Below are positions 1 through 35,384 of a stretch of 35,384 nt of DNA, one piece after another (position 1 is the first letter of the stretch; the number at the start of each line of letters is the position of its first letter). The notes under the pieces were generated by a model. It made no database searches, was not told the origin of the DNA, and saw only the letters and a list, made by a program, of their open reading frames with translations. Source of the stretch: Actinomycetota bacterium (GTDB lineage Bacteria > Actinomycetota > UBA4738 > CALAEC01); NCBI GenBank assembly GCA_036833435.1, contig DAITPV010000002.1, positions 1 to 35,384 of the forward strand, written 5' to 3'. Both the position numbers and the translations under genes were made by a program.

Positions 1-1269
1 TCAGGCGGAGCGCTCGCGGCGGACGCGAGGCGGCCGGACCGGCTCTGCCTTGCGGACCAGCGAGGGGTTGACCCCAGACATGACCACGTCCTTGTCCACC
101 ACGCACTTCCGAACGTCCTTCTCGGACGGCAGGTCGTACATCACGCCGAGGAGGACCTCCTCCATGATGGCTCGGAGGCCGCGGGCGCCGGTGCCCCGAA
201 GCATGGACTGGTCGGCGATGCCCTCCAGGGCGTCGTCGGTGAACTCCAGCTCCACGCCGTCGAACTCGAAGAACTTCCGGTACTGCTTGATCAGCGCGTT
301 CTTCGGCTTGGTGAGGATGTCGATCAGGGCCTGGCGGTCCAGGTTGTGCACGTGGGTCATCACCGGGAGCCGACCCACGAACTCGGGGATCAGCCCGTAC
401 TTCAGCAGGTCCTCGGGGAGGACCTTGGCCAGAATCTCGCCGAGGTCCTTCTCCTCCACCTTGCGAACGTCGGCCCCGAAGCCCACACCCTTGCGGCCGA
501 TGCGCGTCTCGATGATCTTCTCCAGGCCGGCGAACGAGCCGCCGCAGATGAACAGCACGTTGGTGGTGTCGATCTGGATGAACTCCTGGTGCGGATGCTT
601 CCGGCCGCCCTGGGGCGGGACGCTGGCGGTGGTCCCCTCGAGGATCTTCAGGAGGGCCTGCTGGACCCCTTCGCCGGAGACGTCCCGAGTGATCGAGGGG
701 TTCTCGGACTTCCGGGCGATCTTGTCGACCTCGTCGATGTAGATGATCCCCGTCTCGGCCCGCTTGACGTCGTAGTCGGCGGCCTGGATCAGCTTGAGGA
801 GGATGTTCTCCACGTCCTCACCGACGTAGCCCGCCTCCGTCAGCGCGGTGGCGTCGGCGATGGCGAACGGCACGTTCAGCATCCGGGCCAGGGTCTGGGC
901 CAGGAGGGTCTTGCCACAGCCGGTGGGTCCCAGGAGCAGGATGTTCGACTTCTGGAGCTCCACGTCGTCCTGGGGACCGACCTGGATCCGCTTGTAGTGG
1001 TTGTACACGGCCACCGAAAGGACCTTCTTGGCCGGCTCCTGGCCGATGACGTAGTCGTTCAGGAACTCGTAGATCTCACGGGGCTTGGGGAGGTCCTCCA
1101 GCTTGAGCTCGGTGGTGTCGGAGAGCTCCTCCTCGATGATCTCATTGCACAGGTCGATGCACTCATCGCAGATGTACACGCCTGGGCCGGCGATCAGCTT
1201 CTTGACCTGCTTCTGCGACTTTCCGCAGAACGAGCACTTGAGAAGATCCGAGTCTCCGAGCTTCGCCAC
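1..1269 (-). CDS. clpX: ATP-dependent Clp protease ATP-binding subunit ClpX
   Basis: 422-aa ORF with N-terminal C4 zinc ribbon (CSFCGK...CDEC), Walker A GPTGCGKT and Walker [10 protein letters not shown]. Lies directly downstream of clpP. GTG start at 1267-1269 preceded by GAGGAGAG. The stop codon is the first 3 nt of the window. Confidence 0.95.
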
Positions 1270-1307
1270 GGTTCCCCCGCGCTCTCCTCTGGTCGGACCC
1301 CGGTATC

Positions 1308-1937
1308 TTACGCCTTGCCGTCGCCGGCGGACGCGAGTTCGGCCTGAAGCTGTCGGGACGTGATCACGTCGTCCACGATCCCGTACTCCTTGGCCTGCTC
1401 CGACGTCATGATGAAGTCTCGGTCGGTGTCCTTCTTCACCTTGTCCAGCGCCTGCCCGGTGTGCTCGGCGAGGATGTGGTCCAGGAGCTCACGGTACCGG
1501 AGGATCTCCTTGGCCTGGATCTCGATGTCAACGGCCTGGCCGCCGGCCTGCCCGTGCGGCTGATGGATCAGGACCCTGGAGTGCGGCAGCGCGAAGCGCT
1601 TGCCCTTGGTCCCCGCGGCCAGGAGCACCGCTGCGGCGGAGGCGGCCTGGCCCATGCAAACGGTGGACACGTCCGACTTGATGTACTGCATGGTGTCGTA
1701 CACCGCGAACAGCGAGGTGATGTCCCCGCCGGGCGAGTTGATGTAGATGTTGATGTCCTTGTCCGGCTCCTCGGACTCTAGATGGATGAGCTGGGCCATC
1801 ACCAGGTTGGCCACCTGGTCGTCGATGGGAGTACCCAGGAACACGATTCGGTCTTTCAGGAGCCGCGAGTAGATGTCGAACGAGCGCTCACCGCGATTGG
1901 TCTGCTCGATGACCACCGGGACCAGGTAGTTCTTCAT
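1308..1937 (-). CDS. clpP: ATP-dependent Clp protease proteolytic subunit ClpP
   Basis: 209-aa ORF with typical ClpP N-terminus ([22 protein letters not shown]), active-site Ser context GQAASAAA and His in LIHQPHG. Its ATG shares one nt with the tig stop (TGATG). Only one clpP copy is present in the window. Confidence 0.95.
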
Positions 1938-3271
1938 CAGTCCTTCCCTTCGGTTTCCTCGGAGGTGCTGGAACCCTCGGTGTCCACGGTTGCATGATCC
2001 ACGACCAGGGTGAGGGCTCTGTCTCGGATGATATCACCGGCCAGAGATGTCATCTGTCCGCTCGATTCGAGTGACCGGCGCACATCCTTCGCACTTCTAC
2101 CGGCGTCGCGGGCCAGGTCCTCGATGGTCTTGTCCAGCTCTTCGTCGGACACCTTGAGGTCTTCGGCTCGGGCCACGGCCTCCAACGCGAGGTCGGCACG
2201 GATGGCCCGGGTGGCATGGGCGCGGGCGTCGGAACGGAACCGCAGCTCGTCGATGTCCGAAGCTTTGAGGACTTCCTCGAGCGTCGTCCCCCCACGCTCG
2301 GCCCGCTGGCGGGCCGCTTCCACCCGTCGCTCGGTTTCCCGATCGACCAGCCGCTCCGGCAGCTCCGCGTCCACCTTCTCCGAGAGCGCCTGCAGGGCAG
2401 CGTCTCGCAGCTCGGCATCGGCCTGGGCTTCCTTCAACGTGCCCAGCTTGGTTCGAAGGTCCGCCCGCACCTCATCGAGGGTGTCGAACTCGGAGGCCGT
2501 TTTGGCGAAGTCGTCGTCCAGCTCCGGCAGCCGCTTGCCCTTGACCTCCTTGACCAGCACCGAGAACGTGACCTCCTGGCCCGCCCGGTCCCCGGCTCCC
2601 TCGGGAAGCGTGGCATTCACCTTGTGGATGCCACCCGGCCGGGCCCCCTCGAGCTCCTTGTCGAGCTCGGGAACGAGGGTCCCGCTCCCCACCTCGAGCA
2701 GGACACCCTGCCCTCCGGCTTCGGGGACCTCCTGGCCGTGGACCGTGGCCCGCACGTCGGCCACCACGAAGTCCCCCTTCGCCGCCGGCCGGCCGATCGA
2801 CTCCAGCTCCGCGAAACGCTCTCGGAGGCGGTCGAGCTGGTCGTCCACCTCGCGCTCGCTGACGGTGGAGGTTGGGCGAGTGAGGGTCAGGCCCTTGTAG
2901 TCGTCCTCTGAGAACTCCAGGCGGGGGCGGACGTCGACGGTGGCGGTGAACCGGACCCCCGACGTCTCGACGTCCGCCACCTCGACGTCGTCGAACTCCG
3001 GGTCAGCGATGGGAGCCAGCTCGTGCTCTCCGACCGCCTGGAGGTAGAACGTCGGGAGCGCATGCTCGAGGAACTCGCGGAGGATCGTTCCCCGGCCGAC
3101 CTGGGCCTCGATGACCTTACGGGGCGCCTTCCCCTTGCGGAACCCGGGCACATTGACCGAGCCGGCCAGGTGCTGGTAGGCGAGGTCCAGCACCGGCTTG
3201 GTCTCCTCCGGGGGGACCTCGACGGTCAGCTTGACGGTGTGCTTCCCGGTCTCTTCCAGGCGAGTTTCCAT
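1937..3271 (-). CDS. tig: trigger factor (ribosome-associated chaperone / PPIase)
   Basis: 444-aa ORF with the N-terminal ribosome-binding signature GFRKGKAP. Canonical tig-clpP-clpX order. Confidence 0.9.
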
Positions 3272-3325
3272 GCGCGCTCGAAAGAGAGTACACGCCGCTG
3301 GTCGCCGGCCCGAGAGCGGGCGGGG

Positions 3326-3556
3326 CTAGGCGGTGAGGGCGTGCCGCGAGGGGTACGTCTCGGTGGGGATGCGTCCCCACTCCCAGCCGCAGCTCCGGCA
3401 GTGCCATTGCTCGGCGTACGGGAGGGGTCCACCCACGATGACCTCGCCGCGGGCCTCCGCGTCAAGGCGCTCCAGTGCCGACAGCCCGTACAGGATGGGG
3501 ATGACATCCAGGGCCCGGCAATGGGGGCACCGCTGACGCCTCTGAGGCACGTGCAT
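3326..3556 (-). CDS. small zinc-ribbon protein, function unknown
   Basis: The 146-aa track ORF was trimmed to the internal ATG at 3554-3556, which has a strong SD (AAGGAGGAG) just upstream. The longer version would run through tRNA-Pro. The product has CPHC...CRSC pairs. Confidence 0.55.
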   Translation of the reverse strand: MHVPQRRQRCPHCRALDVIPILYGLSALERLDAEARGEVIVGGPLPYAEQWHCRSCGWEWGRIPTETYPSRHALTA

Positions 3557-3658
3557 CTTCGCTCCTCCTTGCTTCCTCGTGGGGAGCGTAGCCCCGGGCC
3601 GTTCGGGCCGGTATCCCCCGAAAGAGCCAATTTCCGAGTAGCCCCTTCGGGCTAGTCG

Positions 3659-3700
3659 TCGGGGCGGGCGGATTCGAACCGACGGACCTGGGTCTCGGCT
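3659..3700 (-). other. tRNA 3'-half-like fragment (T-arm plus acceptor 3' strand), no 5' half
   Basis: The minus strand reads ...GTCGG TTCGAAT CCGCC CGCCCCG A, a T-loop consensus with a 4/5-bp T stem and a 7-nt acceptor strand. The position where a 5' half would sit is occupied by tRNA-Pro. It resembles the tRNA-Pro 3' end. Confidence 0.3.
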
Positions 3701-3707
3701 TGGGGAG

Positions 3708-3782
3708 TCGGGATGGCCGGATTCGAACCGGCGACCTCGGCGTCCCAAACGCCGCGCGCTAACCAAGCTGCGCTACATCCCG
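3708..3782 (-). tRNA. tRNA-Pro (anticodon TGG)
   Basis: Manual cloverleaf: acceptor CGGGATG/CATCCCG, D stem GCGC/GCGC, anticodon stem CGGCG/CGCCG with loop TTTGGGA, T arm GCCGG-TTCGAAT-CCGGC. CCA is not encoded. Confidence 0.9.
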
Positions 3783-3843
3783 CGACCGGATTTTAGCCCC
3801 CTGAGGCGGTCCCGCCGCTAGCAGATCGGTTCGAAATCGCTGC

Positions 3844-3849
3844 TACAGT
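3844..3849 (+). promoter_or_regulatory. candidate -10 box (TACAGT) for tRNA-Gly
   Basis: A TAnnnT hexamer lies 10 nt upstream of the tRNA 5' end. The same context (GCTGC-TAnAnT) and spacing occur upstream of tRNA-His. Confidence 0.35.
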
Positions 3850-3858
3850 TGACCGTCG

Positions 3859-3933
<75 letters not shown>

Positions 3934-3937
3934 GCCC

Positions 3938-4798
3938 TCAGGCGTTGTCCCAGTCGATGGCGAACGAGGTGGGGTTCGCCGGGTCGGCCTTGACGGGAAC
4001 CTCATCCCCCGGCTCCAGTTGCGAGGCCCGCTCGGGTGGAACCCCGGCCATGGCCGGGCCCTGCACTGGTTGCTGACCTTGGATCTGGATCTGCAGCATC
4101 ATGCTGTGGATCGGCCGGCCCCGGTCGTCCATCTGCCCGGTCGGGGCCGAGGAGATGATCTTGGCCCGTCCGGGGATCCCGGTGGCCAGGATGCGCTTCT
4201 TGATCTCGTCGCCCTGGGCCGAAGGGAGCGGGGGCGGGGCGACCGGCATCTGGCCCATCTGGCTGCCAACCTGCATCCCACTCATGGGCATCCCCCCGAC
4301 CGGCATCCCGCCCATCGGAGCCACCATGGCGTTCTCCCACTCGATCACCAGGTTGTTGGGGTTGGCGGGGTCGACCTTCACCGGCAGGGGCCTGCCGCTC
4401 GATAACGTCCCCAGGAGCATGAGGGGCACGTACTCTCGCACCGTGACCGGATAGGCGGCGTGCATCTGGGTGGTGACCTGGAGCTGGAGCTCGATCTGTG
4501 GCTGCTCGTTCAGGTACACGCCGGTCTGGCGCATCCCGAGGATGGAGGCCTGGCCGGGGACGCCCTGCGTCCTCAGCCGGTCGGCTTCGGCGGCCTTCTT
4601 CGACCACGACCGGGCCCACACCATCAAGCCCAGCCCCACCACGCCGAGGATGCCGGCGGTGAGGATGAACCCTCCCCGGAGGATCGGGACCATCAGTGCG
4701 ATCACCAGGAACACTCCTGCCAGAACCAGCTCGAGGATCGCCGTGATCCACAGCCACCTCGCCGGCCGTTTTCCGAAGCTCGTCGGTGCCCCGAACAT
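3938..4798 (-). CDS. membrane protein with two tandem DUF3592-like beta domains joined by a Met/Gly/Pro-rich linker
   Basis: 286-aa ORF; ATG preceded by GGGAGGGGG. Two N-terminal TM helices. Internal duplication is visible from the two domain ends LPVKVDPANPNNLVIEWENA and VPVKADPANPTSFAIDWDNA. Confidence 0.7.
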   Translation of the reverse strand: MFGAPTSFGKRPARWLWITAILELVLAGVFLVIALMVPILRGGFILTAGILGVVGLGLMVWARSWSKKAAEADRLRTQGVPGQASILGMRQTGVYLNEQPQIELQLQVTTQMHAAYPVTVREYVPLMLLGTLSSGRPLPVKVDPANPNNLVIEWENAMVAPMGGMPVGGMPMSGMQVGSQMGQMPVAPPPLPSAQGDEIKKRILATGIPGRAKIISSAPTGQMDDRGRPIHSMMLQIQIQGQQPVQGPAMAGVPPERASQLEPGDEVPVKADPANPTSFAIDWDNA

Positions 4799-4885
4799 CC
4801 GTGTCCCCCTCCCGCGTCGTCGCGTCGCTGAAACTATCGGGCCGGACCGTCGGTCCAGTCAAGAGGGTTGATCGACCGAGGCATC

Positions 4886-4891
4886 TACAAT
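4886..4891 (+). promoter_or_regulatory. candidate -10 box (TACAAT) for tRNA-Arg
   Basis: A TAnnnT hexamer lies 8 nt upstream of the tRNA 5' end. Confidence 0.35.
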
Positions 4892-4899
4892 TGCCGTGA

Positions 4900-4972
4900 G
4901 CGCCGGTAGCTCAGGGGACAGAGCGGCTGCCTTCTAAGCAGCGGGTCGGGGGTTCGAATCCCTCCCGGCGCA
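4900..4972 (+). tRNA. tRNA-Arg (anticodon TCT)
   Basis: Manual cloverleaf: acceptor GCGCCGG/CCGGCGC, D stem GCTC/GAGC, anticodon stem GCTGC/GCAGC with loop CTTCTAA, T arm GGGGG-TTCGAAT-CCCTC. Confidence 0.9.
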
Positions 4973-4976
4973 CGCC

Positions 4977-6152
4977 TCACCCGGGCACCTCACCGGGAGA
5001 CTTCGGGGACAGAAGCCGATCCGCGATCGGTTCCGAGACCCGGGCCGCCACGGGGCCGACGACCGCGAGGACGAGCACGTAGGTGATGGCCAACGCACCC
5101 ACGTCGGCGTCGAGCCCACTGGCGATCGCGACGCCGGCGATCACGATCGAGAACTCCCCCCTCGCGATGAGGGTCGCTCCCGCCCGAGCTCGTCCACGCG
5201 GACCGATCCCAGCTCGGCGGGCGCTCCACCAACCGGTGGCGAACTTCGTCACGGCGGTGATGGCGCCGAGGAGCAGGGCCGACCCGAGCACGCCCGGGAT
5301 CAGGCCCGGGTCGATGCTGAGCCCGAAGAACGCGAAGAAGATCGCGGCCATGAAGTCGCGCAGGGGCGCCAGCAGGGCGCGAGCGCCCCGGGCGGCGGGC
5401 CCCGACAGGGCGATCCCGACGAGCAGCGCCCCGACGGCGGCGGATACCTGAACGAGCTCCGCGACGCCGGCGACGAGAACGGCGAGCCCCAGGATCGTGA
5501 GCAAGAGCGCCTCGTCAGACTGGCTGAACAGAAGCCTGCCGATGCCGACCTCGATCCGCGACGCGATGGCCAGGAACGCCACGACACCGGCCACCGTTAT
5601 GACGGCGATGCCGATACCTCCCACGGAGACTCCGCCGATCAACAGGCTCGCGAGCAAGGGCAGGTAGAGCGCCATGGCGAGGTCTTCCATCACCAGGATC
5701 GACAGCACCATGGGCGTCTCCGGATTGCCGACCCGGCCGAGATCGTGGATCAGCTTTGCGACGACCCCGGACGAAGACACGTAGGTGACTCCCCCCAGGA
5801 TTGCGGCCGCCAGCAGGCCCCATCCCATGATCAGTCCGAAGAGAAACCCAGGAGTGAAGTTCAGGACGGCATCGACGATGCCCACGGGCGCGTTCGCCCG
5901 GAGCGTTGAGACCAGCTCTCGAGCCGAGTACTCCAGGCCGAGGCTCAGAAGCAGGAGGATCAGCCCGATCTCCGCCCCGACCTCGATGAAATCGGCGGTG
6001 GTGACCAATGGGAGGACACCGCCCTTTCCGAACGCCAACCCGGCTAACAGGTAGAAGGGGATGGCGGGGATCGCCAGCCGACTGGCAAGGCGGGCCAGGA
6101 TCGCCAGGCCGAGGATGACTGCGCCGAGCTCGATCAGAACGGCCGATGGCAC
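4977..6152 (-). CDS. cation:proton antiporter (CPA2 / Kef-type membrane domain, no KTN domain)
   Basis: 391-aa polytopic hydrophobic ORF with a typical Na+/H+-exchanger-family N-terminus (LIELGAVILGLAILARLASRLAIPAIPFYLLAGLAFG). GTG start. Confidence 0.8.
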   Translation of the reverse strand: MPSAVLIELGAVILGLAILARLASRLAIPAIPFYLLAGLAFGKGGVLPLVTTADFIEVGAEIGLILLLLSLGLEYSARELVSTLRANAPVGIVDAVLNFTPGFLFGLIMGWGLLAAAILGGVTYVSSSGVVAKLIHDLGRVGNPETPMVLSILVMEDLAMALYLPLLASLLIGGVSVGGIGIAVITVAGVVAFLAIASRIEVGIGRLLFSQSDEALLLTILGLAVLVAGVAELVQVSAAVGALLVGIALSGPAARGARALLAPLRDFMAAIFFAFFGLSIDPGLIPGVLGSALLLGAITAVTKFATGWWSARRAGIGPRGRARAGATLIARGEFSIVIAGVAIASGLDADVGALAITYVLVLAVVGPVAARVSEPIADRLLSPKSPGEVPG

Positions 6153-6168
6153 GACACCACCTCCTCAC

Positions 6169-6543
6169 TCACTCTGGGGGAGGCCTCCCGAGCTGCTGGA
6201 GCCGCTCCTGGATGTCACTCGGCATTTCCACCCGCCATCCACTTGCTTCGAGCTCTGTTCGGCTGCGGACGACCTCTCCCACGGAATCGCCCCAATGCTT
6301 GAAGCGGAAGGTCCACGTCGCACCCTGGTCGATCACGTGCTGGACGACGACCTCCGACTCGGCACTCACGACCGTCAGAGGTAGCCAGTCGTCCCTGCCG
6401 GTGACCTCCACATCGATGTCGTACTCCGTCGGGTTGGCGATGATGATCCGGTCCACCGTAGGAGGCGGACCGGAGCACGCCCCGAGCAGAACCGCGAGCC
6501 CGAGGATGAGGAAGAGCGCGCGCCGGACCGAGTCTCCATGCAC
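6169..6543 (-). CDS. lipoprotein, function unknown
   Basis: 124-aa ORF with a signal peptide ending in the lipobox LLGAC. Immediately upstream of the antiporter on the same strand. Confidence 0.6.
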   Translation of the reverse strand: MHGDSVRRALFLILGLAVLLGACSGPPPTVDRIIIANPTEYDIDVEVTGRDDWLPLTVVSAESEVVVQHVIDQGATWTFRFKHWGDSVGEVVRSRTELEASGWRVEMPSDIQERLQQLGRPPPE

Positions 6544-6593
6544 TGGTGCCTCCAGGTCGCGCCGCAGGTCACCCTGCGGCTGGCTGTCAGGAT

Positions 6594-6968
6594 CTAGACA
6601 GGCTGAAGCCCTGGAGGTGCTCGGGTGACTGGATCGCGACGGACGACGAGGCGAGGGCCACTCCTCGACGGGAGACCACCAGAGATCGAGCCTCCCCAGA
6701 GCAGCAGGGCCGCTGCGGCCGCCGCGACCGCGAGGGAAACCGCCGCCGGCTGGGTGCGGAGATCGCTCGAGCGGGGCAAGCGGGTGGTGAGCTTCGGGAC
6801 CGCGGCGAGGTCACCTTGGTGGATGGTGGGCGCGAGGATCCGCGCTTCGAGCGGAGGCGGAGGCACCATCGCTCCATGTGGCCGGTCATACGACGCGGGC
6901 GCAAAGACGACCGCGGAAACCGAGACGAGAACCAGGGCTCGCCGCGCGCCTGAAGCCCATGACTTCAC
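6594..6968 (-). CDS. hypothetical membrane/secreted protein (weak call)
   Basis: Track ORF 6594-7019 trimmed to the GTG at 6966-6968, downstream of the CRTAC1-like stop. It has an N-terminal hydrophobic segment and a second Ala-rich hydrophobic segment, with no recognisable domain. Confidence 0.3.
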   Translation of the reverse strand: MKSWASGARRALVLVSVSAVVFAPASYDRPHGAMVPPPPLEARILAPTIHQGDLAAVPKLTTRLPRSSDLRTQPAAVSLAVAAAAAALLLWGGSISGGLPSRSGPRLVVRRDPVTRAPPGLQPV

Positions 6969-7003
6969 GATCGAAGGATACCGACAAGCCCGCTCGTGCG
7001 GGC

Positions 7004-8653
7004 CTACGCGGAGGGACAACCAGCAGGCAAACGGATGCCGCGGTTCGCCTCAACTCCTGACACCTCGAACGGTTCATTGCCCGGGATCTCCACCGTGAGA
7101 TCCACGGCGGTGGCGTCGCCCAAACCAAAATGAGCTTCAGGAGATGCGCCGGCTGAGTACCCCTCCGACGCGGTGATCTCTCGGACACCCAGCAACGCCT
7201 CCGGGTCTCCCACCTCACCGGCTCGGTATGCGGAGACCCGGGCTCCGATCCCCCACCCGAATCCCGGCCCCACGGAGACCGACAGCCAGTTCCCCGACGC
7301 GGTGTCGTTGTGCAGGAGCAGCGACGGGAGCGCCGGCTCCCACTCCACCAGGAGCACGTCCAGGCGCCCGTCCAGGTCCACATCGGCACTGGGGCCGGTG
7401 ACCCAGTACTGCGCAGCGCCGAGCCCCTCGGGGGTCGTGAACGTGGGGACCCCATCCTGGAGCCCAAGGTGGTGGAGGATCGCCGGCCTGGTTCCCTCCT
7501 CGGCTGACGCCGTGGTCAGGATGTCCGGCCACCCGTCGTTGTCGAAGTCCTCCACCTCCACATGCGGCGCCTTGGTCGGCAGCGCCGGCACGCCCGAGGC
7601 CTCGGTCACGTCCTCGAACGACGGATCGCCGTCGCCGTCCAGACCCCGGTTGAGGTACACCCGGACCGGGACGGGAGGACCCCCATCCAGCGTGCTGTTG
7701 TAGTGCTGGCCCAGCACCACGTCCTGGAGCCCGTCGCGGTTCAGGTCGGCGATGGCCACGCCGGCCACGTCGTCCTCGTCACCGAAGACCTCCCACCGAA
7801 ACACCTGGGAGTCGGCCTCCCGGAAGGTCCCGTCGCCGTTCGCCACGAACAGCCGATTCGAACCCGCCACGAACAGGTCCGCATGGCCGTCGTTCGTGAG
7901 GTCCGCAACTCCGACGCCCAAGCCCTGGATGTCACCGGGAAGGCCGGCGTCGGCGGTTCTGTTCTCGAAGCGCATCTCTCCCTGGTTCAGGAGCAGGACG
8001 CTGGACCCGCCGGACCACCGGTCCTCGGCGATGAAGAGATCCAGCAGCCCGTCGAGATTCGTATCCAGCACCCCCACCGACCGGCCCACCAGGTCCTCGG
8101 GGATGCCTGCATCCTCGACGAGCTCGAATCGCCCACCGTCGTTCCGCAACACCTCCGTGAGGCGGTCCCCTCGCTCGATAGACCTGGTGTTGCGCGAGGC
8201 GATGAGATCGAGGTCCCCGTCGGCGTCCAGATCGGCGAACGCCGCGCCGCTGGTTCGCCCCAGCTCCGCGGGGAACCCCGGCGCAGGCCGGAACCCGTCC
8301 GGGCTCCCGAGCAGCAGCCGATCCGGAGACGGCCCAGCGGCCCCTCGGAACGCGTAGTCCTCCTCCAGGCGGTCGGCAAACGTCCCCACGAACACGTCCA
8401 CCCACGGGTCGGCGTTCACATGGCCCCACGCCGCCGCGTGCCCGTACATCCCCCGGAGGGGCTCGACCAGACCAAGGCTCGCGGTGGCGTCGGAGAAGGA
8501 GATCTCGTCGGTGCCCGCCGCGGGCTCCGCTTCCCAGCAGCCCTCGGATGCTGCTCCGGATGCCGGCTCGGGGACATCGGTCCCGTCCGACGCCGACGAG
8601 CAGCCTGCCAGCACCGTGACCAACACGGCGACCGCCCAGGACCGAGGTGTCAT
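7004..8653 (-). CDS. CRTAC1-family lipoprotein (FG-GAP/VCBS repeats plus ASPIC/UnbV-like C-terminal domain)
   Basis: 549-aa ORF with lipobox VLAGCSS. Repeated D-x-D/N-x-DG-x-x-D calcium-loop/FG-GAP motifs (DLDADGDLD, DTNLDGLLD, DLTNDGHAD, DLNRDGLQD, DFDNDGWPD, DVDLDGRLD). The C-terminal NWLSVSV...GYSAGASPEAHFGLG is typical of UnbV_ASPIC. Confidence 0.8.
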   Translation of the reverse strand: MTPRSWAVAVLVTVLAGCSSASDGTDVPEPASGAASEGCWEAEPAAGTDEISFSDATASLGLVEPLRGMYGHAAAWGHVNADPWVDVFVGTFADRLEEDYAFRGAAGPSPDRLLLGSPDGFRPAPGFPAELGRTSGAAFADLDADGDLDLIASRNTRSIERGDRLTEVLRNDGGRFELVEDAGIPEDLVGRSVGVLDTNLDGLLDLFIAEDRWSGGSSVLLLNQGEMRFENRTADAGLPGDIQGLGVGVADLTNDGHADLFVAGSNRLFVANGDGTFREADSQVFRWEVFGDEDDVAGVAIADLNRDGLQDVVLGQHYNSTLDGGPPVPVRVYLNRGLDGDGDPSFEDVTEASGVPALPTKAPHVEVEDFDNDGWPDILTTASAEEGTRPAILHHLGLQDGVPTFTTPEGLGAAQYWVTGPSADVDLDGRLDVLLVEWEPALPSLLLHNDTASGNWLSVSVGPGFGWGIGARVSAYRAGEVGDPEALLGVREITASEGYSAGASPEAHFGLGDATAVDLTVEIPGNEPFEVSGVEANRGIRLPAGCPSA

Positions 8654-10128
8654 GACAGATGCACGATCATCAGGATGACCGTCCCGAGCTCGGCTTCATC
8701 GGCTGGGGGTCCGGCGTTCATCCCCACGTACAGAACGTCGCCGGAGGGGTCAACGGCAACGTCGAAGGAGCCGCCGAACAGGCGGAGACCGAGGGTTTCC
8801 TCCACGGGCGGGTTCAGCTCGGTGACCACGGTCTGCTCCCCGCTGGTGGTGTCCACGCTGATCAACGGGGTCCCTTGCTCCCAGCTTCCCCCGGGGATCG
8901 CCGGAACATAGAAGAGGCGGGTTCCGTCGGAGTGAAGGGCGACGGATGGCGTGTACCCACGAGCCGTCCCGAGCGTGCGGACGTCTCCCGAAGGCTCCAG
9001 GGCGAACAGCACGTCGTCGATGGTCGCTCCATACACGGTCCCGTCCGGCGCCGGGCGGGTGGAGGATCGGAGCCACTCGCCGGGGATCGGGTCCGGGTGC
9101 GTGCTCACCTCGTTCGTGTCGGGGTCGTAGACCGCCAGCCTCCCTCCCCCGATGGAGTAGTAGGCGCGACCCTCCCGGTCCACCGCCACGTTCCGGAACC
9201 CGATGGGGCTCGGCTCGTCGGTCCGGAATCGGACCTCGAGGTCCTGGGTGTCGTACACGAAGAAATCCCCGCGGGTCTCGTCCGCGGGGATCGCCGCTTC
9301 GCCGTACAGCAGGCCTCCATCCTGCCAGCCCGTCAGCGAGGGGACCCCGCGCTCCTCCACGGGAACCCCCAGGTTGGCGATGGTCCGGACCTCGGGATCC
9401 AGCCGGAACAGGAGGTCTCCGCGATAGGACGGACCGTACGTGAGCCCATCTCGATCGCCCCAGTAGGTACTGAAGTAGACCTCTCCGCAGGACCCGGGGA
9501 CCATCTGCCCGTGGACCTTCCCGTATCCCCAGTCCCCGGCCCGGTGATCGGTGAACGACAGGACGTCCGCGATGGTGGTCAGGGTTCCCGACGCCGGTTC
9601 GTACTCGTACAGGTAGGCGTTGCCGTCGGGACCAAGATGGTCGCCGATGGCCGACAGGAATCGCCCGTCGGGGAGCACCAGGCCCTGGCCCCATTGCGTC
9701 CAGGGATTCCCCGCATAGTCGGGGTGGGGGTAGACGACCGCCTCGATCCGAGGACGGCCCGACCCGCCTTCATCGAGGACCACGGCCTCGGCTTCGGCGC
9801 CGTTGAGCCACGGTCGCTCTTCGGCCGGCGCGGACTGGCAGGCCTCCGCTGCGCCTACGGCGGCACCGGTCCCGCCGGCGGTCGTTCCGGGGGGATCGCC
9901 CCGGGCGGTGCAGGCAAGCAGGACCGTGGAAAGGGCCAACGCGCTGATGGTTGTTCTGTTGACGGCGGGCCTCCCGTCGAGGGCTACAAGGCCCCAGGGT
10001 ACCGCCGGGCCGGCAAGGAGTCCGGCCGTGCGTGCTACGCTCCCGCCGCCGGACCGAGGGGGGAACCATGCGGAGGGTCGTTGTCGTGGGCGTCGCTTCG
10101 GCGATCGCCTTGGTGGCATGTGCACCAC
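8650..10128 (-). CDS. secreted/lipoprotein beta-propeller-like protein, function unknown (start uncertain)
   Basis: 492-aa ORF. A hydrophobic segment plus Cys (ALALSTVLLAC) suggests a lipoprotein signal about 60 aa in, but the only canonical in-frame starts upstream of it are at 10128 and 10119. The stop overlaps the CRTAC1-like ATG (ATGA). Confidence 0.6.
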   Translation of the reverse strand: MVHMPPRRSPKRRPRQRPSAWFPPRSGGGSVARTAGLLAGPAVPWGLVALDGRPAVNRTTISALALSTVLLACTARGDPPGTTAGGTGAAVGAAEACQSAPAEERPWLNGAEAEAVVLDEGGSGRPRIEAVVYPHPDYAGNPWTQWGQGLVLPDGRFLSAIGDHLGPDGNAYLYEYEPASGTLTTIADVLSFTDHRAGDWGYGKVHGQMVPGSCGEVYFSTYWGDRDGLTYGPSYRGDLLFRLDPEVRTIANLGVPVEERGVPSLTGWQDGGLLYGEAAIPADETRGDFFVYDTQDLEVRFRTDEPSPIGFRNVAVDREGRAYYSIGGGRLAVYDPDTNEVSTHPDPIPGEWLRSSTRPAPDGTVYGATIDDVLFALEPSGDVRTLGTARGYTPSVALHSDGTRLFYVPAIPGGSWEQGTPLISVDTTSGEQTVVTELNPPVEETLGLRLFGGSFDVAVDPSGDVLYVGMNAGPPADEAELGTVILMIVHLS

Positions 10129-10955
10129 AGGAGGAACAGCAGGCGGGCGGGGGCGGCCAGACCCCCGCTGCCGACCAGTGCCAGAAGGAGAGCCTGAACC
10201 TCGTCGAGCCGGGACAGCTCACCATCGCCACCGACAACCCGGCCTTCCCCCCGTGGTTCGAGGGCGGGACCGGCGACGACTCTCCCTGGGAGATCAACGA
10301 CCCCACGACCGGCGAGGGGTTCGAGAGCGCAACGGCATATGCGGTTGCCGAAGAGCTCGGATTCACCGGGGACGAGGTGGAGTGGGTCGAGGTCCCGTTC
10401 AACCAGTCCTTCAGGCCGGGCCCCAAAGACTTCGACTTCGACATCAACCAGATCTCCTACGGAGCGCGACGCGACCAGGCCGTGGACTTCAGCGAGAGCT
10501 ACTACGACGTGAATCAGGCCCTCGTGTCCGTGGAGGGCAGCCCGATCGCCGACGCCACGACGCTCGCCGAGCTTCAGGACGCCAAGCTCGGTGCGCCGAT
10601 CGCCACCACGAGCTACGACTACATCGTCAACAACATCCAGCCGACCGAGGATCCCGGCGTCTACGACACGCTGAACGACGCCATCAGCGCGCTGGAGAAC
10701 GGCCAGGTGGACGGGATCGTGGTGGACCTTCCAACCGCGTTCTTCATCGTCGCCGTGCAAGTGAAGGACGGCGTGACGGTTGGTCAGTTCCCCACGGTGG
10801 GCGCCCAGGAGTACTTCGGGCTGCTGTTCGAGGACGGGAACCCGCTGGTCGAGTGCGTCAACCAGGCCATCCAGGCCATCAAGGCCGACGGAACCCTGGC
10901 CGCCATCCAACAGGAGTGGCTGGCGGACAAGACCGACGCCCCGGTCCTCGAGTAG
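10068..10955 (+). CDS. amino-acid ABC transporter substrate-binding lipoprotein (SBP family 3)
   Basis: ATG at 10068 preceded by GAGGGGGG. Lipobox ALVACAP. The body matches polar amino-acid binding proteins (LTIATDNPAFPPW..., DFDINQISY..., GQVDGIVVDLPTA). Confidence 0.85.
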   Translation: MRRVVVVGVASAIALVACAPQEEQQAGGGGQTPAADQCQKESLNLVEPGQLTIATDNPAFPPWFEGGTGDDSPWEINDPTTGEGFESATAYAVAEELGFTGDEVEWVEVPFNQSFRPGPKDFDFDINQISYGARRDQAVDFSESYYDVNQALVSVEGSPIADATTLAELQDAKLGAPIATTSYDYIVNNIQPTEDPGVYDTLNDAISALENGQVDGIVVDLPTAFFIVAVQVKDGVTVGQFPTVGAQEYFGLLFEDGNPLVECVNQAIQAIKADGTLAAIQQEWLADKTDAPVLE

Positions 10956-10965
10956 CGCCGGGCGC

Positions 10966-11859
10966 GTGAGCGCGGTCGGCGGCCCTCCTTCGGCTCCCGA
11001 TCACATGCCGGACGACGTCCTCCTCGGCGATCGCCGGTCCAGGATCCTCGGCGGCGGCGGGGCCGAGGGGGCTCGTGGGGTGGCCATCGCCCTGGTGAGC
11101 ACGGTGGTGTTCTTCACGCTCCTCATCCTCCTGGTGATCAACTCGCCCGGGTGGCCGGAGGTCAAGCAGGCGTTCTTCAACGTGGAGCTGTTCGCCGAGT
11201 CGTTCCCCACGATCGCCAAGAAGTTCCTCATCAACGTGCTGGTGTTCTGCGTGGCCGAGGTGTTCATCCTGGTGTTGGCCCTGTTCGTCGCGGTGCTCCG
11301 GAGCCTTCCGGGTCCGGTGTTCTTCCCCATCCGCCTGCTGGCCATCATCTACACCGACCTGTTCCGAGGGATCCCCACGATCCTGGTGATCTACATCTTG
11401 GGGTTCGGGGCCCCGGCGCTCCAGCTGCAGGGCGTCCCCATCTCCCCGCTGTTCTGGGGGATCGTGGCCCTCGTCCTGGTGTACTCGGCGTACGTGGCCG
11501 AGGTGTACCGGGCTGGCATCGAGTCCGTCCACCCCAGTCAGGTCGCCGCGGCCCGGTCGCTCGGCCTCTCGCGATGGAAGACGCTTCGATTCGTGATCCT
11601 TCCCCAGGCCGTTCGCCGGGTGATTCCCCCTCTGCTCAACGACTTCATCGGGCTCCAGAAGGACTCGGCGCTGCTGGCACTCATCGGCGTCCTGGAGACC
11701 TTCCGGCAGTCGCAGGTCGACGTGGCCGGCTCGTTCAACTACACGCCGTACCTGGCCACCGCGCTGTTGTTCGTGCTGTTCACCATCCCGCTGGCCCGGC
11801 TCACCGACTGGCTGGTGGCCCGGGAACGAACCCGGCGTCAGGCGGGGGCGGCGGTGTGA
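10966..11859 (+). CDS. amino-acid ABC transporter permease (His/Glu/Gln/Arg/opine family)
   Basis: Track ORF trimmed to the first start after the SBP stop (GTG 10966; ATG 11005 is an alternative). EAA-type loop AARSLGLSRWKTLRFVILPQA and multiple TM helices. Confidence 0.85.
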   Translation: MSAVGGPPSAPDHMPDDVLLGDRRSRILGGGGAEGARGVAIALVSTVVFFTLLILLVINSPGWPEVKQAFFNVELFAESFPTIAKKFLINVLVFCVAEVFILVLALFVAVLRSLPGPVFFPIRLLAIIYTDLFRGIPTILVIYILGFGAPALQLQGVPISPLFWGIVALVLVYSAYVAEVYRAGIESVHPSQVAAARSLGLSRWKTLRFVILPQAVRRVIPPLLNDFIGLQKDSALLALIGVLETFRQSQVDVAGSFNYTPYLATALLFVLFTIPLARLTDWLVARERTRRQAGAAV

Positions 11860-12602
11860 GCGAGGCCCTTCGGTGCGAGGCCATCCACAAGTCGTTCGGA
11901 CCCCTCGAGGTCCTTCGCGGCGTGGACCTGACCCTCCAGCCGCACGAGGTGGTGGCGCTGATCGGGGCATCGGGGTCCGGCAAGTCCACCCTTCTGCGGT
12001 GCATCAACCTCCTCGAGCGGATCGATGAGGGGCGGATCGTCCTGAACGGCCAGGACATCACCGCACCGGCTGTCGACGTCAACCTGGTGCGCCGGCAGGT
12101 CGGCATTGTGTTCCAGGCGTTCAACCTGTTCCCCCACATGGACGTCCTTCGCAACGTCTCCCTGGGCCCCGTGGAGGCGCTGGGTCAGCCCCGACGGGAT
12201 GCGGAGGAACAGACCCGGGTCCTCCTGGCCCGATTCGGGCTGGCCGACAAGGAACGCGAGTATCCCGACCGGCTCTCGGGTGGGCAGCAGCAACGGGTGG
12301 CCATCGTCCGAGCGCTGGCCATGCGCCCTGACCTCATGCTCCTCGACGAGGTCACCAGCGCGCTCGACCCCGAGCTGATCGCAGAGGTCCTGGAGGTGAT
12401 CCGGGAGCTGGCCACGACGGGGATGACCATGATCCTGGCCACTCACGAGATGGGGTTCGCCCGCGACATCGCCGATCGGGTGTGCTTCCTGGATCGGGGG
12501 GTGATCCTGGAGGAGGGACCTCCGGCCCGGATGTTCTCCCAGCCACGCGAGCCGAGGACCCGGCAGTTCCTTCAGCGGATCATCGACGCGGGCCGGCTGT
12601 AG
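11856..12602 (+). CDS. amino-acid ABC transporter ATP-binding protein (GlnQ-like)
   Basis: GTG at 11856 overlaps the permease stop (GTGA). Walker A GASGSGKST, signature LSGGQQQR, Walker B LMLLDE. Confidence 0.9.
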   Translation: MSEALRCEAIHKSFGPLEVLRGVDLTLQPHEVVALIGASGSGKSTLLRCINLLERIDEGRIVLNGQDITAPAVDVNLVRRQVGIVFQAFNLFPHMDVLRNVSLGPVEALGQPRRDAEEQTRVLLARFGLADKEREYPDRLSGGQQQRVAIVRALAMRPDLMLLDEVTSALDPELIAEVLEVIRELATTGMTMILATHEMGFARDIADRVCFLDRGVILEEGPPARMFSQPREPRTRQFLQRIIDAGRL

Positions 12603-13211
12603 TCAGGGACGGTCGATGGCGTAGACGCCGAGGATGGCGTCCTTGCGGACCTGGAGGAACGTTTCCTTGGCCACACCTGACCCATCACCGGAGGTGATCG
12701 TGGCGTCGGTCACCGGGACGAACGATCGCGAGGACTGCATCACGGTGTCCCATGCATCCGAGAACCTGCCCCGGCGCCCGGGAACGTAGATGGTCCCTTC
12801 CACCGAGTAGCCCGCCAGGAGGATGGCCACCTTCACGGCCACCTGGGCGTCCCGGATGGCCCCTCGGACTGCGTGCACCAGCTGGTTGGGCAGGAATGGC
12901 TTCCGGAGCACCGGGCAGCCGAGGTCGGCGGCCTTCTCCTCGAGGGTGTCGTCCGGCATCCCGGTCATCACCACCACCGGGAGATGGGCGAACCGGCCGT
13001 CCTCCCGGATCCGGGCGATGAGGCTCCAGCCATCCTCCTGGGTCCGGAGGGCCAGGTCGACCAGGGCGCTGTCGGGGACCTCCTCGTTGAGGAGCCGCAG
13101 GGCCTCCTGGGACTCCTGGGCCTCGATCACCGTGTACCCCTCGATGGCCAGCCGCTGCCGGATCATCCACAGGACGCTGATATCGTCGTCGACCACCAGT
13201 ACCTTGGGCAT
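12603..13211 (-). CDS. response regulator: receiver domain plus uncharacterised ~85-aa C-terminal domain
   Basis: The 577-aa track ORF was trimmed to the ATG at 13209-13211 (GGAG SD upstream). The rest of that ORF is antisense to the saccharopine-DH gene. The receiver has VLVVDDD...D(L)...T...KP motifs. No histidine kinase is adjacent. Confidence 0.8.
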   Translation of the reverse strand: MPKVLVVDDDISVLWMIRQRLAIEGYTVIEAQESQEALRLLNEEVPDSALVDLALRTQEDGWSLIARIREDGRFAHLPVVVMTGMPDDTLEEKAADLGCPVLRKPFLPNQLVHAVRGAIRDAQVAVKVAILLAGYSVEGTIYVPGRRGRFSDAWDTVMQSSRSFVPVTDATITSGDGSGVAKETFLQVRKDAILGVYAIDRP

Positions 13212-13286
13212 GCTCAGCTCCGAATCGTCCCTAGATAGGTCGGTCACTTCGGTACCTTCCTGTAGTTCCGGTCGGCCGACTCCCGT

Positions 13287-14453
13287 ATGCTCGCCCGCAT
13301 GCGGATCGCGGTGCTGGGGGCGGGCGCGATGGGGTCCGCGGCGGCTCGGCTCCTGGCCCGTCACGACGACGTTGAGCTCCTGGTCCTGGACACCGACCTC
13401 GAACGGGCCGAGCGCACCGTGGCCGCGGCGGGACGCGGCGAGGGCCGGGGGGTGGACGTGGCCGGGGGCGGCCTGGCCGACGCGCTGCGAGGGTCCCAGG
13501 CGCTGGCCTCCTGTGTCCCCTACCGGCTCAACCTCCAGGTCATGGAAGGGGCGGTCGAGGCCCGGGTGCCGTACGCCGACCTCGGTGGCCTGTACCACAC
13601 GACCCTCCGCCAGCTCGAGCTCGACGAACGCTTCCGGAGCGCAGAGGTCCCCGCGATCCTGGGCATCGGGTGCTGTCCGGGAACCTCCAACGTGCTGGCC
13701 CGCCTGGCCGCCGATCGCCTGGACGAGGTGCACACCATCGACATCTTCGACGGGGCCGCGGAGCCCGATTCCGGGTTCGGGGTCCCCTATTCCGCAGAGA
13801 CCATCCTGGACGAGTTCACCTTCCCCGCCGTGGTGTTCGAGGGAGGAGAGCTGAAGGAGGTCCCCGCGGGATCGGGAGCGATCCCCTACCGGTTCCCCGA
13901 GCCCGTCGGAGAGCAGGAGGCCGTGTACACCCTCCACTCGGAGATCGCCACCCTCCCTCGCACGATCCCCGGGGTCCGGGACGTCCGGTGGCGGCTGGCC
14001 CTGCCGCCCAACATCGCCGGGGGGTTCCGGACGCTCGCGGAGCTGGGGCTCGCCTCCGAGGATCCGGTGGACACGCCATCCGGTCCGGTGATCCCCCGGG
14101 ACGTGCTCCGGACGGTCCTGAGCCGCGTTCCGCCCTCCGAGGGACCTCCTGAGGACACCGAGGCCCTGGTGGTCGAGGCCACCGGGCCGCTGCGTGGCAG
14201 GCCGGCGGCGTTCGTGGGGACGGTGCTCCTCCGTCCCACGCCGGAAGGGATCGACGCGGGAGCGTTCGGCACCGCCATCCCCATCGCCACGGCGGCTCGG
14301 TGGCTTGCCGAGGGACGCGTCCCGCCGGGAGTGCATCCGCCGGAGACCGCGCTGCCCGCCACCGAGTTCCTGGCCGCCCTCGCCGAGGAGGGCGCCGAGG
14401 TCACCGTGTCCGTTTCCGAGTCCCTGGGCCCGGCCCAGGACGGCTCGGCCTGA
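13287..14453 (+). CDS. saccharopine dehydrogenase-family NAD(P)-binding oxidoreductase
   Basis: N-terminal Rossmann motif RIAVLGAGAMGSAAA, followed by CCPGTSNVLA, which is typical of Sacchrp_dh proteins. Start is ATG 13287 or 13299. Confidence 0.75.
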   Translation: MLARMRIAVLGAGAMGSAAARLLARHDDVELLVLDTDLERAERTVAAAGRGEGRGVDVAGGGLADALRGSQALASCVPYRLNLQVMEGAVEARVPYADLGGLYHTTLRQLELDERFRSAEVPAILGIGCCPGTSNVLARLAADRLDEVHTIDIFDGAAEPDSGFGVPYSAETILDEFTFPAVVFEGGELKEVPAGSGAIPYRFPEPVGEQEAVYTLHSEIATLPRTIPGVRDVRWRLALPPNIAGGFRTLAELGLASEDPVDTPSGPVIPRDVLRTVLSRVPPSEGPPEDTEALVVEATGPLRGRPAAFVGTVLLRPTPEGIDAGAFGTAIPIATAARWLAEGRVPPGVHPPETALPATEFLAALAEEGAEVTVSVSESLGPAQDGSA

Positions 14454-14462
14454 GAGGATCCC

Positions 14463-15434
14463 CTACCGCCGGGGGGCGTCCCTCGCTGCGCCGGCCGACC
14501 GGACCACCGCCTCGCAGCTGGGGTCGACGATCTCGCCGTTCAGGCAGCGGTCGTTTCCCGCCTCACCGACCAGGTTGTCGCCCCCGCTGTCCTCCGCTCC
14601 CTCTCCGCCGTCGAGCAGGTCGTCGCCGTTCCCGGCGAGGAGATCGTCATCGCCATCTTCCCCGGACAGCTCATCGTTCCCGTCGCCGCCGAAGAGCCCG
14701 AACGTCGGGGCTCCCAGCGGACAGCCGGTGAAGTTCGAGTCACAGTCGTCGCCTCCGCGGCCGAACAGACGGTTGGCGTTGGCGTCTCCGGTGAGCTTGT
14801 CGGCGAACTCCGTGCCGTCGAGGTCCTCGATGGCCTTGAGCGAGTCGGCTCCCTCACCGGTTGCCGAACCCGCCGCCAGCGAGGCGTCCACACCCGTGGC
14901 CGACTGGAAGAACGATGCCAGGTCGAACCCATCGCCTCCGTCGTAGGTGTCGTTCCCCACGCCCCCGATGAGCGTGTCGTTCCCACTTCCCCCGAACATC
15001 CGGTCGTCCCCGGCGCGGGGATCGAAGGTGTCGTTGCCGCTCCCACCGATCAGCAGGTCGTTGCCGACCTGGTCGAAGAGCTTGTCGTCTCCCGGGCCGC
15101 CGAGGATCGTGTCGTTCCCGCCGCCCCCGGTGTGCACGTCGTTCCCGGGGCCGCCGGCCATCCGGTCGTTCTTGCCCTGGCCCCGGAGCGTGTCGTTCCC
15201 GGCGTTGCCACAGACGCGATCCTTCCCGCCTCGGCCGACGACCACGTCGTTCCCGCCGAGCCCGGAGATGGAGTCGTTCCCGGAGCTTCCTCGCACGATG
15301 TTCTTGCCGTTGGTCCCCACGTAGTCGGCGACCTTGCCGAAACACCGGGGGGCGGCCTGAGCGGCAGGTACCGCCAGCGCCAGCAGCACCCCCACGGCCG
15401 TTCCCAGCACCACGATCCGAGCAGCCTTAAGCAT
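14463..15434 (-). CDS. secreted calcium-binding protein with hemolysin-type (RTX-like GGxGxD) repeats
   Basis: Track ORF trimmed to the ATG at 15432-15434 (AAAGGAG SD). Sec signal ...AVPAAQAAP. Many GGxGNDxL/GxGNDT nonapeptide-like repeats. Confidence 0.8.
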   Translation of the reverse strand: MLKAARIVVLGTAVGVLLALAVPAAQAAPRCFGKVADYVGTNGKNIVRGSSGNDSISGLGGNDVVVGRGGKDRVCGNAGNDTLRGQGKNDRMAGGPGNDVHTGGGGNDTILGGPGDDKLFDQVGNDLLIGGSGNDTFDPRAGDDRMFGGSGNDTLIGGVGNDTYDGGDGFDLASFFQSATGVDASLAAGSATGEGADSLKAIEDLDGTEFADKLTGDANANRLFGRGGDDCDSNFTGCPLGAPTFGLFGGDGNDELSGEDGDDDLLAGNGDDLLDGGEGAEDSGGDNLVGEAGNDRCLNGEIVDPSCEAVVRSAGAARDAPRR

Positions 15435-15535
15435 GGTCGAACTCCTTTCGGGTGTGTCCCCTTTCCGCCGAGATGGACTATGACGGGAGCGAGTCCATCG
15501 GTCAATGCTGGGGCTCGCCCGTATAGGGTCCCCGC

Positions 15536-16639
15536 ATGGGTCGGACCGGCGAGGTGGCTCGCTACTTCCTCCGGCTGGGGGTCGTCGGCTTCGGCGGCCC
15601 ACCCGCCCACATCGCTGCGATGCACGACGACCTGGTCAGGAAACGGGGCTGGATCGACGAGGAGCGGTTCCTGGAAGTGGCTGGGGTCACCAACCTGGTC
15701 CCCGGGCCCAACTCCACCGAGGTGGCCATCCATCTCGGCTACCTGCGGTCCGGACCGCTTGGAGGGGTGGCCGCCGGCCTGGCCTTCATGGTCCCGGCCT
15801 TCCTGATGGTGCTGGCGCTCTCCTGGATCTACTTCGAGGCCGGCACGTTCCGGCTCCGTGACGACCTCCTCGCCGGGATCCAGGCGGTCGCCGTGGCCGC
15901 GATCCTGGCCGGAACCTGGCGGCTCCGAGCCGGGATCCTCGGGGGGTGGATGAAGCCGGTGCTGGCCGCGGCAGCGTTCGGGCTGACCCTGGCCTTCCCG
16001 GCCCTCACTCCCCTGGTGATCCTGGGGGCCGGGACCGCCGCTCTCCTGGCCGAGGTGGGCGCGGACCGGGTGGGTGCGTGGCTGATTCCTCCGGTGGCCG
16101 TGACGGCTGGCGGCGGGCTGGGCGGCCTGGCCCTGGTGTTCCTCCGGACCGGCCTGCTGCTGTTCGGCGGCGGGCTAGCCCTGGTCCCCCTCCTGGCCCC
16201 GGTGGTTGAAGCCCGGGGGTGGCTCACCGAGTCCCAGTTCCTCGACGGCATCGCCCTGGGGCAGGCCACCCCGGGCCCCGTGCTCATGACCGCGGCGTTC
16301 GTGGGGTTCGCCGTCGAGGGGTGGCTGGGGTCGGTGGTGGCCACGGCGGCGGTGTTCCTCCCGTCCTTCTTCGTGGTGCTGGTCGTGACCGGGCCGTTCC
16401 TCCGGAGGTTCAGGGAGCATCCCGGGGTGGCGGCCTTCGTCCGAGGGGTCACCGCCGGGGCGCTGGGTGCCGTGCTGGCCGCTGCGGTGGATCTGGGGCG
16501 GGTGGGGCTCGCCGGGCCCGTCCGCGTGGTGATCTTCGCGGGGGCCCTGGTGGCCATCCTGGCCCGCCTCCCGGTGGCCTGGGTGGTGCTGGCCGGGGCG
16601 GTCCTCGGCGCGGCGGCGGGGGCCGTGGGGCTGGCCTGA
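15536..16639 (+). CDS. chrA: chromate transporter ChrA family
   Basis: 367-aa polytopic ORF with N-terminal FLRLGVVGFGGPPAHIA and a second repeat GLLLFGGGLALVPLL (two CHR domains). A TATAGG hexamer lies 8 nt upstream of the ATG, so the mRNA may be leaderless. Confidence 0.85.
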   Translation: MGRTGEVARYFLRLGVVGFGGPPAHIAAMHDDLVRKRGWIDEERFLEVAGVTNLVPGPNSTEVAIHLGYLRSGPLGGVAAGLAFMVPAFLMVLALSWIYFEAGTFRLRDDLLAGIQAVAVAAILAGTWRLRAGILGGWMKPVLAAAAFGLTLAFPALTPLVILGAGTAALLAEVGADRVGAWLIPPVAVTAGGGLGGLALVFLRTGLLLFGGGLALVPLLAPVVEARGWLTESQFLDGIALGQATPGPVLMTAAFVGFAVEGWLGSVVATAAVFLPSFFVVLVVTGPFLRRFREHPGVAAFVRGVTAGALGAVLAAAVDLGRVGLAGPVRVVIFAGALVAILARLPVAWVVLAGAVLGAAAGAVGLA

Positions 16640-16665
16640 CGCTCGACCTGTGCCACCCTGTGCGG

Positions 16666-17994
16666 ATGCGAGCGCTCCCCACGCTGGCCGCGACACTCCT
16701 CCTGATGGGCCAGGCGCTTCCCGCCGACGCGGTGACGTGCTCGTTCGACGGCGGCGCGCACCGGGTGGCCATCCAGCTTGCGGGCACGTCCACGATCACC
16801 CGGGGAGGCGGCGGAGAGATCGTGGTGGACGGCACGGCATGCGGTTTGGCCACCACGTCGAACACCGACGTGGTCGCGGTCACGGGGACCACGGGCAGCG
16901 GGGACATGCTCGTCGTCGACGTGGGCCAGGGGCAATTCGAGCCGGGAGCGACGGCCGAGGCCCAGGGCACCTCGGATATCGAGTTCGAGGTCACGCTGGA
17001 GGGCGACGGCGGCGACTCGGTGGCGTTCAGCGGCGGCCAGAACGACGACGCGCTGGTGATCGGCGACGCCGGCACCCTGCTCAATGGCGACCCGGACGTG
17101 GACGTCACGTTCACCGGGGTCGGAGGGGCCGGGCTCCGGGGCCAGGGCGGCAACGACGTCCTGGTGGGCACGGGGGGGCAAGACGCCGGAGGGCCGACCC
17201 CATTGCCGCTCGAGATCCAGGGAGGCGATGGAGGCGACCTGCTGACCGGCGGATCTGGAGACGACCGACTGGCGGGGGGTTCGGGAGAGGACACCCTCGA
17301 CGGGCAGGCGGGCTCGGATCACCTCGACGGCCAGGAGGACCGCGACACCGTGAGCTACGCAGTATCTCCGGAGAAGCAGCGAGTGAAGCTGTGGGCCGGC
17401 GAGGCAACGGGATGGGGCACGGATGCGGTGCTTCGCTTCGAGAACGTGGTGGGCTCCCCGAACGGCGACCGGATCGAGGGCGACAACCAGGAGAATCGGA
17501 TCTTCGGAGGGGCGGGCCGCGACCGGATCACCGGCGTGGAGGGCGACGACGACCTGCTCGGAGGCAACGGCAAGGACTTCTTCAAGGCCGGCACGGGGGA
17601 CGACACGGTGATCGGTGGCCTGGGGGTGGACACCTACACGCTCCGGTCGTCCCGGGTCCCGGTGCAGATCAACCTGAAGAAGCACACGGCGCTGGGCCAG
17701 GGCACCGATCTGGTCCTCGAATGCGAGAACGGGGTCGGAGGCCGGAGCGACGACCGGGTGACCGGAACCGGAGGACGGAACCACCGGTTGGTCGGGGGCA
17801 AGGGGCGGGACGTCGTTCGCGGTCTCGGGGGCCCAGACCGCCTCCGTGGCGGCCATAGCGACGACGTGCTCGTCGGCGGAGCCGGAGAGGACGAGCTCCG
17901 AGGGACGGGAGGCGACGACAAGCTCTTCGGTGGCCCGGGGCACGACCTGTGTCTCCAGGGCGGCGGAACGGGCACCAAGAAGGGCTGCCCCTGA
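16666..17994 (+). CDS. secreted calcium-binding protein with hemolysin-type (RTX-like) repeats, paralogous in type to 14463-15434
   Basis: Track ORF trimmed to the ATG at 16666. Signal peptide MRALPTLAATLLLMGQALPADA. Repeats include GGxGxDxL (GGNDVLVG, GGDGGDLLTG, GGSGDDRLAG, GGAGRDRITG). Confidence 0.8.
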   Translation: MRALPTLAATLLLMGQALPADAVTCSFDGGAHRVAIQLAGTSTITRGGGGEIVVDGTACGLATTSNTDVVAVTGTTGSGDMLVVDVGQGQFEPGATAEAQGTSDIEFEVTLEGDGGDSVAFSGGQNDDALVIGDAGTLLNGDPDVDVTFTGVGGAGLRGQGGNDVLVGTGGQDAGGPTPLPLEIQGGDGGDLLTGGSGDDRLAGGSGEDTLDGQAGSDHLDGQEDRDTVSYAVSPEKQRVKLWAGEATGWGTDAVLRFENVVGSPNGDRIEGDNQENRIFGGAGRDRITGVEGDDDLLGGNGKDFFKAGTGDDTVIGGLGVDTYTLRSSRVPVQINLKKHTALGQGTDLVLECENGVGGRSDDRVTGTGGRNHRLVGGKGRDVVRGLGGPDRLRGGHSDDVLVGGAGEDELRGTGGDDKLFGGPGHDLCLQGGGTGTKKGCP

Positions 17995-18012
17995 ACGGCA
18001 CCCGGCCGCTGC

Positions 18013-18018
18013 TAGAAT
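18013..18018 (+). promoter_or_regulatory. candidate -10 box (TAGAAT) for the tRNA-His/tRNA-Lys pair
   Basis: A TAnnnT hexamer lies 10 nt upstream of the tRNA-His 5' end, in the same GCTGC-TAnAnT context as tRNA-Gly. Confidence 0.35.
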
Positions 18019-18028
18019 CGCCGGACGT

Positions 18029-18103
18029 GGTGGCCGTAGCTCAAGTGGTTAGAGCGTCGGGTTGTGGTCCCGAAGGTTGGGGGTTCGAGTCCCCTCGGTC
18101 ACC
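18029..18103 (+). tRNA. tRNA-His (anticodon GTG) with encoded G-1
   Basis: Manual cloverleaf: G-1 plus acceptor GTGGCCG/CGGTCAC, D stem GCTC/GAGC, anticodon stem TCGGG/CCCGA with loop TTGTGGT, T arm GGGGG-TTCGAGT-CCCCT, discriminator C. Confidence 0.9.
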
Positions 18104-18109
18104 CGGCCC

Positions 18110-18183
18110 GGGCCGCTAGCTCAACTGGCTAGAGCAGGGGCCTCTTAAGCCCAAGGTTGCAGGTTCGAGTCCTGCGCGGCCCA
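18110..18183 (+). tRNA. tRNA-Lys (anticodon CTT); integration target of the downstream element
   Basis: Manual cloverleaf: acceptor GGGCCGC/GCGGCCC, D stem GCTC/GAGC, anticodon loop CTCTTAA, T arm GCAGG-TTCGAGT-CCTGC, discriminator A. Its 3' 45 nt are duplicated at 35267-35311. Confidence 0.9.
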
Positions 18184-18186
18184 CGA
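18139..18186 (+). repeat. attL core: 48-bp direct repeat (3' part of tRNA-Lys plus 3 nt)
   Basis: GGCCTCTTAAGCCCAAGGTTGCAGGTTCGAGTCCTGCGCGGCCCACGA is identical at 35267-35314. Flanking bases differ on both sides. Confidence 0.9.
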
Positions 18187-18254
18187 TGAAAATGCAGGTC
18201 AGGGACCCACGACAGTCGAACCGGTGTTCTTGGCGGCCCGAGATGCTGGACATC

Positions 18255-18273
18255 CGCAACCCAAATGCAACCC
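18255..18273 (+). repeat. pair of direct (C/T)GCAACCC repeats, 11-bp phasing (candidate arm-type recombinase/RDF sites, attL side)
   Basis: cGCAACCCaaaTGCAACCC. The same motif pair with identical 11-bp spacing and orientation is at 35135-35153. Confidence 0.55.
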
Positions 18274-18302
18274 GAGCGCCGGCGATCTCCGGCTAGGCAG
18301 CC

Positions 18303-19211
18303 GTGGGGCTGGTAGCGGAAATCCGCGATGACGCCGTCAGGCCGGACGTCCCAACGTCCGTTCTTCTCCGCAAGTGCCTTGTGCTCGCCTCACGGCTGGG
18401 GCACCAGCCTTTGATGGAGTGGGTCCAATACGAGCTCAACGGTTACCCCGACGATGCCCCGTTGCCCTCCTATCGCGGCCCCCACGCCCTGACACCGATG
18501 GCCCACCTCGCCGGTCCTTTTCGCTCCGAGGTGAGGAACCTCCAGGTCCCCATCGGGGCGATTCCTGAGTACGCCAGAGAGTGGCTAAAACACGAGACGC
18601 GGGAGGCTCTGGCCGGCCTTGAACACACGGTCCGCCAGGCGGAGAGCAAGGGCCTCGGTTCTCTGAGGGTCCACCTCCCAGCGGACCTGGCGCCCCAAGT
18701 AGAGATCTACGAGGGGCACACGACCGTTCAGCTCTGGCTAGAAATACCCCTCAGCCTGGGAGTGGCGATCCTCGACCAGGTACGAAATCGAGTCCTGAAC
18801 TTTGCCCTGGAGATCGAAAAGGAGGATCCCCGGGCGGGCGAGGCCGAGATCGGGTCGCAGCCCATCCCAGAAGACCGGGTGGCGCAGATCTTCAACGTGG
18901 TGGTGATGGGCGGAGAGCATAGCTGGAGCCTTGGATCGTCTGGTCAAACGATTCAGCTGATCGAGGCGAACGTTCAACCTGGCGAACTCAAGAGCCTGGT
19001 CGAGTTCCTTCGAGGGCAGGGATTGCCCGAGTCCCAGATCAAGGAGCTTGAGCAAGCTCTCGAGGAAGACGGCTCGATCACAGGGGCTGAGCCGGGGCCC
19101 CAGACCAAGGGTTGGCTACGCCGGACGGCCGATAAGGCTGGGGAGGTGGGTTCGTCCGTTGCGGCCGGGGTCATCACCGCAGCCCTCAACCGTTACCTCG
19201 GGCTCAGCTGA
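18303..19211 (+). CDS. AbiTii-domain-like protein (putative abortive-infection/defence cargo)
   Basis: 302-aa ORF (GTG start). The N-terminal pattern ...VPTSVLLRKCLVLASRLGHQPLMEWVQYELNGYPDD..LPSYR matches my recollection of AbiTii-type N-terminal domains. The C-terminus has a short hydrophobic helix (VGSSVAAGVITAAL). It is the first gene inside attL. Confidence 0.5.
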   Translation: MGLVAEIRDDAVRPDVPTSVLLRKCLVLASRLGHQPLMEWVQYELNGYPDDAPLPSYRGPHALTPMAHLAGPFRSEVRNLQVPIGAIPEYAREWLKHETREALAGLEHTVRQAESKGLGSLRVHLPADLAPQVEIYEGHTTVQLWLEIPLSLGVAILDQVRNRVLNFALEIEKEDPRAGEAEIGSQPIPEDRVAQIFNVVVMGGEHSWSLGSSGQTIQLIEANVQPGELKSLVEFLRGQGLPESQIKELEQALEEDGSITGAEPGPQTKGWLRRTADKAGEVGSSVAAGVITAALNRYLGLS

Positions 19212-19396
19212 TTCCCGAGGAAGCTGGCCTGGACGAAGGCCTCGATGTCCTCACGCCGGAACCGGACCAGCTGGCCCAGGCGGATGTGGGGAATCCGCTG
19301 CTCCTGGGCCCACAGATAGACCGTGTTCCGCTTGATCCCAAGGTAGGTGGCGACCTCCTCGGCAGTCATCAAAGGGACTAGGGGCCGCTCATCCAC
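19193..19396 (-). CDS. excisionase-family (MerR/Xis-like) helix-turn-helix DNA-binding protein
   Basis: MTAEEVATYLGIKRNTVYLWAQEQRIPHIRLGQLVRFRREDIEAFV is a typical Xis/AlpA-type winged HTH. Start is GTG 19396 or ATG 19369. The 3' end overlaps the convergent AbiTii-like gene by 19 nt. Confidence 0.75.
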   Translation of the reverse strand: MDERPLVPLMTAEEVATYLGIKRNTVYLWAQEQRIPHIRLGQLVRFRREDIEAFVQASFLGNQLSPR

Positions 19397-19405
19397 GGTC
19401 GGGGA

Positions 19406-19708
19406 TCATATGCCCCCGGCGATCACCCCGGAAGCCAGCGCTCCGACCAGCAACTCCCACTGCAACTGTTCCCAGCGGAAGAGGCAACGGTAGAGAGCAC
19501 CGTTCACGATCTCCTGGTAGCTCAGGATGTCGGCGGCGATCCAGCCCTCCGCGTCACCATTATCGAGCTGCACCCGCTCCGGCGTAGGCCAAACATCCCG
19601 TGCCTCCTCCAGTGACGGGAACTCCATGAGGATCTGGCCTTCCTCCAGGAGCCGAGGGTCCTCCCAGCGAACGAGGTACCAGCCATCGGTCTGTCTCTGT
19701 TGAATCAC
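19406..19708 (-). CDS. hypothetical protein with hydrophobic C-terminal tail
   Basis: 100-aa ORF; GTG start preceded by GGGAGGTGG. C-terminal LLVGALASGVIAGGI. No recognisable domain. Confidence 0.5.
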   Translation of the reverse strand: MIQQRQTDGWYLVRWEDPRLLEEGQILMEFPSLEEARDVWPTPERVQLDNGDAEGWIAADILSYQEIVNGALYRCLFRWEQLQWELLVGALASGVIAGGI

Positions 19709-19836
19709 CCTGGGCCACCTCCCATAGTGGCTCCCTGTGAAGAGGCCCGGGGCAGGGGCAGGGACACCCTTTTCGGCCGTACGTGCCTAGCCCTGGGCCC
19801 GCCGGACTGTACCAAGCGGGCCCGACGAAACCGCTG

Positions 19837-20127
19837 TCATCGAGTCAGGCGGGCCTCCTCGTCATCCTCGACTTCCTCGGTGAAGATCAGCACCTTGTGG
19901 CGAGTCTCTCCGGCCTCGTTCGTCCAGATGATGTGCTCGGCCGGACCGGTGGCCCTGTAGACCTTCCCTGTGTACTCGGGGTGCGGCCAGACCCGGGAGT
20001 TGATGATGTCCCCCTCGTTGATCGGCAGGAACGGAGTCTCTGACTCGAACAGGACCATGACGTCTCGGGTGCTGCCGGGCTCGTAGATCTCCAGCATGTA
20101 CCTCCTGATGGGATCCGCTTTTGCCAT
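19837..20127 (-). CDS. hypothetical protein, tightly coupled to the integrase 3' end
   Basis: 96-aa ORF. The ATG lies 3 nt after the integrase stop. Acidic C-terminus (EEVEDDEE). Confidence 0.5.
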   Translation of the reverse strand: MAKADPIRRYMLEIYEPGSTRDVMVLFESETPFLPINEGDIINSRVWPHPEYTGKVYRATGPAEHIIWTNEAGETRHKVLIFTEEVEDDEEARLTR

Positions 20128-20130
20128 CGC

Positions 20131-20930
20131 CTAGATCCTCCCCTCCCCGCCGATGATGAGGTCGGCCACCGCATTGGCAGCCTGCTCCTCCAGAGACGGG
20201 ATCGAATGGCTGTACGTGTCGATCGTGAGGGTGATCGTCGAGTGGCCGAGCCTGTCAGAGACGACCTTCGGGTGAACACCGGCTGCGAGAGCGAGAGTTG
20301 CGTACGTGTGACGGAGGTCGTGTAGCCGGATCCGTGGAAGGCCGGCGTCACTCGCGCGGCGTTGGAACGCCTTTGAGAACTCGTCAGGGTGGACTGGCGA
20401 CCCGTCCTCCTTCGCGAAGACCAGGCCCTGGTCCCGGTAGGCCGGCCCCCAAGCCAGTCGCTCCTTTGCCTGCTGCTTCAGGTGGTCGCGGAGAGCCGCG
20501 ATGGTCGCGGGGTCGAGCGAGATCCGTCGTCGGCTTCGCTCCGTCTTGGGCTCGGTGACCACCACGCGATACCCGACCGCAGTGATGGCCTGGCGGACGG
20601 CGAGGGTGCCGGCGGTTAGATCGACATCCTCACGTCGAAGGCCCAAAACCTCCCCACGACGCATGCCGGTCGTGGCCGCGAGGAACCAGGCAGCGAAGAG
20701 CCTGTCTTCCCGCACGTGCTGAAGGTAGGCACGAAGCTGCTCCGCGTCCCAGGTCTGCATGGGAACTCGGGGCTGCCTTGGAAGGCTCTGATTTTGGGCG
20801 GGGTTCCGCACCAACCGCCCCTCCCGTGTGGCTTCCAGGAAAGCCCGATGGAGGGTGGCCCCGATGTACCTGACCGTTCGTGGTGAAAGTCCGGAGCGAT
20901 CCCCATTTCTCCGCCCCCTCTCCAGCAGTC
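20131..20930 (-). pseudogene. int: tyrosine integrase, C-terminal fragment (rest of the core-binding domain plus catalytic domain), separated from its N-terminus by an IS
   Basis: The frame is open from the IS boundary: ...LLERGRRNGDRSGLSPRTVRYIGATLHRAFLEATREGRLVRNPA..., then catalytic motifs RRGEVLGLRREDV, HDLRHTYATL and LGHSTITLTIDTYSH. There is no ATG or GTG at its 5' end. Confidence 0.9.
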
Positions 20931-20947
20931 GGTAGTGGGTCAGTTTG
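20931..20947 (+). repeat. IS left terminal inverted repeat
   Basis: GGTAGTGGGTCAGTTTG begins GGnnnTG, like the ends of E. coli IS1 (GGTGATG...). Confidence 0.9.
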
Positions 20948-21022
20948 CCCGCTGAGCTGCCCTCACGCCAGAGCGGTCAAGCAGGGACCGCCTATCTCCT
21001 CTTACCCAAGGGCCTCTGGCGG

Positions 21023-21280
21023 CTAGTCAACGGTGCCGCCCAGGTCCTCGACTATGGCCTTGAACTGAGCGACCAGCGTGTGGAAACGCTCGGGCCTGAT
21101 CCACACGTGAGCTACGCCCTCATGCTGGGGCCCTCCGGGAGCAGGATGTATCGCTTCACGGGCAAACAGGATGGCGATGCCGTCCTTCTGCGCCCGGATG
21201 AAACAGCCTTGGGCGAATGAAGGCTCGGCCATCTCATCGTCGATCTCCACGGGGACGTTCCCGTAGGTCAGGATTGCCAA
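21023..21280 (-). CDS. hypothetical protein (IS passenger, downstream of the transposase)
   Basis: 85-aa ORF. TTG start 24 nt after the transposase stop, preceded by GGGAGGGG, which sits in a CCCCTC/GAGGGG hairpin. Confidence 0.4.
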   Translation of the reverse strand: MAILTYGNVPVEIDDEMAEPSFAQGCFIRAQKDGIAILFAREAIHPAPGGPQHEGVAHVWIRPERFHTLVAQFKAIVEDLGGTVD

Positions 21281-21303
21281 GGTACCCCTCCCTTCAGAGG
21301 GGT

Positions 21304-22143
21304 CTAGTCAAGCAGCCCGGCGATCTCTTCGAGGGTCCAGACGTGATCGGTGACCCCTGCCGCCATCGCCGGGGTGGTCGGGTAGCGCTGGCTGAGGGTC
21401 TTATGGGGTCTGGCGAAGTTGTAGTGCATGAAGTGGAGGGACACGGCATGGGCCAGGTTCTCGACCTTCCGGCTGAACGCATTGGTCAGCCGAGTGAAAC
21501 GGCGCATCCCCATCCGGATCGTGAGGTTCTGCCGTTCCACATAGGACGTGGAGATGTGAGCGGGATCGGGGTCACCGTAGACTCTGATGGTCTCGACTCC
21601 GGTGCATTCCGTCGGGCTGTATCGACGAGCCGCGTCCTTCACGTTCGGCGGGGTCCCGTAGTGCTTTTCGAGCATGGCGTAGTCGATGCGAGGGCCGAAG
21701 GTCTCGGTGACTGCTCGGACGTAGATGCGGTTGCCGTCGGTAGTGAGCTGGATCCGATTCTTCACTCGGGAGGCCAGGTCCTTCATGAATACGTAGGCGT
21801 CGATGGCCTGGCGCTCCCCGACCAGCCAGGTAGGGACCAGCTTGGTGTCGGCATCGAGGGCCACCCACGTCCACACGTCCCCGTACTCAAAGGGATGCTC
21901 GGGCTTGACGTTCTTGGCCTTGGCCCCCACGAAGGCCCATATCTCGTCGCACTCGATCCGCTTGGAGTCCAGGTCCCGGAGGGTGGCGTCCTGGTACTTG
22001 GAGCAGGCATCCCCGAGGTCTCTGAGCAGCTTGACCACGGTGTTCTTGGCGGCACCCGTCACCCTGACAGTGGCCCGGATGCTCATGCCCTCGACCAAGC
22101 ACCCGATGATCTGTGCCCTCTTCTCGGTGCTCAGCATGTTCAT
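21304..22143 (-). CDS. IS1-family DDE transposase (single fused ORF)
   Basis: Motifs parallel E. coli IS1 InsAB: CDEIWAFVGAKAKN (vs DEQWGYVGAKSRQ), LTTDGNRIY (vs MTDGWPLY), YVERQNLTIRMGMRRFTRLTNAFSRKVENL (vs [28 protein letters not shown]). N-terminal HTH. Start set to ATG 22141-22143, just downstream of a TTGACT-17-CATAAT promoter; ATG 22152 and TTG 22179 are alternatives. Confidence 0.85.
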   Translation of the reverse strand: MNMLSTEKRAQIIGCLVEGMSIRATVRVTGAAKNTVVKLLRDLGDACSKYQDATLRDLDSKRIECDEIWAFVGAKAKNVKPEHPFEYGDVWTWVALDADTKLVPTWLVGERQAIDAYVFMKDLASRVKNRIQLTTDGNRIYVRAVTETFGPRIDYAMLEKHYGTPPNVKDAARRYSPTECTGVETIRVYGDPDPAHISTSYVERQNLTIRMGMRRFTRLTNAFSRKVENLAHAVSLHFMHYNFARPHKTLSQRYPTTPAMAAGVTDHVWTLEEIAGLLD

Positions 22144-22150
22144 ACTGATC

Positions 22151-22179
22151 ATTATGCCTGACCGGTCAAGCATAGTCAA
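22151..22179 (-). promoter_or_regulatory. candidate transposase promoter (TTGACT, 17-nt spacer, CATAAT)
   Basis: On the minus strand the -35 is at 22179-22174 and the -10 at 22156-22151. The ATG at 22143 lies 7 nt after the -10, implying a leaderless or near-leaderless mRNA. Confidence 0.5.
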
Positions 22180-22210
22180 GGGGGTATCCTCATCGGCCGA
22201 TGGGGAAGCT

Positions 22211-22528
22211 GTGTCGGCCCTAGCCAGCGACCTGTTCGAACCGCCGCTCGATCCCGGTATCGCGGAGGCAGTGATCCTCCTGCGCGAAGCGGGGATCGAG
22301 ACCTTCGAATCCTGCGAGGGAGGGCCAGGGCATTCCTACCCCGAGCCAACTGTCGCCTTCAATGGGGAACCCTCGGCCGGCTTTCAGGCCTATGCGGTGG
22401 CCGTCCAGCACGGTCTCAAAGTGAACACTCTTCGTCGAGTGTGGCGGGTGGACTACGGGGAGCTGACCGGGCCGTGGTGGGAGCTCACGCTGGTCCCACC
22501 ACGCCCAAGCCAGGCCCTACCCTCCTAG
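22211..22528 (+). CDS. hypothetical protein (IS passenger)
   Basis: The long track ORF (antisense to the transposase) was trimmed to GTG 22211, preceded by GGGGAAG. 105 aa with no recognisable domain. Confidence 0.4.
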   Translation: MSALASDLFEPPLDPGIAEAVILLREAGIETFESCEGGPGHSYPEPTVAFNGEPSAGFQAYAVAVQHGLKVNTLRRVWRVDYGELTGPWWELTLVPPRPSQALPS

Positions 22529-22692
22529 GACTGCAGGTCCCTGCAGTCCTTGCAGTGCCTCAGCCCTCCGGTGCCTTCGACACGGTTGTACGACTCGATG
22601 TTGTTGCCAGTCGTGCATTTCGTGTCGTCGTGATAGACACCATCCGGCTTGCCCTCCTCCAGTCTGGAGTGCCATGGGTTCGTTTTGGCCAC
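22525..22692 (-). CDS. small Cys/His-containing protein (55 aa; not in the ORF track)
   Basis: Hand translation gives VAKTNPWHSRLEEGKPDGVYHDDTKCTTGNNIESYNRVEGTGGLRHCKDCRDLQS*. GTG start preceded by GGGGGAGGTGA. It has its own TTGACT-16-TATGCT promoter plus an operator palindrome. Confidence 0.55.
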   Translation of the reverse strand: MAKTNPWHSRLEEGKPDGVYHDDTKCTTGNNIESYNRVEGTGGLRHCKDCRDLQS

Positions 22693-22724
22693 CTGGGATC
22701 ACCTCCCCCGTCCCGGCTGGGAAC

Positions 22725-22738
22725 TTACATCCATGTAA
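22725..22738. promoter_or_regulatory. operator-like palindrome TTACATCCATGTAA
   Basis: Perfect 6-2-6 palindrome 6 nt downstream of the -10 (TATGCT, 22750-22745) of the 55-aa gene. A near-identical copy is at 23004-23017. Confidence 0.55.
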
Positions 22739-22812
22739 TTTCGAAGCATATCAGCCGGGATCAGGGAGTCAAGCACCAGGGCGGGGGGAACGGGAAGGGC
22801 AGATCGGGGGAG

Positions 22813-22980
22813 CTAGGCGGGGGTGACTCTCCGCTCGGATTCGATGTACCGGCGCAGGGCGCTGCGGATGATCCGGGCTATGGGCCGGTCCTCGGCCTCG
22901 GCCTGTTCGTGGAGGGCTTCGCGCAGATCACCGGGCAGCCGCACCACGTACTGGTACTGGGTGACGCGGTCCTTCGCCAT
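22813..22980 (-). CDS. ribbon-helix-helix (CopG/Arc-type) DNA-binding protein
   Basis: Trimmed to the ATG at 22978-22980 (GGGAAGGGAG SD). MAKDRVTQYQYVVRLPGDLREALHEQAEAEDRPIARIIRSALRRYIE shows a beta-strand then helix-helix pattern. Confidence 0.7.
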   Translation of the reverse strand: MAKDRVTQYQYVVRLPGDLREALHEQAEAEDRPIARIIRSALRRYIESERRVTPA

Positions 22981-23003
22981 CCCGACTCCCTTCCCGTGGG
23001 GAA

Positions 23004-23017
23004 TTACGTCCATGTGA
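23004..23017. promoter_or_regulatory. operator-like near-palindrome TTACGTCCATGTGA in the RHH gene promoter
   Basis: Overlaps the last base of the -10 of a TTGACC (23045-23040), 17-nt spacer, CAGAAT (23022-23017) promoter on the minus strand. It matches 12 of 14 positions of the 22725-22738 palindrome. Confidence 0.55.
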
Positions 23018-23056
23018 TTCTGCCGAATACCAAACGATTGGTCAAGCGTGTCCAGG

Positions 23057-23326
23057 CTACCGGCTTCGCTTCCGACCCTCAGGGGAGCGCTTGCCGCGCC
23101 ACCGGGCGATGGCGGCCTTCCTGGCGATCTCCTGGCGCTTCTTGGCGCTCAGCGCCTTGGCCCTGGCCTTGCCCCCCTTGAGGCCACCCTTCCGCCCCAG
23201 CTCGACCGCTGCGGGGTCCTTCGGGGGTGCCTCGGGCTTCGGGGGTGCATCGCCGGTAGCCTCATCGATGAGCTGCTTGGCGAGTTCGTTTACGTCCCTC
23301 GGCCGCTTGCGTGAGCGCTCAGGCAT
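23057..23326 (-). CDS. small basic Lys/Arg/Ala-rich protein (IS passenger)
   Basis: 89-aa ORF. GRKGGLKGGKARAKALSAKKRQEIARKAAIARW is a motif I recall from small MGE-associated proteins of unknown function. Confidence 0.5.
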   Translation of the reverse strand: MPERSRKRPRDVNELAKQLIDEATGDAPPKPEAPPKDPAAVELGRKGGLKGGKARAKALSAKKRQEIARKAAIARWRGKRSPEGRKRSR

Positions 23327-23375
23327 GGCCCAAGGGTCCCACCCGAGCCCCTGAGCGTCAAGGCTGGCTATCCCT

Positions 23376-23392
23376 CAAACTGACCCACTACC
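23376..23392 (+). repeat. IS right terminal inverted repeat
   Basis: CAAACTGACCCACTACC is the exact reverse complement of 20931-20947. It supplies the GSGSV-stop tail to the truncated integrase N-fragment. Confidence 0.9.
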
Positions 23393-23752
23393 CAGCAGTC
23401 CCGCGTAGAAGGCATTCAGCTGAGCGGTGGTCAGCTGCTGGAGCCTGATGCTCCCCAGGCCCGGGATCACGTGGTGCTCGAGGTTCCTCCGATAGGAGTC
23501 CCACGTTGAAAGCCGGACGCGGGCCTTGGCACCCTCGAGCCACTGAAGGAGATACTCCCCGACGGTGAGCCGGGACGGCTCCACATACGTTCCTTGCGCC
23601 AGGCGGCCCTCCTGCTCTGTGAGCCAGTCGCGAGCTTCACGCTTGGTCGCAAAGCCGCCCTTCCAAATCCGCTTCCTGTTCCGGGCCTCATCCCGCCCCA
23701 ACTCGATGATGGCAACCCACCTGCTCCCCCGCCTCCATACACGGCCTCTCAC
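23393..23752 (-). pseudogene. int: tyrosine integrase, N-terminal fragment (arm-binding and start of core-binding domain)
   Basis: GTG start overlaps the repressor stop (GTGA). RGRVWRRGSRWVAIIELGRDEARNRKRIWKGGFATKREA...TVGEYLLQWLE...STWDSYRRNLEHHVIP is a typical phage-integrase N-terminus. The reading frame runs into the IS end and stops at 23375. Confidence 0.9.
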
Positions 23753-24192
23753 GATTCCTCCCCCTTCACCTTGGCAATCTCGATCGACTCCACCCCGACA
23801 TCCAGCCGGCGCACGCCTCTCCCAGGTCCCGGGCTCTCGTCCTCCAGGAGGTGCCCCTGCAAACGCAAGCGGTCACCCGCCTGAAGCCCTCGAGGCTGGC
23901 CCGGCATGAGCAGGTGGATCTTCTCGGGGGGATTGCGAAGGGCTCCCGTTGGTCTCTGGCCTGTGGTCGTCGCGATCAGCTCCGCGTGGGAAACCCCCAG
24001 GGCGTTGGCCAGGCCCGCGAGAGTTTCGGGACGAGGGAACCGGGAGCGGCCCTGCTCGATCTTCCGGATCATGTCGATCGAGAGGCCAGATCTCTCAGCC
24101 AGATCTCGTTGGGTCAATCTGAGCCTCCTGCGGCCCTCAACGCACGCTTCCTTGAGTCTCGAGGCCGAGTCAACCTTCCCGGGCCTGCTCAC
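23749..24192 (-). CDS. XRE-family HTH repressor (cI-like), co-transcribed with int
   Basis: HTH LTQRDLAERSGLSIDMIRKIEQGR. 147 aa. The GTG start sits 6 nt after a -10 hexamer, so it is probably leaderless. Divergent from a cro-like gene. Confidence 0.8.
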   Translation of the reverse strand: MSRPGKVDSASRLKEACVEGRRRLRLTQRDLAERSGLSIDMIRKIEQGRSRFPRPETLAGLANALGVSHAELIATTTGQRPTGALRNPPEKIHLLMPGQPRGLQAGDRLRLQGHLLEDESPGPGRGVRRLDVGVESIEIAKVKGEES

Positions 24193-24198
24193 ACAATC

Positions 24199-24228
24199 AT
24201 ACTAGTCGTACAGTTGTACGACTGTCAA
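24199..24228 (-). promoter_or_regulatory. repressor promoter (TTGACA, 18-nt spacer, TAGTAT) with an 18-bp perfect palindrome filling the spacer
   Basis: On the minus strand the -35 is at 24228-24223 and the -10 at 24204-24199. The palindrome GTCGTACAGTTGTACGAC spans 24205-24222. Confidence 0.6.
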
Positions 24229-24353
24229 GGGATCGGGTTTGCGCAGGTAGGCGGCCTCGCCCGCTCCTGACCAGCCTCGCCTCATTGCTTGTAAGCGGTT
24301 CGCGTGACACGAGCACGAGACTGGGTTGACCGAGAGATTTGGATGGAGGCGAG

Positions 24354-24554
24354 ATGATCCAGCTCAACCAACTTCGCCGGGCCCGGGAGCTCAGCCAGCG
24401 CGACCTTGCCCTACTTGCCGGCGTCTCCCCTGCTCTGATCGCTCTGGTCGAGCAGGGTAAACGGCGCCTGGGAACCCAGGCCCGGAATCGGATTCTGGCG
24501 GCCCTCGAGCTCGGCCAGAACGAGGCTCAGCGGGTCCAGGAGCTCGCCGGATGA
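24354..24554 (+). CDS. XRE-family HTH protein (cro-like)
   Basis: ATG 24354 preceded by GGAGG (the track ORF starts at an upstream TTG). HTH LSQRDLALLAGVSPALIALVEQGKR. Confidence 0.75.
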   Translation: MIQLNQLRRARELSQRDLALLAGVSPALIALVEQGKRRLGTQARNRILAALELGQNEAQRVQELAG

Positions 24555-24811
24555 GGCCCCCGCCCCGCTTGGTCGAGCTGGCTGATCTGCCGGCCACGCT
24601 CTCGGTCGACGAGGCGGCTCGCCTCCTGGGGATCAGCCGAGCCCTTGCCTACGAGCTCGCGAGGCGGGATGAGCTCCCGGGGATGCTCCGCCTCGGAAGA
24701 CGGATCCGGGTGAGCACCGCGGTCGTCCTCAACAAGCTCCAAGCATTTCGTGGCGTGACCGAAGTGGCAGCCTCTAGCCAGGATGCAGATCCGGATGGCG
24801 GTGAGCCGTGA
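24551..24811 (+). CDS. excisionase-family HTH DNA-binding protein
   Basis: ATGA overlap with the cro-like stop. LSVDEAARLLGISRALAYELARRDELPGMLRLGRRIRV. Confidence 0.7.
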   Translation: MRPPPRLVELADLPATLSVDEAARLLGISRALAYELARRDELPGMLRLGRRIRVSTAVVLNKLQAFRGVTEVAASSQDADPDGGEP

Positions 24812-25029
24812 GGTCCAGTCGACCTAGGGTTTCCTCTCCCACGCCTGGTGAGGACGATGTTCACAAGGGCTGCGGCGGCCTGTTCGTCCGCCTGCGAAAG
24901 GGCGGACGCTTCCTCCGCCGATGTGGCCTGTGCGGCGGGGACGAGCCGAGCCCACTGGTTTCGGTCCGGTTGATCAATGGCCGGCGAGAGTGGGTTCCCT
25001 TCCGAGATCTCGTGAGGGGCCGGCCGTGA
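24808..25029 (+). CDS. small Cys-containing (zinc-ribbon-like) protein
   Basis: GTGA overlap with the upstream stop. CGG...CGLCGG motif. Confidence 0.45.
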   Translation: MRSSRPRVSSPTPGEDDVHKGCGGLFVRLRKGGRFLRRCGLCGGDEPSPLVSVRLINGRREWVPFRDLVRGRP

Positions 25030-25220
25030 ACCACGATGCCGGCGAGGAGCCTGTCGTGACGAGCCTTGGAGAGAGCGAATGTCCTCGGTGTGAGGAACGC
25101 CTTCGAGCCGTGGTGGTCCTTCCCGAACTGGTCGACCCACTGATGGCCGAGCTCTTCAGGAGCCTCGTCGGTGTGATCGAGGCCAGCGGAATCTTCCTCA
25201 CGGAGACCGGAGCGAGCTAG
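25026..25220 (+). CDS. small hypothetical protein (CPRC motif)
   Basis: GTG 25026 overlaps the upstream stop (GTGA). It ends 2 nt before the helicase GTG. Confidence 0.4.
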   Translation: MNHDAGEEPVVTSLGESECPRCEERLRAVVVLPELVDPLMAELFRSLVGVIEASGIFLTETGAS

Positions 25221-25222
25221 CC

Positions 25223-26623
25223 GTGCAGTTGTCGGACGAGCTGGCCGACCGAGTTCCTCCGGGTCAAGAGTCCCACCTGACGGACCTGGGCAATGCGCAT
25301 CGCCTGGTCAGGCGTCACGGCGGAGAGCTCCGGTACTGCCGGCCGTGGCGGGCGTGGTTCGTCTGGGATGGCCGGCGATGGGCCAGGGACGTCAAGGGTC
25401 AGGTCTTCCAGCTCGCGAAGGCAACGGTCCGTGGGCTGTACGAGGAGGCCGCGCAGGAGCGGGACTCCGCTCGACGGAAGGCCCTGGCGACCCACGCCAC
25501 ACGTTCTGAGAGCGAGCCACGGATCCGAAGCATGGTGGTACTGGCGGAGACCGAGCCGGAGATCGCTGTCAGGCCCGACGAACTCGATTCGGACCCCTGG
25601 GCCCTCAACGTGCTGAACGGCACGATCGACCTCGCGACCGGCACCCTGCGTCCGCACGACCCAGGCAACCTCATCACCCGGCTCGCCCCCGTTGAGTACG
25701 AAGCCGCCGAAGCTTGCCCCCTGTGGACGGCTTTTCTCCAGCGGGTACTGCCGGACGAACCACTCCGAGCGTTCATGCAGCGAGCGGTCGGGTACTCGAT
25801 CACCGGGGACACGCGAGAGGAGGTGCTGTTCTTCCCCCACGGCCCAACAGCTGCCGGGAAATCCACCTTCATCGAAGCCGTCAAGGCGACGCTCGGCGAG
25901 TACGCGATGACAGCCGACTTCTCCACGTTCCTTCGGAGCCGACGGGACGGCGGATCCCCCAGGAGTGACATCGCCCGGCTGTCCGGTGCTCGGTTCGTGG
26001 CCTCGGTGGAGGTGGATGAGGGCAAGCGCCTGGCTGAGGGCCTGGTAAAGCTGATCACCGGCGGGGACACCGTGACGGCTCGCGCTCTCTACCGGGAGGA
26101 GTTCGAGTTCGTCCCGCACTTCAAGCTGTGGCTCGCCGCGAATAGCCGACCAAGGGTGCGCGACGACGACGATGCGCTCTGGCGACGGATCCTCCAGGTG
26201 CCCTTCACCGAGCAGATCCCCGAGGAGGACCGGGATCCGGACGTGAAGGCGGCCCTCCGCGACCCCCAGGAGTCGGGTCCCGGGATCCTCGCCTGGGCAG
26301 TGGCGGGGTGTCTCCGGTGGCAGGAGGAGGGACTGGCTCCGCCGCCCGCGGTCCGTCAAGCGACCAGGGAGTACCGCGAAGAGATGGACCCCCTTCGGGA
26401 CTTCATCGCCGAACGGTGCCACCTGGCGCAAGAGGCCTCCGCCAGCAGTGAGGACCTGTGGCACGCCTACCTGGAATGGGTGAAAGCGACGCGGTCCTCA
26501 GAAGCTCTGGGGCGCCGAGCGTTCAGCAACCGGCTCGGAGATCACGGCTTCAGGTCGGAGAGGCTGCCGAACGGCAGGAACAAGTGGGGGGGCATCGGCC
26601 TGGTGCAGGGAGAGCTGAAGTGA
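25223..26623 (+). CDS. phage/plasmid primase P4-family C-terminal region protein (D5_N plus SF3 helicase/NTPase)
   Basis: 466-aa ORF. LTDLGNAHRLV...W..WDGRRW (D5 N-terminal type), Walker A GPTAAGKST, Walker B-like FVASVEVDEG, and a C-terminal winged-helix-like tail. No obvious TOPRIM or AEP primase domain. Confidence 0.8.
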   Translation: MQLSDELADRVPPGQESHLTDLGNAHRLVRRHGGELRYCRPWRAWFVWDGRRWARDVKGQVFQLAKATVRGLYEEAAQERDSARRKALATHATRSESEPRIRSMVVLAETEPEIAVRPDELDSDPWALNVLNGTIDLATGTLRPHDPGNLITRLAPVEYEAAEACPLWTAFLQRVLPDEPLRAFMQRAVGYSITGDTREEVLFFPHGPTAAGKSTFIEAVKATLGEYAMTADFSTFLRSRRDGGSPRSDIARLSGARFVASVEVDEGKRLAEGLVKLITGGDTVTARALYREEFEFVPHFKLWLAANSRPRVRDDDDALWRRILQVPFTEQIPEEDRDPDVKAALRDPQESGPGILAWAVAGCLRWQEEGLAPPPAVRQATREYREEMDPLRDFIAERCHLAQEASASSEDLWHAYLEWVKATRSSEALGRRAFSNRLGDHGFRSERLPNGRNKWGGIGLVQGELK

Positions 26624-26790
26624 CCGAAGTAGTTGGACCCCATTTCCCGAACTCTCCTCGCGTGCGCGCGTATGGGAAAGTCCCGCATTTCGCCCCCCAC
26701 TGCTTCGGCTGCTTCAGTCCCTTCACTGCCGGCGGCCGCCGGGGGCCCTCCTTGCCACCTCTCGGCGTTCGCGGCGGCCGTAGCGGCGGC

Positions 26791-26808
26791 GTTGCAAGTG
26801 GGTTGCAG
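26791..26808 (-). repeat. inverted-orientation pair of the TGCAAC(C/G)C motif, 11-bp phasing, upstream of TerS
   Basis: The plus strand reads GTTGCAagtggGTTGCAg. The reverse complement gives TGCAACCC and TGCAACGC with the same 11-bp spacing as the att-proximal pairs. Confidence 0.4.
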
Positions 26809-26867
26809 CCATCACGCCTAGCCGGGCTGACCAGCACCGACGCGAGAGCATTGGGAGTCCCACTCCC

Positions 26868-27413
26868 ATGACGAAGGCTCTCCCGCCCGAATCGTCCGAT
26901 CCGGCCCCGCGGACCTGTGCCCGCTGTGGTCGGAGCGAACCGGATCTCGCCGTCGGCCAATGCCCGAGCTGCAAGGGGTTCCTCCCCGGCAACCAAGAGG
27001 GCCGCACGTTCGAACAGGGCAACGACGCGTCCCTGGTGCATGGCGCGAAGGCCGGCGCCGACCTGGTCCAAGCCACCGAGTCAGCTCTGGTCGAGATCGA
27101 GGCAGCGGTCGGTGACGGCCCCGGATCCGAGCCGAGGTTCGCACTCGCCCGGGCTTCGGCTGCTCGGGCCCTGGCCCGCGTCAGGCTGCTCGAGGAGTAC
27201 CTGGATCGGGTGGGGATCCTCGACTCGAAGGGCCGGCCACGTCCCTCCACCAAACTCCTGGAGCAAGCCCACGCGGGGTTCCTGAAGCACCTTGAGGCCT
27301 TCGGGATGACACCGGCTTCGGCTGCCCGGCTCGGCCTGGATCTCACACGAGCGAAGAGTGCCAGCATCGCGGTCCAACTCGCAGACGCTCGTCGGTCGGC
27401 GTCCAAGCCGTAG
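26868..27413 (+). CDS. terminase small subunit (P27-family-like) with N-terminal zinc ribbon
   Basis: CARCG...CPSCKG ribbon. The C-terminal ...DSKGRPRPSTKLLEQAHAGFLKHLEAFGMTPASAARLGL resembles the P27-type TerS signature (G..TP.SR.RL). Confidence 0.55.
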   Translation: MTKALPPESSDPAPRTCARCGRSEPDLAVGQCPSCKGFLPGNQEGRTFEQGNDASLVHGAKAGADLVQATESALVEIEAAVGDGPGSEPRFALARASAARALARVRLLEEYLDRVGILDSKGRPRPSTKLLEQAHAGFLKHLEAFGMTPASAARLGLDLTRAKSASIAVQLADARRSASKP

Positions 27414-27415
27414 GC

Positions 27416-27583
27416 TCAGCCCTCGCCGAGCGCCTTCCTGACGAGGGTGTCGATTGATCGGTTCAGACTCTCGATCTCCCCGTGAAGGCCCCGGATAGCG
27501 TCTTCCAACGCCTCGACCCTCATCCCGAGGCCCTTCATCACCGCGCGCAGGTGTTGTGCTTCCTCGTCCGTCAGTTCAGCCAC
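27416..27583 (-). CDS. small coiled-coil protein (55 aa; not in the ORF track)
   Basis: Hand translation gives VAELTDEEAQHLRAVMKGLGMRVEALEDAIRGLHGEIESLNRSIDTLVRKALGEG*. GTG start preceded by GAGGAGGGAG, 15 nt after the lipoprotein stop. Confidence 0.45.
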   Translation of the reverse strand: MAELTDEEAQHLRAVMKGLGMRVEALEDAIRGLHGEIESLNRSIDTLVRKALGEG

Positions 27584-27598
27584 CGGCTCTCTCCCTCC

Positions 27599-28108
27599 TC
27601 ATCCCAGCTGTGAAAGTCCCTGTCGAGCGTCCCGCAGCTCCCGGGTAGCCAGCCTCCAGAAGGCCTGCAGATCCGACTCGTTCTCATCGAGGCTACAGCC
27701 GAGCTGGCCGATGCAATCGTTCCAGTCGTTGAAGGCATCGACGTAGTGGTTCAACGCGTTCTCCAGGTGGACGGCCACATCCAATGTGCACAGGCTCTCC
27801 AGGCGACCGAACGCGATCGCGTCGTAGGCGACCCGGGCATCCCCGACCTTCGTCCCGTACTCCTGGAATGTCAGGCCGACCCCCAGCCGGGAATCGAGCT
27901 CGTCGAGGGCGCCGATCAGATCCCCCAGCTGCTCCTCGCATTCCTGCCGGGTCGCTTCAGCCTCTTCCTGCGCGCCGGGCTGGGCGCTCTCGCTCGGTGT
28001 TGGGGTGGCCGCCTGGTTCGGCGAACCACTGGCCGCGCAGCCGGTAACAGTCAAGGCCGTCAGGACCAGGAGCTTGGGGAGCCTCTTCGGGCGTTGAGGC
28101 TGGATCAC
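27599..28108 (-). CDS. lipoprotein, helical, four additional Cys, function unknown
   Basis: 169-aa ORF; GTG start preceded by AAGGAAG. Lipobox LTVTGC followed by a low-complexity linker. Confidence 0.65.
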   Translation of the reverse strand: MIQPQRPKRLPKLLVLTALTVTGCAASGSPNQAATPTPSESAQPGAQEEAEATRQECEEQLGDLIGALDELDSRLGVGLTFQEYGTKVGDARVAYDAIAFGRLESLCTLDVAVHLENALNHYVDAFNDWNDCIGQLGCSLDENESDLQAFWRLATRELRDARQGLSQLG

Positions 28109-28162
28109 GGGCTTCCTTGGAGCCTACCCGGAGCTCGCCCCGGGTGCGACTTCCCCATGGGG

Positions 28163-28615
28163 CTACATCACCCGCTCAAGCTCCAGCTCGATCCCTCTCA
28201 ACTGCCGGGCAGCCTCTCCCGCTAGGCGGGCCAGCTCAGCTGGGTCGCTCGTCTGAGCCACCCGCTGGAGGAACCCCCTTGCGTAGAGGCGTCTCATCCT
28301 CCGGCGGATCCGTCTTAGCGGCAGGCGGCGGTGGAGCTTCCGGTCCCAGACCTTCCTGAGCCGAGCCAGCCAGTTGCTCAATCCCTTGCCTCGCTCCGGC
28401 ACAGACTCGCGGCCCTGCTCCTGGTGGTCCCGGATGTAATCCGCTCTGTCACGAACCGTGCGGACCTCATCGAAGAGCTCTGCTGCGGCCTGACGAAGTC
28501 GATCATGACGCGCTCGGCCGGTCGGCGAGGAACGGATCATGTTGACCGTCGAGAGAACGGCCCCGTACAGAGCCACGAAGCCGATCAGCAACTGCAGCAG
28601 CAAGTCAGCATCCAT
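28163..28615 (-). CDS. single-pass membrane protein with basic helical cytoplasmic domain, function unknown
   Basis: 150-aa ORF with an N-terminal TM helix (LLLQLLIGFVALYGAVLSTV) followed by an Arg-rich helical region. It is the first gene of the minus-strand cassette. Confidence 0.6.
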   Translation of the reverse strand: MDADLLLQLLIGFVALYGAVLSTVNMIRSSPTGRARHDRLRQAAAELFDEVRTVRDRADYIRDHQEQGRESVPERGKGLSNWLARLRKVWDRKLHRRLPLRRIRRRMRRLYARGFLQRVAQTSDPAELARLAGEAARQLRGIELELERVM

Positions 28616-28644
28616 CGGCTCCGAGGATAGGGGAGCTCGAAGAC

Positions 28645-28875
28645 ATGCCGGGGCCGTTTGACACGGCCAGGACAGTTTTCAGTGTGGCGAGCCAGGGTTC
28701 TCGATACCTCAGTCCTCTCGAGGTGGCGCAACACCTGGGGGTCCAGGTCGAGACCGTCCGGGACTGGATCCGCCGGGGCGAGCTCCGCGCGGTTCGACTC
28801 GGCCGGCTCCTGCGAGTCCGACGGGAGGACCTGGAGGCATGGCTTTCGCAGCGTGTCGTTGGGAGCGCCACGTGA
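28645..28875 (+). CDS. excisionase-family HTH DNA-binding protein (third copy in the element)
   Basis: LSPLEVAQHLGVQVETVRDWIRRGELRAVRLGRLLRVRREDLEAWL is close to the 19193-19396 product (RLGQLVRFRREDIEAFV). AGGGGAG SD. Confidence 0.7.
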   Translation: MPGPFDTARTVFSVASQGSRYLSPLEVAQHLGVQVETVRDWIRRGELRAVRLGRLLRVRREDLEAWLSQRVVGSAT

Positions 28876-28975
28876 ACAGCTGTCGCTGTCTCATCCGAAC
28901 GGACCGCGCCCAGCTCTCGCCCGAGTGGGTCGGGGCTCCCGGGTCAGGTCTCAGGCGAATGGGTGGTGCCAGCGC

Positions 28976-29965
28976 ATGAGCACCCTGGACGAAGCGATCG
29001 AGACGCTGAAACGTGCGGGGACGGCTGGGCCCCGGGCCTCAGGCCCGGTCTCCCCGCTCCGCAAGGAGTTCTCGGCCGTCGATGTTCGGGTGGTCGACTC
29101 GAAGCAGCGACGCCTGGGGATCGTCATCTCAACCGAGGCCGAGGATCGGGACGGCGACATCATCGAAGTGGCGGGCTGGGATCTGACGAACTACCGGAGG
29201 AACCCGGTCGTTCTCTTCGCTCACGACTACCGATCCCCCGCCGTCGGCAAGGCCATCTCGGTGGTGAAGGACACCGTCGGGCAGGCGCTGCGCTCCGTCG
29301 TGGAGTTCGCTCCCACGGAGATGGGCCGGCAACTGTTCGAGCTCTACGCCGGAAAGTACATGCGGGCCTGGTCCGTGGGTTTCCTCCCGAAGGAGTCCGT
29401 CCGCCGCCGCGAAACGGAAGACGGCTACACGGGTCGTGGCGTGCGCTTCAGGCGCCAGGAGCTCCTGGAGTACTCGGCCGTGCCGGTGCCGGCCAATGCC
29501 GAAGCCCTGACCGATGCAGTGACCCGAATGGCGCGCGGAGCGTCCGCGCTCCAACCCACCGGCTCAGCCGAGGATCCCGACGACGCTGTTGCTCGACTCG
29601 TCTACGCCGCTGAGCGGCGGGTCATTCACCGGTGGCCCCTGGGTCGGAGTGTTCCCCGGCTGGAGGCCAGCGACCTGGTCGCAAGGGCTTGCCGAATCGT
29701 TGGGCTGGCGCCGATCAGGATCGTTCAGGGACACCGCGACGGGCGAGCCAAACGGGTTCGAGGTCGCCCGCTCATCTTCCTGAGCGAACGGGGGCTCCGG
29801 CCGCTGTACATCCTCCATGAGGTTGCTCATCACGCCGCCGGCCTCGAGCACGGTCACGATGCTGACTTCCGCCGCCGCTATAAGCACCTCGTGTCTCGGT
29901 TGCTGGGCCACCCGGAGGCCCGGGCGCTGGCCCAAGCATTCCGGGAGAAAGGGTTAGACGACTGA
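28976..29965 (+). CDS. HK97-family prohead (capsid maturation) protease fused to a C-terminal HExxH zincin-like region
   Basis: Track ORF trimmed to ATG 28976. ISTEAEDRDGDIIEVAGWDLTNYRRNPVVLFAHDYRSPAVGK...AWSVGF...EYSAVPVPAN is a classic S78/HK97 protease core. The C-terminal ~130 aa contain LYILHEVAHHAAGLEHGHDADF. Confidence 0.8.
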   Translation: MSTLDEAIETLKRAGTAGPRASGPVSPLRKEFSAVDVRVVDSKQRRLGIVISTEAEDRDGDIIEVAGWDLTNYRRNPVVLFAHDYRSPAVGKAISVVKDTVGQALRSVVEFAPTEMGRQLFELYAGKYMRAWSVGFLPKESVRRRETEDGYTGRGVRFRRQELLEYSAVPVPANAEALTDAVTRMARGASALQPTGSAEDPDDAVARLVYAAERRVIHRWPLGRSVPRLEASDLVARACRIVGLAPIRIVQGHRDGRAKRVRGRPLIFLSERGLRPLYILHEVAHHAAGLEHGHDADFRRRYKHLVSRLLGHPEARALAQAFREKGLDD

Positions 29966-30615
29966 TGAGTGGAGACGATCGATTCACTGATGCCGCCGGA
30001 CGCCTGAAGCAACTCCGCTCCGAGATCGCCGCTCTGAGCGACGGCGTGAAAGCCACGCAGCGGGCCGTCTCTGACGCCATCGCGAATGGCGAGGAGGCGA
30101 GGCGGATCCTCGGAGCAGCAAGAGCCAGGGTGGCGGAGGCGGAGCAGGAGCTCGCCCAGGCCACCGCCGCGAGGTATCAGGCTGAGGCCGCCTCGGGACC
30201 TCGAACCGATCCCGCAGCGGCAAAGCAAGAGACCACCGCCCGGGAAGCGCTTCATCGGGCTCGCCAGGAGCTGAGGACCGCGGAGCTTGGCTCCGAGGAG
30301 GCCGATCGTGTTCGCGAGCTGCTGCGCGAGCATCTGAACGAGGTCGAGCAGGAGGCCCGGTCCCAGAAATCCGGAGCCAAGTCGAAGGCGGCGTCCGAGA
30401 TCCTGGCGCACGTCAAGGCCTCCTGGGCTGACGTCCGCCTTCTGCTCGCCGAGCTGTCCGCCATCGGGGCAATCCCCGAGGGGGACAACCCCGTGGCGAC
30501 GAACGTGGCCGACGATGCCGCCGCCGCCTTCGAGCAGCGGATGGGCTGGGCTGGCTCCGTCAGCGAAGGCCGGGCGCTCGAGCGGGAGCGAGCCTCGATC
30601 CTTGGTGGGCGCTGA
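29965..30615 (+). CDS. Ala/Glu/Arg-rich coiled-coil protein (possible scaffold-like protein)
   Basis: ATG overlaps the protease stop (TGATG). 216 aa, mostly predicted helical. The scaffold assignment rests only on its position after the protease. Confidence 0.5.
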   Translation: MSGDDRFTDAAGRLKQLRSEIAALSDGVKATQRAVSDAIANGEEARRILGAARARVAEAEQELAQATAARYQAEAASGPRTDPAAAKQETTAREALHRARQELRTAELGSEEADRVRELLREHLNEVEQEARSQKSGAKSKAASEILAHVKASWADVRLLLAELSAIGAIPEGDNPVATNVADDAAAAFEQRMGWAGSVSEGRALERERASILGGR

Positions 30616-30628
30616 GGGTGGGGGGGTC

Positions 30629-31978
30629 GTGACGGCCGGCATGATCACAACCCCGGCACCGGCTGGCCTGGGGTATGCGTCCGATCCCCCCACCCTGATC
30701 GCCGACCTCCTCCATCTCCCGGATGGCCAGCACTTCGGCGAGGCGATGGCCCCGTTCCAGCGAGAAGACTTCGCCGCCCACTTCGGCGCGGCCGCTCCGC
30801 CAAACACGTGGATCTCCCGACCGAGAGGTGGATCCAAGACCACGGACACAGCAGCGATCGCCATCACGGATCTGCTCCTGGCTCCCGACCGGAGCCGCCT
30901 ATACGCCGTCGCGGCCGACCAAGAGCAGGCAGGGCTGATCCGAGAGGCAATCATGTCCTGGGTCGCGTCGTCCCCCGCCCTTGAGGACGTCTTCGACATT
31001 CAGGCGAACCTCATCGCCAACCCGACGACGGGGACGGTGCTGCGCATCATGGCTTCTGACGCCCCCTCGGCGCTTGGCCTTCTTCCCTACAGGCTGTACC
31101 TCGACGAGCTCACTGCGTGGCCAAGCCGGGCCATGTGGGACGCGGTGATCTCCGCCGCGCACAAGGTTCCTGGTGCGCGGGTGCTCGTCATCTCGACCGC
31201 CGGATCCCCGGCGCACTGGTCCTACTCACTGTGGCAGCACGTGGTCGAGTCCCCCACCTGGCAGGTGAGAGAGTCCCAGGAGCTCGCTCCCTGGGTATCC
31301 GGGGAGCAGGTCGAGGACCAGCGAGCCCACCTGCCGTCAGGAATCATCGCGCGCTGGCTGGAAAACCGGTGGGCGTCGGCAGATGAAGCCCTGCTCTCAC
31401 TCGAGGACATCGTTGCTTGCACGGACCACGACCGGGAGCCGTCGGTCGCCGGCGACGGAGCGGGCCCGTACAGGATCGGCGTCGACTTCGGCTGGAAGCA
31501 CGACCTGACCGGCGTTGCGGTCGTACGTGGTGGCCGGCGGAGCCGGGTCCACCGACTCGAGTACCTGTGGACCCGCCAGGGCTCGCGGGAGGCCCCGGTG
31601 CAGGTGGCTGAAGTGGAGGATAAGATCCAAAGCCTTCAGCGCCGATTCCGACCAGCTCGCGTCATCGTGGATCCGACCCAGCTCGTTGGAACGGCCCAGC
31701 GACTACCGAGGGTCGAGGAGTTCCCGTTCACCGCCCAGAGCGTCGGGAAGCTCTCCACGGTGCTGCTGTCACTCATCCGGGAGCGGCGGCTGCGTCTTCT
31801 CCCCGACGAGGAGCTTCGCACAGAGCTCCTCTCCCTGGTCGTCAGGGAGAGCACATACGGCTGGAGGATGGAGGCTGCCCCCGGGGCTCACGACGACCGC
31901 GCGATGGCCCTGGCGCTCGCGGCCTTCGCTGCGGAGGAGGCTCCGAAGAGTCCCCAGATAGGGATCTGGAAGCTGTGA
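30629..31978 (+). CDS. terminase large subunit
   Basis: Walker A-like RPRGGSKT, Walker B LYLDELTAW, coupling motif ISTAG, nuclease motifs GVDFGWKHDLTGVAVV and GAHDDRAMALALA. GTG 30629 follows GAGGGTGGGGGG; ATG 30641 is an alternative start. Confidence 0.85.
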   Translation: MTAGMITTPAPAGLGYASDPPTLIADLLHLPDGQHFGEAMAPFQREDFAAHFGAAAPPNTWISRPRGGSKTTDTAAIAITDLLLAPDRSRLYAVAADQEQAGLIREAIMSWVASSPALEDVFDIQANLIANPTTGTVLRIMASDAPSALGLLPYRLYLDELTAWPSRAMWDAVISAAHKVPGARVLVISTAGSPAHWSYSLWQHVVESPTWQVRESQELAPWVSGEQVEDQRAHLPSGIIARWLENRWASADEALLSLEDIVACTDHDREPSVAGDGAGPYRIGVDFGWKHDLTGVAVVRGGRRSRVHRLEYLWTRQGSREAPVQVAEVEDKIQSLQRRFRPARVIVDPTQLVGTAQRLPRVEEFPFTAQSVGKLSTVLLSLIRERRLRLLPDEELRTELLSLVVRESTYGWRMEAAPGAHDDRAMALALAAFAAEEAPKSPQIGIWKL

Positions 31979-32211
31979 GCAATTCCCCTCGGAACGAAAC
32001 CGATCTCGAGCGCACCAGGCTCGCTCTCGATCGAGCCACTCGGGATTTGGCCACCGACCGGCAACGGCTCTTCGAGCTCGGCAACAAGCGTGATCCCGAG
32101 TCCCTTCAGCTGGCCTCCGTGCTTAAGCAAGTAGTCCAGGACCGGACCTGGATCGTCCAGGTGCTGAAAACCGAGGAGTCCAGGTTGGCCGAACGCGTGA
32201 GGACAGGATAG
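31975..32211 (+). CDS. small helical hypothetical protein
   Basis: GTGA overlap with the TerL stop. 78 aa. Confidence 0.45.
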   Translation: MSNSPRNETDLERTRLALDRATRDLATDRQRLFELGNKRDPESLQLASVLKQVVQDRTWIVQVLKTEESRLAERVRTG

Positions 32212-32215
32212 CCCA

Positions 32216-32527
32216 ATGCCGGTAGGCCGCGTCCGAGAAGGGAACACCGATCCGGGTGACCTCGCGTACATTCGAGTGGAACTGGCAGCTACGTGTCCCT
32301 GGCCGCGTTGCTGGGAGCGCGCAGCTGGTCAGGATCCGGCACCAGCGCTGTGCTGGTGGCACCTCCTCGAGGTTCGGCCGGCCGAGCAATGCGCGTGGCC
32401 GGGGTGTGCTTCTGCTCCGATCGGCCTCTTCTGCTACCCCCACGACAAGCTCGTCTGTGGGCTGATCGATCCGGCCGGTCACGATCCGCTCCGCCTGCGT
32501 GTACTGGCGAGCCTTCCGATCGGATGA
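32216..32527 (+). CDS. Cys/His/Trp-rich small protein (putative zinc-binding)
   Basis: 103 aa with repeated C-W-P-x-C-like units (CPWPRCW, CWWH, CAWPGC, CYPH). Confidence 0.45.
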   Translation: MPVGRVREGNTDPGDLAYIRVELAATCPWPRCWERAAGQDPAPALCWWHLLEVRPAEQCAWPGCASAPIGLFCYPHDKLVCGLIDPAGHDPLRLRVLASLPIG

Positions 32528-32673
32528 CCAATGACGCCGCGACCACCGTTCGATGCCCCGAATGCGGGGCCACCCGCGATGTCCTCGTCAACCTGGCGGT
32601 GCACTGCGAAGCAGACGGAACGCTCATGGAGCCCACCGAGCAGGGTTGGGGGTGGTCGGATGCGCCGCTGTAA
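32524..32673 (+). CDS. small zinc-ribbon-like protein (49 aa)
   Basis: ATGA overlap with the upstream stop. CPECG...HC. Confidence 0.35.
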   Translation: MTNDAATTVRCPECGATRDVLVNLAVHCEADGTLMEPTEQGWGWSDAPL

Positions 32674-32784
32674 GCCTCCCTGTGCCGCTCGAACCTCTGT
32701 TCGGGTCCCCTGGTCCACAGAACCCCCCCACCGCAGCCGTAGCTCCGACCCTGCAGCAAAGAACGCTATCCCAGGGGCTGCCCG

Positions 32785-35133
32785 GTGCCGCTGAGCGGAG
32801 GGATCGCGGCGGCGGTGGGGGGAGCCGCCGGCGGCGACATCCTGATCCGTCTGCTCCTGGACGGGAAGCAGTACCAAGCCGGCCTGGCGGCAGCTCGCGC
32901 CCAGGCCCAGGGGTTCTCCAGCCGGATGATCTCGGCCGGCCGGACCATGCAGTCGGTCGGTTCCACCATGACCCGCCGGTTCACCCTTCCGCTCGTCCTG
33001 GCCGGCGGGGCGGCCGTGAAGCTCGCCGTCGACTTCAACGAGTCGATGACCCACATCAAGGCCCTGGTCGGGGCGAGCGACGCCCAGATCTCCAGGTACC
33101 ACGACACGATCCTCGACATGGCGGGGGCCGTGGGGAAGTCCCCGCAGGAGCTTGCCGAGGCCCTGTACTTCGTCACCTCGGCGGGGTTCTCAGGGGCCAA
33201 GGCTCTCGACGTACTGGACGCGTCCGCCAGAGCTTCGGCGGCCGGCCTCGGCGAGACCATGACGGTGGCCGATGCGGTCACCTCCGCCGTGAACGCCTAT
33301 GGCGAGAAGGTGCTGTCGGCGGAGCAGGCCACCGACATCCTTCTAGCCACCGTCCGGGAGGGCAAGGCCGAGCCTGAGGAGCTGGCCGGCTCCATCGGCC
33401 GCGTGATCCCGGTCGCCTCCGACCTGGGGGTGTCCTTCGACGAGGTCGGAGCTGCCCTCGCCGGCATGACGCTGTCGGGGTTCAACGCCGCGGAGGCAGC
33501 CACCAACCTGGGCGGGATCTTCTCCTCGCTCCTGAAGCCGACCACCAAGGGTGACGAAGTGCTGAAGTCTCTCGGCCTGACCCTCGACGACGTCCGGGCG
33601 ATGGTCGAGGACGAGGGCCTGTTCCCCGCGTTGATGATGCTGCGCGAGGAGCTGGGCAACGACAAGGAGGCCATGGCCTCCTTGTTCCCGAATGTGCGGG
33701 CGCTGCGAGGTTTCCTGAACCTGACCGGGGCATCGGCGGAGAAGAACGCCGGCGTGTTCCGCGATCTCAGCGGAGCGGTCGGCGACACCGACAAGGCGTT
33801 CCAGGACATCCAGGAGGATCCGGCTCACAAGTTCCGGGAGGCCTGGTCCGACGTGCAGGCCACCATGATCGAGGCGGGCGAGAAGATCCTGCCCGTCGTC
33901 ACGAAGATCATCGAGGAGGTCGGTGGCATCGTGGGCGCCTTCGGGAATCTAGACGAGGGCACCCAGGAGTTCATCATCTGGGCTGGAGCCATCACCGCGG
34001 CAGCGGGGCCCGCCGTAAATCTGCTCGGGAACCTCCTTAGGATTGGCGGCCGCCTCGGCCGGATGAAGTTCCCGATCCCTGGTGGCACAGGCGGAGCCGG
34101 TGGGGGTGTCGGCGCCATTCCCTTCCTTGCAACCGGCCCGGGGGGACTCGCGATAGCCACCACGCTGACTGCGGTCACGGCAGGCATCTACAACATCGGC
34201 CAGGCCGCTCAAGACAAGACGCAGTTCATCAACGCGATGTCTCAAGCTCTCCTCGCGGGACACATGAACACAAGACAGCTCCGCGAGGAGCTCATGAGGA
34301 TGCGAATGACGGAGGGCCCGATCCGTGGGCTGTACGACCAGGTCGCCCTGATGGACAACATCGTGGCTCAAGCGAACGTCTCCATCCTCGATCAGTCCCG
34401 CAACCTGCGCCGGCTGGGGATCGAGCTCACCGATGCTGAGCTGGCCGCCTACCAGAACTACGTCGTCCAGGGCGACCTGTACGGCCAGATGGTCGTTCTG
34501 AACGGCGCACTTCAGCGAGGACTCGGCCCCCTCAACAACCTCGTTGGTTCGCATCGCTCCGCCGCCGCGGCAGCAGCCGACCACGCCCAGAAGGTTCAGG
34601 GCCTCGGTGCGGCCATGCGGAACGTCCCCGACGCGAGCCCGAAGATCAACTTCCCCAGCATCGACGACGACCTCGCCAAGCTTGGGCGCCTCCGTGGGGA
34701 GCTCAACACCCTCGACGGCCAGAAGGCCACGATCACCGTCCACACCAACTACACCCGCTCCGGCACTCCGCCCGGAGGTATCCCCGGTGGCACACCCGGC
34801 GGGGCGGGAGGCCACCAGGCCCAACACGGGTGGCACGGCTGGGTGCACGGCCCGACGTGGTTCCTCACTGGTGAGGGTGGCCAGTCGGAGCGGGTGGACA
34901 TCTCGCCGAAGAACAGCGTGCACGGCCCGGTCGCGGGCGGGAAAGGAGCCGCGGCCGCGGCGCTGTCCCCTCTCAGGTTCTCTGGAACCCTGACCGGCAA
35001 GCTGAGCACGCCCCTCGGCCTGGCCGACTTTGAGGGGATGGCGGAGCTGGCTGCCGAGGCCGTGGGCGCGGACGTCCTTAGCGCAGCGTCCAGCATGGTG
35101 GAGCAACAAGTCTGGGCTGGGATGCGGCGATGA
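32785..35133 (+). CDS. phage tail tape measure protein (TP901-family core region)
   Basis: 782-aa ORF. The N-terminal third (MTHIKALVGASDAQ...ILDMAGAVGKSPQELAEALYFVTSAGF...ATDILLATVREGKAEPEELAGSIGRV) matches the TMP core. Central Gly-rich hydrophobic segment and helical remainder. Confidence 0.8.
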   Translation: MPLSGGIAAAVGGAAGGDILIRLLLDGKQYQAGLAAARAQAQGFSSRMISAGRTMQSVGSTMTRRFTLPLVLAGGAAVKLAVDFNESMTHIKALVGASDAQISRYHDTILDMAGAVGKSPQELAEALYFVTSAGFSGAKALDVLDASARASAAGLGETMTVADAVTSAVNAYGEKVLSAEQATDILLATVREGKAEPEELAGSIGRVIPVASDLGVSFDEVGAALAGMTLSGFNAAEAATNLGGIFSSLLKPTTKGDEVLKSLGLTLDDVRAMVEDEGLFPALMMLREELGNDKEAMASLFPNVRALRGFLNLTGASAEKNAGVFRDLSGAVGDTDKAFQDIQEDPAHKFREAWSDVQATMIEAGEKILPVVTKIIEEVGGIVGAFGNLDEGTQEFIIWAGAITAAAGPAVNLLGNLLRIGGRLGRMKFPIPGGTGGAGGGVGAIPFLATGPGGLAIATTLTAVTAGIYNIGQAAQDKTQFINAMSQALLAGHMNTRQLREELMRMRMTEGPIRGLYDQVALMDNIVAQANVSILDQSRNLRRLGIELTDAELAAYQNYVVQGDLYGQMVVLNGALQRGLGPLNNLVGSHRSAAAAAADHAQKVQGLGAAMRNVPDASPKINFPSIDDDLAKLGRLRGELNTLDGQKATITVHTNYTRSGTPPGGIPGGTPGGAGGHQAQHGWHGWVHGPTWFLTGEGGQSERVDISPKNSVHGPVAGGKGAAAAALSPLRFSGTLTGKLSTPLGLADFEGMAELAAEAVGADVLSAASSMVEQQVWAGMRR

Positions 35134-35134
35134 G

Positions 35135-35153
35135 TGCAACCCTCCTGCAACCC
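35135..35153 (+). repeat. pair of direct TGCAACCC repeats, 11-bp phasing (candidate arm-type sites, attR side)
   Basis: TGCAACCCtccTGCAACCC starts 2 nt after the TMP stop. The second copy pairs with CGGGTTGT (35165-35172) to form a hairpin. Confidence 0.55.
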
Positions 35154-35266
35154 GGACAGACGAACGGGTTGTCACGAGCCAGCACGAGACCGGGGGCCGT
35201 AACTCCAGACCCTCTGGTCGGGGTAACGCAGGAACACTGGATGGACGGAGTTACACGGACGGTCCA

Positions 35267-35314
35267 GGCCTCTTAAGCCCAAGGTTGCAGGTTCGAGTCC
35301 TGCGCGGCCCACGA
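35267..35314 (+). repeat. attR core: second copy of the 48-bp repeat (partial tRNA-Lys 3' end)
   Basis: Identical to 18139-18186. No tRNA 5' half lies upstream of it. Confidence 0.9.
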
Positions 35315-35384
35315 GAGTGTCGCTGGAGGAAGATCGGTTCAGTACCTGGAAGCCGGCCGGGAGCCGGCGACCAGGCCCAGGATC

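Follow-up and report, generated by a model that had tools for sequence, protein, structure and literature searches.

A phage-derived, probably satellite-like element integrated at tRNA-Lys in an uncultured actinobacterium

A 17-kb element in an uncultured high-GC actinobacterium interrupts the chromosome at a lysine tRNA gene and carries a mixture of integration, packaging and virion-type genes. Is it a prophage, the remains of one, or a satellite that depends on a helper phage? The window analyzed here, a complete metagenome contig of 35,384 nt, ends 70 nt past the right att site of the element (attR). The gene set and the relatives of the element favour a PICI-like satellite that depends on a helper over a prophage: the locus probably holds an integrated, phage-derived, satellite-like element, not a whole prophage.

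The target site and the ends of the element

18030-18104: tRNA-His, directly 5' of tRNA-Lys(CTT) (ARAGORN, Rfam)
18110-18184, plus strand: tRNA-Lys(CTT), the attB-bearing integration target (ARAGORN; Rfam tRNA 65.6 bits, Rfam end 18183)
18139..18186, plus strand: attL core, the last 45 nt of tRNA-Lys and CGA
18256..18273, plus strand: GCAACCC-N4-GCAACCC, candidate arm-type integrase site (P' arm), 70 nt inside attL
35136..35153, plus strand: GCAACCC-N4-GCAACCC, candidate arm-type integrase site (P arm), between the tape measure stop codon and attR
35267..35314, plus strand: attR core, a tRNA 3' fragment

Sequence reading and a repeat search agree that 18139-18186 and 35267-35314 are identical at 48/48 nt; the chance expectation for exact 48-nt repeats at the base composition of the window is ~2e-18. 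The repeat extends from the anticodon stem to the discriminator base (45 nt) and three nucleotides further (CGA), and identity stops on both sides (upstream G vs A, downstream T vs G). A preliminary description had proposed a perfect 48-bp att duplication in tRNA-Lys(CTT) with a second copy lacking the tRNA 5' half. Both points are borne out: ARAGORN and Rfam place the tRNA over the first copy and call none at the second, and the sequence upstream of the latter is unrelated, with no tRNA 5' half, acceptor or D-arm. The element measures 17,128 nt from start to start, or 14,658 nt once the 2,462-nt insertion sequence (IS) and one 8-nt target duplication are subtracted, matching the original estimates of about 17.1 and 14.7 kb. 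The paired GCAACCC motif occurs twice in the whole window, just inside each repeat, and in 0/100 shuffles; it fits a pair of arm-type integrase sites, a putative function.

The 70-nt right flank has no match in any sequence searched, and no exact empty site was found for the element because the contig stops there. In three metagenome contigs the identical tRNA-Lys is followed by no such element, and the right flanks of these element-free relatives are unrelated to that of the window. Ending so close to attR, the contig may conceal a second element in tandem or reflect the assembly itself.

Regulators, cargo and a split integrase gene

18303..19211, plus strand: AbiTii-family abortive-infection candidate (anti-phage defence), cargo by attL (Pfam PF18864 4e-39; PADLOC AbiTii 3.6e-37)
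19193..19396, minus strand: small HTH_17 (MerR/Xis/AlpA-like) DNA-binding protein, candidate excisionase (Pfam PF12728 1.8e-16)
19406..19708, minus strand: 100-aa ORF without assigned function (codon-bias gene call)
19733..19797, minus strand: match to the Rfam int-alpA RNA motif (RF02996, 40.6 bits vs a gathering score of 35.8)
19837..20127, minus strand: 86-96-aa ORF without assigned function
20131..20930, minus strand: tyrosine integrase, C-terminal catalytic part, severed by the IS (Pfam Phage_integrase 1.6e-20)
20931..23392, minus strand: IS1-family IS, 2,462 bp (repeat search; Pfam DDE_Tnp_IS1 7e-8)
21304-22179, minus strand: IS1-family transposase remnant
23401..23752, minus strand: tyrosine integrase, N-terminal part (Pfam Arm-DNA-bind_4 7e-10; SAM-like Phage_int_SAM_3 1e-14)
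23749..24192, minus strand: cI-type HTH repressor candidate (Pfam HTH_31 and HTH_3, ~1e-11)
24339..24554, plus strand: Cro-type HTH protein, divergent from the repressor (Pfam HTH_31 1.8e-8)
24551..24811, plus strand: second HTH_17 protein (Pfam PF12728 1.2e-10)

The tyrosine integrase gene is split by an IS1-family element, which ends in 17-nt perfect terminal inverted repeats (38 nt at 74%), is flanked by an 8-bp target duplication (CAGCAGTC at 20923-20930 and 23393-23400) and has an NCBIfam IS1 transposase match of 6.9e-18, under the curated cut-off. Removal of the IS in silico yields one continuous integrase ORF of 383 codons with HDLRHT and TYSH catalytic motifs, and Pfam recognizes an arm-binding domain. 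Since the IS splits the integrase gene, this copy cannot excise on its own and is therefore locked in place, now immobile, unless integrase is supplied in trans; the insertion is probably also polar on the downstream Xis-like gene. The idea that a tyrosine integrase targeted the 3' half of tRNA-Lys gains support from the exact core, the candidate arm-type sites, the arm-binding domain, ~19 tRNA-bounded relatives (below) and the three contigs in which the identical tRNA-Lys is unoccupied. In such an event, the integrase would have recombined attP of the element with the 3' 45 nt (and CGA) of tRNA-Lys(CTT), restoring the tRNA at attL and leaving the 3' fragment at attR.

A promoter-like site (24228-24199, minus strand) precedes the repressor gene, whose 4-nt overlap with the integrase start suggests that the two probably form one operon. 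The int-alpA motif, located 3' of the integrase gene and 5' of the HTH_17 gene, was not found in 7 related loci. The 100-aa ORF has no match in Pfam, PHROG or PADLOC.

Replication, packaging and virion-type genes

25223..26623, plus strand: P4/D5-family replicative helicase (Pfam D5_N, DUF5906, Pox_D5)
26868..27413, plus strand: TerS-like protein (family c2; weak Pfam Terminase_4 1e-3; PHROG TerS 5e-3)
27416..28615, minus strand: three ORFs (55, 169 and 150 aa) without assigned function
28684..28875, plus strand: third HTH_17-like small ORF (blastp cluster with the two HTH_17 genes)
28976..29965, plus strand: HK97-type prohead serine protease (S78; Pfam S78 9e-8; PHROG 1e-20)
29965..30615, plus strand: 216-aa orphan, an all-helical hairpin (AF2 helices 4-77 and 83-136, pLDDT up to 97)
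30515..31978, plus strand: terminase large subunit, TerL (Pfam TerL_ATPase 2e-8; PHROG TerL 2.6e-38 and 6.7e-22)
31975..32794, plus strand: three small ORFs (78, 103 and ~49-87 aa) 5' of the tape measure gene
32785..35133, plus strand: tape measure protein, TMP, 772-782 aa (Pfam PhageMin_Tail 5.5e-30; PHROG TMP 1.2e-72)

The helicase matches NCBIfam primase_Cterm of the P4 family (1.2e-83) and PHROG DNA primase (8e-132), the latter over the C-terminal half of the profiles only; neither Pfam nor PHROG detects a primase domain. The next gene may encode TerS, as its weak HMM scores and its position suggest: the c2 protein has no match in the PDB, and its homologues occur in 43 loci, in many of which they abut or overlap the TerL start. 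For TerL, the PHROG matches cover both the ATPase and nuclease regions, and all invariant residues of the family alignment are kept. The public TerL gene call is 449 aa, which puts the start near 30629. The three opposite-strand ORFs at 27416..28615, with no Pfam, PHROG or PADLOC matches, are probably cargo.

The prohead protease retains the invariant residues H83, S133 and E165, and its AF2 model matches the T4 gp21 protease with a probability of 1.0; a C-terminal extension contains HEVAHH (HEXXH TIGR04338 match 8e-6). The 216-aa orphan, which has no homologues except two remote ones, may be scaffold-like, judging by its position; the AF2 hairpin is not an HK97 capsid fold. The three small ORFs upstream of the TMP gene, none with a Pfam or PHROG match, occupy the position of tail chaperones and might act as such. 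TMP is apparently full-length, with hydrophobic central segments and 36% identity to the TMP of Pontimonas phage phiPsal1, and its gene is the last before attR. None of the ORFs >200 aa, all of which are accounted for, encodes a portal, capsid or tail-tube protein; searches with Pfam, PHROGs and NCBIfam profiles revealed no gene for a portal, capsid, tail tube or lysis function in the element, many ORFs of which are unannotated and among which HMMs could miss divergent structural proteins.

Every gene class that had been named between the att copies was thus recovered through Pfam, PHROGs or NCBIfam, and the description as a phage-related element can be refined to a satellite-like unit of a conserved family. 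The layout comprises the integrase, a cI/cro switch, Xis-like HTH proteins, the D5 helicase, TerS-like protein, TerL and a variable "hijack" arm (here the prohead protease, the helical scaffold-like protein and the tape measure), together with AbiTii. In a satellite life cycle, the repressor would hold the element silent until a helper phage relieved repression; integrase and Xis would excise it at the 48-nt core, the D5 helicase would replicate it, and its terminase would pack the DNA into procapsids made by the helper, which would then receive helper tails. Capsid or tail assembly may be changed by the protease, the scaffold-like protein and TMP.

Relatives, known satellites and competing explanations

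TerL relatives were found at 54 loci, almost all labelled Actinomycetota. About 19, from different orders of the phylum, lie between a tRNA 3' end and an exact 34-59-nt repeat, 8.9-14.7 kb apart. With genes called by a simple in-house caller, the family shows a common order (integrase, regulators, replication gene, TerS, TerL, variable arm), with integrase, HTH_17, TerS-like protein and TerL as the core. Relatives on long contigs, such as L001, L012, L017 and L023, have the same integrated layout with chromosomal genes flanking both sides; in L001, on an 84-kb contig, the last genes are a TMP gene and one more ORF. Two others (L014 and L018) also occupy a tRNA-Lys(CTT) adjoining tRNA-His. When 144 proteins from 20 elements are put through a Pfam census, replication and defence genes dominate, and none of the 25 commonest of 53 families represents a portal, capsid, tail tube or holin. 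Among 50,697 phage records the TerL clade has no member (best match 32% identity over 34% of the query). The family of satellite-like elements is widespread and apparently undescribed. One member, L008, encodes a major head protein, which counts against a satellite reading of the family.

Small tRNA-integrated PICI-like elements are known in Mycobacterium (PMC10654092, PMC10085698). The window element resembles PICIs, including the phiRv1/phiRv2-like candidates of Mycobacterium (PMC10085698, PMC10654092), in size (~10-15 kb), tRNA site, end-placed tyrosine integrase, divergent HTH regulators, Xis/AlpA-like HTH, P4/D5-family replication protein, small-terminase-like gene, defence cargo and an incomplete virion gene set; the phiRv-like elements share its host phylum. 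Unlike classic PICIs, it encodes TerL and TMP, and unlike the Mycobacterium candidates, which are defined by a capsid gene, it has no recognised capsid or capsid-remodelling gene. With cfPICIs (bioRxiv 10.1101/2022.09.08.507074, PMC10085698) it shares a satellite size, its own TerS and TerL, a head protease and a TerL lineage separate from known phages. By contrast, searches of the window element revealed neither a portal nor a major capsid protein nor a head-tail connector, it carries a TMP whereas cfPICIs exclude tail genes by definition, and cfPICIs have been described mainly from Proteobacteria and Firmicutes. Satellite models count a tape measure gene as a "forbidden" tail component (PMC10085698), which speaks against the satellite reading.

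TMP-carrying 11-kb satellites infect Mycolicibacterium (PMC12822802). These EPIPs of M. aichiense (preprint, PMC12822802) are likewise small and actinobacterial, combine TMP with TerS and a scaffold-like protein, and lack tail tube and lysis genes; the preprint ties their TMP to changed tail length. Unlike the window element, EPIPs integrate with a serine integrase and encode a major capsid protein and head-tail adaptors, whereas neither TerL nor a D5 helicase has been reported from them; their isolation was as free particles. P4-like satellites share tRNA integration, an integrase, the P4-family D5 helicase, an AlpA-like HTH and a defence hotspot, but live in a different phylum; no equivalents of Psu, Delta, Sid or Epsilon were recognised in the window element, which has its own terminase, protease and TMP. 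Actinobacterial elements with FtsK/TraB-type translocases resemble it in phylum, size (9-24 kb), tyrosine integrase directed to a tRNA 3' end, Xis and replication gene; in place of such genes it has phage packaging and virion genes, and Pfam finds no FtsK/TraB-type translocase, Spd or Nudix gene in it or among the 25 commonest census families.

An unlikely but substantial alternative is a normal-size temperate siphovirus prophage in decay, in which internal deletions took the genes for portal, capsid, tail and lysis functions and spared the att ends. The protease, TerL and TMP are phage-derived, a close homologue of the protease adjoins a capsid gene in a real phage, the gene order is scrambled (TerS and TerL are 3.2 kb apart, with three reverse-strand ORFs between them), the D5 protein lacks a primase domain, and the IS in the integrase gene would be decay in progress. 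Against this, independent decay is not expected to converge on the small size and gene order common to the ~19 relatives from different orders, att sites intact; the ORFs are long and intact, TerL is unblemished at its invariant residues, the att repeat is perfect, and isolated phages show no member of the TerL clade.

It is far less probable that the metagenome assembler fused the chromosome with a distinct, possibly episomal, element across the 48-nt core common to attB and attP, so that the element would not be integrated in this genome as drawn. The abrupt end of the contig fits such a join, as do the contigs of L014 and L018, which end 14-20 nt past attR, and the circular 17.3-kb contig of the family member L049. 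Different sequences follow the two copies, which excludes a contig that merely runs round a circle; the arrangement matches an integrated element exactly, as in the relatives on long contigs, and a 48-nt repeat is presumably shorter than the usual final assembly k-mers.

Very small siphoviruses are known from actinobacteria, and the many ORFs without annotation might hide divergent capsid, portal and tail proteins of a complete, autonomous miniature temperate phage. This is highly improbable: once the integration, regulation, replication, defence, terminase, protease and TMP genes are assigned, ~2.5 kb of small ORFs is left, the largest being the 216-aa helical hairpin, none is big enough for a portal, and TMP is the final gene before attR. 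That the second 48-nt copy is an independent tRNA-Lys gene or pseudogene, for which the sequence identity itself is the sole argument, is refuted by the missing tRNA call and 5' arms and by its place directly after the candidate arm sites and the TMP gene end.

To the left of the tRNA genes, the claim that everything is housekeeping proved too strong: the region 4977-18000 is absent in one syntenic relative and contains RTX-repeat, ChrA and FG-GAP genes.

The tRNA-Lys duplication

The stretch 18139-35314 is almost certainly a site-specifically integrated mobile element. It is bounded by two copies of a 48-nt block, 18139-18186 and 35267-35314, found to be identical throughout by region reads and a repeat search of the window; identity stops on both sides (G versus A before, T versus G after). 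The block runs from the anticodon stem through the T-arm and the acceptor 3' strand to the discriminator A (45 nt) and ends with CGA. At the base composition of the window, about 2e-18 exact 48-nt repeat pairs are expected. ARAGORN finds five tRNA genes in the window, and Rfam agrees on the two at the left end of the element:

18030-18104, tRNA-His(GTG)
18110-18184, tRNA-Lys(CTT)

Neither program calls a tRNA at the second copy, and the sequence preceding that copy is unrelated to a tRNA 5' half, ruling out a separate tRNA gene there. From start to start the copies are 17,128 nt apart, or 14,658 nt once an insertion sequence (IS) and one of the two target-duplication copies are subtracted. The preliminary description had proposed a perfect att duplication made of 45 tRNA nucleotides plus three, a second copy lacking the tRNA 5' half and an element of these two sizes, with and without the IS; all three points are borne out. 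An att-flanked phage-like island at a tRNA gene is routine, and this earlier reading was sound but ordinary. What is added here is an integrase gene split by the IS, the interpretation of the island as probably a small satellite-like unit and not a prophage, and a widespread family of elements with a small and a large terminase subunit (TerS and TerL).

The paired heptamer GCAACCC-N4-GCAACCC occurs exactly twice in the 35 kb, in the same orientation:

18256-18273, candidate arm-type site, 70 nt inside attL
35136-35153, candidate arm-type site, between the stop codon of the tape measure protein (TMP) gene and attR

Across 100 shuffles the pair never appears; taken singly, the heptamer shows no enrichment. 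Arm-type sites of lambda-like integrases are paired repeats one helical turn apart, present in both arms. The GCAACCC pairs look like such sites and may be bound by the integrase; with a candidate at each inner flank, both flanks look like parts of one attP.

Genes of the element and the insertion in its integrase

ORFs were picked by codon-position GC bias, and their identities come from Pfam, PHROGs, PADLOC and NCBIfam:

18303-19211, plus strand, AbiTii abortive-infection protein (4e-39)
19193-19396, minus strand, HTH_17 Xis/AlpA-like protein
19406-19708 and 19837-20127, minus strand, two ORFs without assignment
20131-20930, minus strand, tyrosine integrase, catalytic half
20931-23392, minus strand, insertion sequence
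23401-23752, minus strand, the same tyrosine integrase, arm-binding and SAM-like N-terminal half
23749-24192, minus strand, cI-type HTH repressor
24339-24554, plus strand, divergent cro-type HTH protein
24551-24811, plus strand, second HTH_17 protein
25223-26623, plus strand, P4/D5-family helicase without a primase domain (NCBIfam primase_Cterm, 1.2e-83)
26868-27413, plus strand, weakly TerS-like protein (weak HMM scores)
27416-28615, minus strand, three ORFs without assignment
28684-28875, plus strand, third HTH_17-like ORF
28976-29965, plus strand, HK97-type S78 prohead protease
29965-30615, plus strand, 216-aa orphan
30515-31978, plus strand, TerL (PHROG, 2.6e-38)
31975-32794, plus strand, three small ORFs
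32785-35133, plus strand, tape measure protein (PHROG, 1.2e-72)

These identities uphold the earlier claim that the element is phage-related. No portal, major capsid or head-tail connector protein is matched in it by Pfam or PHROGs, and no lysis gene is seen; with 216 aa the largest unassigned product, no ORF is left for a portal, major capsid or tail tube. The element is thus phage-related, but not a virion-building prophage.

The TMP gene is the last before attR, and its product and the TMP of Pontimonas phage phiPsal1 share 36% identity. Exact look-ups of our ORF calls for TMP, TerL and a 103-aa ORF return no match because public gene calls use other start codons. The S78 protease retains the family-invariant His, Ser and Glu, and its AF2-predicted fold resembles the T4 gp21 prohead protease (match probability 1.0). 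Its C-terminal extension (residues ~270-320) carries HEVAHH, a zinc-metallopeptidase-like motif, and weakly matches TIGR04338 (Rv0185-type metallohydrolase); homologues cover the protease domain only, and AF2 confidence in the extension is too low for a fold to be assigned. The 216-aa protein, which has two remote, unannotated relatives in homologue searches, is predicted to fold as a long hairpin of helices rather than like an HK97 capsid protein. The TerS-like assignment comes from weak HMM scores and a conserved place beside TerL, with no structural match: sequence searches of PDB chains give nothing meaningful for this protein, for a 42-member TerS-like profile, for the protease or for the 216-aa protein.

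An int-alpA RNA motif (Rfam RF02996) is matched at 19733-19797 on the minus strand, scoring 40.6 bits where the gathering score is 35.8. Two small ORFs flank it, and it sits 3' of the integrase gene and 5' of the HTH_17 gene. The motif is absent from the seven related loci searched and is therefore not a family feature.

The IS has perfect 17-nt terminal inverted repeats (GGTAGTGGGTCAGTTTG), which begin GGTAGTG and extend to 38 nt at 74%, and is flanked by an 8-bp direct duplication, CAGCAGTC. Its transposase, in a frame that looks fragmented, matches IS1 best (Pfam, 7e-8; NCBIfam, 6.9e-18, below the curated cut-off). Terminal inverted repeats, a target duplication of 8 bp (8-9 bp is typical) and an IS1-type transposase place it in the IS1 family. 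At 2.46 kb it is unusually long, with an unannotated 235-aa ORF on the opposite strand (22474-23181); it may carry passenger DNA or may itself be decaying.

In silico removal of the IS and one duplication copy yields a single uninterrupted integrase ORF of 383 codons, with the catalytic motifs HDLRHT and TYSH, matches to Xer-type recombinases and all of the arm-binding (Arm-DNA-bind_4), SAM-like and catalytic domains. Given the overlap between the repressor gene and the integrase start, both genes probably belong to one operon, in which case the insertion is also likely polar on what lies downstream on the minus strand: two ORFs and the Xis-like gene. The window copy cannot excise by its own means: by knocking out the integrase, the IS locks the mobile element and the AbiTii defence gene that it carries into the chromosome. 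Both events, integration and IS insertion, seem to be recent, since the att copies are still perfect and the ORF is restored cleanly.

A family of TerL-bearing elements and its relation to satellites

In an index of 5.8 billion proteins, TerL has 16 detectable homologues besides the window's own. Its best match among 50,697 phage records is 32% identical over 34% of the length; IMG/VR viral contigs hold no relatives, and plasmids a single weak match. A TerL profile scanned over one genome per GTDB species gives 54 loci, almost all labelled Actinomycetota, among them Solirubrobacteraceae, Acidimicrobiia, Gaiellales, Microbacteriaceae, Nocardioides and three cultured strains (L012, Demequina subtropica NBRC 109396; L017, Enemella sp. 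A6; L023, Antiquaquibacter soli WY-16).

A scripted search places the TerL gene of about 19 of the 54 loci between a tRNA 3' end and its exact 34-59-nt repeat, at a spacing of 8.9-14.7 kb; the tRNA genes used are those for Leu, Pro, Met, Gly, Arg, Gln, Val, Cys and Lys. Two related loci, L014 and L018, use tRNA-Lys(CTT) beside tRNA-His, and the identity block begins at the same tRNA position as in the window. On an 84-kb contig of an Actinomycetota MAG (L001, which encodes the TerL homologue P0006), 59 nt of the 3' end of tRNA-Leu(CAA) recur without mismatch 14,388 nt away; the repeats enclose genes for integrase, HTH and HTH_17 proteins, SSB and TerL, three small genes, the gene of an 862-aa PhageMin_Tail protein and a further ORF, with chromosomal genes, trpA and trpB among them, outside. 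An 8.9-kb version sits at tRNA-Leu(TAG) (L003).

All-against-all blastp of our gene calls in the related loci yields shared groups for TerL (47 loci), the TerS-like protein (43), the integrase (38) and HTH_17 (24). The TerS-like gene adjoins or overlaps the TerL start in many loci. The order is constant: att/tRNA, integrase and repressor-like gene (both minus strand), cro-like gene, HTH_17, replication gene, TerS-like gene, TerL, a variable right arm and att. The replication gene encodes a D5 helicase, an AAA_25/DnaB-like protein or a Prim-Pol. The right arms differ: S78 proteases occur in L015, L024 and L030 and a major head protein in L008 (PHROG, 1.4e-48); the window element, L001, L024 and L049 have a TMP, and L049 also has a glucosaminidase/M23 wall hydrolase. 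When 144 proteins of at least 130 aa from 20 elements are surveyed with Pfam, replication proteins and defence cargo predominate, the latter including Eco29kI with a C5 methylase, Mrr, GmrSD, NYN and AbiTii; portal, capsid, tail-tube and holin families are not among the 25 commonest.

The narrow size range, fixed architecture, intact genes, private TerL lineage, defence cargo and lack of a full virion set lead us to regard the window element as, on balance, a satellite-like unit. The main rival is prophage decay, in which the element would be what is left of a normal-size prophage, and elements of this kind are easily misfiled as "defective prophages". The traits just listed are unlike those expected of prophages decaying independently, and we consider decay improbable. 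A broader proposal, which we put forward tentatively and think somewhat unlikely, is that the elements form an undescribed, phylum-wide class of Actinomycetota satellites, with a complete terminase of their own (TerS and a TerL lineage absent from isolated phages) and an exchangeable virion-assembly arm (prohead protease, scaffold-like protein, capsid protein or TMP). Members would borrow procapsid shells and tail tubes from a helper and govern packaging specificity themselves, and those with a TMP would also set tail length.

Beyond the anatomy of the element, we infer the mechanism and the dependence on a helper. The repressor would maintain lysogeny until a helper phage de-represses the element; integrase and Xis would then excise it at the tRNA-derived core, and it would self-replicate with the D5 helicase. 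Its own terminase would package it into helper procapsids, to which helper tails would be added. The protease, the helical protein and the TMP are candidates for disturbing or re-sizing helper capsid or tail assembly.

Comparison with known systems places the window element beside several satellite types and inside none. It resembles PICIs in size (14.7 kb without the IS versus ~7-18 kb), end-placed integrase, divergent regulators and replication module, whereas classic PICIs have no tail gene and no TerL (PMC10085698, PMC10654092) and the window element has a TMP. The phiRv1/phiRv2-like PICI candidates at tRNA genes of Mycobacterium share its size, layout and phylum, but they are defined by a capsid gene (PMC10085698, PMC10654092) that is missing here. 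An own TerL and a protease are held in common with cfPICIs, which are without a tail gene (bioRxiv 10.1101/2022.09.08.507074); a search of the window element for their portal, capsid and connectors found none.

EPIPs are 11-kb Actinomycetota satellites with a TMP, linked to altered tail length; they have a serine integrase, a major capsid protein and head-tail adaptors, with no TerL reported (PMC12822802). The window element has a tyrosine recombinase as its integrase, capsid and adaptor genes were not found in it, and what it has in common with EPIPs is limited to the TMP and small size. According to the EPIP preprint, no other satellites are known to carry TMPs, although a TMP-like protein has been suggested for PLE11 in a separate recent preprint (PMC12822802). 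AICEs agree with the window element in phylum, size and tRNA integration, but they carry a conjugative translocase (PMC2440964), and FtsK/TraB-like translocase and spread genes have no Pfam match in the window element and are not among the 25 commonest families of the 20 elements. The portal, capsid, tail tube, baseplate/tip and lysis genes of a complete tailed prophage are likewise not found in the window element. It is filed as a satellite-like variant and not as a member of the PICI, cfPICI, EPIP or AICE families.

To our knowledge, satellites are barely characterised in Actinomycetota. The first TMP-carrying satellites come from a December 2025 preprint (PMC12822802). The TerS/TerL-bearing family is widespread, apparently undescribed, and may be a new satellite family: compact, conserved across much of the phylum (Solirubrobacterales, Acidimicrobiia, Gaiellales, Micrococcales and Propionibacteriales) and coupling its own large terminase with exchangeable virion genes, TMPs included. 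Three carriers are cultured, which opens helper dependence, the remodelling of capsids or tails and the defence functions to direct tests.

Tandem arrays or an adjacent second integrase are seen in L008 (2900-16455), L042 (3379-16100) and at the left ends of L024 and L030, and two MAGs hold two family members each (L011 with L042, L034 with L057). A tandem or second element could follow attR in the window's genome too. The 17,456-nt locus L049 has a 141-nt terminal overlap and is apparently a circular contig of 17.3 kb; it encodes an integrase, D5 helicase, TerS-like protein, TerL, glucosaminidase/M23 hydrolase and a TMP_3 protein, and may represent an excised or episomal state. Scanning it with a simple T-loop pattern reveals no tRNA-like attP.

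Flanks of the insertion site

The protein cluster that contains the window's TerL gives 35,384 nt as its longest contig, so the window is a whole metagenome contig. It ends 70 nt after attR, which speaks for an assembly chimera joined through the shared core. However, the sequence after the second copy differs from that after the first, and relatives on long contigs have the same integrated layout, so that a chimera is very improbable. A circular wrap-around of the contig is ruled out on sequence. The contigs of all three tRNA-Lys(CTT)-integrated members (the window, L014 and L018) stop 14-70 nt past attR, one of them being 386 kb long; the cause could be a heterogeneous population, elements in tandem or a repeat lying immediately past the site.

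After the tRNA-Lys core and CGA, the right flank (35315 onward) begins GAGTGTCGCTGG; a 28-mer of it has no match in metagenome contigs. The 45-nt att core has no match in viral contigs, so the search revealed none with an attP. The core does recover three contigs of one metagenome (L058-L060), each with tRNA-His and an identical tRNA-Lys followed by CGA, which makes CGA part of attB. Element proteins have no tblastn match in these contigs and no element follows tRNA-Lys, so the site is unoccupied in relatives. Their right flanks, with tRNA-Leu(TAG) 10-900 nt beyond tRNA-Lys, are unrelated to the window's 70 nt and cannot be aligned with it. In L058, a hybrid of the tRNA-Leu(TAG) 5' half and the tRNA-Lys(CTT) 3' part (1899-1958) lies ~700 nt past the intact tRNA-Lys, with an inverted tRNA-Leu nearby; it resembles the scar of a rearrangement in the same cluster of tRNA genes.

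On the left, L059 is syntenic with the window from tig to tRNA-Pro, tRNA-Gly and tRNA-Arg, and then passes directly to tRNA-His. The ~13 kb that separate tRNA-Arg(TCT) from tRNA-His in the window (4977-18000) are missing there, the two tRNAs being ~1.1 kb apart, so this stretch is itself variable DNA. It encodes an Na/H exchanger, FG-GAP, solute-binding and saccharopine-dehydrogenase-like proteins, ChrA and two RTX-repeat proteins. The view that everything left of the element is housekeeping accordingly fails for 4977-18000. No repeat of the tRNA-Arg(TCT) 3' end bounding the stretch was found, and a second att-bounded island was rejected for want of an att-like repeat.

The RTX-type proteins, with calcium-binding nonapeptide repeats, lie left of the tRNA pair (14463-15434, minus strand; 16666-17994, plus strand); their genes have 27-nt periodic repeats and NCBIfam matches to RTX and serralysin repeats. 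Farther left, a degenerate copy of the tRNA-Pro(TGG) 3' end (3658-3684, 85% of 27 nt) lies 49 nt from the gene itself (3707-3782, minus strand) and may be an old att scar.

Follow-up and report, generated by a model that had tools for sequence, protein, structure and literature searches.

The segment at positions 20931-23392 is very likely a complete, probably recently inserted IS1-family transposon of the transporter-IS type, measuring 2462 bp between the outer ends of its repeats and lying within a prophage integrase gene of the 35,384-bp window (the whole stretch of DNA that was analysed). It is bounded by exact 17-bp inverted repeats, the one at the transposase-downstream end (IRR, GGTAGTGGGTCAGTTTG, 20931-20947, plus strand) being the reverse complement of that at the transposase-upstream end (IRL, 23376-23392, minus strand), as the first-pass annotation had read them. 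A search for this repeat with up to three mismatches returned these two matches and no others in the window, as compared to 0.07 expected from shuffled sequences. An exact 8-bp target-site duplication, CAGCAGTC, abuts the repeats on the outside at 20923-20930 (left copy) and 23393-23400 (right copy), neither copy being assigned a strand, and the whole element sits between the two copies. The length of this duplication had previously been given as 8 bp, or 9 bp if an ambiguous C were counted; the former figure stands, because 54 of the 68 complete relatives have a perfect 8-bp duplication beside ends that start with GG, and the ambiguous C belongs to the repeat as its final base. The element sequence comes from a metagenomic assembly, and the contig carries one copy of it; the search for further copies that had been proposed returned, on the contig, that one copy.

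The 68 complete relatives measure 1862-5484 bp. Their repeats are near-invariant, as they are across 80+ related loci (L001-L083), and start with GG(T/C)(A/G)GTG. The ends are conserved among transposases that are just 63-83% identical. The exact repeat is also present in more than 120 viral contigs, where 20 of 37 repeat pairs are flanked by an 8-bp duplication.

Passenger genes of the element and its relatives

Five non-transposase ORFs lie between the inverted repeats. The first gene inside IRL (23057-23326, minus strand) encodes KGG, a basic protein of 89 aa with the motif GRxGGLKGGxxRA...ARW, which is invariant in the alignment of relatives. A full-length KGG gene, located upstream of the transposase gene and on the same strand, is present in 65 of the 69 complete elements (the window's included), and all of its more than 7800 homologues are named 'hypothetical'; the protein may act as a DNA-binding cofactor or a regulator of transposition. 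The second ORF (22813-22980, minus strand) is predicted to encode a ribbon-helix-helix (RHH; CopG/Arc-like) DNA-binding protein of 55 aa from the ATG at 22980, or of 66 aa if the start is at 23013, the models RHH_5, Arc and RHH_1 having scored just under their cut-offs. The ORF list further contains a 55-aa protein with the His/Cys residues H21, C26, C47 and C50 (22525-22692, minus strand). An ORF running counter to the transposase gene (22211-22528, plus strand) encodes a 105-aa protein; structure prediction gave it a confident α/β model, and its 616 homologues, also named 'hypothetical', often adjoin a transposase of this type. The slot between the transposase gene and IRR is occupied by an ORF for an 85-aa protein (21023-21280, minus strand), which matched DUF3467 at 17.8 bits, below the cut-off. 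No Pfam match was obtained for the KGG, 55-aa and 105-aa proteins, and no PDB match for KGG or any of the four passenger ORFs.

Motif and repeat searches found three promoter-like sites in the element, as compared to 0.5 expected. The first, TTGACT-17-CATAAT (22151-22179, minus strand), abuts the transposase start, from which a leaderless or near-leaderless transposase mRNA is inferred. The interval 22725-22772 (minus strand), which precedes the 55-aa ORF, holds the second site (22772-22745) and the palindrome TTACATCCATGTAA (22725-22738). The third site (23045-23017) and a second palindrome copy, TTACGTCCATGTGA (23004-23017), share the interval 23004-23045 (minus strand) ahead of the RHH gene. 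The palindromes are putative operators, through which the RHH protein would repress the two cargo promoters.

A sibling element, L086, is located at another chromosomal site, has its own 8-bp duplication and carries its cargo in the same order; its cargo block is colinear with the whole block of the window element at 73% nucleotide identity, and includes a 54-aa RHH counterpart and a counterpart of the 55-aa Cys/His protein. Across the relatives, cargo is found in two defined slots and varies between otherwise colinear elements. In a survey of representatives, which is not a full count, this cargo comprised RmrA-like (E 1e-48) and SoFic-like (E 5e-49) proteins, a methyltransferase with Mrr (MTase+Mrr), GmrSD, dCTP deaminase, an AbiEii-type AAA_21 ATPase and NYN, and the PADLOC matches among it were RmrA, SoFic and MTase_II. 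A further cargo pair in the relatives resembles PIN/DUF433, as judged by reading of the sequences alone and not by profile scan.

The cargo of the relatives, the pair read by eye included, gives some substance to a less likely alternative, namely that the element chiefly serves to carry genes of defence or addiction, that its RHH/55-aa/105-aa block (perhaps with the 85-aa protein) forms a module of toxin-antitoxin or anti-phage type which is as yet uncharacterised, and that its landing in the integrase gene was selected as a form of prophage immobilisation. The promoter-like sites of the window's own cargo, the paired palindromes beside the RHH gene and the exact repeat in viral contigs point in the same direction. 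The window's own passenger proteins argue against it: PADLOC, with which the RHH and 85-aa proteins were scanned, matched neither of them, the four passenger proteins had no informative Pfam match, no toxin-like domain was recognised, and PDB comparisons of the 105-aa protein, both by sequence and by fold, returned nothing significant. In addition, a single insertion is uninformative on selection, and the cargo survey covers representatives. It is far less probable that this is an ordinary insertion sequence of the IS1 type, free of cargo and with spurious extra ORFs. Such an element would have the IS1-like transposase, the GGnnnTG ends and the 8-bp duplication seen here, but the transposase gene accounts for just 849 of the 2462 bp, and the reading conflicts with how well the passenger genes are conserved, as evident from the widespread KGG gene, the homologues and confident fold of the 105-aa protein and the colinear block of L086; the promoter-like sites ahead of the cargo genes likewise argue against it.

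The transposase and its placement in the IS1 family

The transposase of the transporter-IS element (P0001, 21304-22152, minus strand) is a single-ORF DDE protein of 282 aa, in which an N-terminal helix-turn-helix (HTH) is followed by the catalytic residues D69, D139 and E206. Pfam model DDE_Tnp_IS1 (PF03400) matched it at 33.3 bits as compared to a cut-off of 24.1, chiefly over the E-region, and was the sole model above its cut-off; the same model was matched by 35 of 35 tested relatives, in which the D/D/E columns are invariant. Alignment to E. coli InsB with hhalign extended over 120 columns (95% probability, E 3.8e-8) with D69, D139 and E206 aligned, bearing out the earlier claim that three catalytic-region motifs are shared with InsAB of E. 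coli IS1, and pairwise comparison aligned the HTH to InsA residues 55-88 (35% identity, E 1e-5). Both ends of the element read GGTAGTG and fit the GGnnnTG pattern, as had also been noticed, with E. coli IS1A starting GGTGATG, and the 8-bp duplication is within the 8-9 bp range of the IS1 family in ISfinder. More than 8000 homologues of the transposase were found, mostly named 'IS1 family transposase', and its relationship to IS1 is supported at the level of sequence.

The NCBIfam equivalog model transpos_IS1 (NF033558) scored 65.3 bits against a cut-off of 100 and matched residues 15-159 alone, direct reading of the 282-aa protein found no Cys-rich zinc-finger motif ahead of the HTH, and a frameshift is absent, the transposase being one unbroken ORF here and in 35 of 35 aligned relatives. 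On these grounds the element is assigned, as far as its sequence can tell, to a distant, divergent subgroup of the IS1 family and not to canonical IS1, which is defined by overlapping insA/insB' ORFs, a programmed -1 frameshift and a length of about 0.74-1.2 kb, a description that does not fit the element. The family named in the first-pass annotation is retained on the strength of PF03400 and the InsB and InsA alignments, with the qualification that the element is not a plain IS1, given the 2.46 kb length, the cargo and the NF033558 score. As compared to E. coli IS1 (IS1A, insA/insB', 768 bp), the element has a DDE core and an N-terminal HTH that align with those of InsB and InsA, respectively, and it shares the GGnnnTG ends and a short target duplication of fixed length. 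It differs in having a single 282-aa transposase ORF where IS1 has insA/insB' with a -1 frameshift, in the absence of the InsA zinc finger, in a transposase that is extended at its C-terminus and has insertions of ~13 aa and ~47 aa, the latter separating D139 from E206, and in its 8-bp duplication, threefold greater length and five further genes. The transposase would bind the repeats through its HTH and make 8-bp staggered cuts in the target by DDE chemistry, with transposition proceeding by a copy-in/cointegrate or a cut-and-paste pathway by analogy with IS1.

Target duplications of 8 bp are also produced by the IS1595 family, whose members frequently harbour passenger genes, and weak sub-threshold matches to DDE_Tnp_IS240 (19 bits), rve_3 and IS6/IS481 NCBIfam models were obtained; a transposase of another DDE family (IS1595, IS6 or IS481) is nevertheless highly unlikely, as PF03400 is matched by every relative tested, the InsB profile alignment spans all three catalytic residues, and both the InsA-like HTH and the GGnnnTG ends speak for IS1. 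The first-pass annotation had named clustering with a different IS family as the result that would overturn its assignment; DDE_Tnp_IS1595 (PF12762) gave no match at E <= 0.01 with the window transposase or with any of the 35 relatives.

The interrupted prophage integrase

The insertion divided the tyrosine-integrase gene of the prophage behind codon 118, duplicating CAGCAGTC and parting the arm-/core-binding portion of the protein from its catalytic domain. The 5' part of the gene (23393-23752, minus strand) encodes residues 1-118 with the arm-binding and SAM-like domains, as evident from the ORFs and Pfam, and the truncated ORF (23375-23752) runs 7 codons into the element before a stop. The 3' part (20131-20930, minus strand) encodes residues 119-383, comprising the remaining core-binding region and the catalytic domain according to its translation, Phage_integrase domain and alignment, with R...HxxR...Y motifs seen in this C-terminal fragment. 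This 3' part also takes in the left duplication copy (20923-20930). Excising 20931-23400 fuses ...QLNAFYAGLL to ERGRRNGDRSGLSPRTVRYI... in frame, and the integrase of about 383 aa that had been anticipated from this deletion proved to be one of 383 aa, residues 15-378 of which align uninterrupted to integrases of Bacillus, Mycobacterium and Rhodococcus phages, with E values down to 1e-76. The repaired protein matches Arm-DNA-bind_4 (PF14657), SAM_3 (PF14659) and Phage_integrase (PF00589), all above the Pfam cut-off, and so has the arm-binding, SAM-like core-binding and catalytic domains of a phage-type tyrosine integrase, colinear with known integrases. Repeats are often misassembled and this is a metagenomic contig, but it is exceedingly improbable that the assembly wrongly fused a repeat with the integrase gene, as such a chimera would not yield a perfect 8-bp duplication and an exact in-frame 383-aa integrase, and the same signature recurs in 54 independent relatives. 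The insertion is precise and real, and as an event it is ordinary.

The host element is a prophage, with an excisionase-like HTH protein, CI/Cro-like regulators, a primase, a prohead protease, TerL and a tape measure protein; it adjoins tRNA-Lys, and the contig end falls inside it. Since its integrase was lost to the transposon, it is reasonable to infer that the prophage is unable to excise by its own integrase and is probably stuck, albeit that, with the contig end inside the prophage, it may still have another recombinase or be complemented in trans.

Transporter insertion sequences and a cargo-carrying IS1 subgroup

Transporter ISs (tISs), insertion sequences with passenger genes, are known in several IS families (PMC7986276; PMC3129680), IS1595 and IS1 among them (Siguier et al. 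2009, as cited in PMC3129680). The element resembles these in having one transposase, terminal inverted repeats, a target duplication and unrelated genes inside the repeats; its five non-transposase ORFs place it within the tIS definition, as is the case for its relatives and L086. It differs from them in that cargo is the rule in its subgroup, with relatives of 1.9-5.5 kb, a second conserved gene (KGG) and two variable slots. The ISMhu11 subgroup of IS1 in ISfinder has members of up to about 4.6 kb, a length that implies passenger genes, and might include the element. Benler and colleagues reportedly found in 2021 that Tn7-like transposons have variable cargo rich in anti-phage defence genes. 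The element is far smaller than those transposons, its machinery is one small DDE protein as compared to TnsABCD/E, and its group is not known to target attachment sites.

The element very likely adds a new example to an established type of mobile DNA, the IS1-family transporter ISs, and its insertion is probably recent. The subgroup of cargo-carrying IS1-like transposons to which it belongs is large and little described, and its variable cargo often includes anti-phage defence genes, as seen in the representatives surveyed; the architecture of the subgroup appears to be undescribed. More tentatively, and with the odds rather against it, this may be a very large undescribed IS1-derived subgroup, mostly of soil Actinomycetota, which has a near-invariant 17-bp end, an obligatory KGG partner, two slots swapped even at one chromosomal site and cargo rich in anti-phage defence and toxin-antitoxin genes, and which would serve as a small defence-gene shuttle spreading also via phage genomes, with the RHH/55-aa/105-aa block of the window as one such module.

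Annotation pipelines would list a pair of integrase fragments along with a row of 'hypothetical' genes at a locus that is truly one clean mobile element, from a family of thousands of members in which the transposase and an unnamed second gene are nearly always kept and the cargo includes recognised defence genes. If these family features hold up, KGG becomes a new candidate cofactor in transposition by IS1-family elements, the fixed repeat GGYRGTGGGTCAGTTTG offers a cheap handle for mobile cargo in soil metagenomes and phage genomes, and searches based on GGYRGTGGGTCAGTTTG may turn up new defence or toxin-antitoxin modules.

The insertion and its prophage setting

The 2462 bp element (20931-23392) lies within a prophage tyrosine integrase gene and is bounded by the exact 17-bp inverted repeats described in the first-pass annotation, GGTAGTGGGTCAGTTTG at 20931-20947 being the exact reverse complement of 23376-23392. 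When up to three mismatches were allowed this repeat occurred only twice in the window, as compared to 0.07 occurrences expected from shuffled sequences. The 8-bp target duplication, likewise proposed from the sequence, was identified as CAGCAGTC directly outside both repeats (20923-20930 and 23393-23400); a 9-bp duplication was ruled out by the family consensus, which is an 8-bp duplication with element ends starting GG. Removal of 20931-23400 produces, as had been predicted, one integrase encoded by an uninterrupted 383-aa frame on the minus strand. This repaired protein contains Arm-DNA-bind_4, Phage_int_SAM_3 and Phage_integrase domains, all above their Pfam cut-offs, and aligns in a single piece over residues 15-378 with phage integrases of Bacillus, Mycobacterium and Rhodococcus (E down to 1e-76), the break falling after codon 118, between the SAM-like and catalytic domains. 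With the repeat and the duplication both perfect and the frame exactly restored, chance and a chimeric assembly are both excluded. Insertion into an integrase gene is in itself an ordinary event and, as the gene is split, the prophage is predicted to have lost the ability to excise itself.

The region from tRNA-Lys to the end of the contig, the whole of which is covered by the window, is a prophage cut off by the contig end. GC content falls from approximately 0.71 to approximately 0.64 just past tRNA-His and tRNA-Lys (18030-18184), a position which is likely the prophage's left attachment site; its right end lies past the contig end. Directly after tRNA-Lys, at the prophage edge, an AbiTii-domain protein is encoded (18303-19211, plus strand; PF18864, E 4e-39) whose gene looks like an abortive infection-type moron, and this is followed by an HTH_17 (AlpA/excisionase-like) gene at 19193-19396. 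An int-alpA RNA motif (RF02996; 19733-19797, minus strand), with an Rfam score of 40.6 bits against a gathering score of 35.8, has a small ORF on either side and is located downstream of the integrase gene but upstream of the HTH_17 gene. The remaining genes up to the contig end include those for CI- and Cro-like regulators, a primase, a prohead protease, a large terminase and a tape-measure protein. Across 28658-35133 the structural genes follow an unusual order, running from prohead protease/head-like (28658-29965) to large terminase (30515-31978) to tape measure (32785-35133), with the contig ending soon after.

Transposase and IS1-family membership

The transposase is encoded by a 282-aa ORF (21304-22152, minus strand) which accounts for 849 of the 2462 bp of the element, and scores 33.3 bits against Pfam DDE_Tnp_IS1 (cut-off 24.1). 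The NCBIfam IS1 model also matches with an E value of 7e-18, but at 65 bits this is below the equivalog cut-off of 100. Direct comparison with IS1A of E. coli K-12 by BLASTP aligned the first-D motif (ECDEIW in the transposase, EMDEQW in InsB), the second-D motif (TTDGNRIY and MTDGWPLY, respectively) and the E motif (YVERQNLTIR in the transposase), and located a region matching the helix-turn-helix of InsA. A profile built from 35 relatives matched InsB with 95% probability (E 3.8e-8, 120 columns); relative to InsB the transposase contains insertions of approximately 13 and approximately 47 residues, the latter separating the second D from the E. Residues D69, D139 and E206 are invariant in the alignment of these 35 relatives, all of which match PF03400 and none of which matches the IS1595 model. 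The end signature GGnnnTG is common to IS1A (GGTGATG) and the element (GGTAGTG), and public data contain more than 8000 transposase homologues (the search was saturated), most of them annotated as 'IS1 family transposase'; no second contig with the exact sequence of the window's transposase was found.

The earlier assignment to the IS1 family thus stands on the Pfam and InsB profile matches, the D-D-E motifs, the InsA helix-turn-helix, the GGnnnTG ends and the labels of the homologues, and by Pfam and profile criteria the element is placed within that family. With the same catalytic core, an InsA-like helix-turn-helix, the same end signature and a short fixed duplication, it would be expected to work like IS1. 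It is, however, not a canonical IS1: its transposase is a single ORF without a frameshift, whereas the canonical layout comprises two frameshifted ORFs, there is no zinc finger ahead of the helix-turn-helix, the length of 2462 bp is outside that of the canonical group and the NCBIfam equivalog score is too low. ISfinder lists lengths of up to approximately 4.6 kb for the IS1 subgroup ISMhu11.

Passenger genes and putative regulatory sites

Its passenger genes make the element a transporter IS, a type of element that has been described before (PMC7986276, PMC3129680). The first gene inward of the transposase-upstream repeat, IRL (outer end at 23392), specifies a basic 89-aa protein, here called KGG (23057-23326, minus strand), with the invariant core GRxGGLKGGxxRA...ARW. 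It is followed on the same strand by genes for a ribbon-helix-helix (RHH) protein (22813-22980), with RHH/Arc/CopG matches just under cut-offs, and a 55-aa protein containing one His and three Cys (22525-22692), while an 85-aa ORF (21023-21280, minus strand) comes after the transposase. A start of the RHH gene at 23013 was rejected, since it overlaps a palindrome and a promoter-like site and the corresponding gene of a sibling element encodes 54 aa. Homology identified a 105-aa ORF on the strand opposite to the transposase (22211-22528, plus strand), which is a genuine gene given its 616 homologues, its confident α/β AlphaFold model (pLDDT 86) and the fact that the homologues likewise adjoin transposases of this kind. 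The overlapping 63-aa ORF (22220-22411, minus strand) picked by a GC3-based gene caller was discarded, as homology backs the 105-aa ORF. Neither Pfam nor NCBIfam yielded matches for the KGG, 55-aa and 105-aa proteins. Searches of the PDB gave no sequence match for KGG, whose model (pLDDT 68, pTM 0.30) was too uncertain for a fold search, and neither a sequence match nor a significant fold match for the 105-aa protein (best E 0.03, TM <0.5).

Promoter-like sites on the minus strand precede the transposase, RHH and 55-aa genes (3 as compared to 0.5 expected). Two copies of a 14-bp palindrome (repeat D2), TTACATCCATGTAA / TTACGTCCATGTGA, at 22725-22738 and 23004-23017, are each positioned just downstream of such a site, before the 55-aa and RHH genes, respectively, and are probably operators, putatively those of the RHH protein. 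A 19-nt stretch by the transposase start and facing away from it, ATGCCTGACCGGTCAAGCA (22154-22172, plus strand), is very similar to the conserved start of the KGG gene, ATGCCTGAGCGCTCACGCA (23308-23326, minus strand; inverted repeat I14); the similarity could have been left behind by an inversion or rearrangement through which the 105-aa gene was acquired, or the two stretches could represent a common binding site.

Architecture and dynamics of the subgroup

The three closest transposases are 80-83% identical and the same exact 17-bp repeats bound their elements of 2923, 2625 and 2674 bp, in which the genes between KGG and the transposase differ, being PIN_10 plus HTH_66, a P63C protein and an SDH-type protease. 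When one genome per species was scanned, 441 relatives were retrieved, and the 80 loci examined were mostly labelled as Solirubrobacterales or other Actinomycetota MAGs, with some Chloroflexota, Dormibacterota, Planctomycetota and Verrucomicrobiota. Across these loci the repeat is near-invariant (GGYRGTGGGTCAGTTTG) though the transposases are just 63-70% identical to the query. The 68 complete elements span 1862-5484 bp (median 3688), with a perfect 8-bp duplication in 54 and several others matching at 7 of 8 positions. Full-length KGG was detected by HMM upstream of the transposase and on its strand in 65 of 69 elements, either as the first gene (start at ~55-78) or after one to three small HTH genes (~640-690 or ~890-975); more than 7800 proteins belong to the KGG family, all labelled 'hypothetical' and with no Pfam domain.

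Variable content occupies two places, the KGG-transposase interval and the stretch from the transposase to the far repeat. Among the cargo representatives there are matches to the RmrA component of RosmerTA (E 1e-48), to SoFic (E 5e-49) and to a type II methyltransferase with a fused Mrr-type nuclease, and further matches include GmrSD, dCTP deaminase, an AbiEii-type AAA_21 ATPase, NYN, ParA-like proteins, SDH-type or trypsin-like proteases and STAND-like ATPases. As this list comprises cluster representatives and large singletons rather than a census, an abundance of defence genes in the cargo should be regarded as a lead, not as a quantified enrichment.

The sibling element (L086/L087, 2469 bp), found via the 105-aa protein, shares the gene order of the window's element and is colinear with it over 2059 bp (73% nucleotide identity). 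Its insertion site is unrelated and is marked by a duplication of its own, ACGGGGTC. It follows that this cargo set is an old one and moves along with the element. At two orthologous loci in the chromosome, the flanks of which are 90-93% identical (L063:2935-7513 and L073:3659-8492), elements occupy the identical position with a common duplication, TCTCCAAG, and their backbones are only 81-82% identical with unrelated cargo in both slots, a pattern that fits recombinational replacement among members of the family, or a site that was used repeatedly. Elements abutting end to end were observed at L023:7770-8625, L069:3395-3445 and L086:900-960, which suggests target re-use or insertion beside an existing end; the first reads as duplication, 4.5-kb element, the same 8 bp, an 802-bp transposase-less derivative and 8 bp (7/8 match), and the neighbours at L069 and L086 have the sister repeat type GGTAGTGTCTCAGTTTG.

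The exact 17-bp repeat is also present in more than 120 IMG/VR viral contigs (L092-L211), where short repeat-bounded units of 153-1142 bp lacking a transposase, with perfect 8-bp duplications (such as L167:852-1004, L093:373-662 and L097:4334-4949), look like non-autonomous (MITE-like) derivatives. Among 55 insertions a weak symmetric target signal, TAG-N6-duplication-N6-CTA, was noted: roughly half of the sites carry TAG at 7-9 nt upstream of the duplication, matched by CTA at 7-9 nt downstream. The window's own insertion site lacks this signal, which may reflect related loci or shared ancestry more than target choice.

No description of the architecture and size of this subgroup was found in the literature searched, and the interest of the element lies in that architecture, with KGG as an obligatory partner, a pair of variable cargo slots and defence-type cargo, and in the size of the subgroup.

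Follow-up and report, generated by a model that had tools for sequence, protein, structure and literature searches.

Satellite P4 integrates at a tRNA gene with a tyrosine integrase, replicates with a D5_N/P4-type primase-helicase and depends on its helper for structural genes, and it carries no terminase, protease or TMP (tape measure protein). The phiRv1/phiRv2-type mycobacterial elements encode an integrase, an HTH_17-type Xis, a D5/P4-type primase, a terminase subunit and a prohead protease. These small, PICI-like actinobacterial prophage-like islands form a class that is defined by a major capsid protein (MCP) gene (PMC10654092) and is not known to carry a TMP. Phage-inducible chromosomal islands (PICIs) such as the SaPIs span about 10–15 kb with the integrase at one end (SatelliteFinder definition, PMC10085698); they have divergent repressor/cro-like regulators, an AlpA/HTH_17-type protein, a primase-replicase and accessory defence cargo, redirect packaging through TerS, use the TerL of the helper and need a helper for induction, high-frequency transfer and the virion. 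The cf-PICIs and the Streptomyces satellites MulchRoom, MiniFlayer and Ando (PMC10690885, PMC13587820) have their own TerS and TerL, always with an MCP, a portal and head-tail adaptors or connectors, and receive tails from the helper. A protease is also present in capsid-forming PICIs (cf-PICIs), and putative tmp genes have been noted in some of them (PMC12987554, Extended Data Fig. 10).

Satellite-encoded TMPs occur in two further groups. The PLEs of Vibrio cholerae parasitise a lytic myovirus and combine their own TMP with helper tube, sheath and baseplate into chimeric tails, as shown experimentally; they encode a TAC and a baseplate hub, and no TerL or capsid genes (PMC12987554, Nature 2026). 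The EPIPs of Mycolicibacterium aichiense are actinobacterial satellites of about 11 kb with TerS, TMP, a serine integrase, a head-tail adaptor and stopper, and scaffolding/capsid-related genes; they lack tail and lysis genes, and TerL and protease are unreported (preprint PMC12822802). Here, an island is described for which the original prediction was a possible new satellite type that carries terminase, protease and TMP without portal or capsid genes.

Results

A tRNA-Lys island with an interrupted integrase gene

The island covers positions 18139–35314 (about 17 kb) of the window, the whole 35,384-nt stretch of DNA analysed, and has a 48-nt exact direct repeat at its limits.

18139–18186, plus strand: attL core, repeat copy 1, at the 3′ end of tRNA-Lys(CTT) (gene 18110–18184)
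18256–18273, plus strand: phased repeat GCAACCC-N4-GCAACCC, attL side (motif scan)
26789–26806, minus strand: third phased site, GCAACCC-N4-GCAACGC, one mismatch, intergenic, upstream of TerS
35136–35153, plus strand: phased repeat GCAACCC-N4-GCAACCC, attR side (motif scan)
35267–35314, plus strand: attR core, repeat copy 2, exact 48-nt match to the attL copy

The ends had been predicted to be authentic from the phased repeats near both cores and a 134-bp gap between the TMP stop and attR. Each of these points was confirmed: the exact repeat lies at the tRNA-Lys 3′ end, both phased repeats are real, and the TMP stops at 35133, 134 nt before attR. The window extends 70 nt past attR. Three matches to the phased motif were found in the scan against a chance expectation of 0.02, and the attL-side copy is a candidate arm-type Int/Xis binding site.

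18303–19211, plus strand: AbiTii abortive-infection protein, defence cargo (Pfam PF18864, 4e-39; PADLOC AbiTii, 4e-37)
20131–20814, minus strand: tyrosine integrase, C-terminal catalytic fragment (PF00589, 2e-20; 51% identity to the integrase of related island L001)
20931–23392, minus strand: insertion sequence (IS), 2,462 bp, with an IS1-like transposase at 21304–22179
23375–23752, minus strand: tyrosine integrase, N-terminal fragment with arm-binding and SAM-like domains (PF14657, PF14659)
23749–24192, minus strand: XRE-family repressor-like HTH protein (HTH_31/HTH_3)
24339–24554, plus strand: Cro-like small HTH protein, divergent from the repressor, resembling HTH proteins of L001
24551–24811, plus strand: HTH_17 excisionase/AlpA-like protein, family core (PF12728, 1e-10; homologues in L001, L003 and others)
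25223–26623, plus strand: P4-type primase-helicase for replication (D5_N/DUF5906/Pox_D5; same cluster in 16 related loci)

The left arm has the expected PICI/P4-like layout, but its integrase, for which the original prediction reported no interruption, is cut in two by the IS. The 17-bp terminal inverted repeats of this IS match perfectly, and the 8-bp target sequence CAGCAGTC is duplicated on either side of it, at 20923–20930 and 23393–23400; removal of the IS in silico restores a single continuous integrase ORF of about 385 aa. Because the integrase is interrupted, the island copy here is probably not autonomously mobile at present, and its excision would need help.

Late genes without recognisable portal, capsid or tail tube

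26868–27413, plus strand: TerS-like protein, family core (N-terminal Zn-ribbon, Terminase_4-like C-terminal half)
27599–28108, minus strand: 169-aa cargo ORF, lipoprotein-like N-terminus (LTVTGC), no family match
28163–28615, minus strand: 150-aa cargo ORF, N-terminal hydrophobic segment, no family match
28645–28875, plus strand: second HTH_17 small protein, MerR/excisionase-like, heading the accessory block (PF12728, 8e-16)
28976–29965, plus strand: HK97-type S78 prohead serine protease (Peptidase_S78; protease part about aa 1–195)
29965–30615, plus strand: 216-aa protein, all-helical with a long helical hairpin (AF2 model)
30629–31978, plus strand: TerL, large terminase with ATPase and nuclease domains, family core (profile match to solved structures of both domains from TerL proteins)
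31975–32211, plus strand: 78-aa ORF, no Pfam/PHROG match
32216–32527, plus strand: 103-aa Cys/His-rich ORF, no Pfam/PHROG match
32524–32673, plus strand: 49-aa ORF, weak zinc-ribbon-like signal, no Pfam/PHROG match
32785–35133, plus strand: TMP, 782 aa (PhageMin_Tail, 5.5e-30; phrog_1533, 1e-72)

The genes originally listed for this region are all present, but the list was incomplete, as the two minus-strand cargo ORFs and the second HTH_17 gene were missing from it. All late-region ORFs are intact with coding-type GC3. The single-sequence Terminase_4 match of the TerS-like protein is weak (E = 1e-3, under the Pfam cut-off); the assignment is nevertheless supported at family level, as 17 of 49 family members match Terminase_4 and a TerS-like gene immediately precedes TerL in 56 related loci. 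TerL retains Walker A, Walker B and the nuclease Asp residues. The protease is closest in structure to gp21, the prohead protease of T4, and its catalytic His83 and Ser133 are invariant; a fused C-terminal region of 135 aa carries HEVAHH and gave no match in homology searches. The N-terminal half of the TMP belongs to the TP901 family; the other half, which contains a hydrophobic region and the motif PTWFLTGEGGQSER, is unique.

Pfam and PHROG revealed no gene for a portal, major capsid, tail tube or lysis protein among the island ORFs. None of the unassigned ORFs is of portal or HK97-fold capsid size, in agreement with the original prediction, and tblastn of the portal, MCP, tube and TAC proteins of the nearest phages against the window returned only noise and no remnants. 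The fold check on the 216-aa protein likewise held: its all-helical AF2 model, with generic helical structural matches only, led us to reject a capsid, portal or tube fold, and the protein is scaffold-like at best. The 78-, 103- and 49-aa ORFs gave no sequence-profile match (Pfam, PHROG) to a head-tail adaptor or connector, nor was a TAC or baseplate hub matched (Pfam/PHROG) among the small ORFs upstream of the TMP. In the island, no Cpm/Ppi-type gene was recognised, and the P4 genes sid, psu, delta and epsilon are absent from its Pfam/PHROG matches.

An intact temperate siphophage was rejected, since the Pfam, PHROG and tblastn searches yielded no gene here for portal, MCP, tail tube, distal tail or lysis, while the nearest homologues of the TMP and protease reside in complete modules. 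The window protease and TMP are 47–52% identical to genes within such complete siphophage modules, which points to their capture from helper-like phages.

A family of islands sharing TerS-TerL

Small islands that share the TerS-TerL pair form a family, and the contigs that carry them are high-GC and Actinomycetota-like. With genes called by a simple in-house caller, about 25 related loci were found to share the order integrase, Xis (HTH_17), replicase, TerS, TerL. The family core is thus a tyrosine integrase, an HTH_17 Xis/AlpA-like protein, a replication protein, a TerS-like protein and TerL. Twelve islands are att-bounded and measure 8.9–17 kb; nine of the 12 fall within 13.3–14.7 kb, the window being counted at 14.66 kb with the IS removed. 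This narrow size range suggests a packaging-size constraint. No recognisable portal or capsid gene adjoins TerL in the approximately 25 islands, and Pfam portal matches were confined to phage-type controls. Among the best 25 of 81 Pfam families for 122 neighbouring proteins, no capsid family had two or more matches and no FtsK/SpoIIIE-type Tra was present; isolated weak capsid matches could lie among the lower-ranking families. The short relative L055 does carry a major-head-protein gene. The reduced layout, whose conservation was originally proposed as a check, is shared by about 25 islands with related TerS-TerL and is not a one-off or idiosyncratic deletion.

This bears directly on whether the island is a defective prophage, that is, a once-complete siphophage from which internal deletions removed the portal, capsid, head-tail, tail and lysis genes, with the IS as further decay. 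The split integrase, the closeness of the protease and TMP to complete-phage genes, the lack of a cognate capsid gene for the protease and the minus-strand ORFs that interrupt the gene order all resemble such debris. However, the same reduced layout recurs in about 25 divergent islands (TerL 32–55% identical) that occupy different tRNA targets and of which 12 retain intact att repeats, and TerS-TerL is the last or near-last module in relatives, with no portal. The lack of tblastn remnants, the intact late ORFs and a TerL clade missing from sequenced phages further argue against decay, and we consider this explanation unlikely.

Beyond the core, at least 10 islands have prohead-protease-like genes and four have TMP-like genes (the window, L001, L017 and L044). 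The independent island L044 combines the same functions as the window, with TerS, TerL, a protease, a TMP-like gene and a 228-aa ORF. The window protease, 216-aa ORF and TMP have no detectable homologues in other islands, so their roles are unsupported by conservation; the protease and TMP appear to be separately acquired phage-derived accessories outside the conserved core. Family proteins without assigned function include c6 (about 331 aa) and the 276-aa and 228-aa ORFs of L044, and the distal end of L092 encodes an 887-aa Glucosaminidase plus NlpC/P60 protein.

The islands also carry defence cargo: AbiTii occurs in the window as well as L019/L020, and L033 encodes an MmeI-type R-M system. 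The island might accordingly serve defence or interference, its TerS/TerL, protease and TMP acting as decoys that poison phage packaging, capsid maturation and tail assembly and AbiTii adding abortive infection. Interfering with tail assembly is an established means of defence (Tai systems, PMC11364771; PLE11 Rta, PMC12987554), and two TerL peptide patterns scanned against IMG/VR gave no relative. Nevertheless, the TerL ATPase/nuclease and protease catalytic residues are conserved, which a decoy would not need, and the integrase, Xis, replicase, att architecture and narrow size range indicate a mobile, probably packaged element. Interference and satellite transfer can also coexist, and a purely defensive role seems rather improbable.

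Actinomycete integrative and conjugative elements (AICEs) resemble the island in size, tRNA integration and int-xis-rep layout. A non-viral element of this kind, in which a terminase-like ATPase-nuclease would move or process DNA without capsids and TMP-like and peptidoglycan-hydrolase proteins would cross the envelope, could accommodate the L092 protein and the lack of virome matches. However, no FtsK/SpoIIIE-type Tra domain or other conjugation gene was found in the island ORFs, and TerS-TerL, prohead protease and TP901-type TMP domains are meaningful only with capsids and tails. The island TerL clade, which has no close relative among 50,697 sequenced phages, joins at 32–33% identity a true-phage clade in whose phages the portal directly follows TerL. 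An AICE-like nature is consequently very improbable.

Discussion

The island is best explained, with a probability of roughly 60%, as a phage satellite whose own terminase would package it into the capsids of a helper and which would modify how capsids and tails are assembled. Under this model, growth of a helper siphophage would lead to excision by Int and Xis, and the island would replicate with its own D5_N/P4-type helicase. The TerS-TerL holoenzyme would recognise the island packaging site and fill procapsids, assembled from the capsid and portal proteins of the helper, with island DNA, while tail tube, baseplate and lysis functions would come from the helper. The protease, the possibly scaffold-like 216-aa protein and the TMP would be phage-derived enzymes and rulers rather than building blocks; they may alter helper capsid maturation or size, and the TMP may give rise to chimeric tails whose length the satellite sets. 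By the rule of thumb of about 0.15 nm of tail per TMP residue, this length would be roughly 115–120 nm. Docking of a satellite TerL on a foreign portal is demanding, and no precedent was found. An inactivated integrase also fits a decaying element, and the IMG/VR scan with its lack of relatives likewise weighs against the satellite model.

Among described satellites, PICIs share with the island its size class, terminal integrase, regulators, replicase, defence cargo, TerS and probable helper dependence. Of the PICI criteria, the island has att-repeat integration with an integrase (IS-split), a regulation module with a primase-replicase and a TerS-like gene. A classical PICI without further packaging or structural genes was rejected, since the island adds a two-domain TerL, an S78 protease and a TMP. 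Like cf-PICIs and MulchRoom, MiniFlayer and Ando, it has TerS and TerL and is proposed to take helper tails; in contrast to them, neither it nor its roughly 25 relatives yielded an MCP, portal, adaptors or connectors adjoining TerL, and a cf-PICI was rejected on Pfam, PHROG, ORF size, the AF2 model and tblastn. With PLEs it shares a TMP and the lack of capsid genes, and it may likewise build chimeric tails, but PLEs differ in their TAC, baseplate hub, missing TerL and myovirus helper and are unrelated in sequence and host. Compared by description, EPIPs have only TerS and TMP in common with it and were rejected, because its integrase is tyrosine-type and no adaptor, stopper or MCP was found, whereas phiRv1/phiRv2-type elements share the small actinobacterial gene set and differ in their MCP and lack of a TMP. 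A P4-like satellite was rejected as only the integrase and helicase were found; tRNA integration and probable helper dependence are shared, and the terminase, protease and TMP are not.

The claim that the combination is undescribed stands in part. A satellite with TerS and TerL but without portal or capsid was not found described in the literature; however, a satellite-encoded TMP is not new, being known from PLEs (PMC12987554) and EPIPs (PMC12822802), and TerL with protease is known from cf-PICIs, there always with capsid and portal. The island most likely represents a variant of phage satellite that has not been described before, and the family of small tRNA-integrating islands in high-GC, Actinomycetota-like bacteria is apparently undescribed so far. 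More tentatively, and at somewhat less than even odds, these islands may form a new Actinomycetota satellite family with a full terminase and no portal or capsid, in which the satellite motor would dock on the helper portal and the repeated, independent capture of protease, scaffold-like protein and tape measure would reprogram helper capsid and tail assembly without structural building blocks.

Boundaries and gene content of the island

The window has a high GC content (62–75%) and five tRNA genes. Those for tRNA-Pro, tRNA-Gly, and tRNA-Arg are clustered at 3707-4973, and those for tRNA-His and tRNA-Lys (18030-18184) lie 5 nt apart, with the island occupying the second gene of this pair. Between the two copies of an exact direct repeat, the island measures 17,128 bp, and a phased motif expected by chance at a mean of 0.02 matches in shuffled sequence lies just inside both ends. 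Because of the exact repeats and the phased motif near both of them, the ends look like genuine recombination sites, in agreement with the original prediction. Additionally, a third, intergenic copy of the motif might serve in regulation or in Int/Xis binding, or belong to an origin or pac region.

Features of the island (window coordinates)
18139-18186 and 35267-35314: exact 48-nt direct repeat (attL and attR); attL coincides with the 3' end of tRNA-Lys(CTT), 18110-18184
18256 and 35136: motif GCAACCC-N4-GCAACCC, 70 nt inside attL and 114 nt inside attR
18303-19211: AbiTii gene
20131-20814: integrase, catalytic domain
20931-23392: insertion sequence (IS), 2,462 bp, between the integrase halves; IS1-like DDE transposase (21304-22179) and several small ORFs
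23375-23752: integrase, N-terminal domains
26789-26806, minus strand: third motif copy, one mismatch, between the helicase and TerS genes, upstream of TerS
26868-27413: TerS-like protein (Pfam/PHROGs)
27599-28108, minus strand: intact 169-aa ORF, lipoprotein-like N-terminus, no database match
28163-28615, minus strand: intact 150-aa ORF, hydrophobic N-terminal segment, no database match
28976-29965: S78 prohead protease (Pfam/PHROGs)
29558-29962: protease extension, 135 C-terminal aa containing an HExxH-like motif (LHEVAHHAAGLEHGHD; HEVAHH)
30629-31978: TerL (Pfam/PHROGs)
Stop codon 134 nt before attR: tape measure protein (TMP), PhageMin_Tail, 782 aa

The originally predicted gene list was recovered with Pfam and PHROGs, which assigned to the left arm an AbiTii protein, a tyrosine integrase, an XRE-type repressor, a cro-like protein, an HTH_17 Xis-like protein, and a D5_N/P4-type helicase. 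The other late ORFs encode 216 aa and, in three small ORFs, 78, 103, and 49 aa. Missing from that list were the two minus-strand ORFs and a second HTH_17 gene, all located between TerS and the protease. As a guess, the minus-strand ORFs might represent cargo expressed during lysogeny, for example for superinfection exclusion.

The left-arm integrase is present, as predicted, but it is not intact, being interrupted by the IS, which had been overlooked. This element ends in perfect 17-bp inverted repeats (GGTAGTGGGTCAGTTTG) and is flanked by an 8-bp target duplication (CAGCAGTC). In-silico excision of the IS with one copy of the duplication restored the integrase as one ORF of about 385 aa; without the IS, the island measures 14,658 bp. 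The insertion looks recent. Judging from the interrupted reading frame, it would have disabled the window copy of the island, which is probably not able to excise unaided.

Catalytic proteins and the search for hidden structural genes

TerL is a complete enzyme, with no variation across 23 relatives in Walker A, Walker B, or three nuclease aspartates. Among solved structures, TerL ATPase (6z6d) and nuclease (5tge, 5m1f) domains match the profile of the family. The N-domain of the protease was confidently modeled, with the T4 gp21 prohead protease as its best solved match, and His83 and Ser133 are invariant in 34 homologs. The protease extension occupies the place at which phage relatives of the protease are fused to, or precede, the capsid protein, and it is missing from the 119 other best-scoring homologs among the matches listed. 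A Zn-metallopeptidase domain was considered for it but found no support; no match was obtained in Pfam, PDB, or PADLOC, and the model is of low confidence there. A minus-strand ORF at 29564-29935 in place of the extension, suggested by the GC3 pattern, was rejected because an Arg/Ala/Gly-rich frame with high GC1 accounts for this pattern and the gene call of the collection is a 329-aa protein. A conjugative, AICE-like element is a highly improbable reading of the island, since it carries no Tra translocase and encodes proteins specific to capsid and tail.

The largest unassigned products of the island are the 216-aa ORF and the protease extension. The 216-aa protein was modeled as a confident long hairpin (core pLDDT up to 97) and, being entirely helical in this model, is not an HK97-fold capsid, portal, or tube protein; Foldseek against BFVD returned generic helical matches only. 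From the model, one might guess at a scaffolding protein. Portal, major capsid, tail tube, tail assembly chaperone (TAC), and other structural proteins of the three phages nearest to the TMP and protease of the window (L012, L013, and L094) were used as tblastn queries against the window and yielded only noise, with no pseudogene remnants of phage structural genes. ORF sizes, the helical model, and the tblastn results together uphold the original claim that portal, capsid, and tube genes are absent, and neither the model nor Foldseek revealed a cryptic fold of these kinds in the 216-aa ORF.

Conservation of the reduced gene set

A word-indexed search of 5.8 billion proteins found only 26 TerL relatives, and an exhaustive search at E ≤ 1e-30 yielded 388 representative clusters. 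Against 50,697 sequenced phages, the top match of the window TerL showed 32% identity across 35% of the query. IMG/VR, scanned with two TerL peptide patterns only, returned no relative and thus no virome support for the family. Three loci, two of them short, came from a contig scan with a seven-sequence TerL alignment, and a metagenome scan added 80; genes of the related loci were called with a GC3-based caller and then clustered. All six TerL homolog contexts are small islands in which an integrase, HTH regulators, and a replicase are followed by TerS and TerL, and no portal lies downstream of TerL in any of the six. A TerS-like cluster immediately precedes TerL in 56 loci (17 of 49 members match Terminase_4 and five Terminase_6). 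Related loci carry an integrase (25), a D5_N helicase (16), or an AAA_25 primase (11), and the order Int, x, HTH_17, replicase, TerS, TerL recurs in about 25 loci. About a dozen distant loci (TerL about 32–33% identical, several of lower GC) are true phages, with a portal right after TerL that in some is fused to NUDIX and Mu-F domains. In a neighbor-joining tree, these phage loci form one clade, and the window TerL joins three islands (L001, L014, and L004). The reduced gene set is therefore not a one-off deletion, being common to about 25 related islands with TerS-TerL.

Among 122 neighboring proteins of at least 170 aa, the Pfam family Phage_portal was found in two phage-type controls only, and no capsid family with at least two matches was among the top 25 of 81 families. 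Because it covers the top 25 families, this result does not strictly exclude capsid genes across the family. For 30 unknown ORFs of related islands, PHROGs gave no portal, capsid, or tail match apart from proteases, TMP-like proteins, and a single head protein, which lies on a short contig (L055). A conserved protein cluster of about 331 aa (c6; L020:4830-5825, L008:5958-6899, L015:9030-10004, L033:9006-9986, and others; alignment A3) was considered as a possible unrecognized capsid protein, but four CxxC pairs, all invariant, speak for a Zn-ribbon protein with two zinc ribbons, for which no database match was found. Its gene shortly precedes TerS or TerL in at least 10 related islands, where it often comes directly after a prohead-protease-like gene.

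Direct repeats of 20–59 nt, mostly at tRNA genes (Lys, Leu, Ala, Pro, and Tyr), bound 12 islands, whose sizes are 8.9, 10.9, 13.3, 13.3, 13.7, 13.8, 13.8, 13.9, 14.4, 14.7, 16.0, and 17.1 kb. The largest value is that of the window island, which measures 14.66 kb without the IS; counted in this way, 9 of the 12 (the window, L001, L017, L025, L033, L044, L049, L050, and L060) fall within 13.3–14.7 kb. This narrow range suggests a packaging-size constraint and corresponds, we infer, to about one third of a 40–45-kb siphophage genome. On a separate contig of 7,573 bp (that of P0016; JGI 3300056388), a reverse-strand integrase directly follows TerL, with regulators and a replicase behind it as far as the contig goes. 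Such an arrangement may stem from an excised island of about 7.5 kb that was assembled in circularly permuted form. The IS insertion and mosaic look of the window island would also fit a decaying prophage, but we consider this unlikely, because the reduced layout is conserved, the att sites are intact, the sizes cluster, and remnants are absent.

Core and accessory genes

An all-against-all comparison identified Int, HTH_17, TerS, and TerL as the common core of the islands. TerS adjoins TerL in the relatives; in the window, a 3.2-kb block comprising the two minus-strand ORFs, HTH_17, the protease, and the 216-aa ORF lies between them. The protease, the TMP, and the 216-, 78-, 103-, and 49-aa ORFs of the window do not belong to the family core, because a tblastn search of all fetched loci matched only the three phages and no other island. 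Their nearest relatives, which share 47–52% identity over conserved domains, belong to complete structural modules of siphophages: portal, protease, and a 470-aa capsid protein in L094, and TerL, portal, protease, capsid, TAC, TMP, and distal tail genes in L012 and L013.

Prohead-protease-like genes are nevertheless found in at least 10 islands (clusters c9 and c60 and a 267-aa ORF of L044), and TMP-like genes occur in L001 (PhageMin_Tail, 862 aa), L017, and L044. The last of these, a 14.7-kb att-bounded island, encodes Int, HTH_17, D5_N, TerS, TerL, a 276-aa ORF, the protease, 228- and 68-aa ORFs, and a TMP-like protein; this is the same functional set as in the window, independently assembled. 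Protease and tape measure genes have been acquired more than once in the family, each time independently. The gene for P0066, the best full-length relative of the window TMP, is followed by reverse-strand HTH genes and host genes rather than distal tail genes. At the position of the TMP in the window, a related 16-kb island has as its last large gene one for an 887-aa Glucosaminidase and NlpC/P60 peptidoglycan-hydrolase protein (L092:10994-13657).

Defense cargo appears common in the family. AbiTii genes occur at different positions in two unrelated islands, that of the window and that of L019/L020 (a 299-aa ORF downstream of TerL), and an MmeI-type restriction-modification gene (951 aa) is present in L033. 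The AbiTii cargo and the tail-assembly interference known from other systems would be compatible with a pure defense or interference island, a role that may coexist with satellite transfer. As the sole explanation it is quite unlikely, leaving the conserved catalytic sites and the mobility architecture unexplained.

Proposed mechanism and relation to known satellites

Judged from its sequence, the island is integrative and encodes a plausibly catalytic TerS-TerL pair, a plausibly active prohead protease, and a TMP, with no virion building blocks, and it belongs to a conserved family. Most probably, the window element belongs to an apparently undescribed family of satellite-type islands. Such an island would depend on a helper phage: it would excise and replicate, and its own terminase would load island DNA into helper procapsids. 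Effects on capsid maturation or size may come from the protease and the helical 216-aa protein; the TMP would enter tails built by the helper.

The TMP part of this mechanism has direct precedent, because PLE satellites substitute their own TMP, TAC, and baseplate hub for those of ICP1, which yields chimeric tails (PMC12987554), and EPIP satellites of Mycolicibacterium encode a TMP and have altered tails (PMC12822802). Predicted tmp genes in other satellites were also pointed out by the PLE authors (PMC12987554). The gene content described in the original prediction is confirmed, and its satellite interpretation is supported in part, gaining from the conserved reduced layout; a satellite-encoded TMP is not new in itself, this being a feature shared with PLEs and EPIPs. 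In SatelliteFinder, terL marks capsid-forming PICIs, which also have capsid, portal, and connector genes, whereas classical PICIs have terS only (PMC10085698). Integrase and capsid are the defining genes of mycobacterial PICI-like elements, including phiRv1 and phiRv2 (PMC10654092), and Streptomyces satellites encode portal and capsid (PMC10690885, PMC13587820). Unlike cf-PICIs, the window island has TerL without recognizable capsid, portal, and connector genes of its own. A satellite that encodes TerL but neither portal nor capsid was not found in the literature.

To our knowledge, known satellites take over packaging in two ways, either through TerS or a TerS-binding factor only or through a whole capsid module including portal and capsid. 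If true, an island family that brings a whole terminase but no docking partner would represent a third packaging strategy and raise a directly testable question, namely, how TerL recognizes a foreign portal. Furthermore, the repeated capture of protease and TMP genes would carry the tail-remodeling finding from PLEs to another phylum, and to capsid maturation. The distinct TerS-TerL clade and the size of about 14 kb would offer markers for satellites in Actinomycetota, where current detectors use capsid genes.
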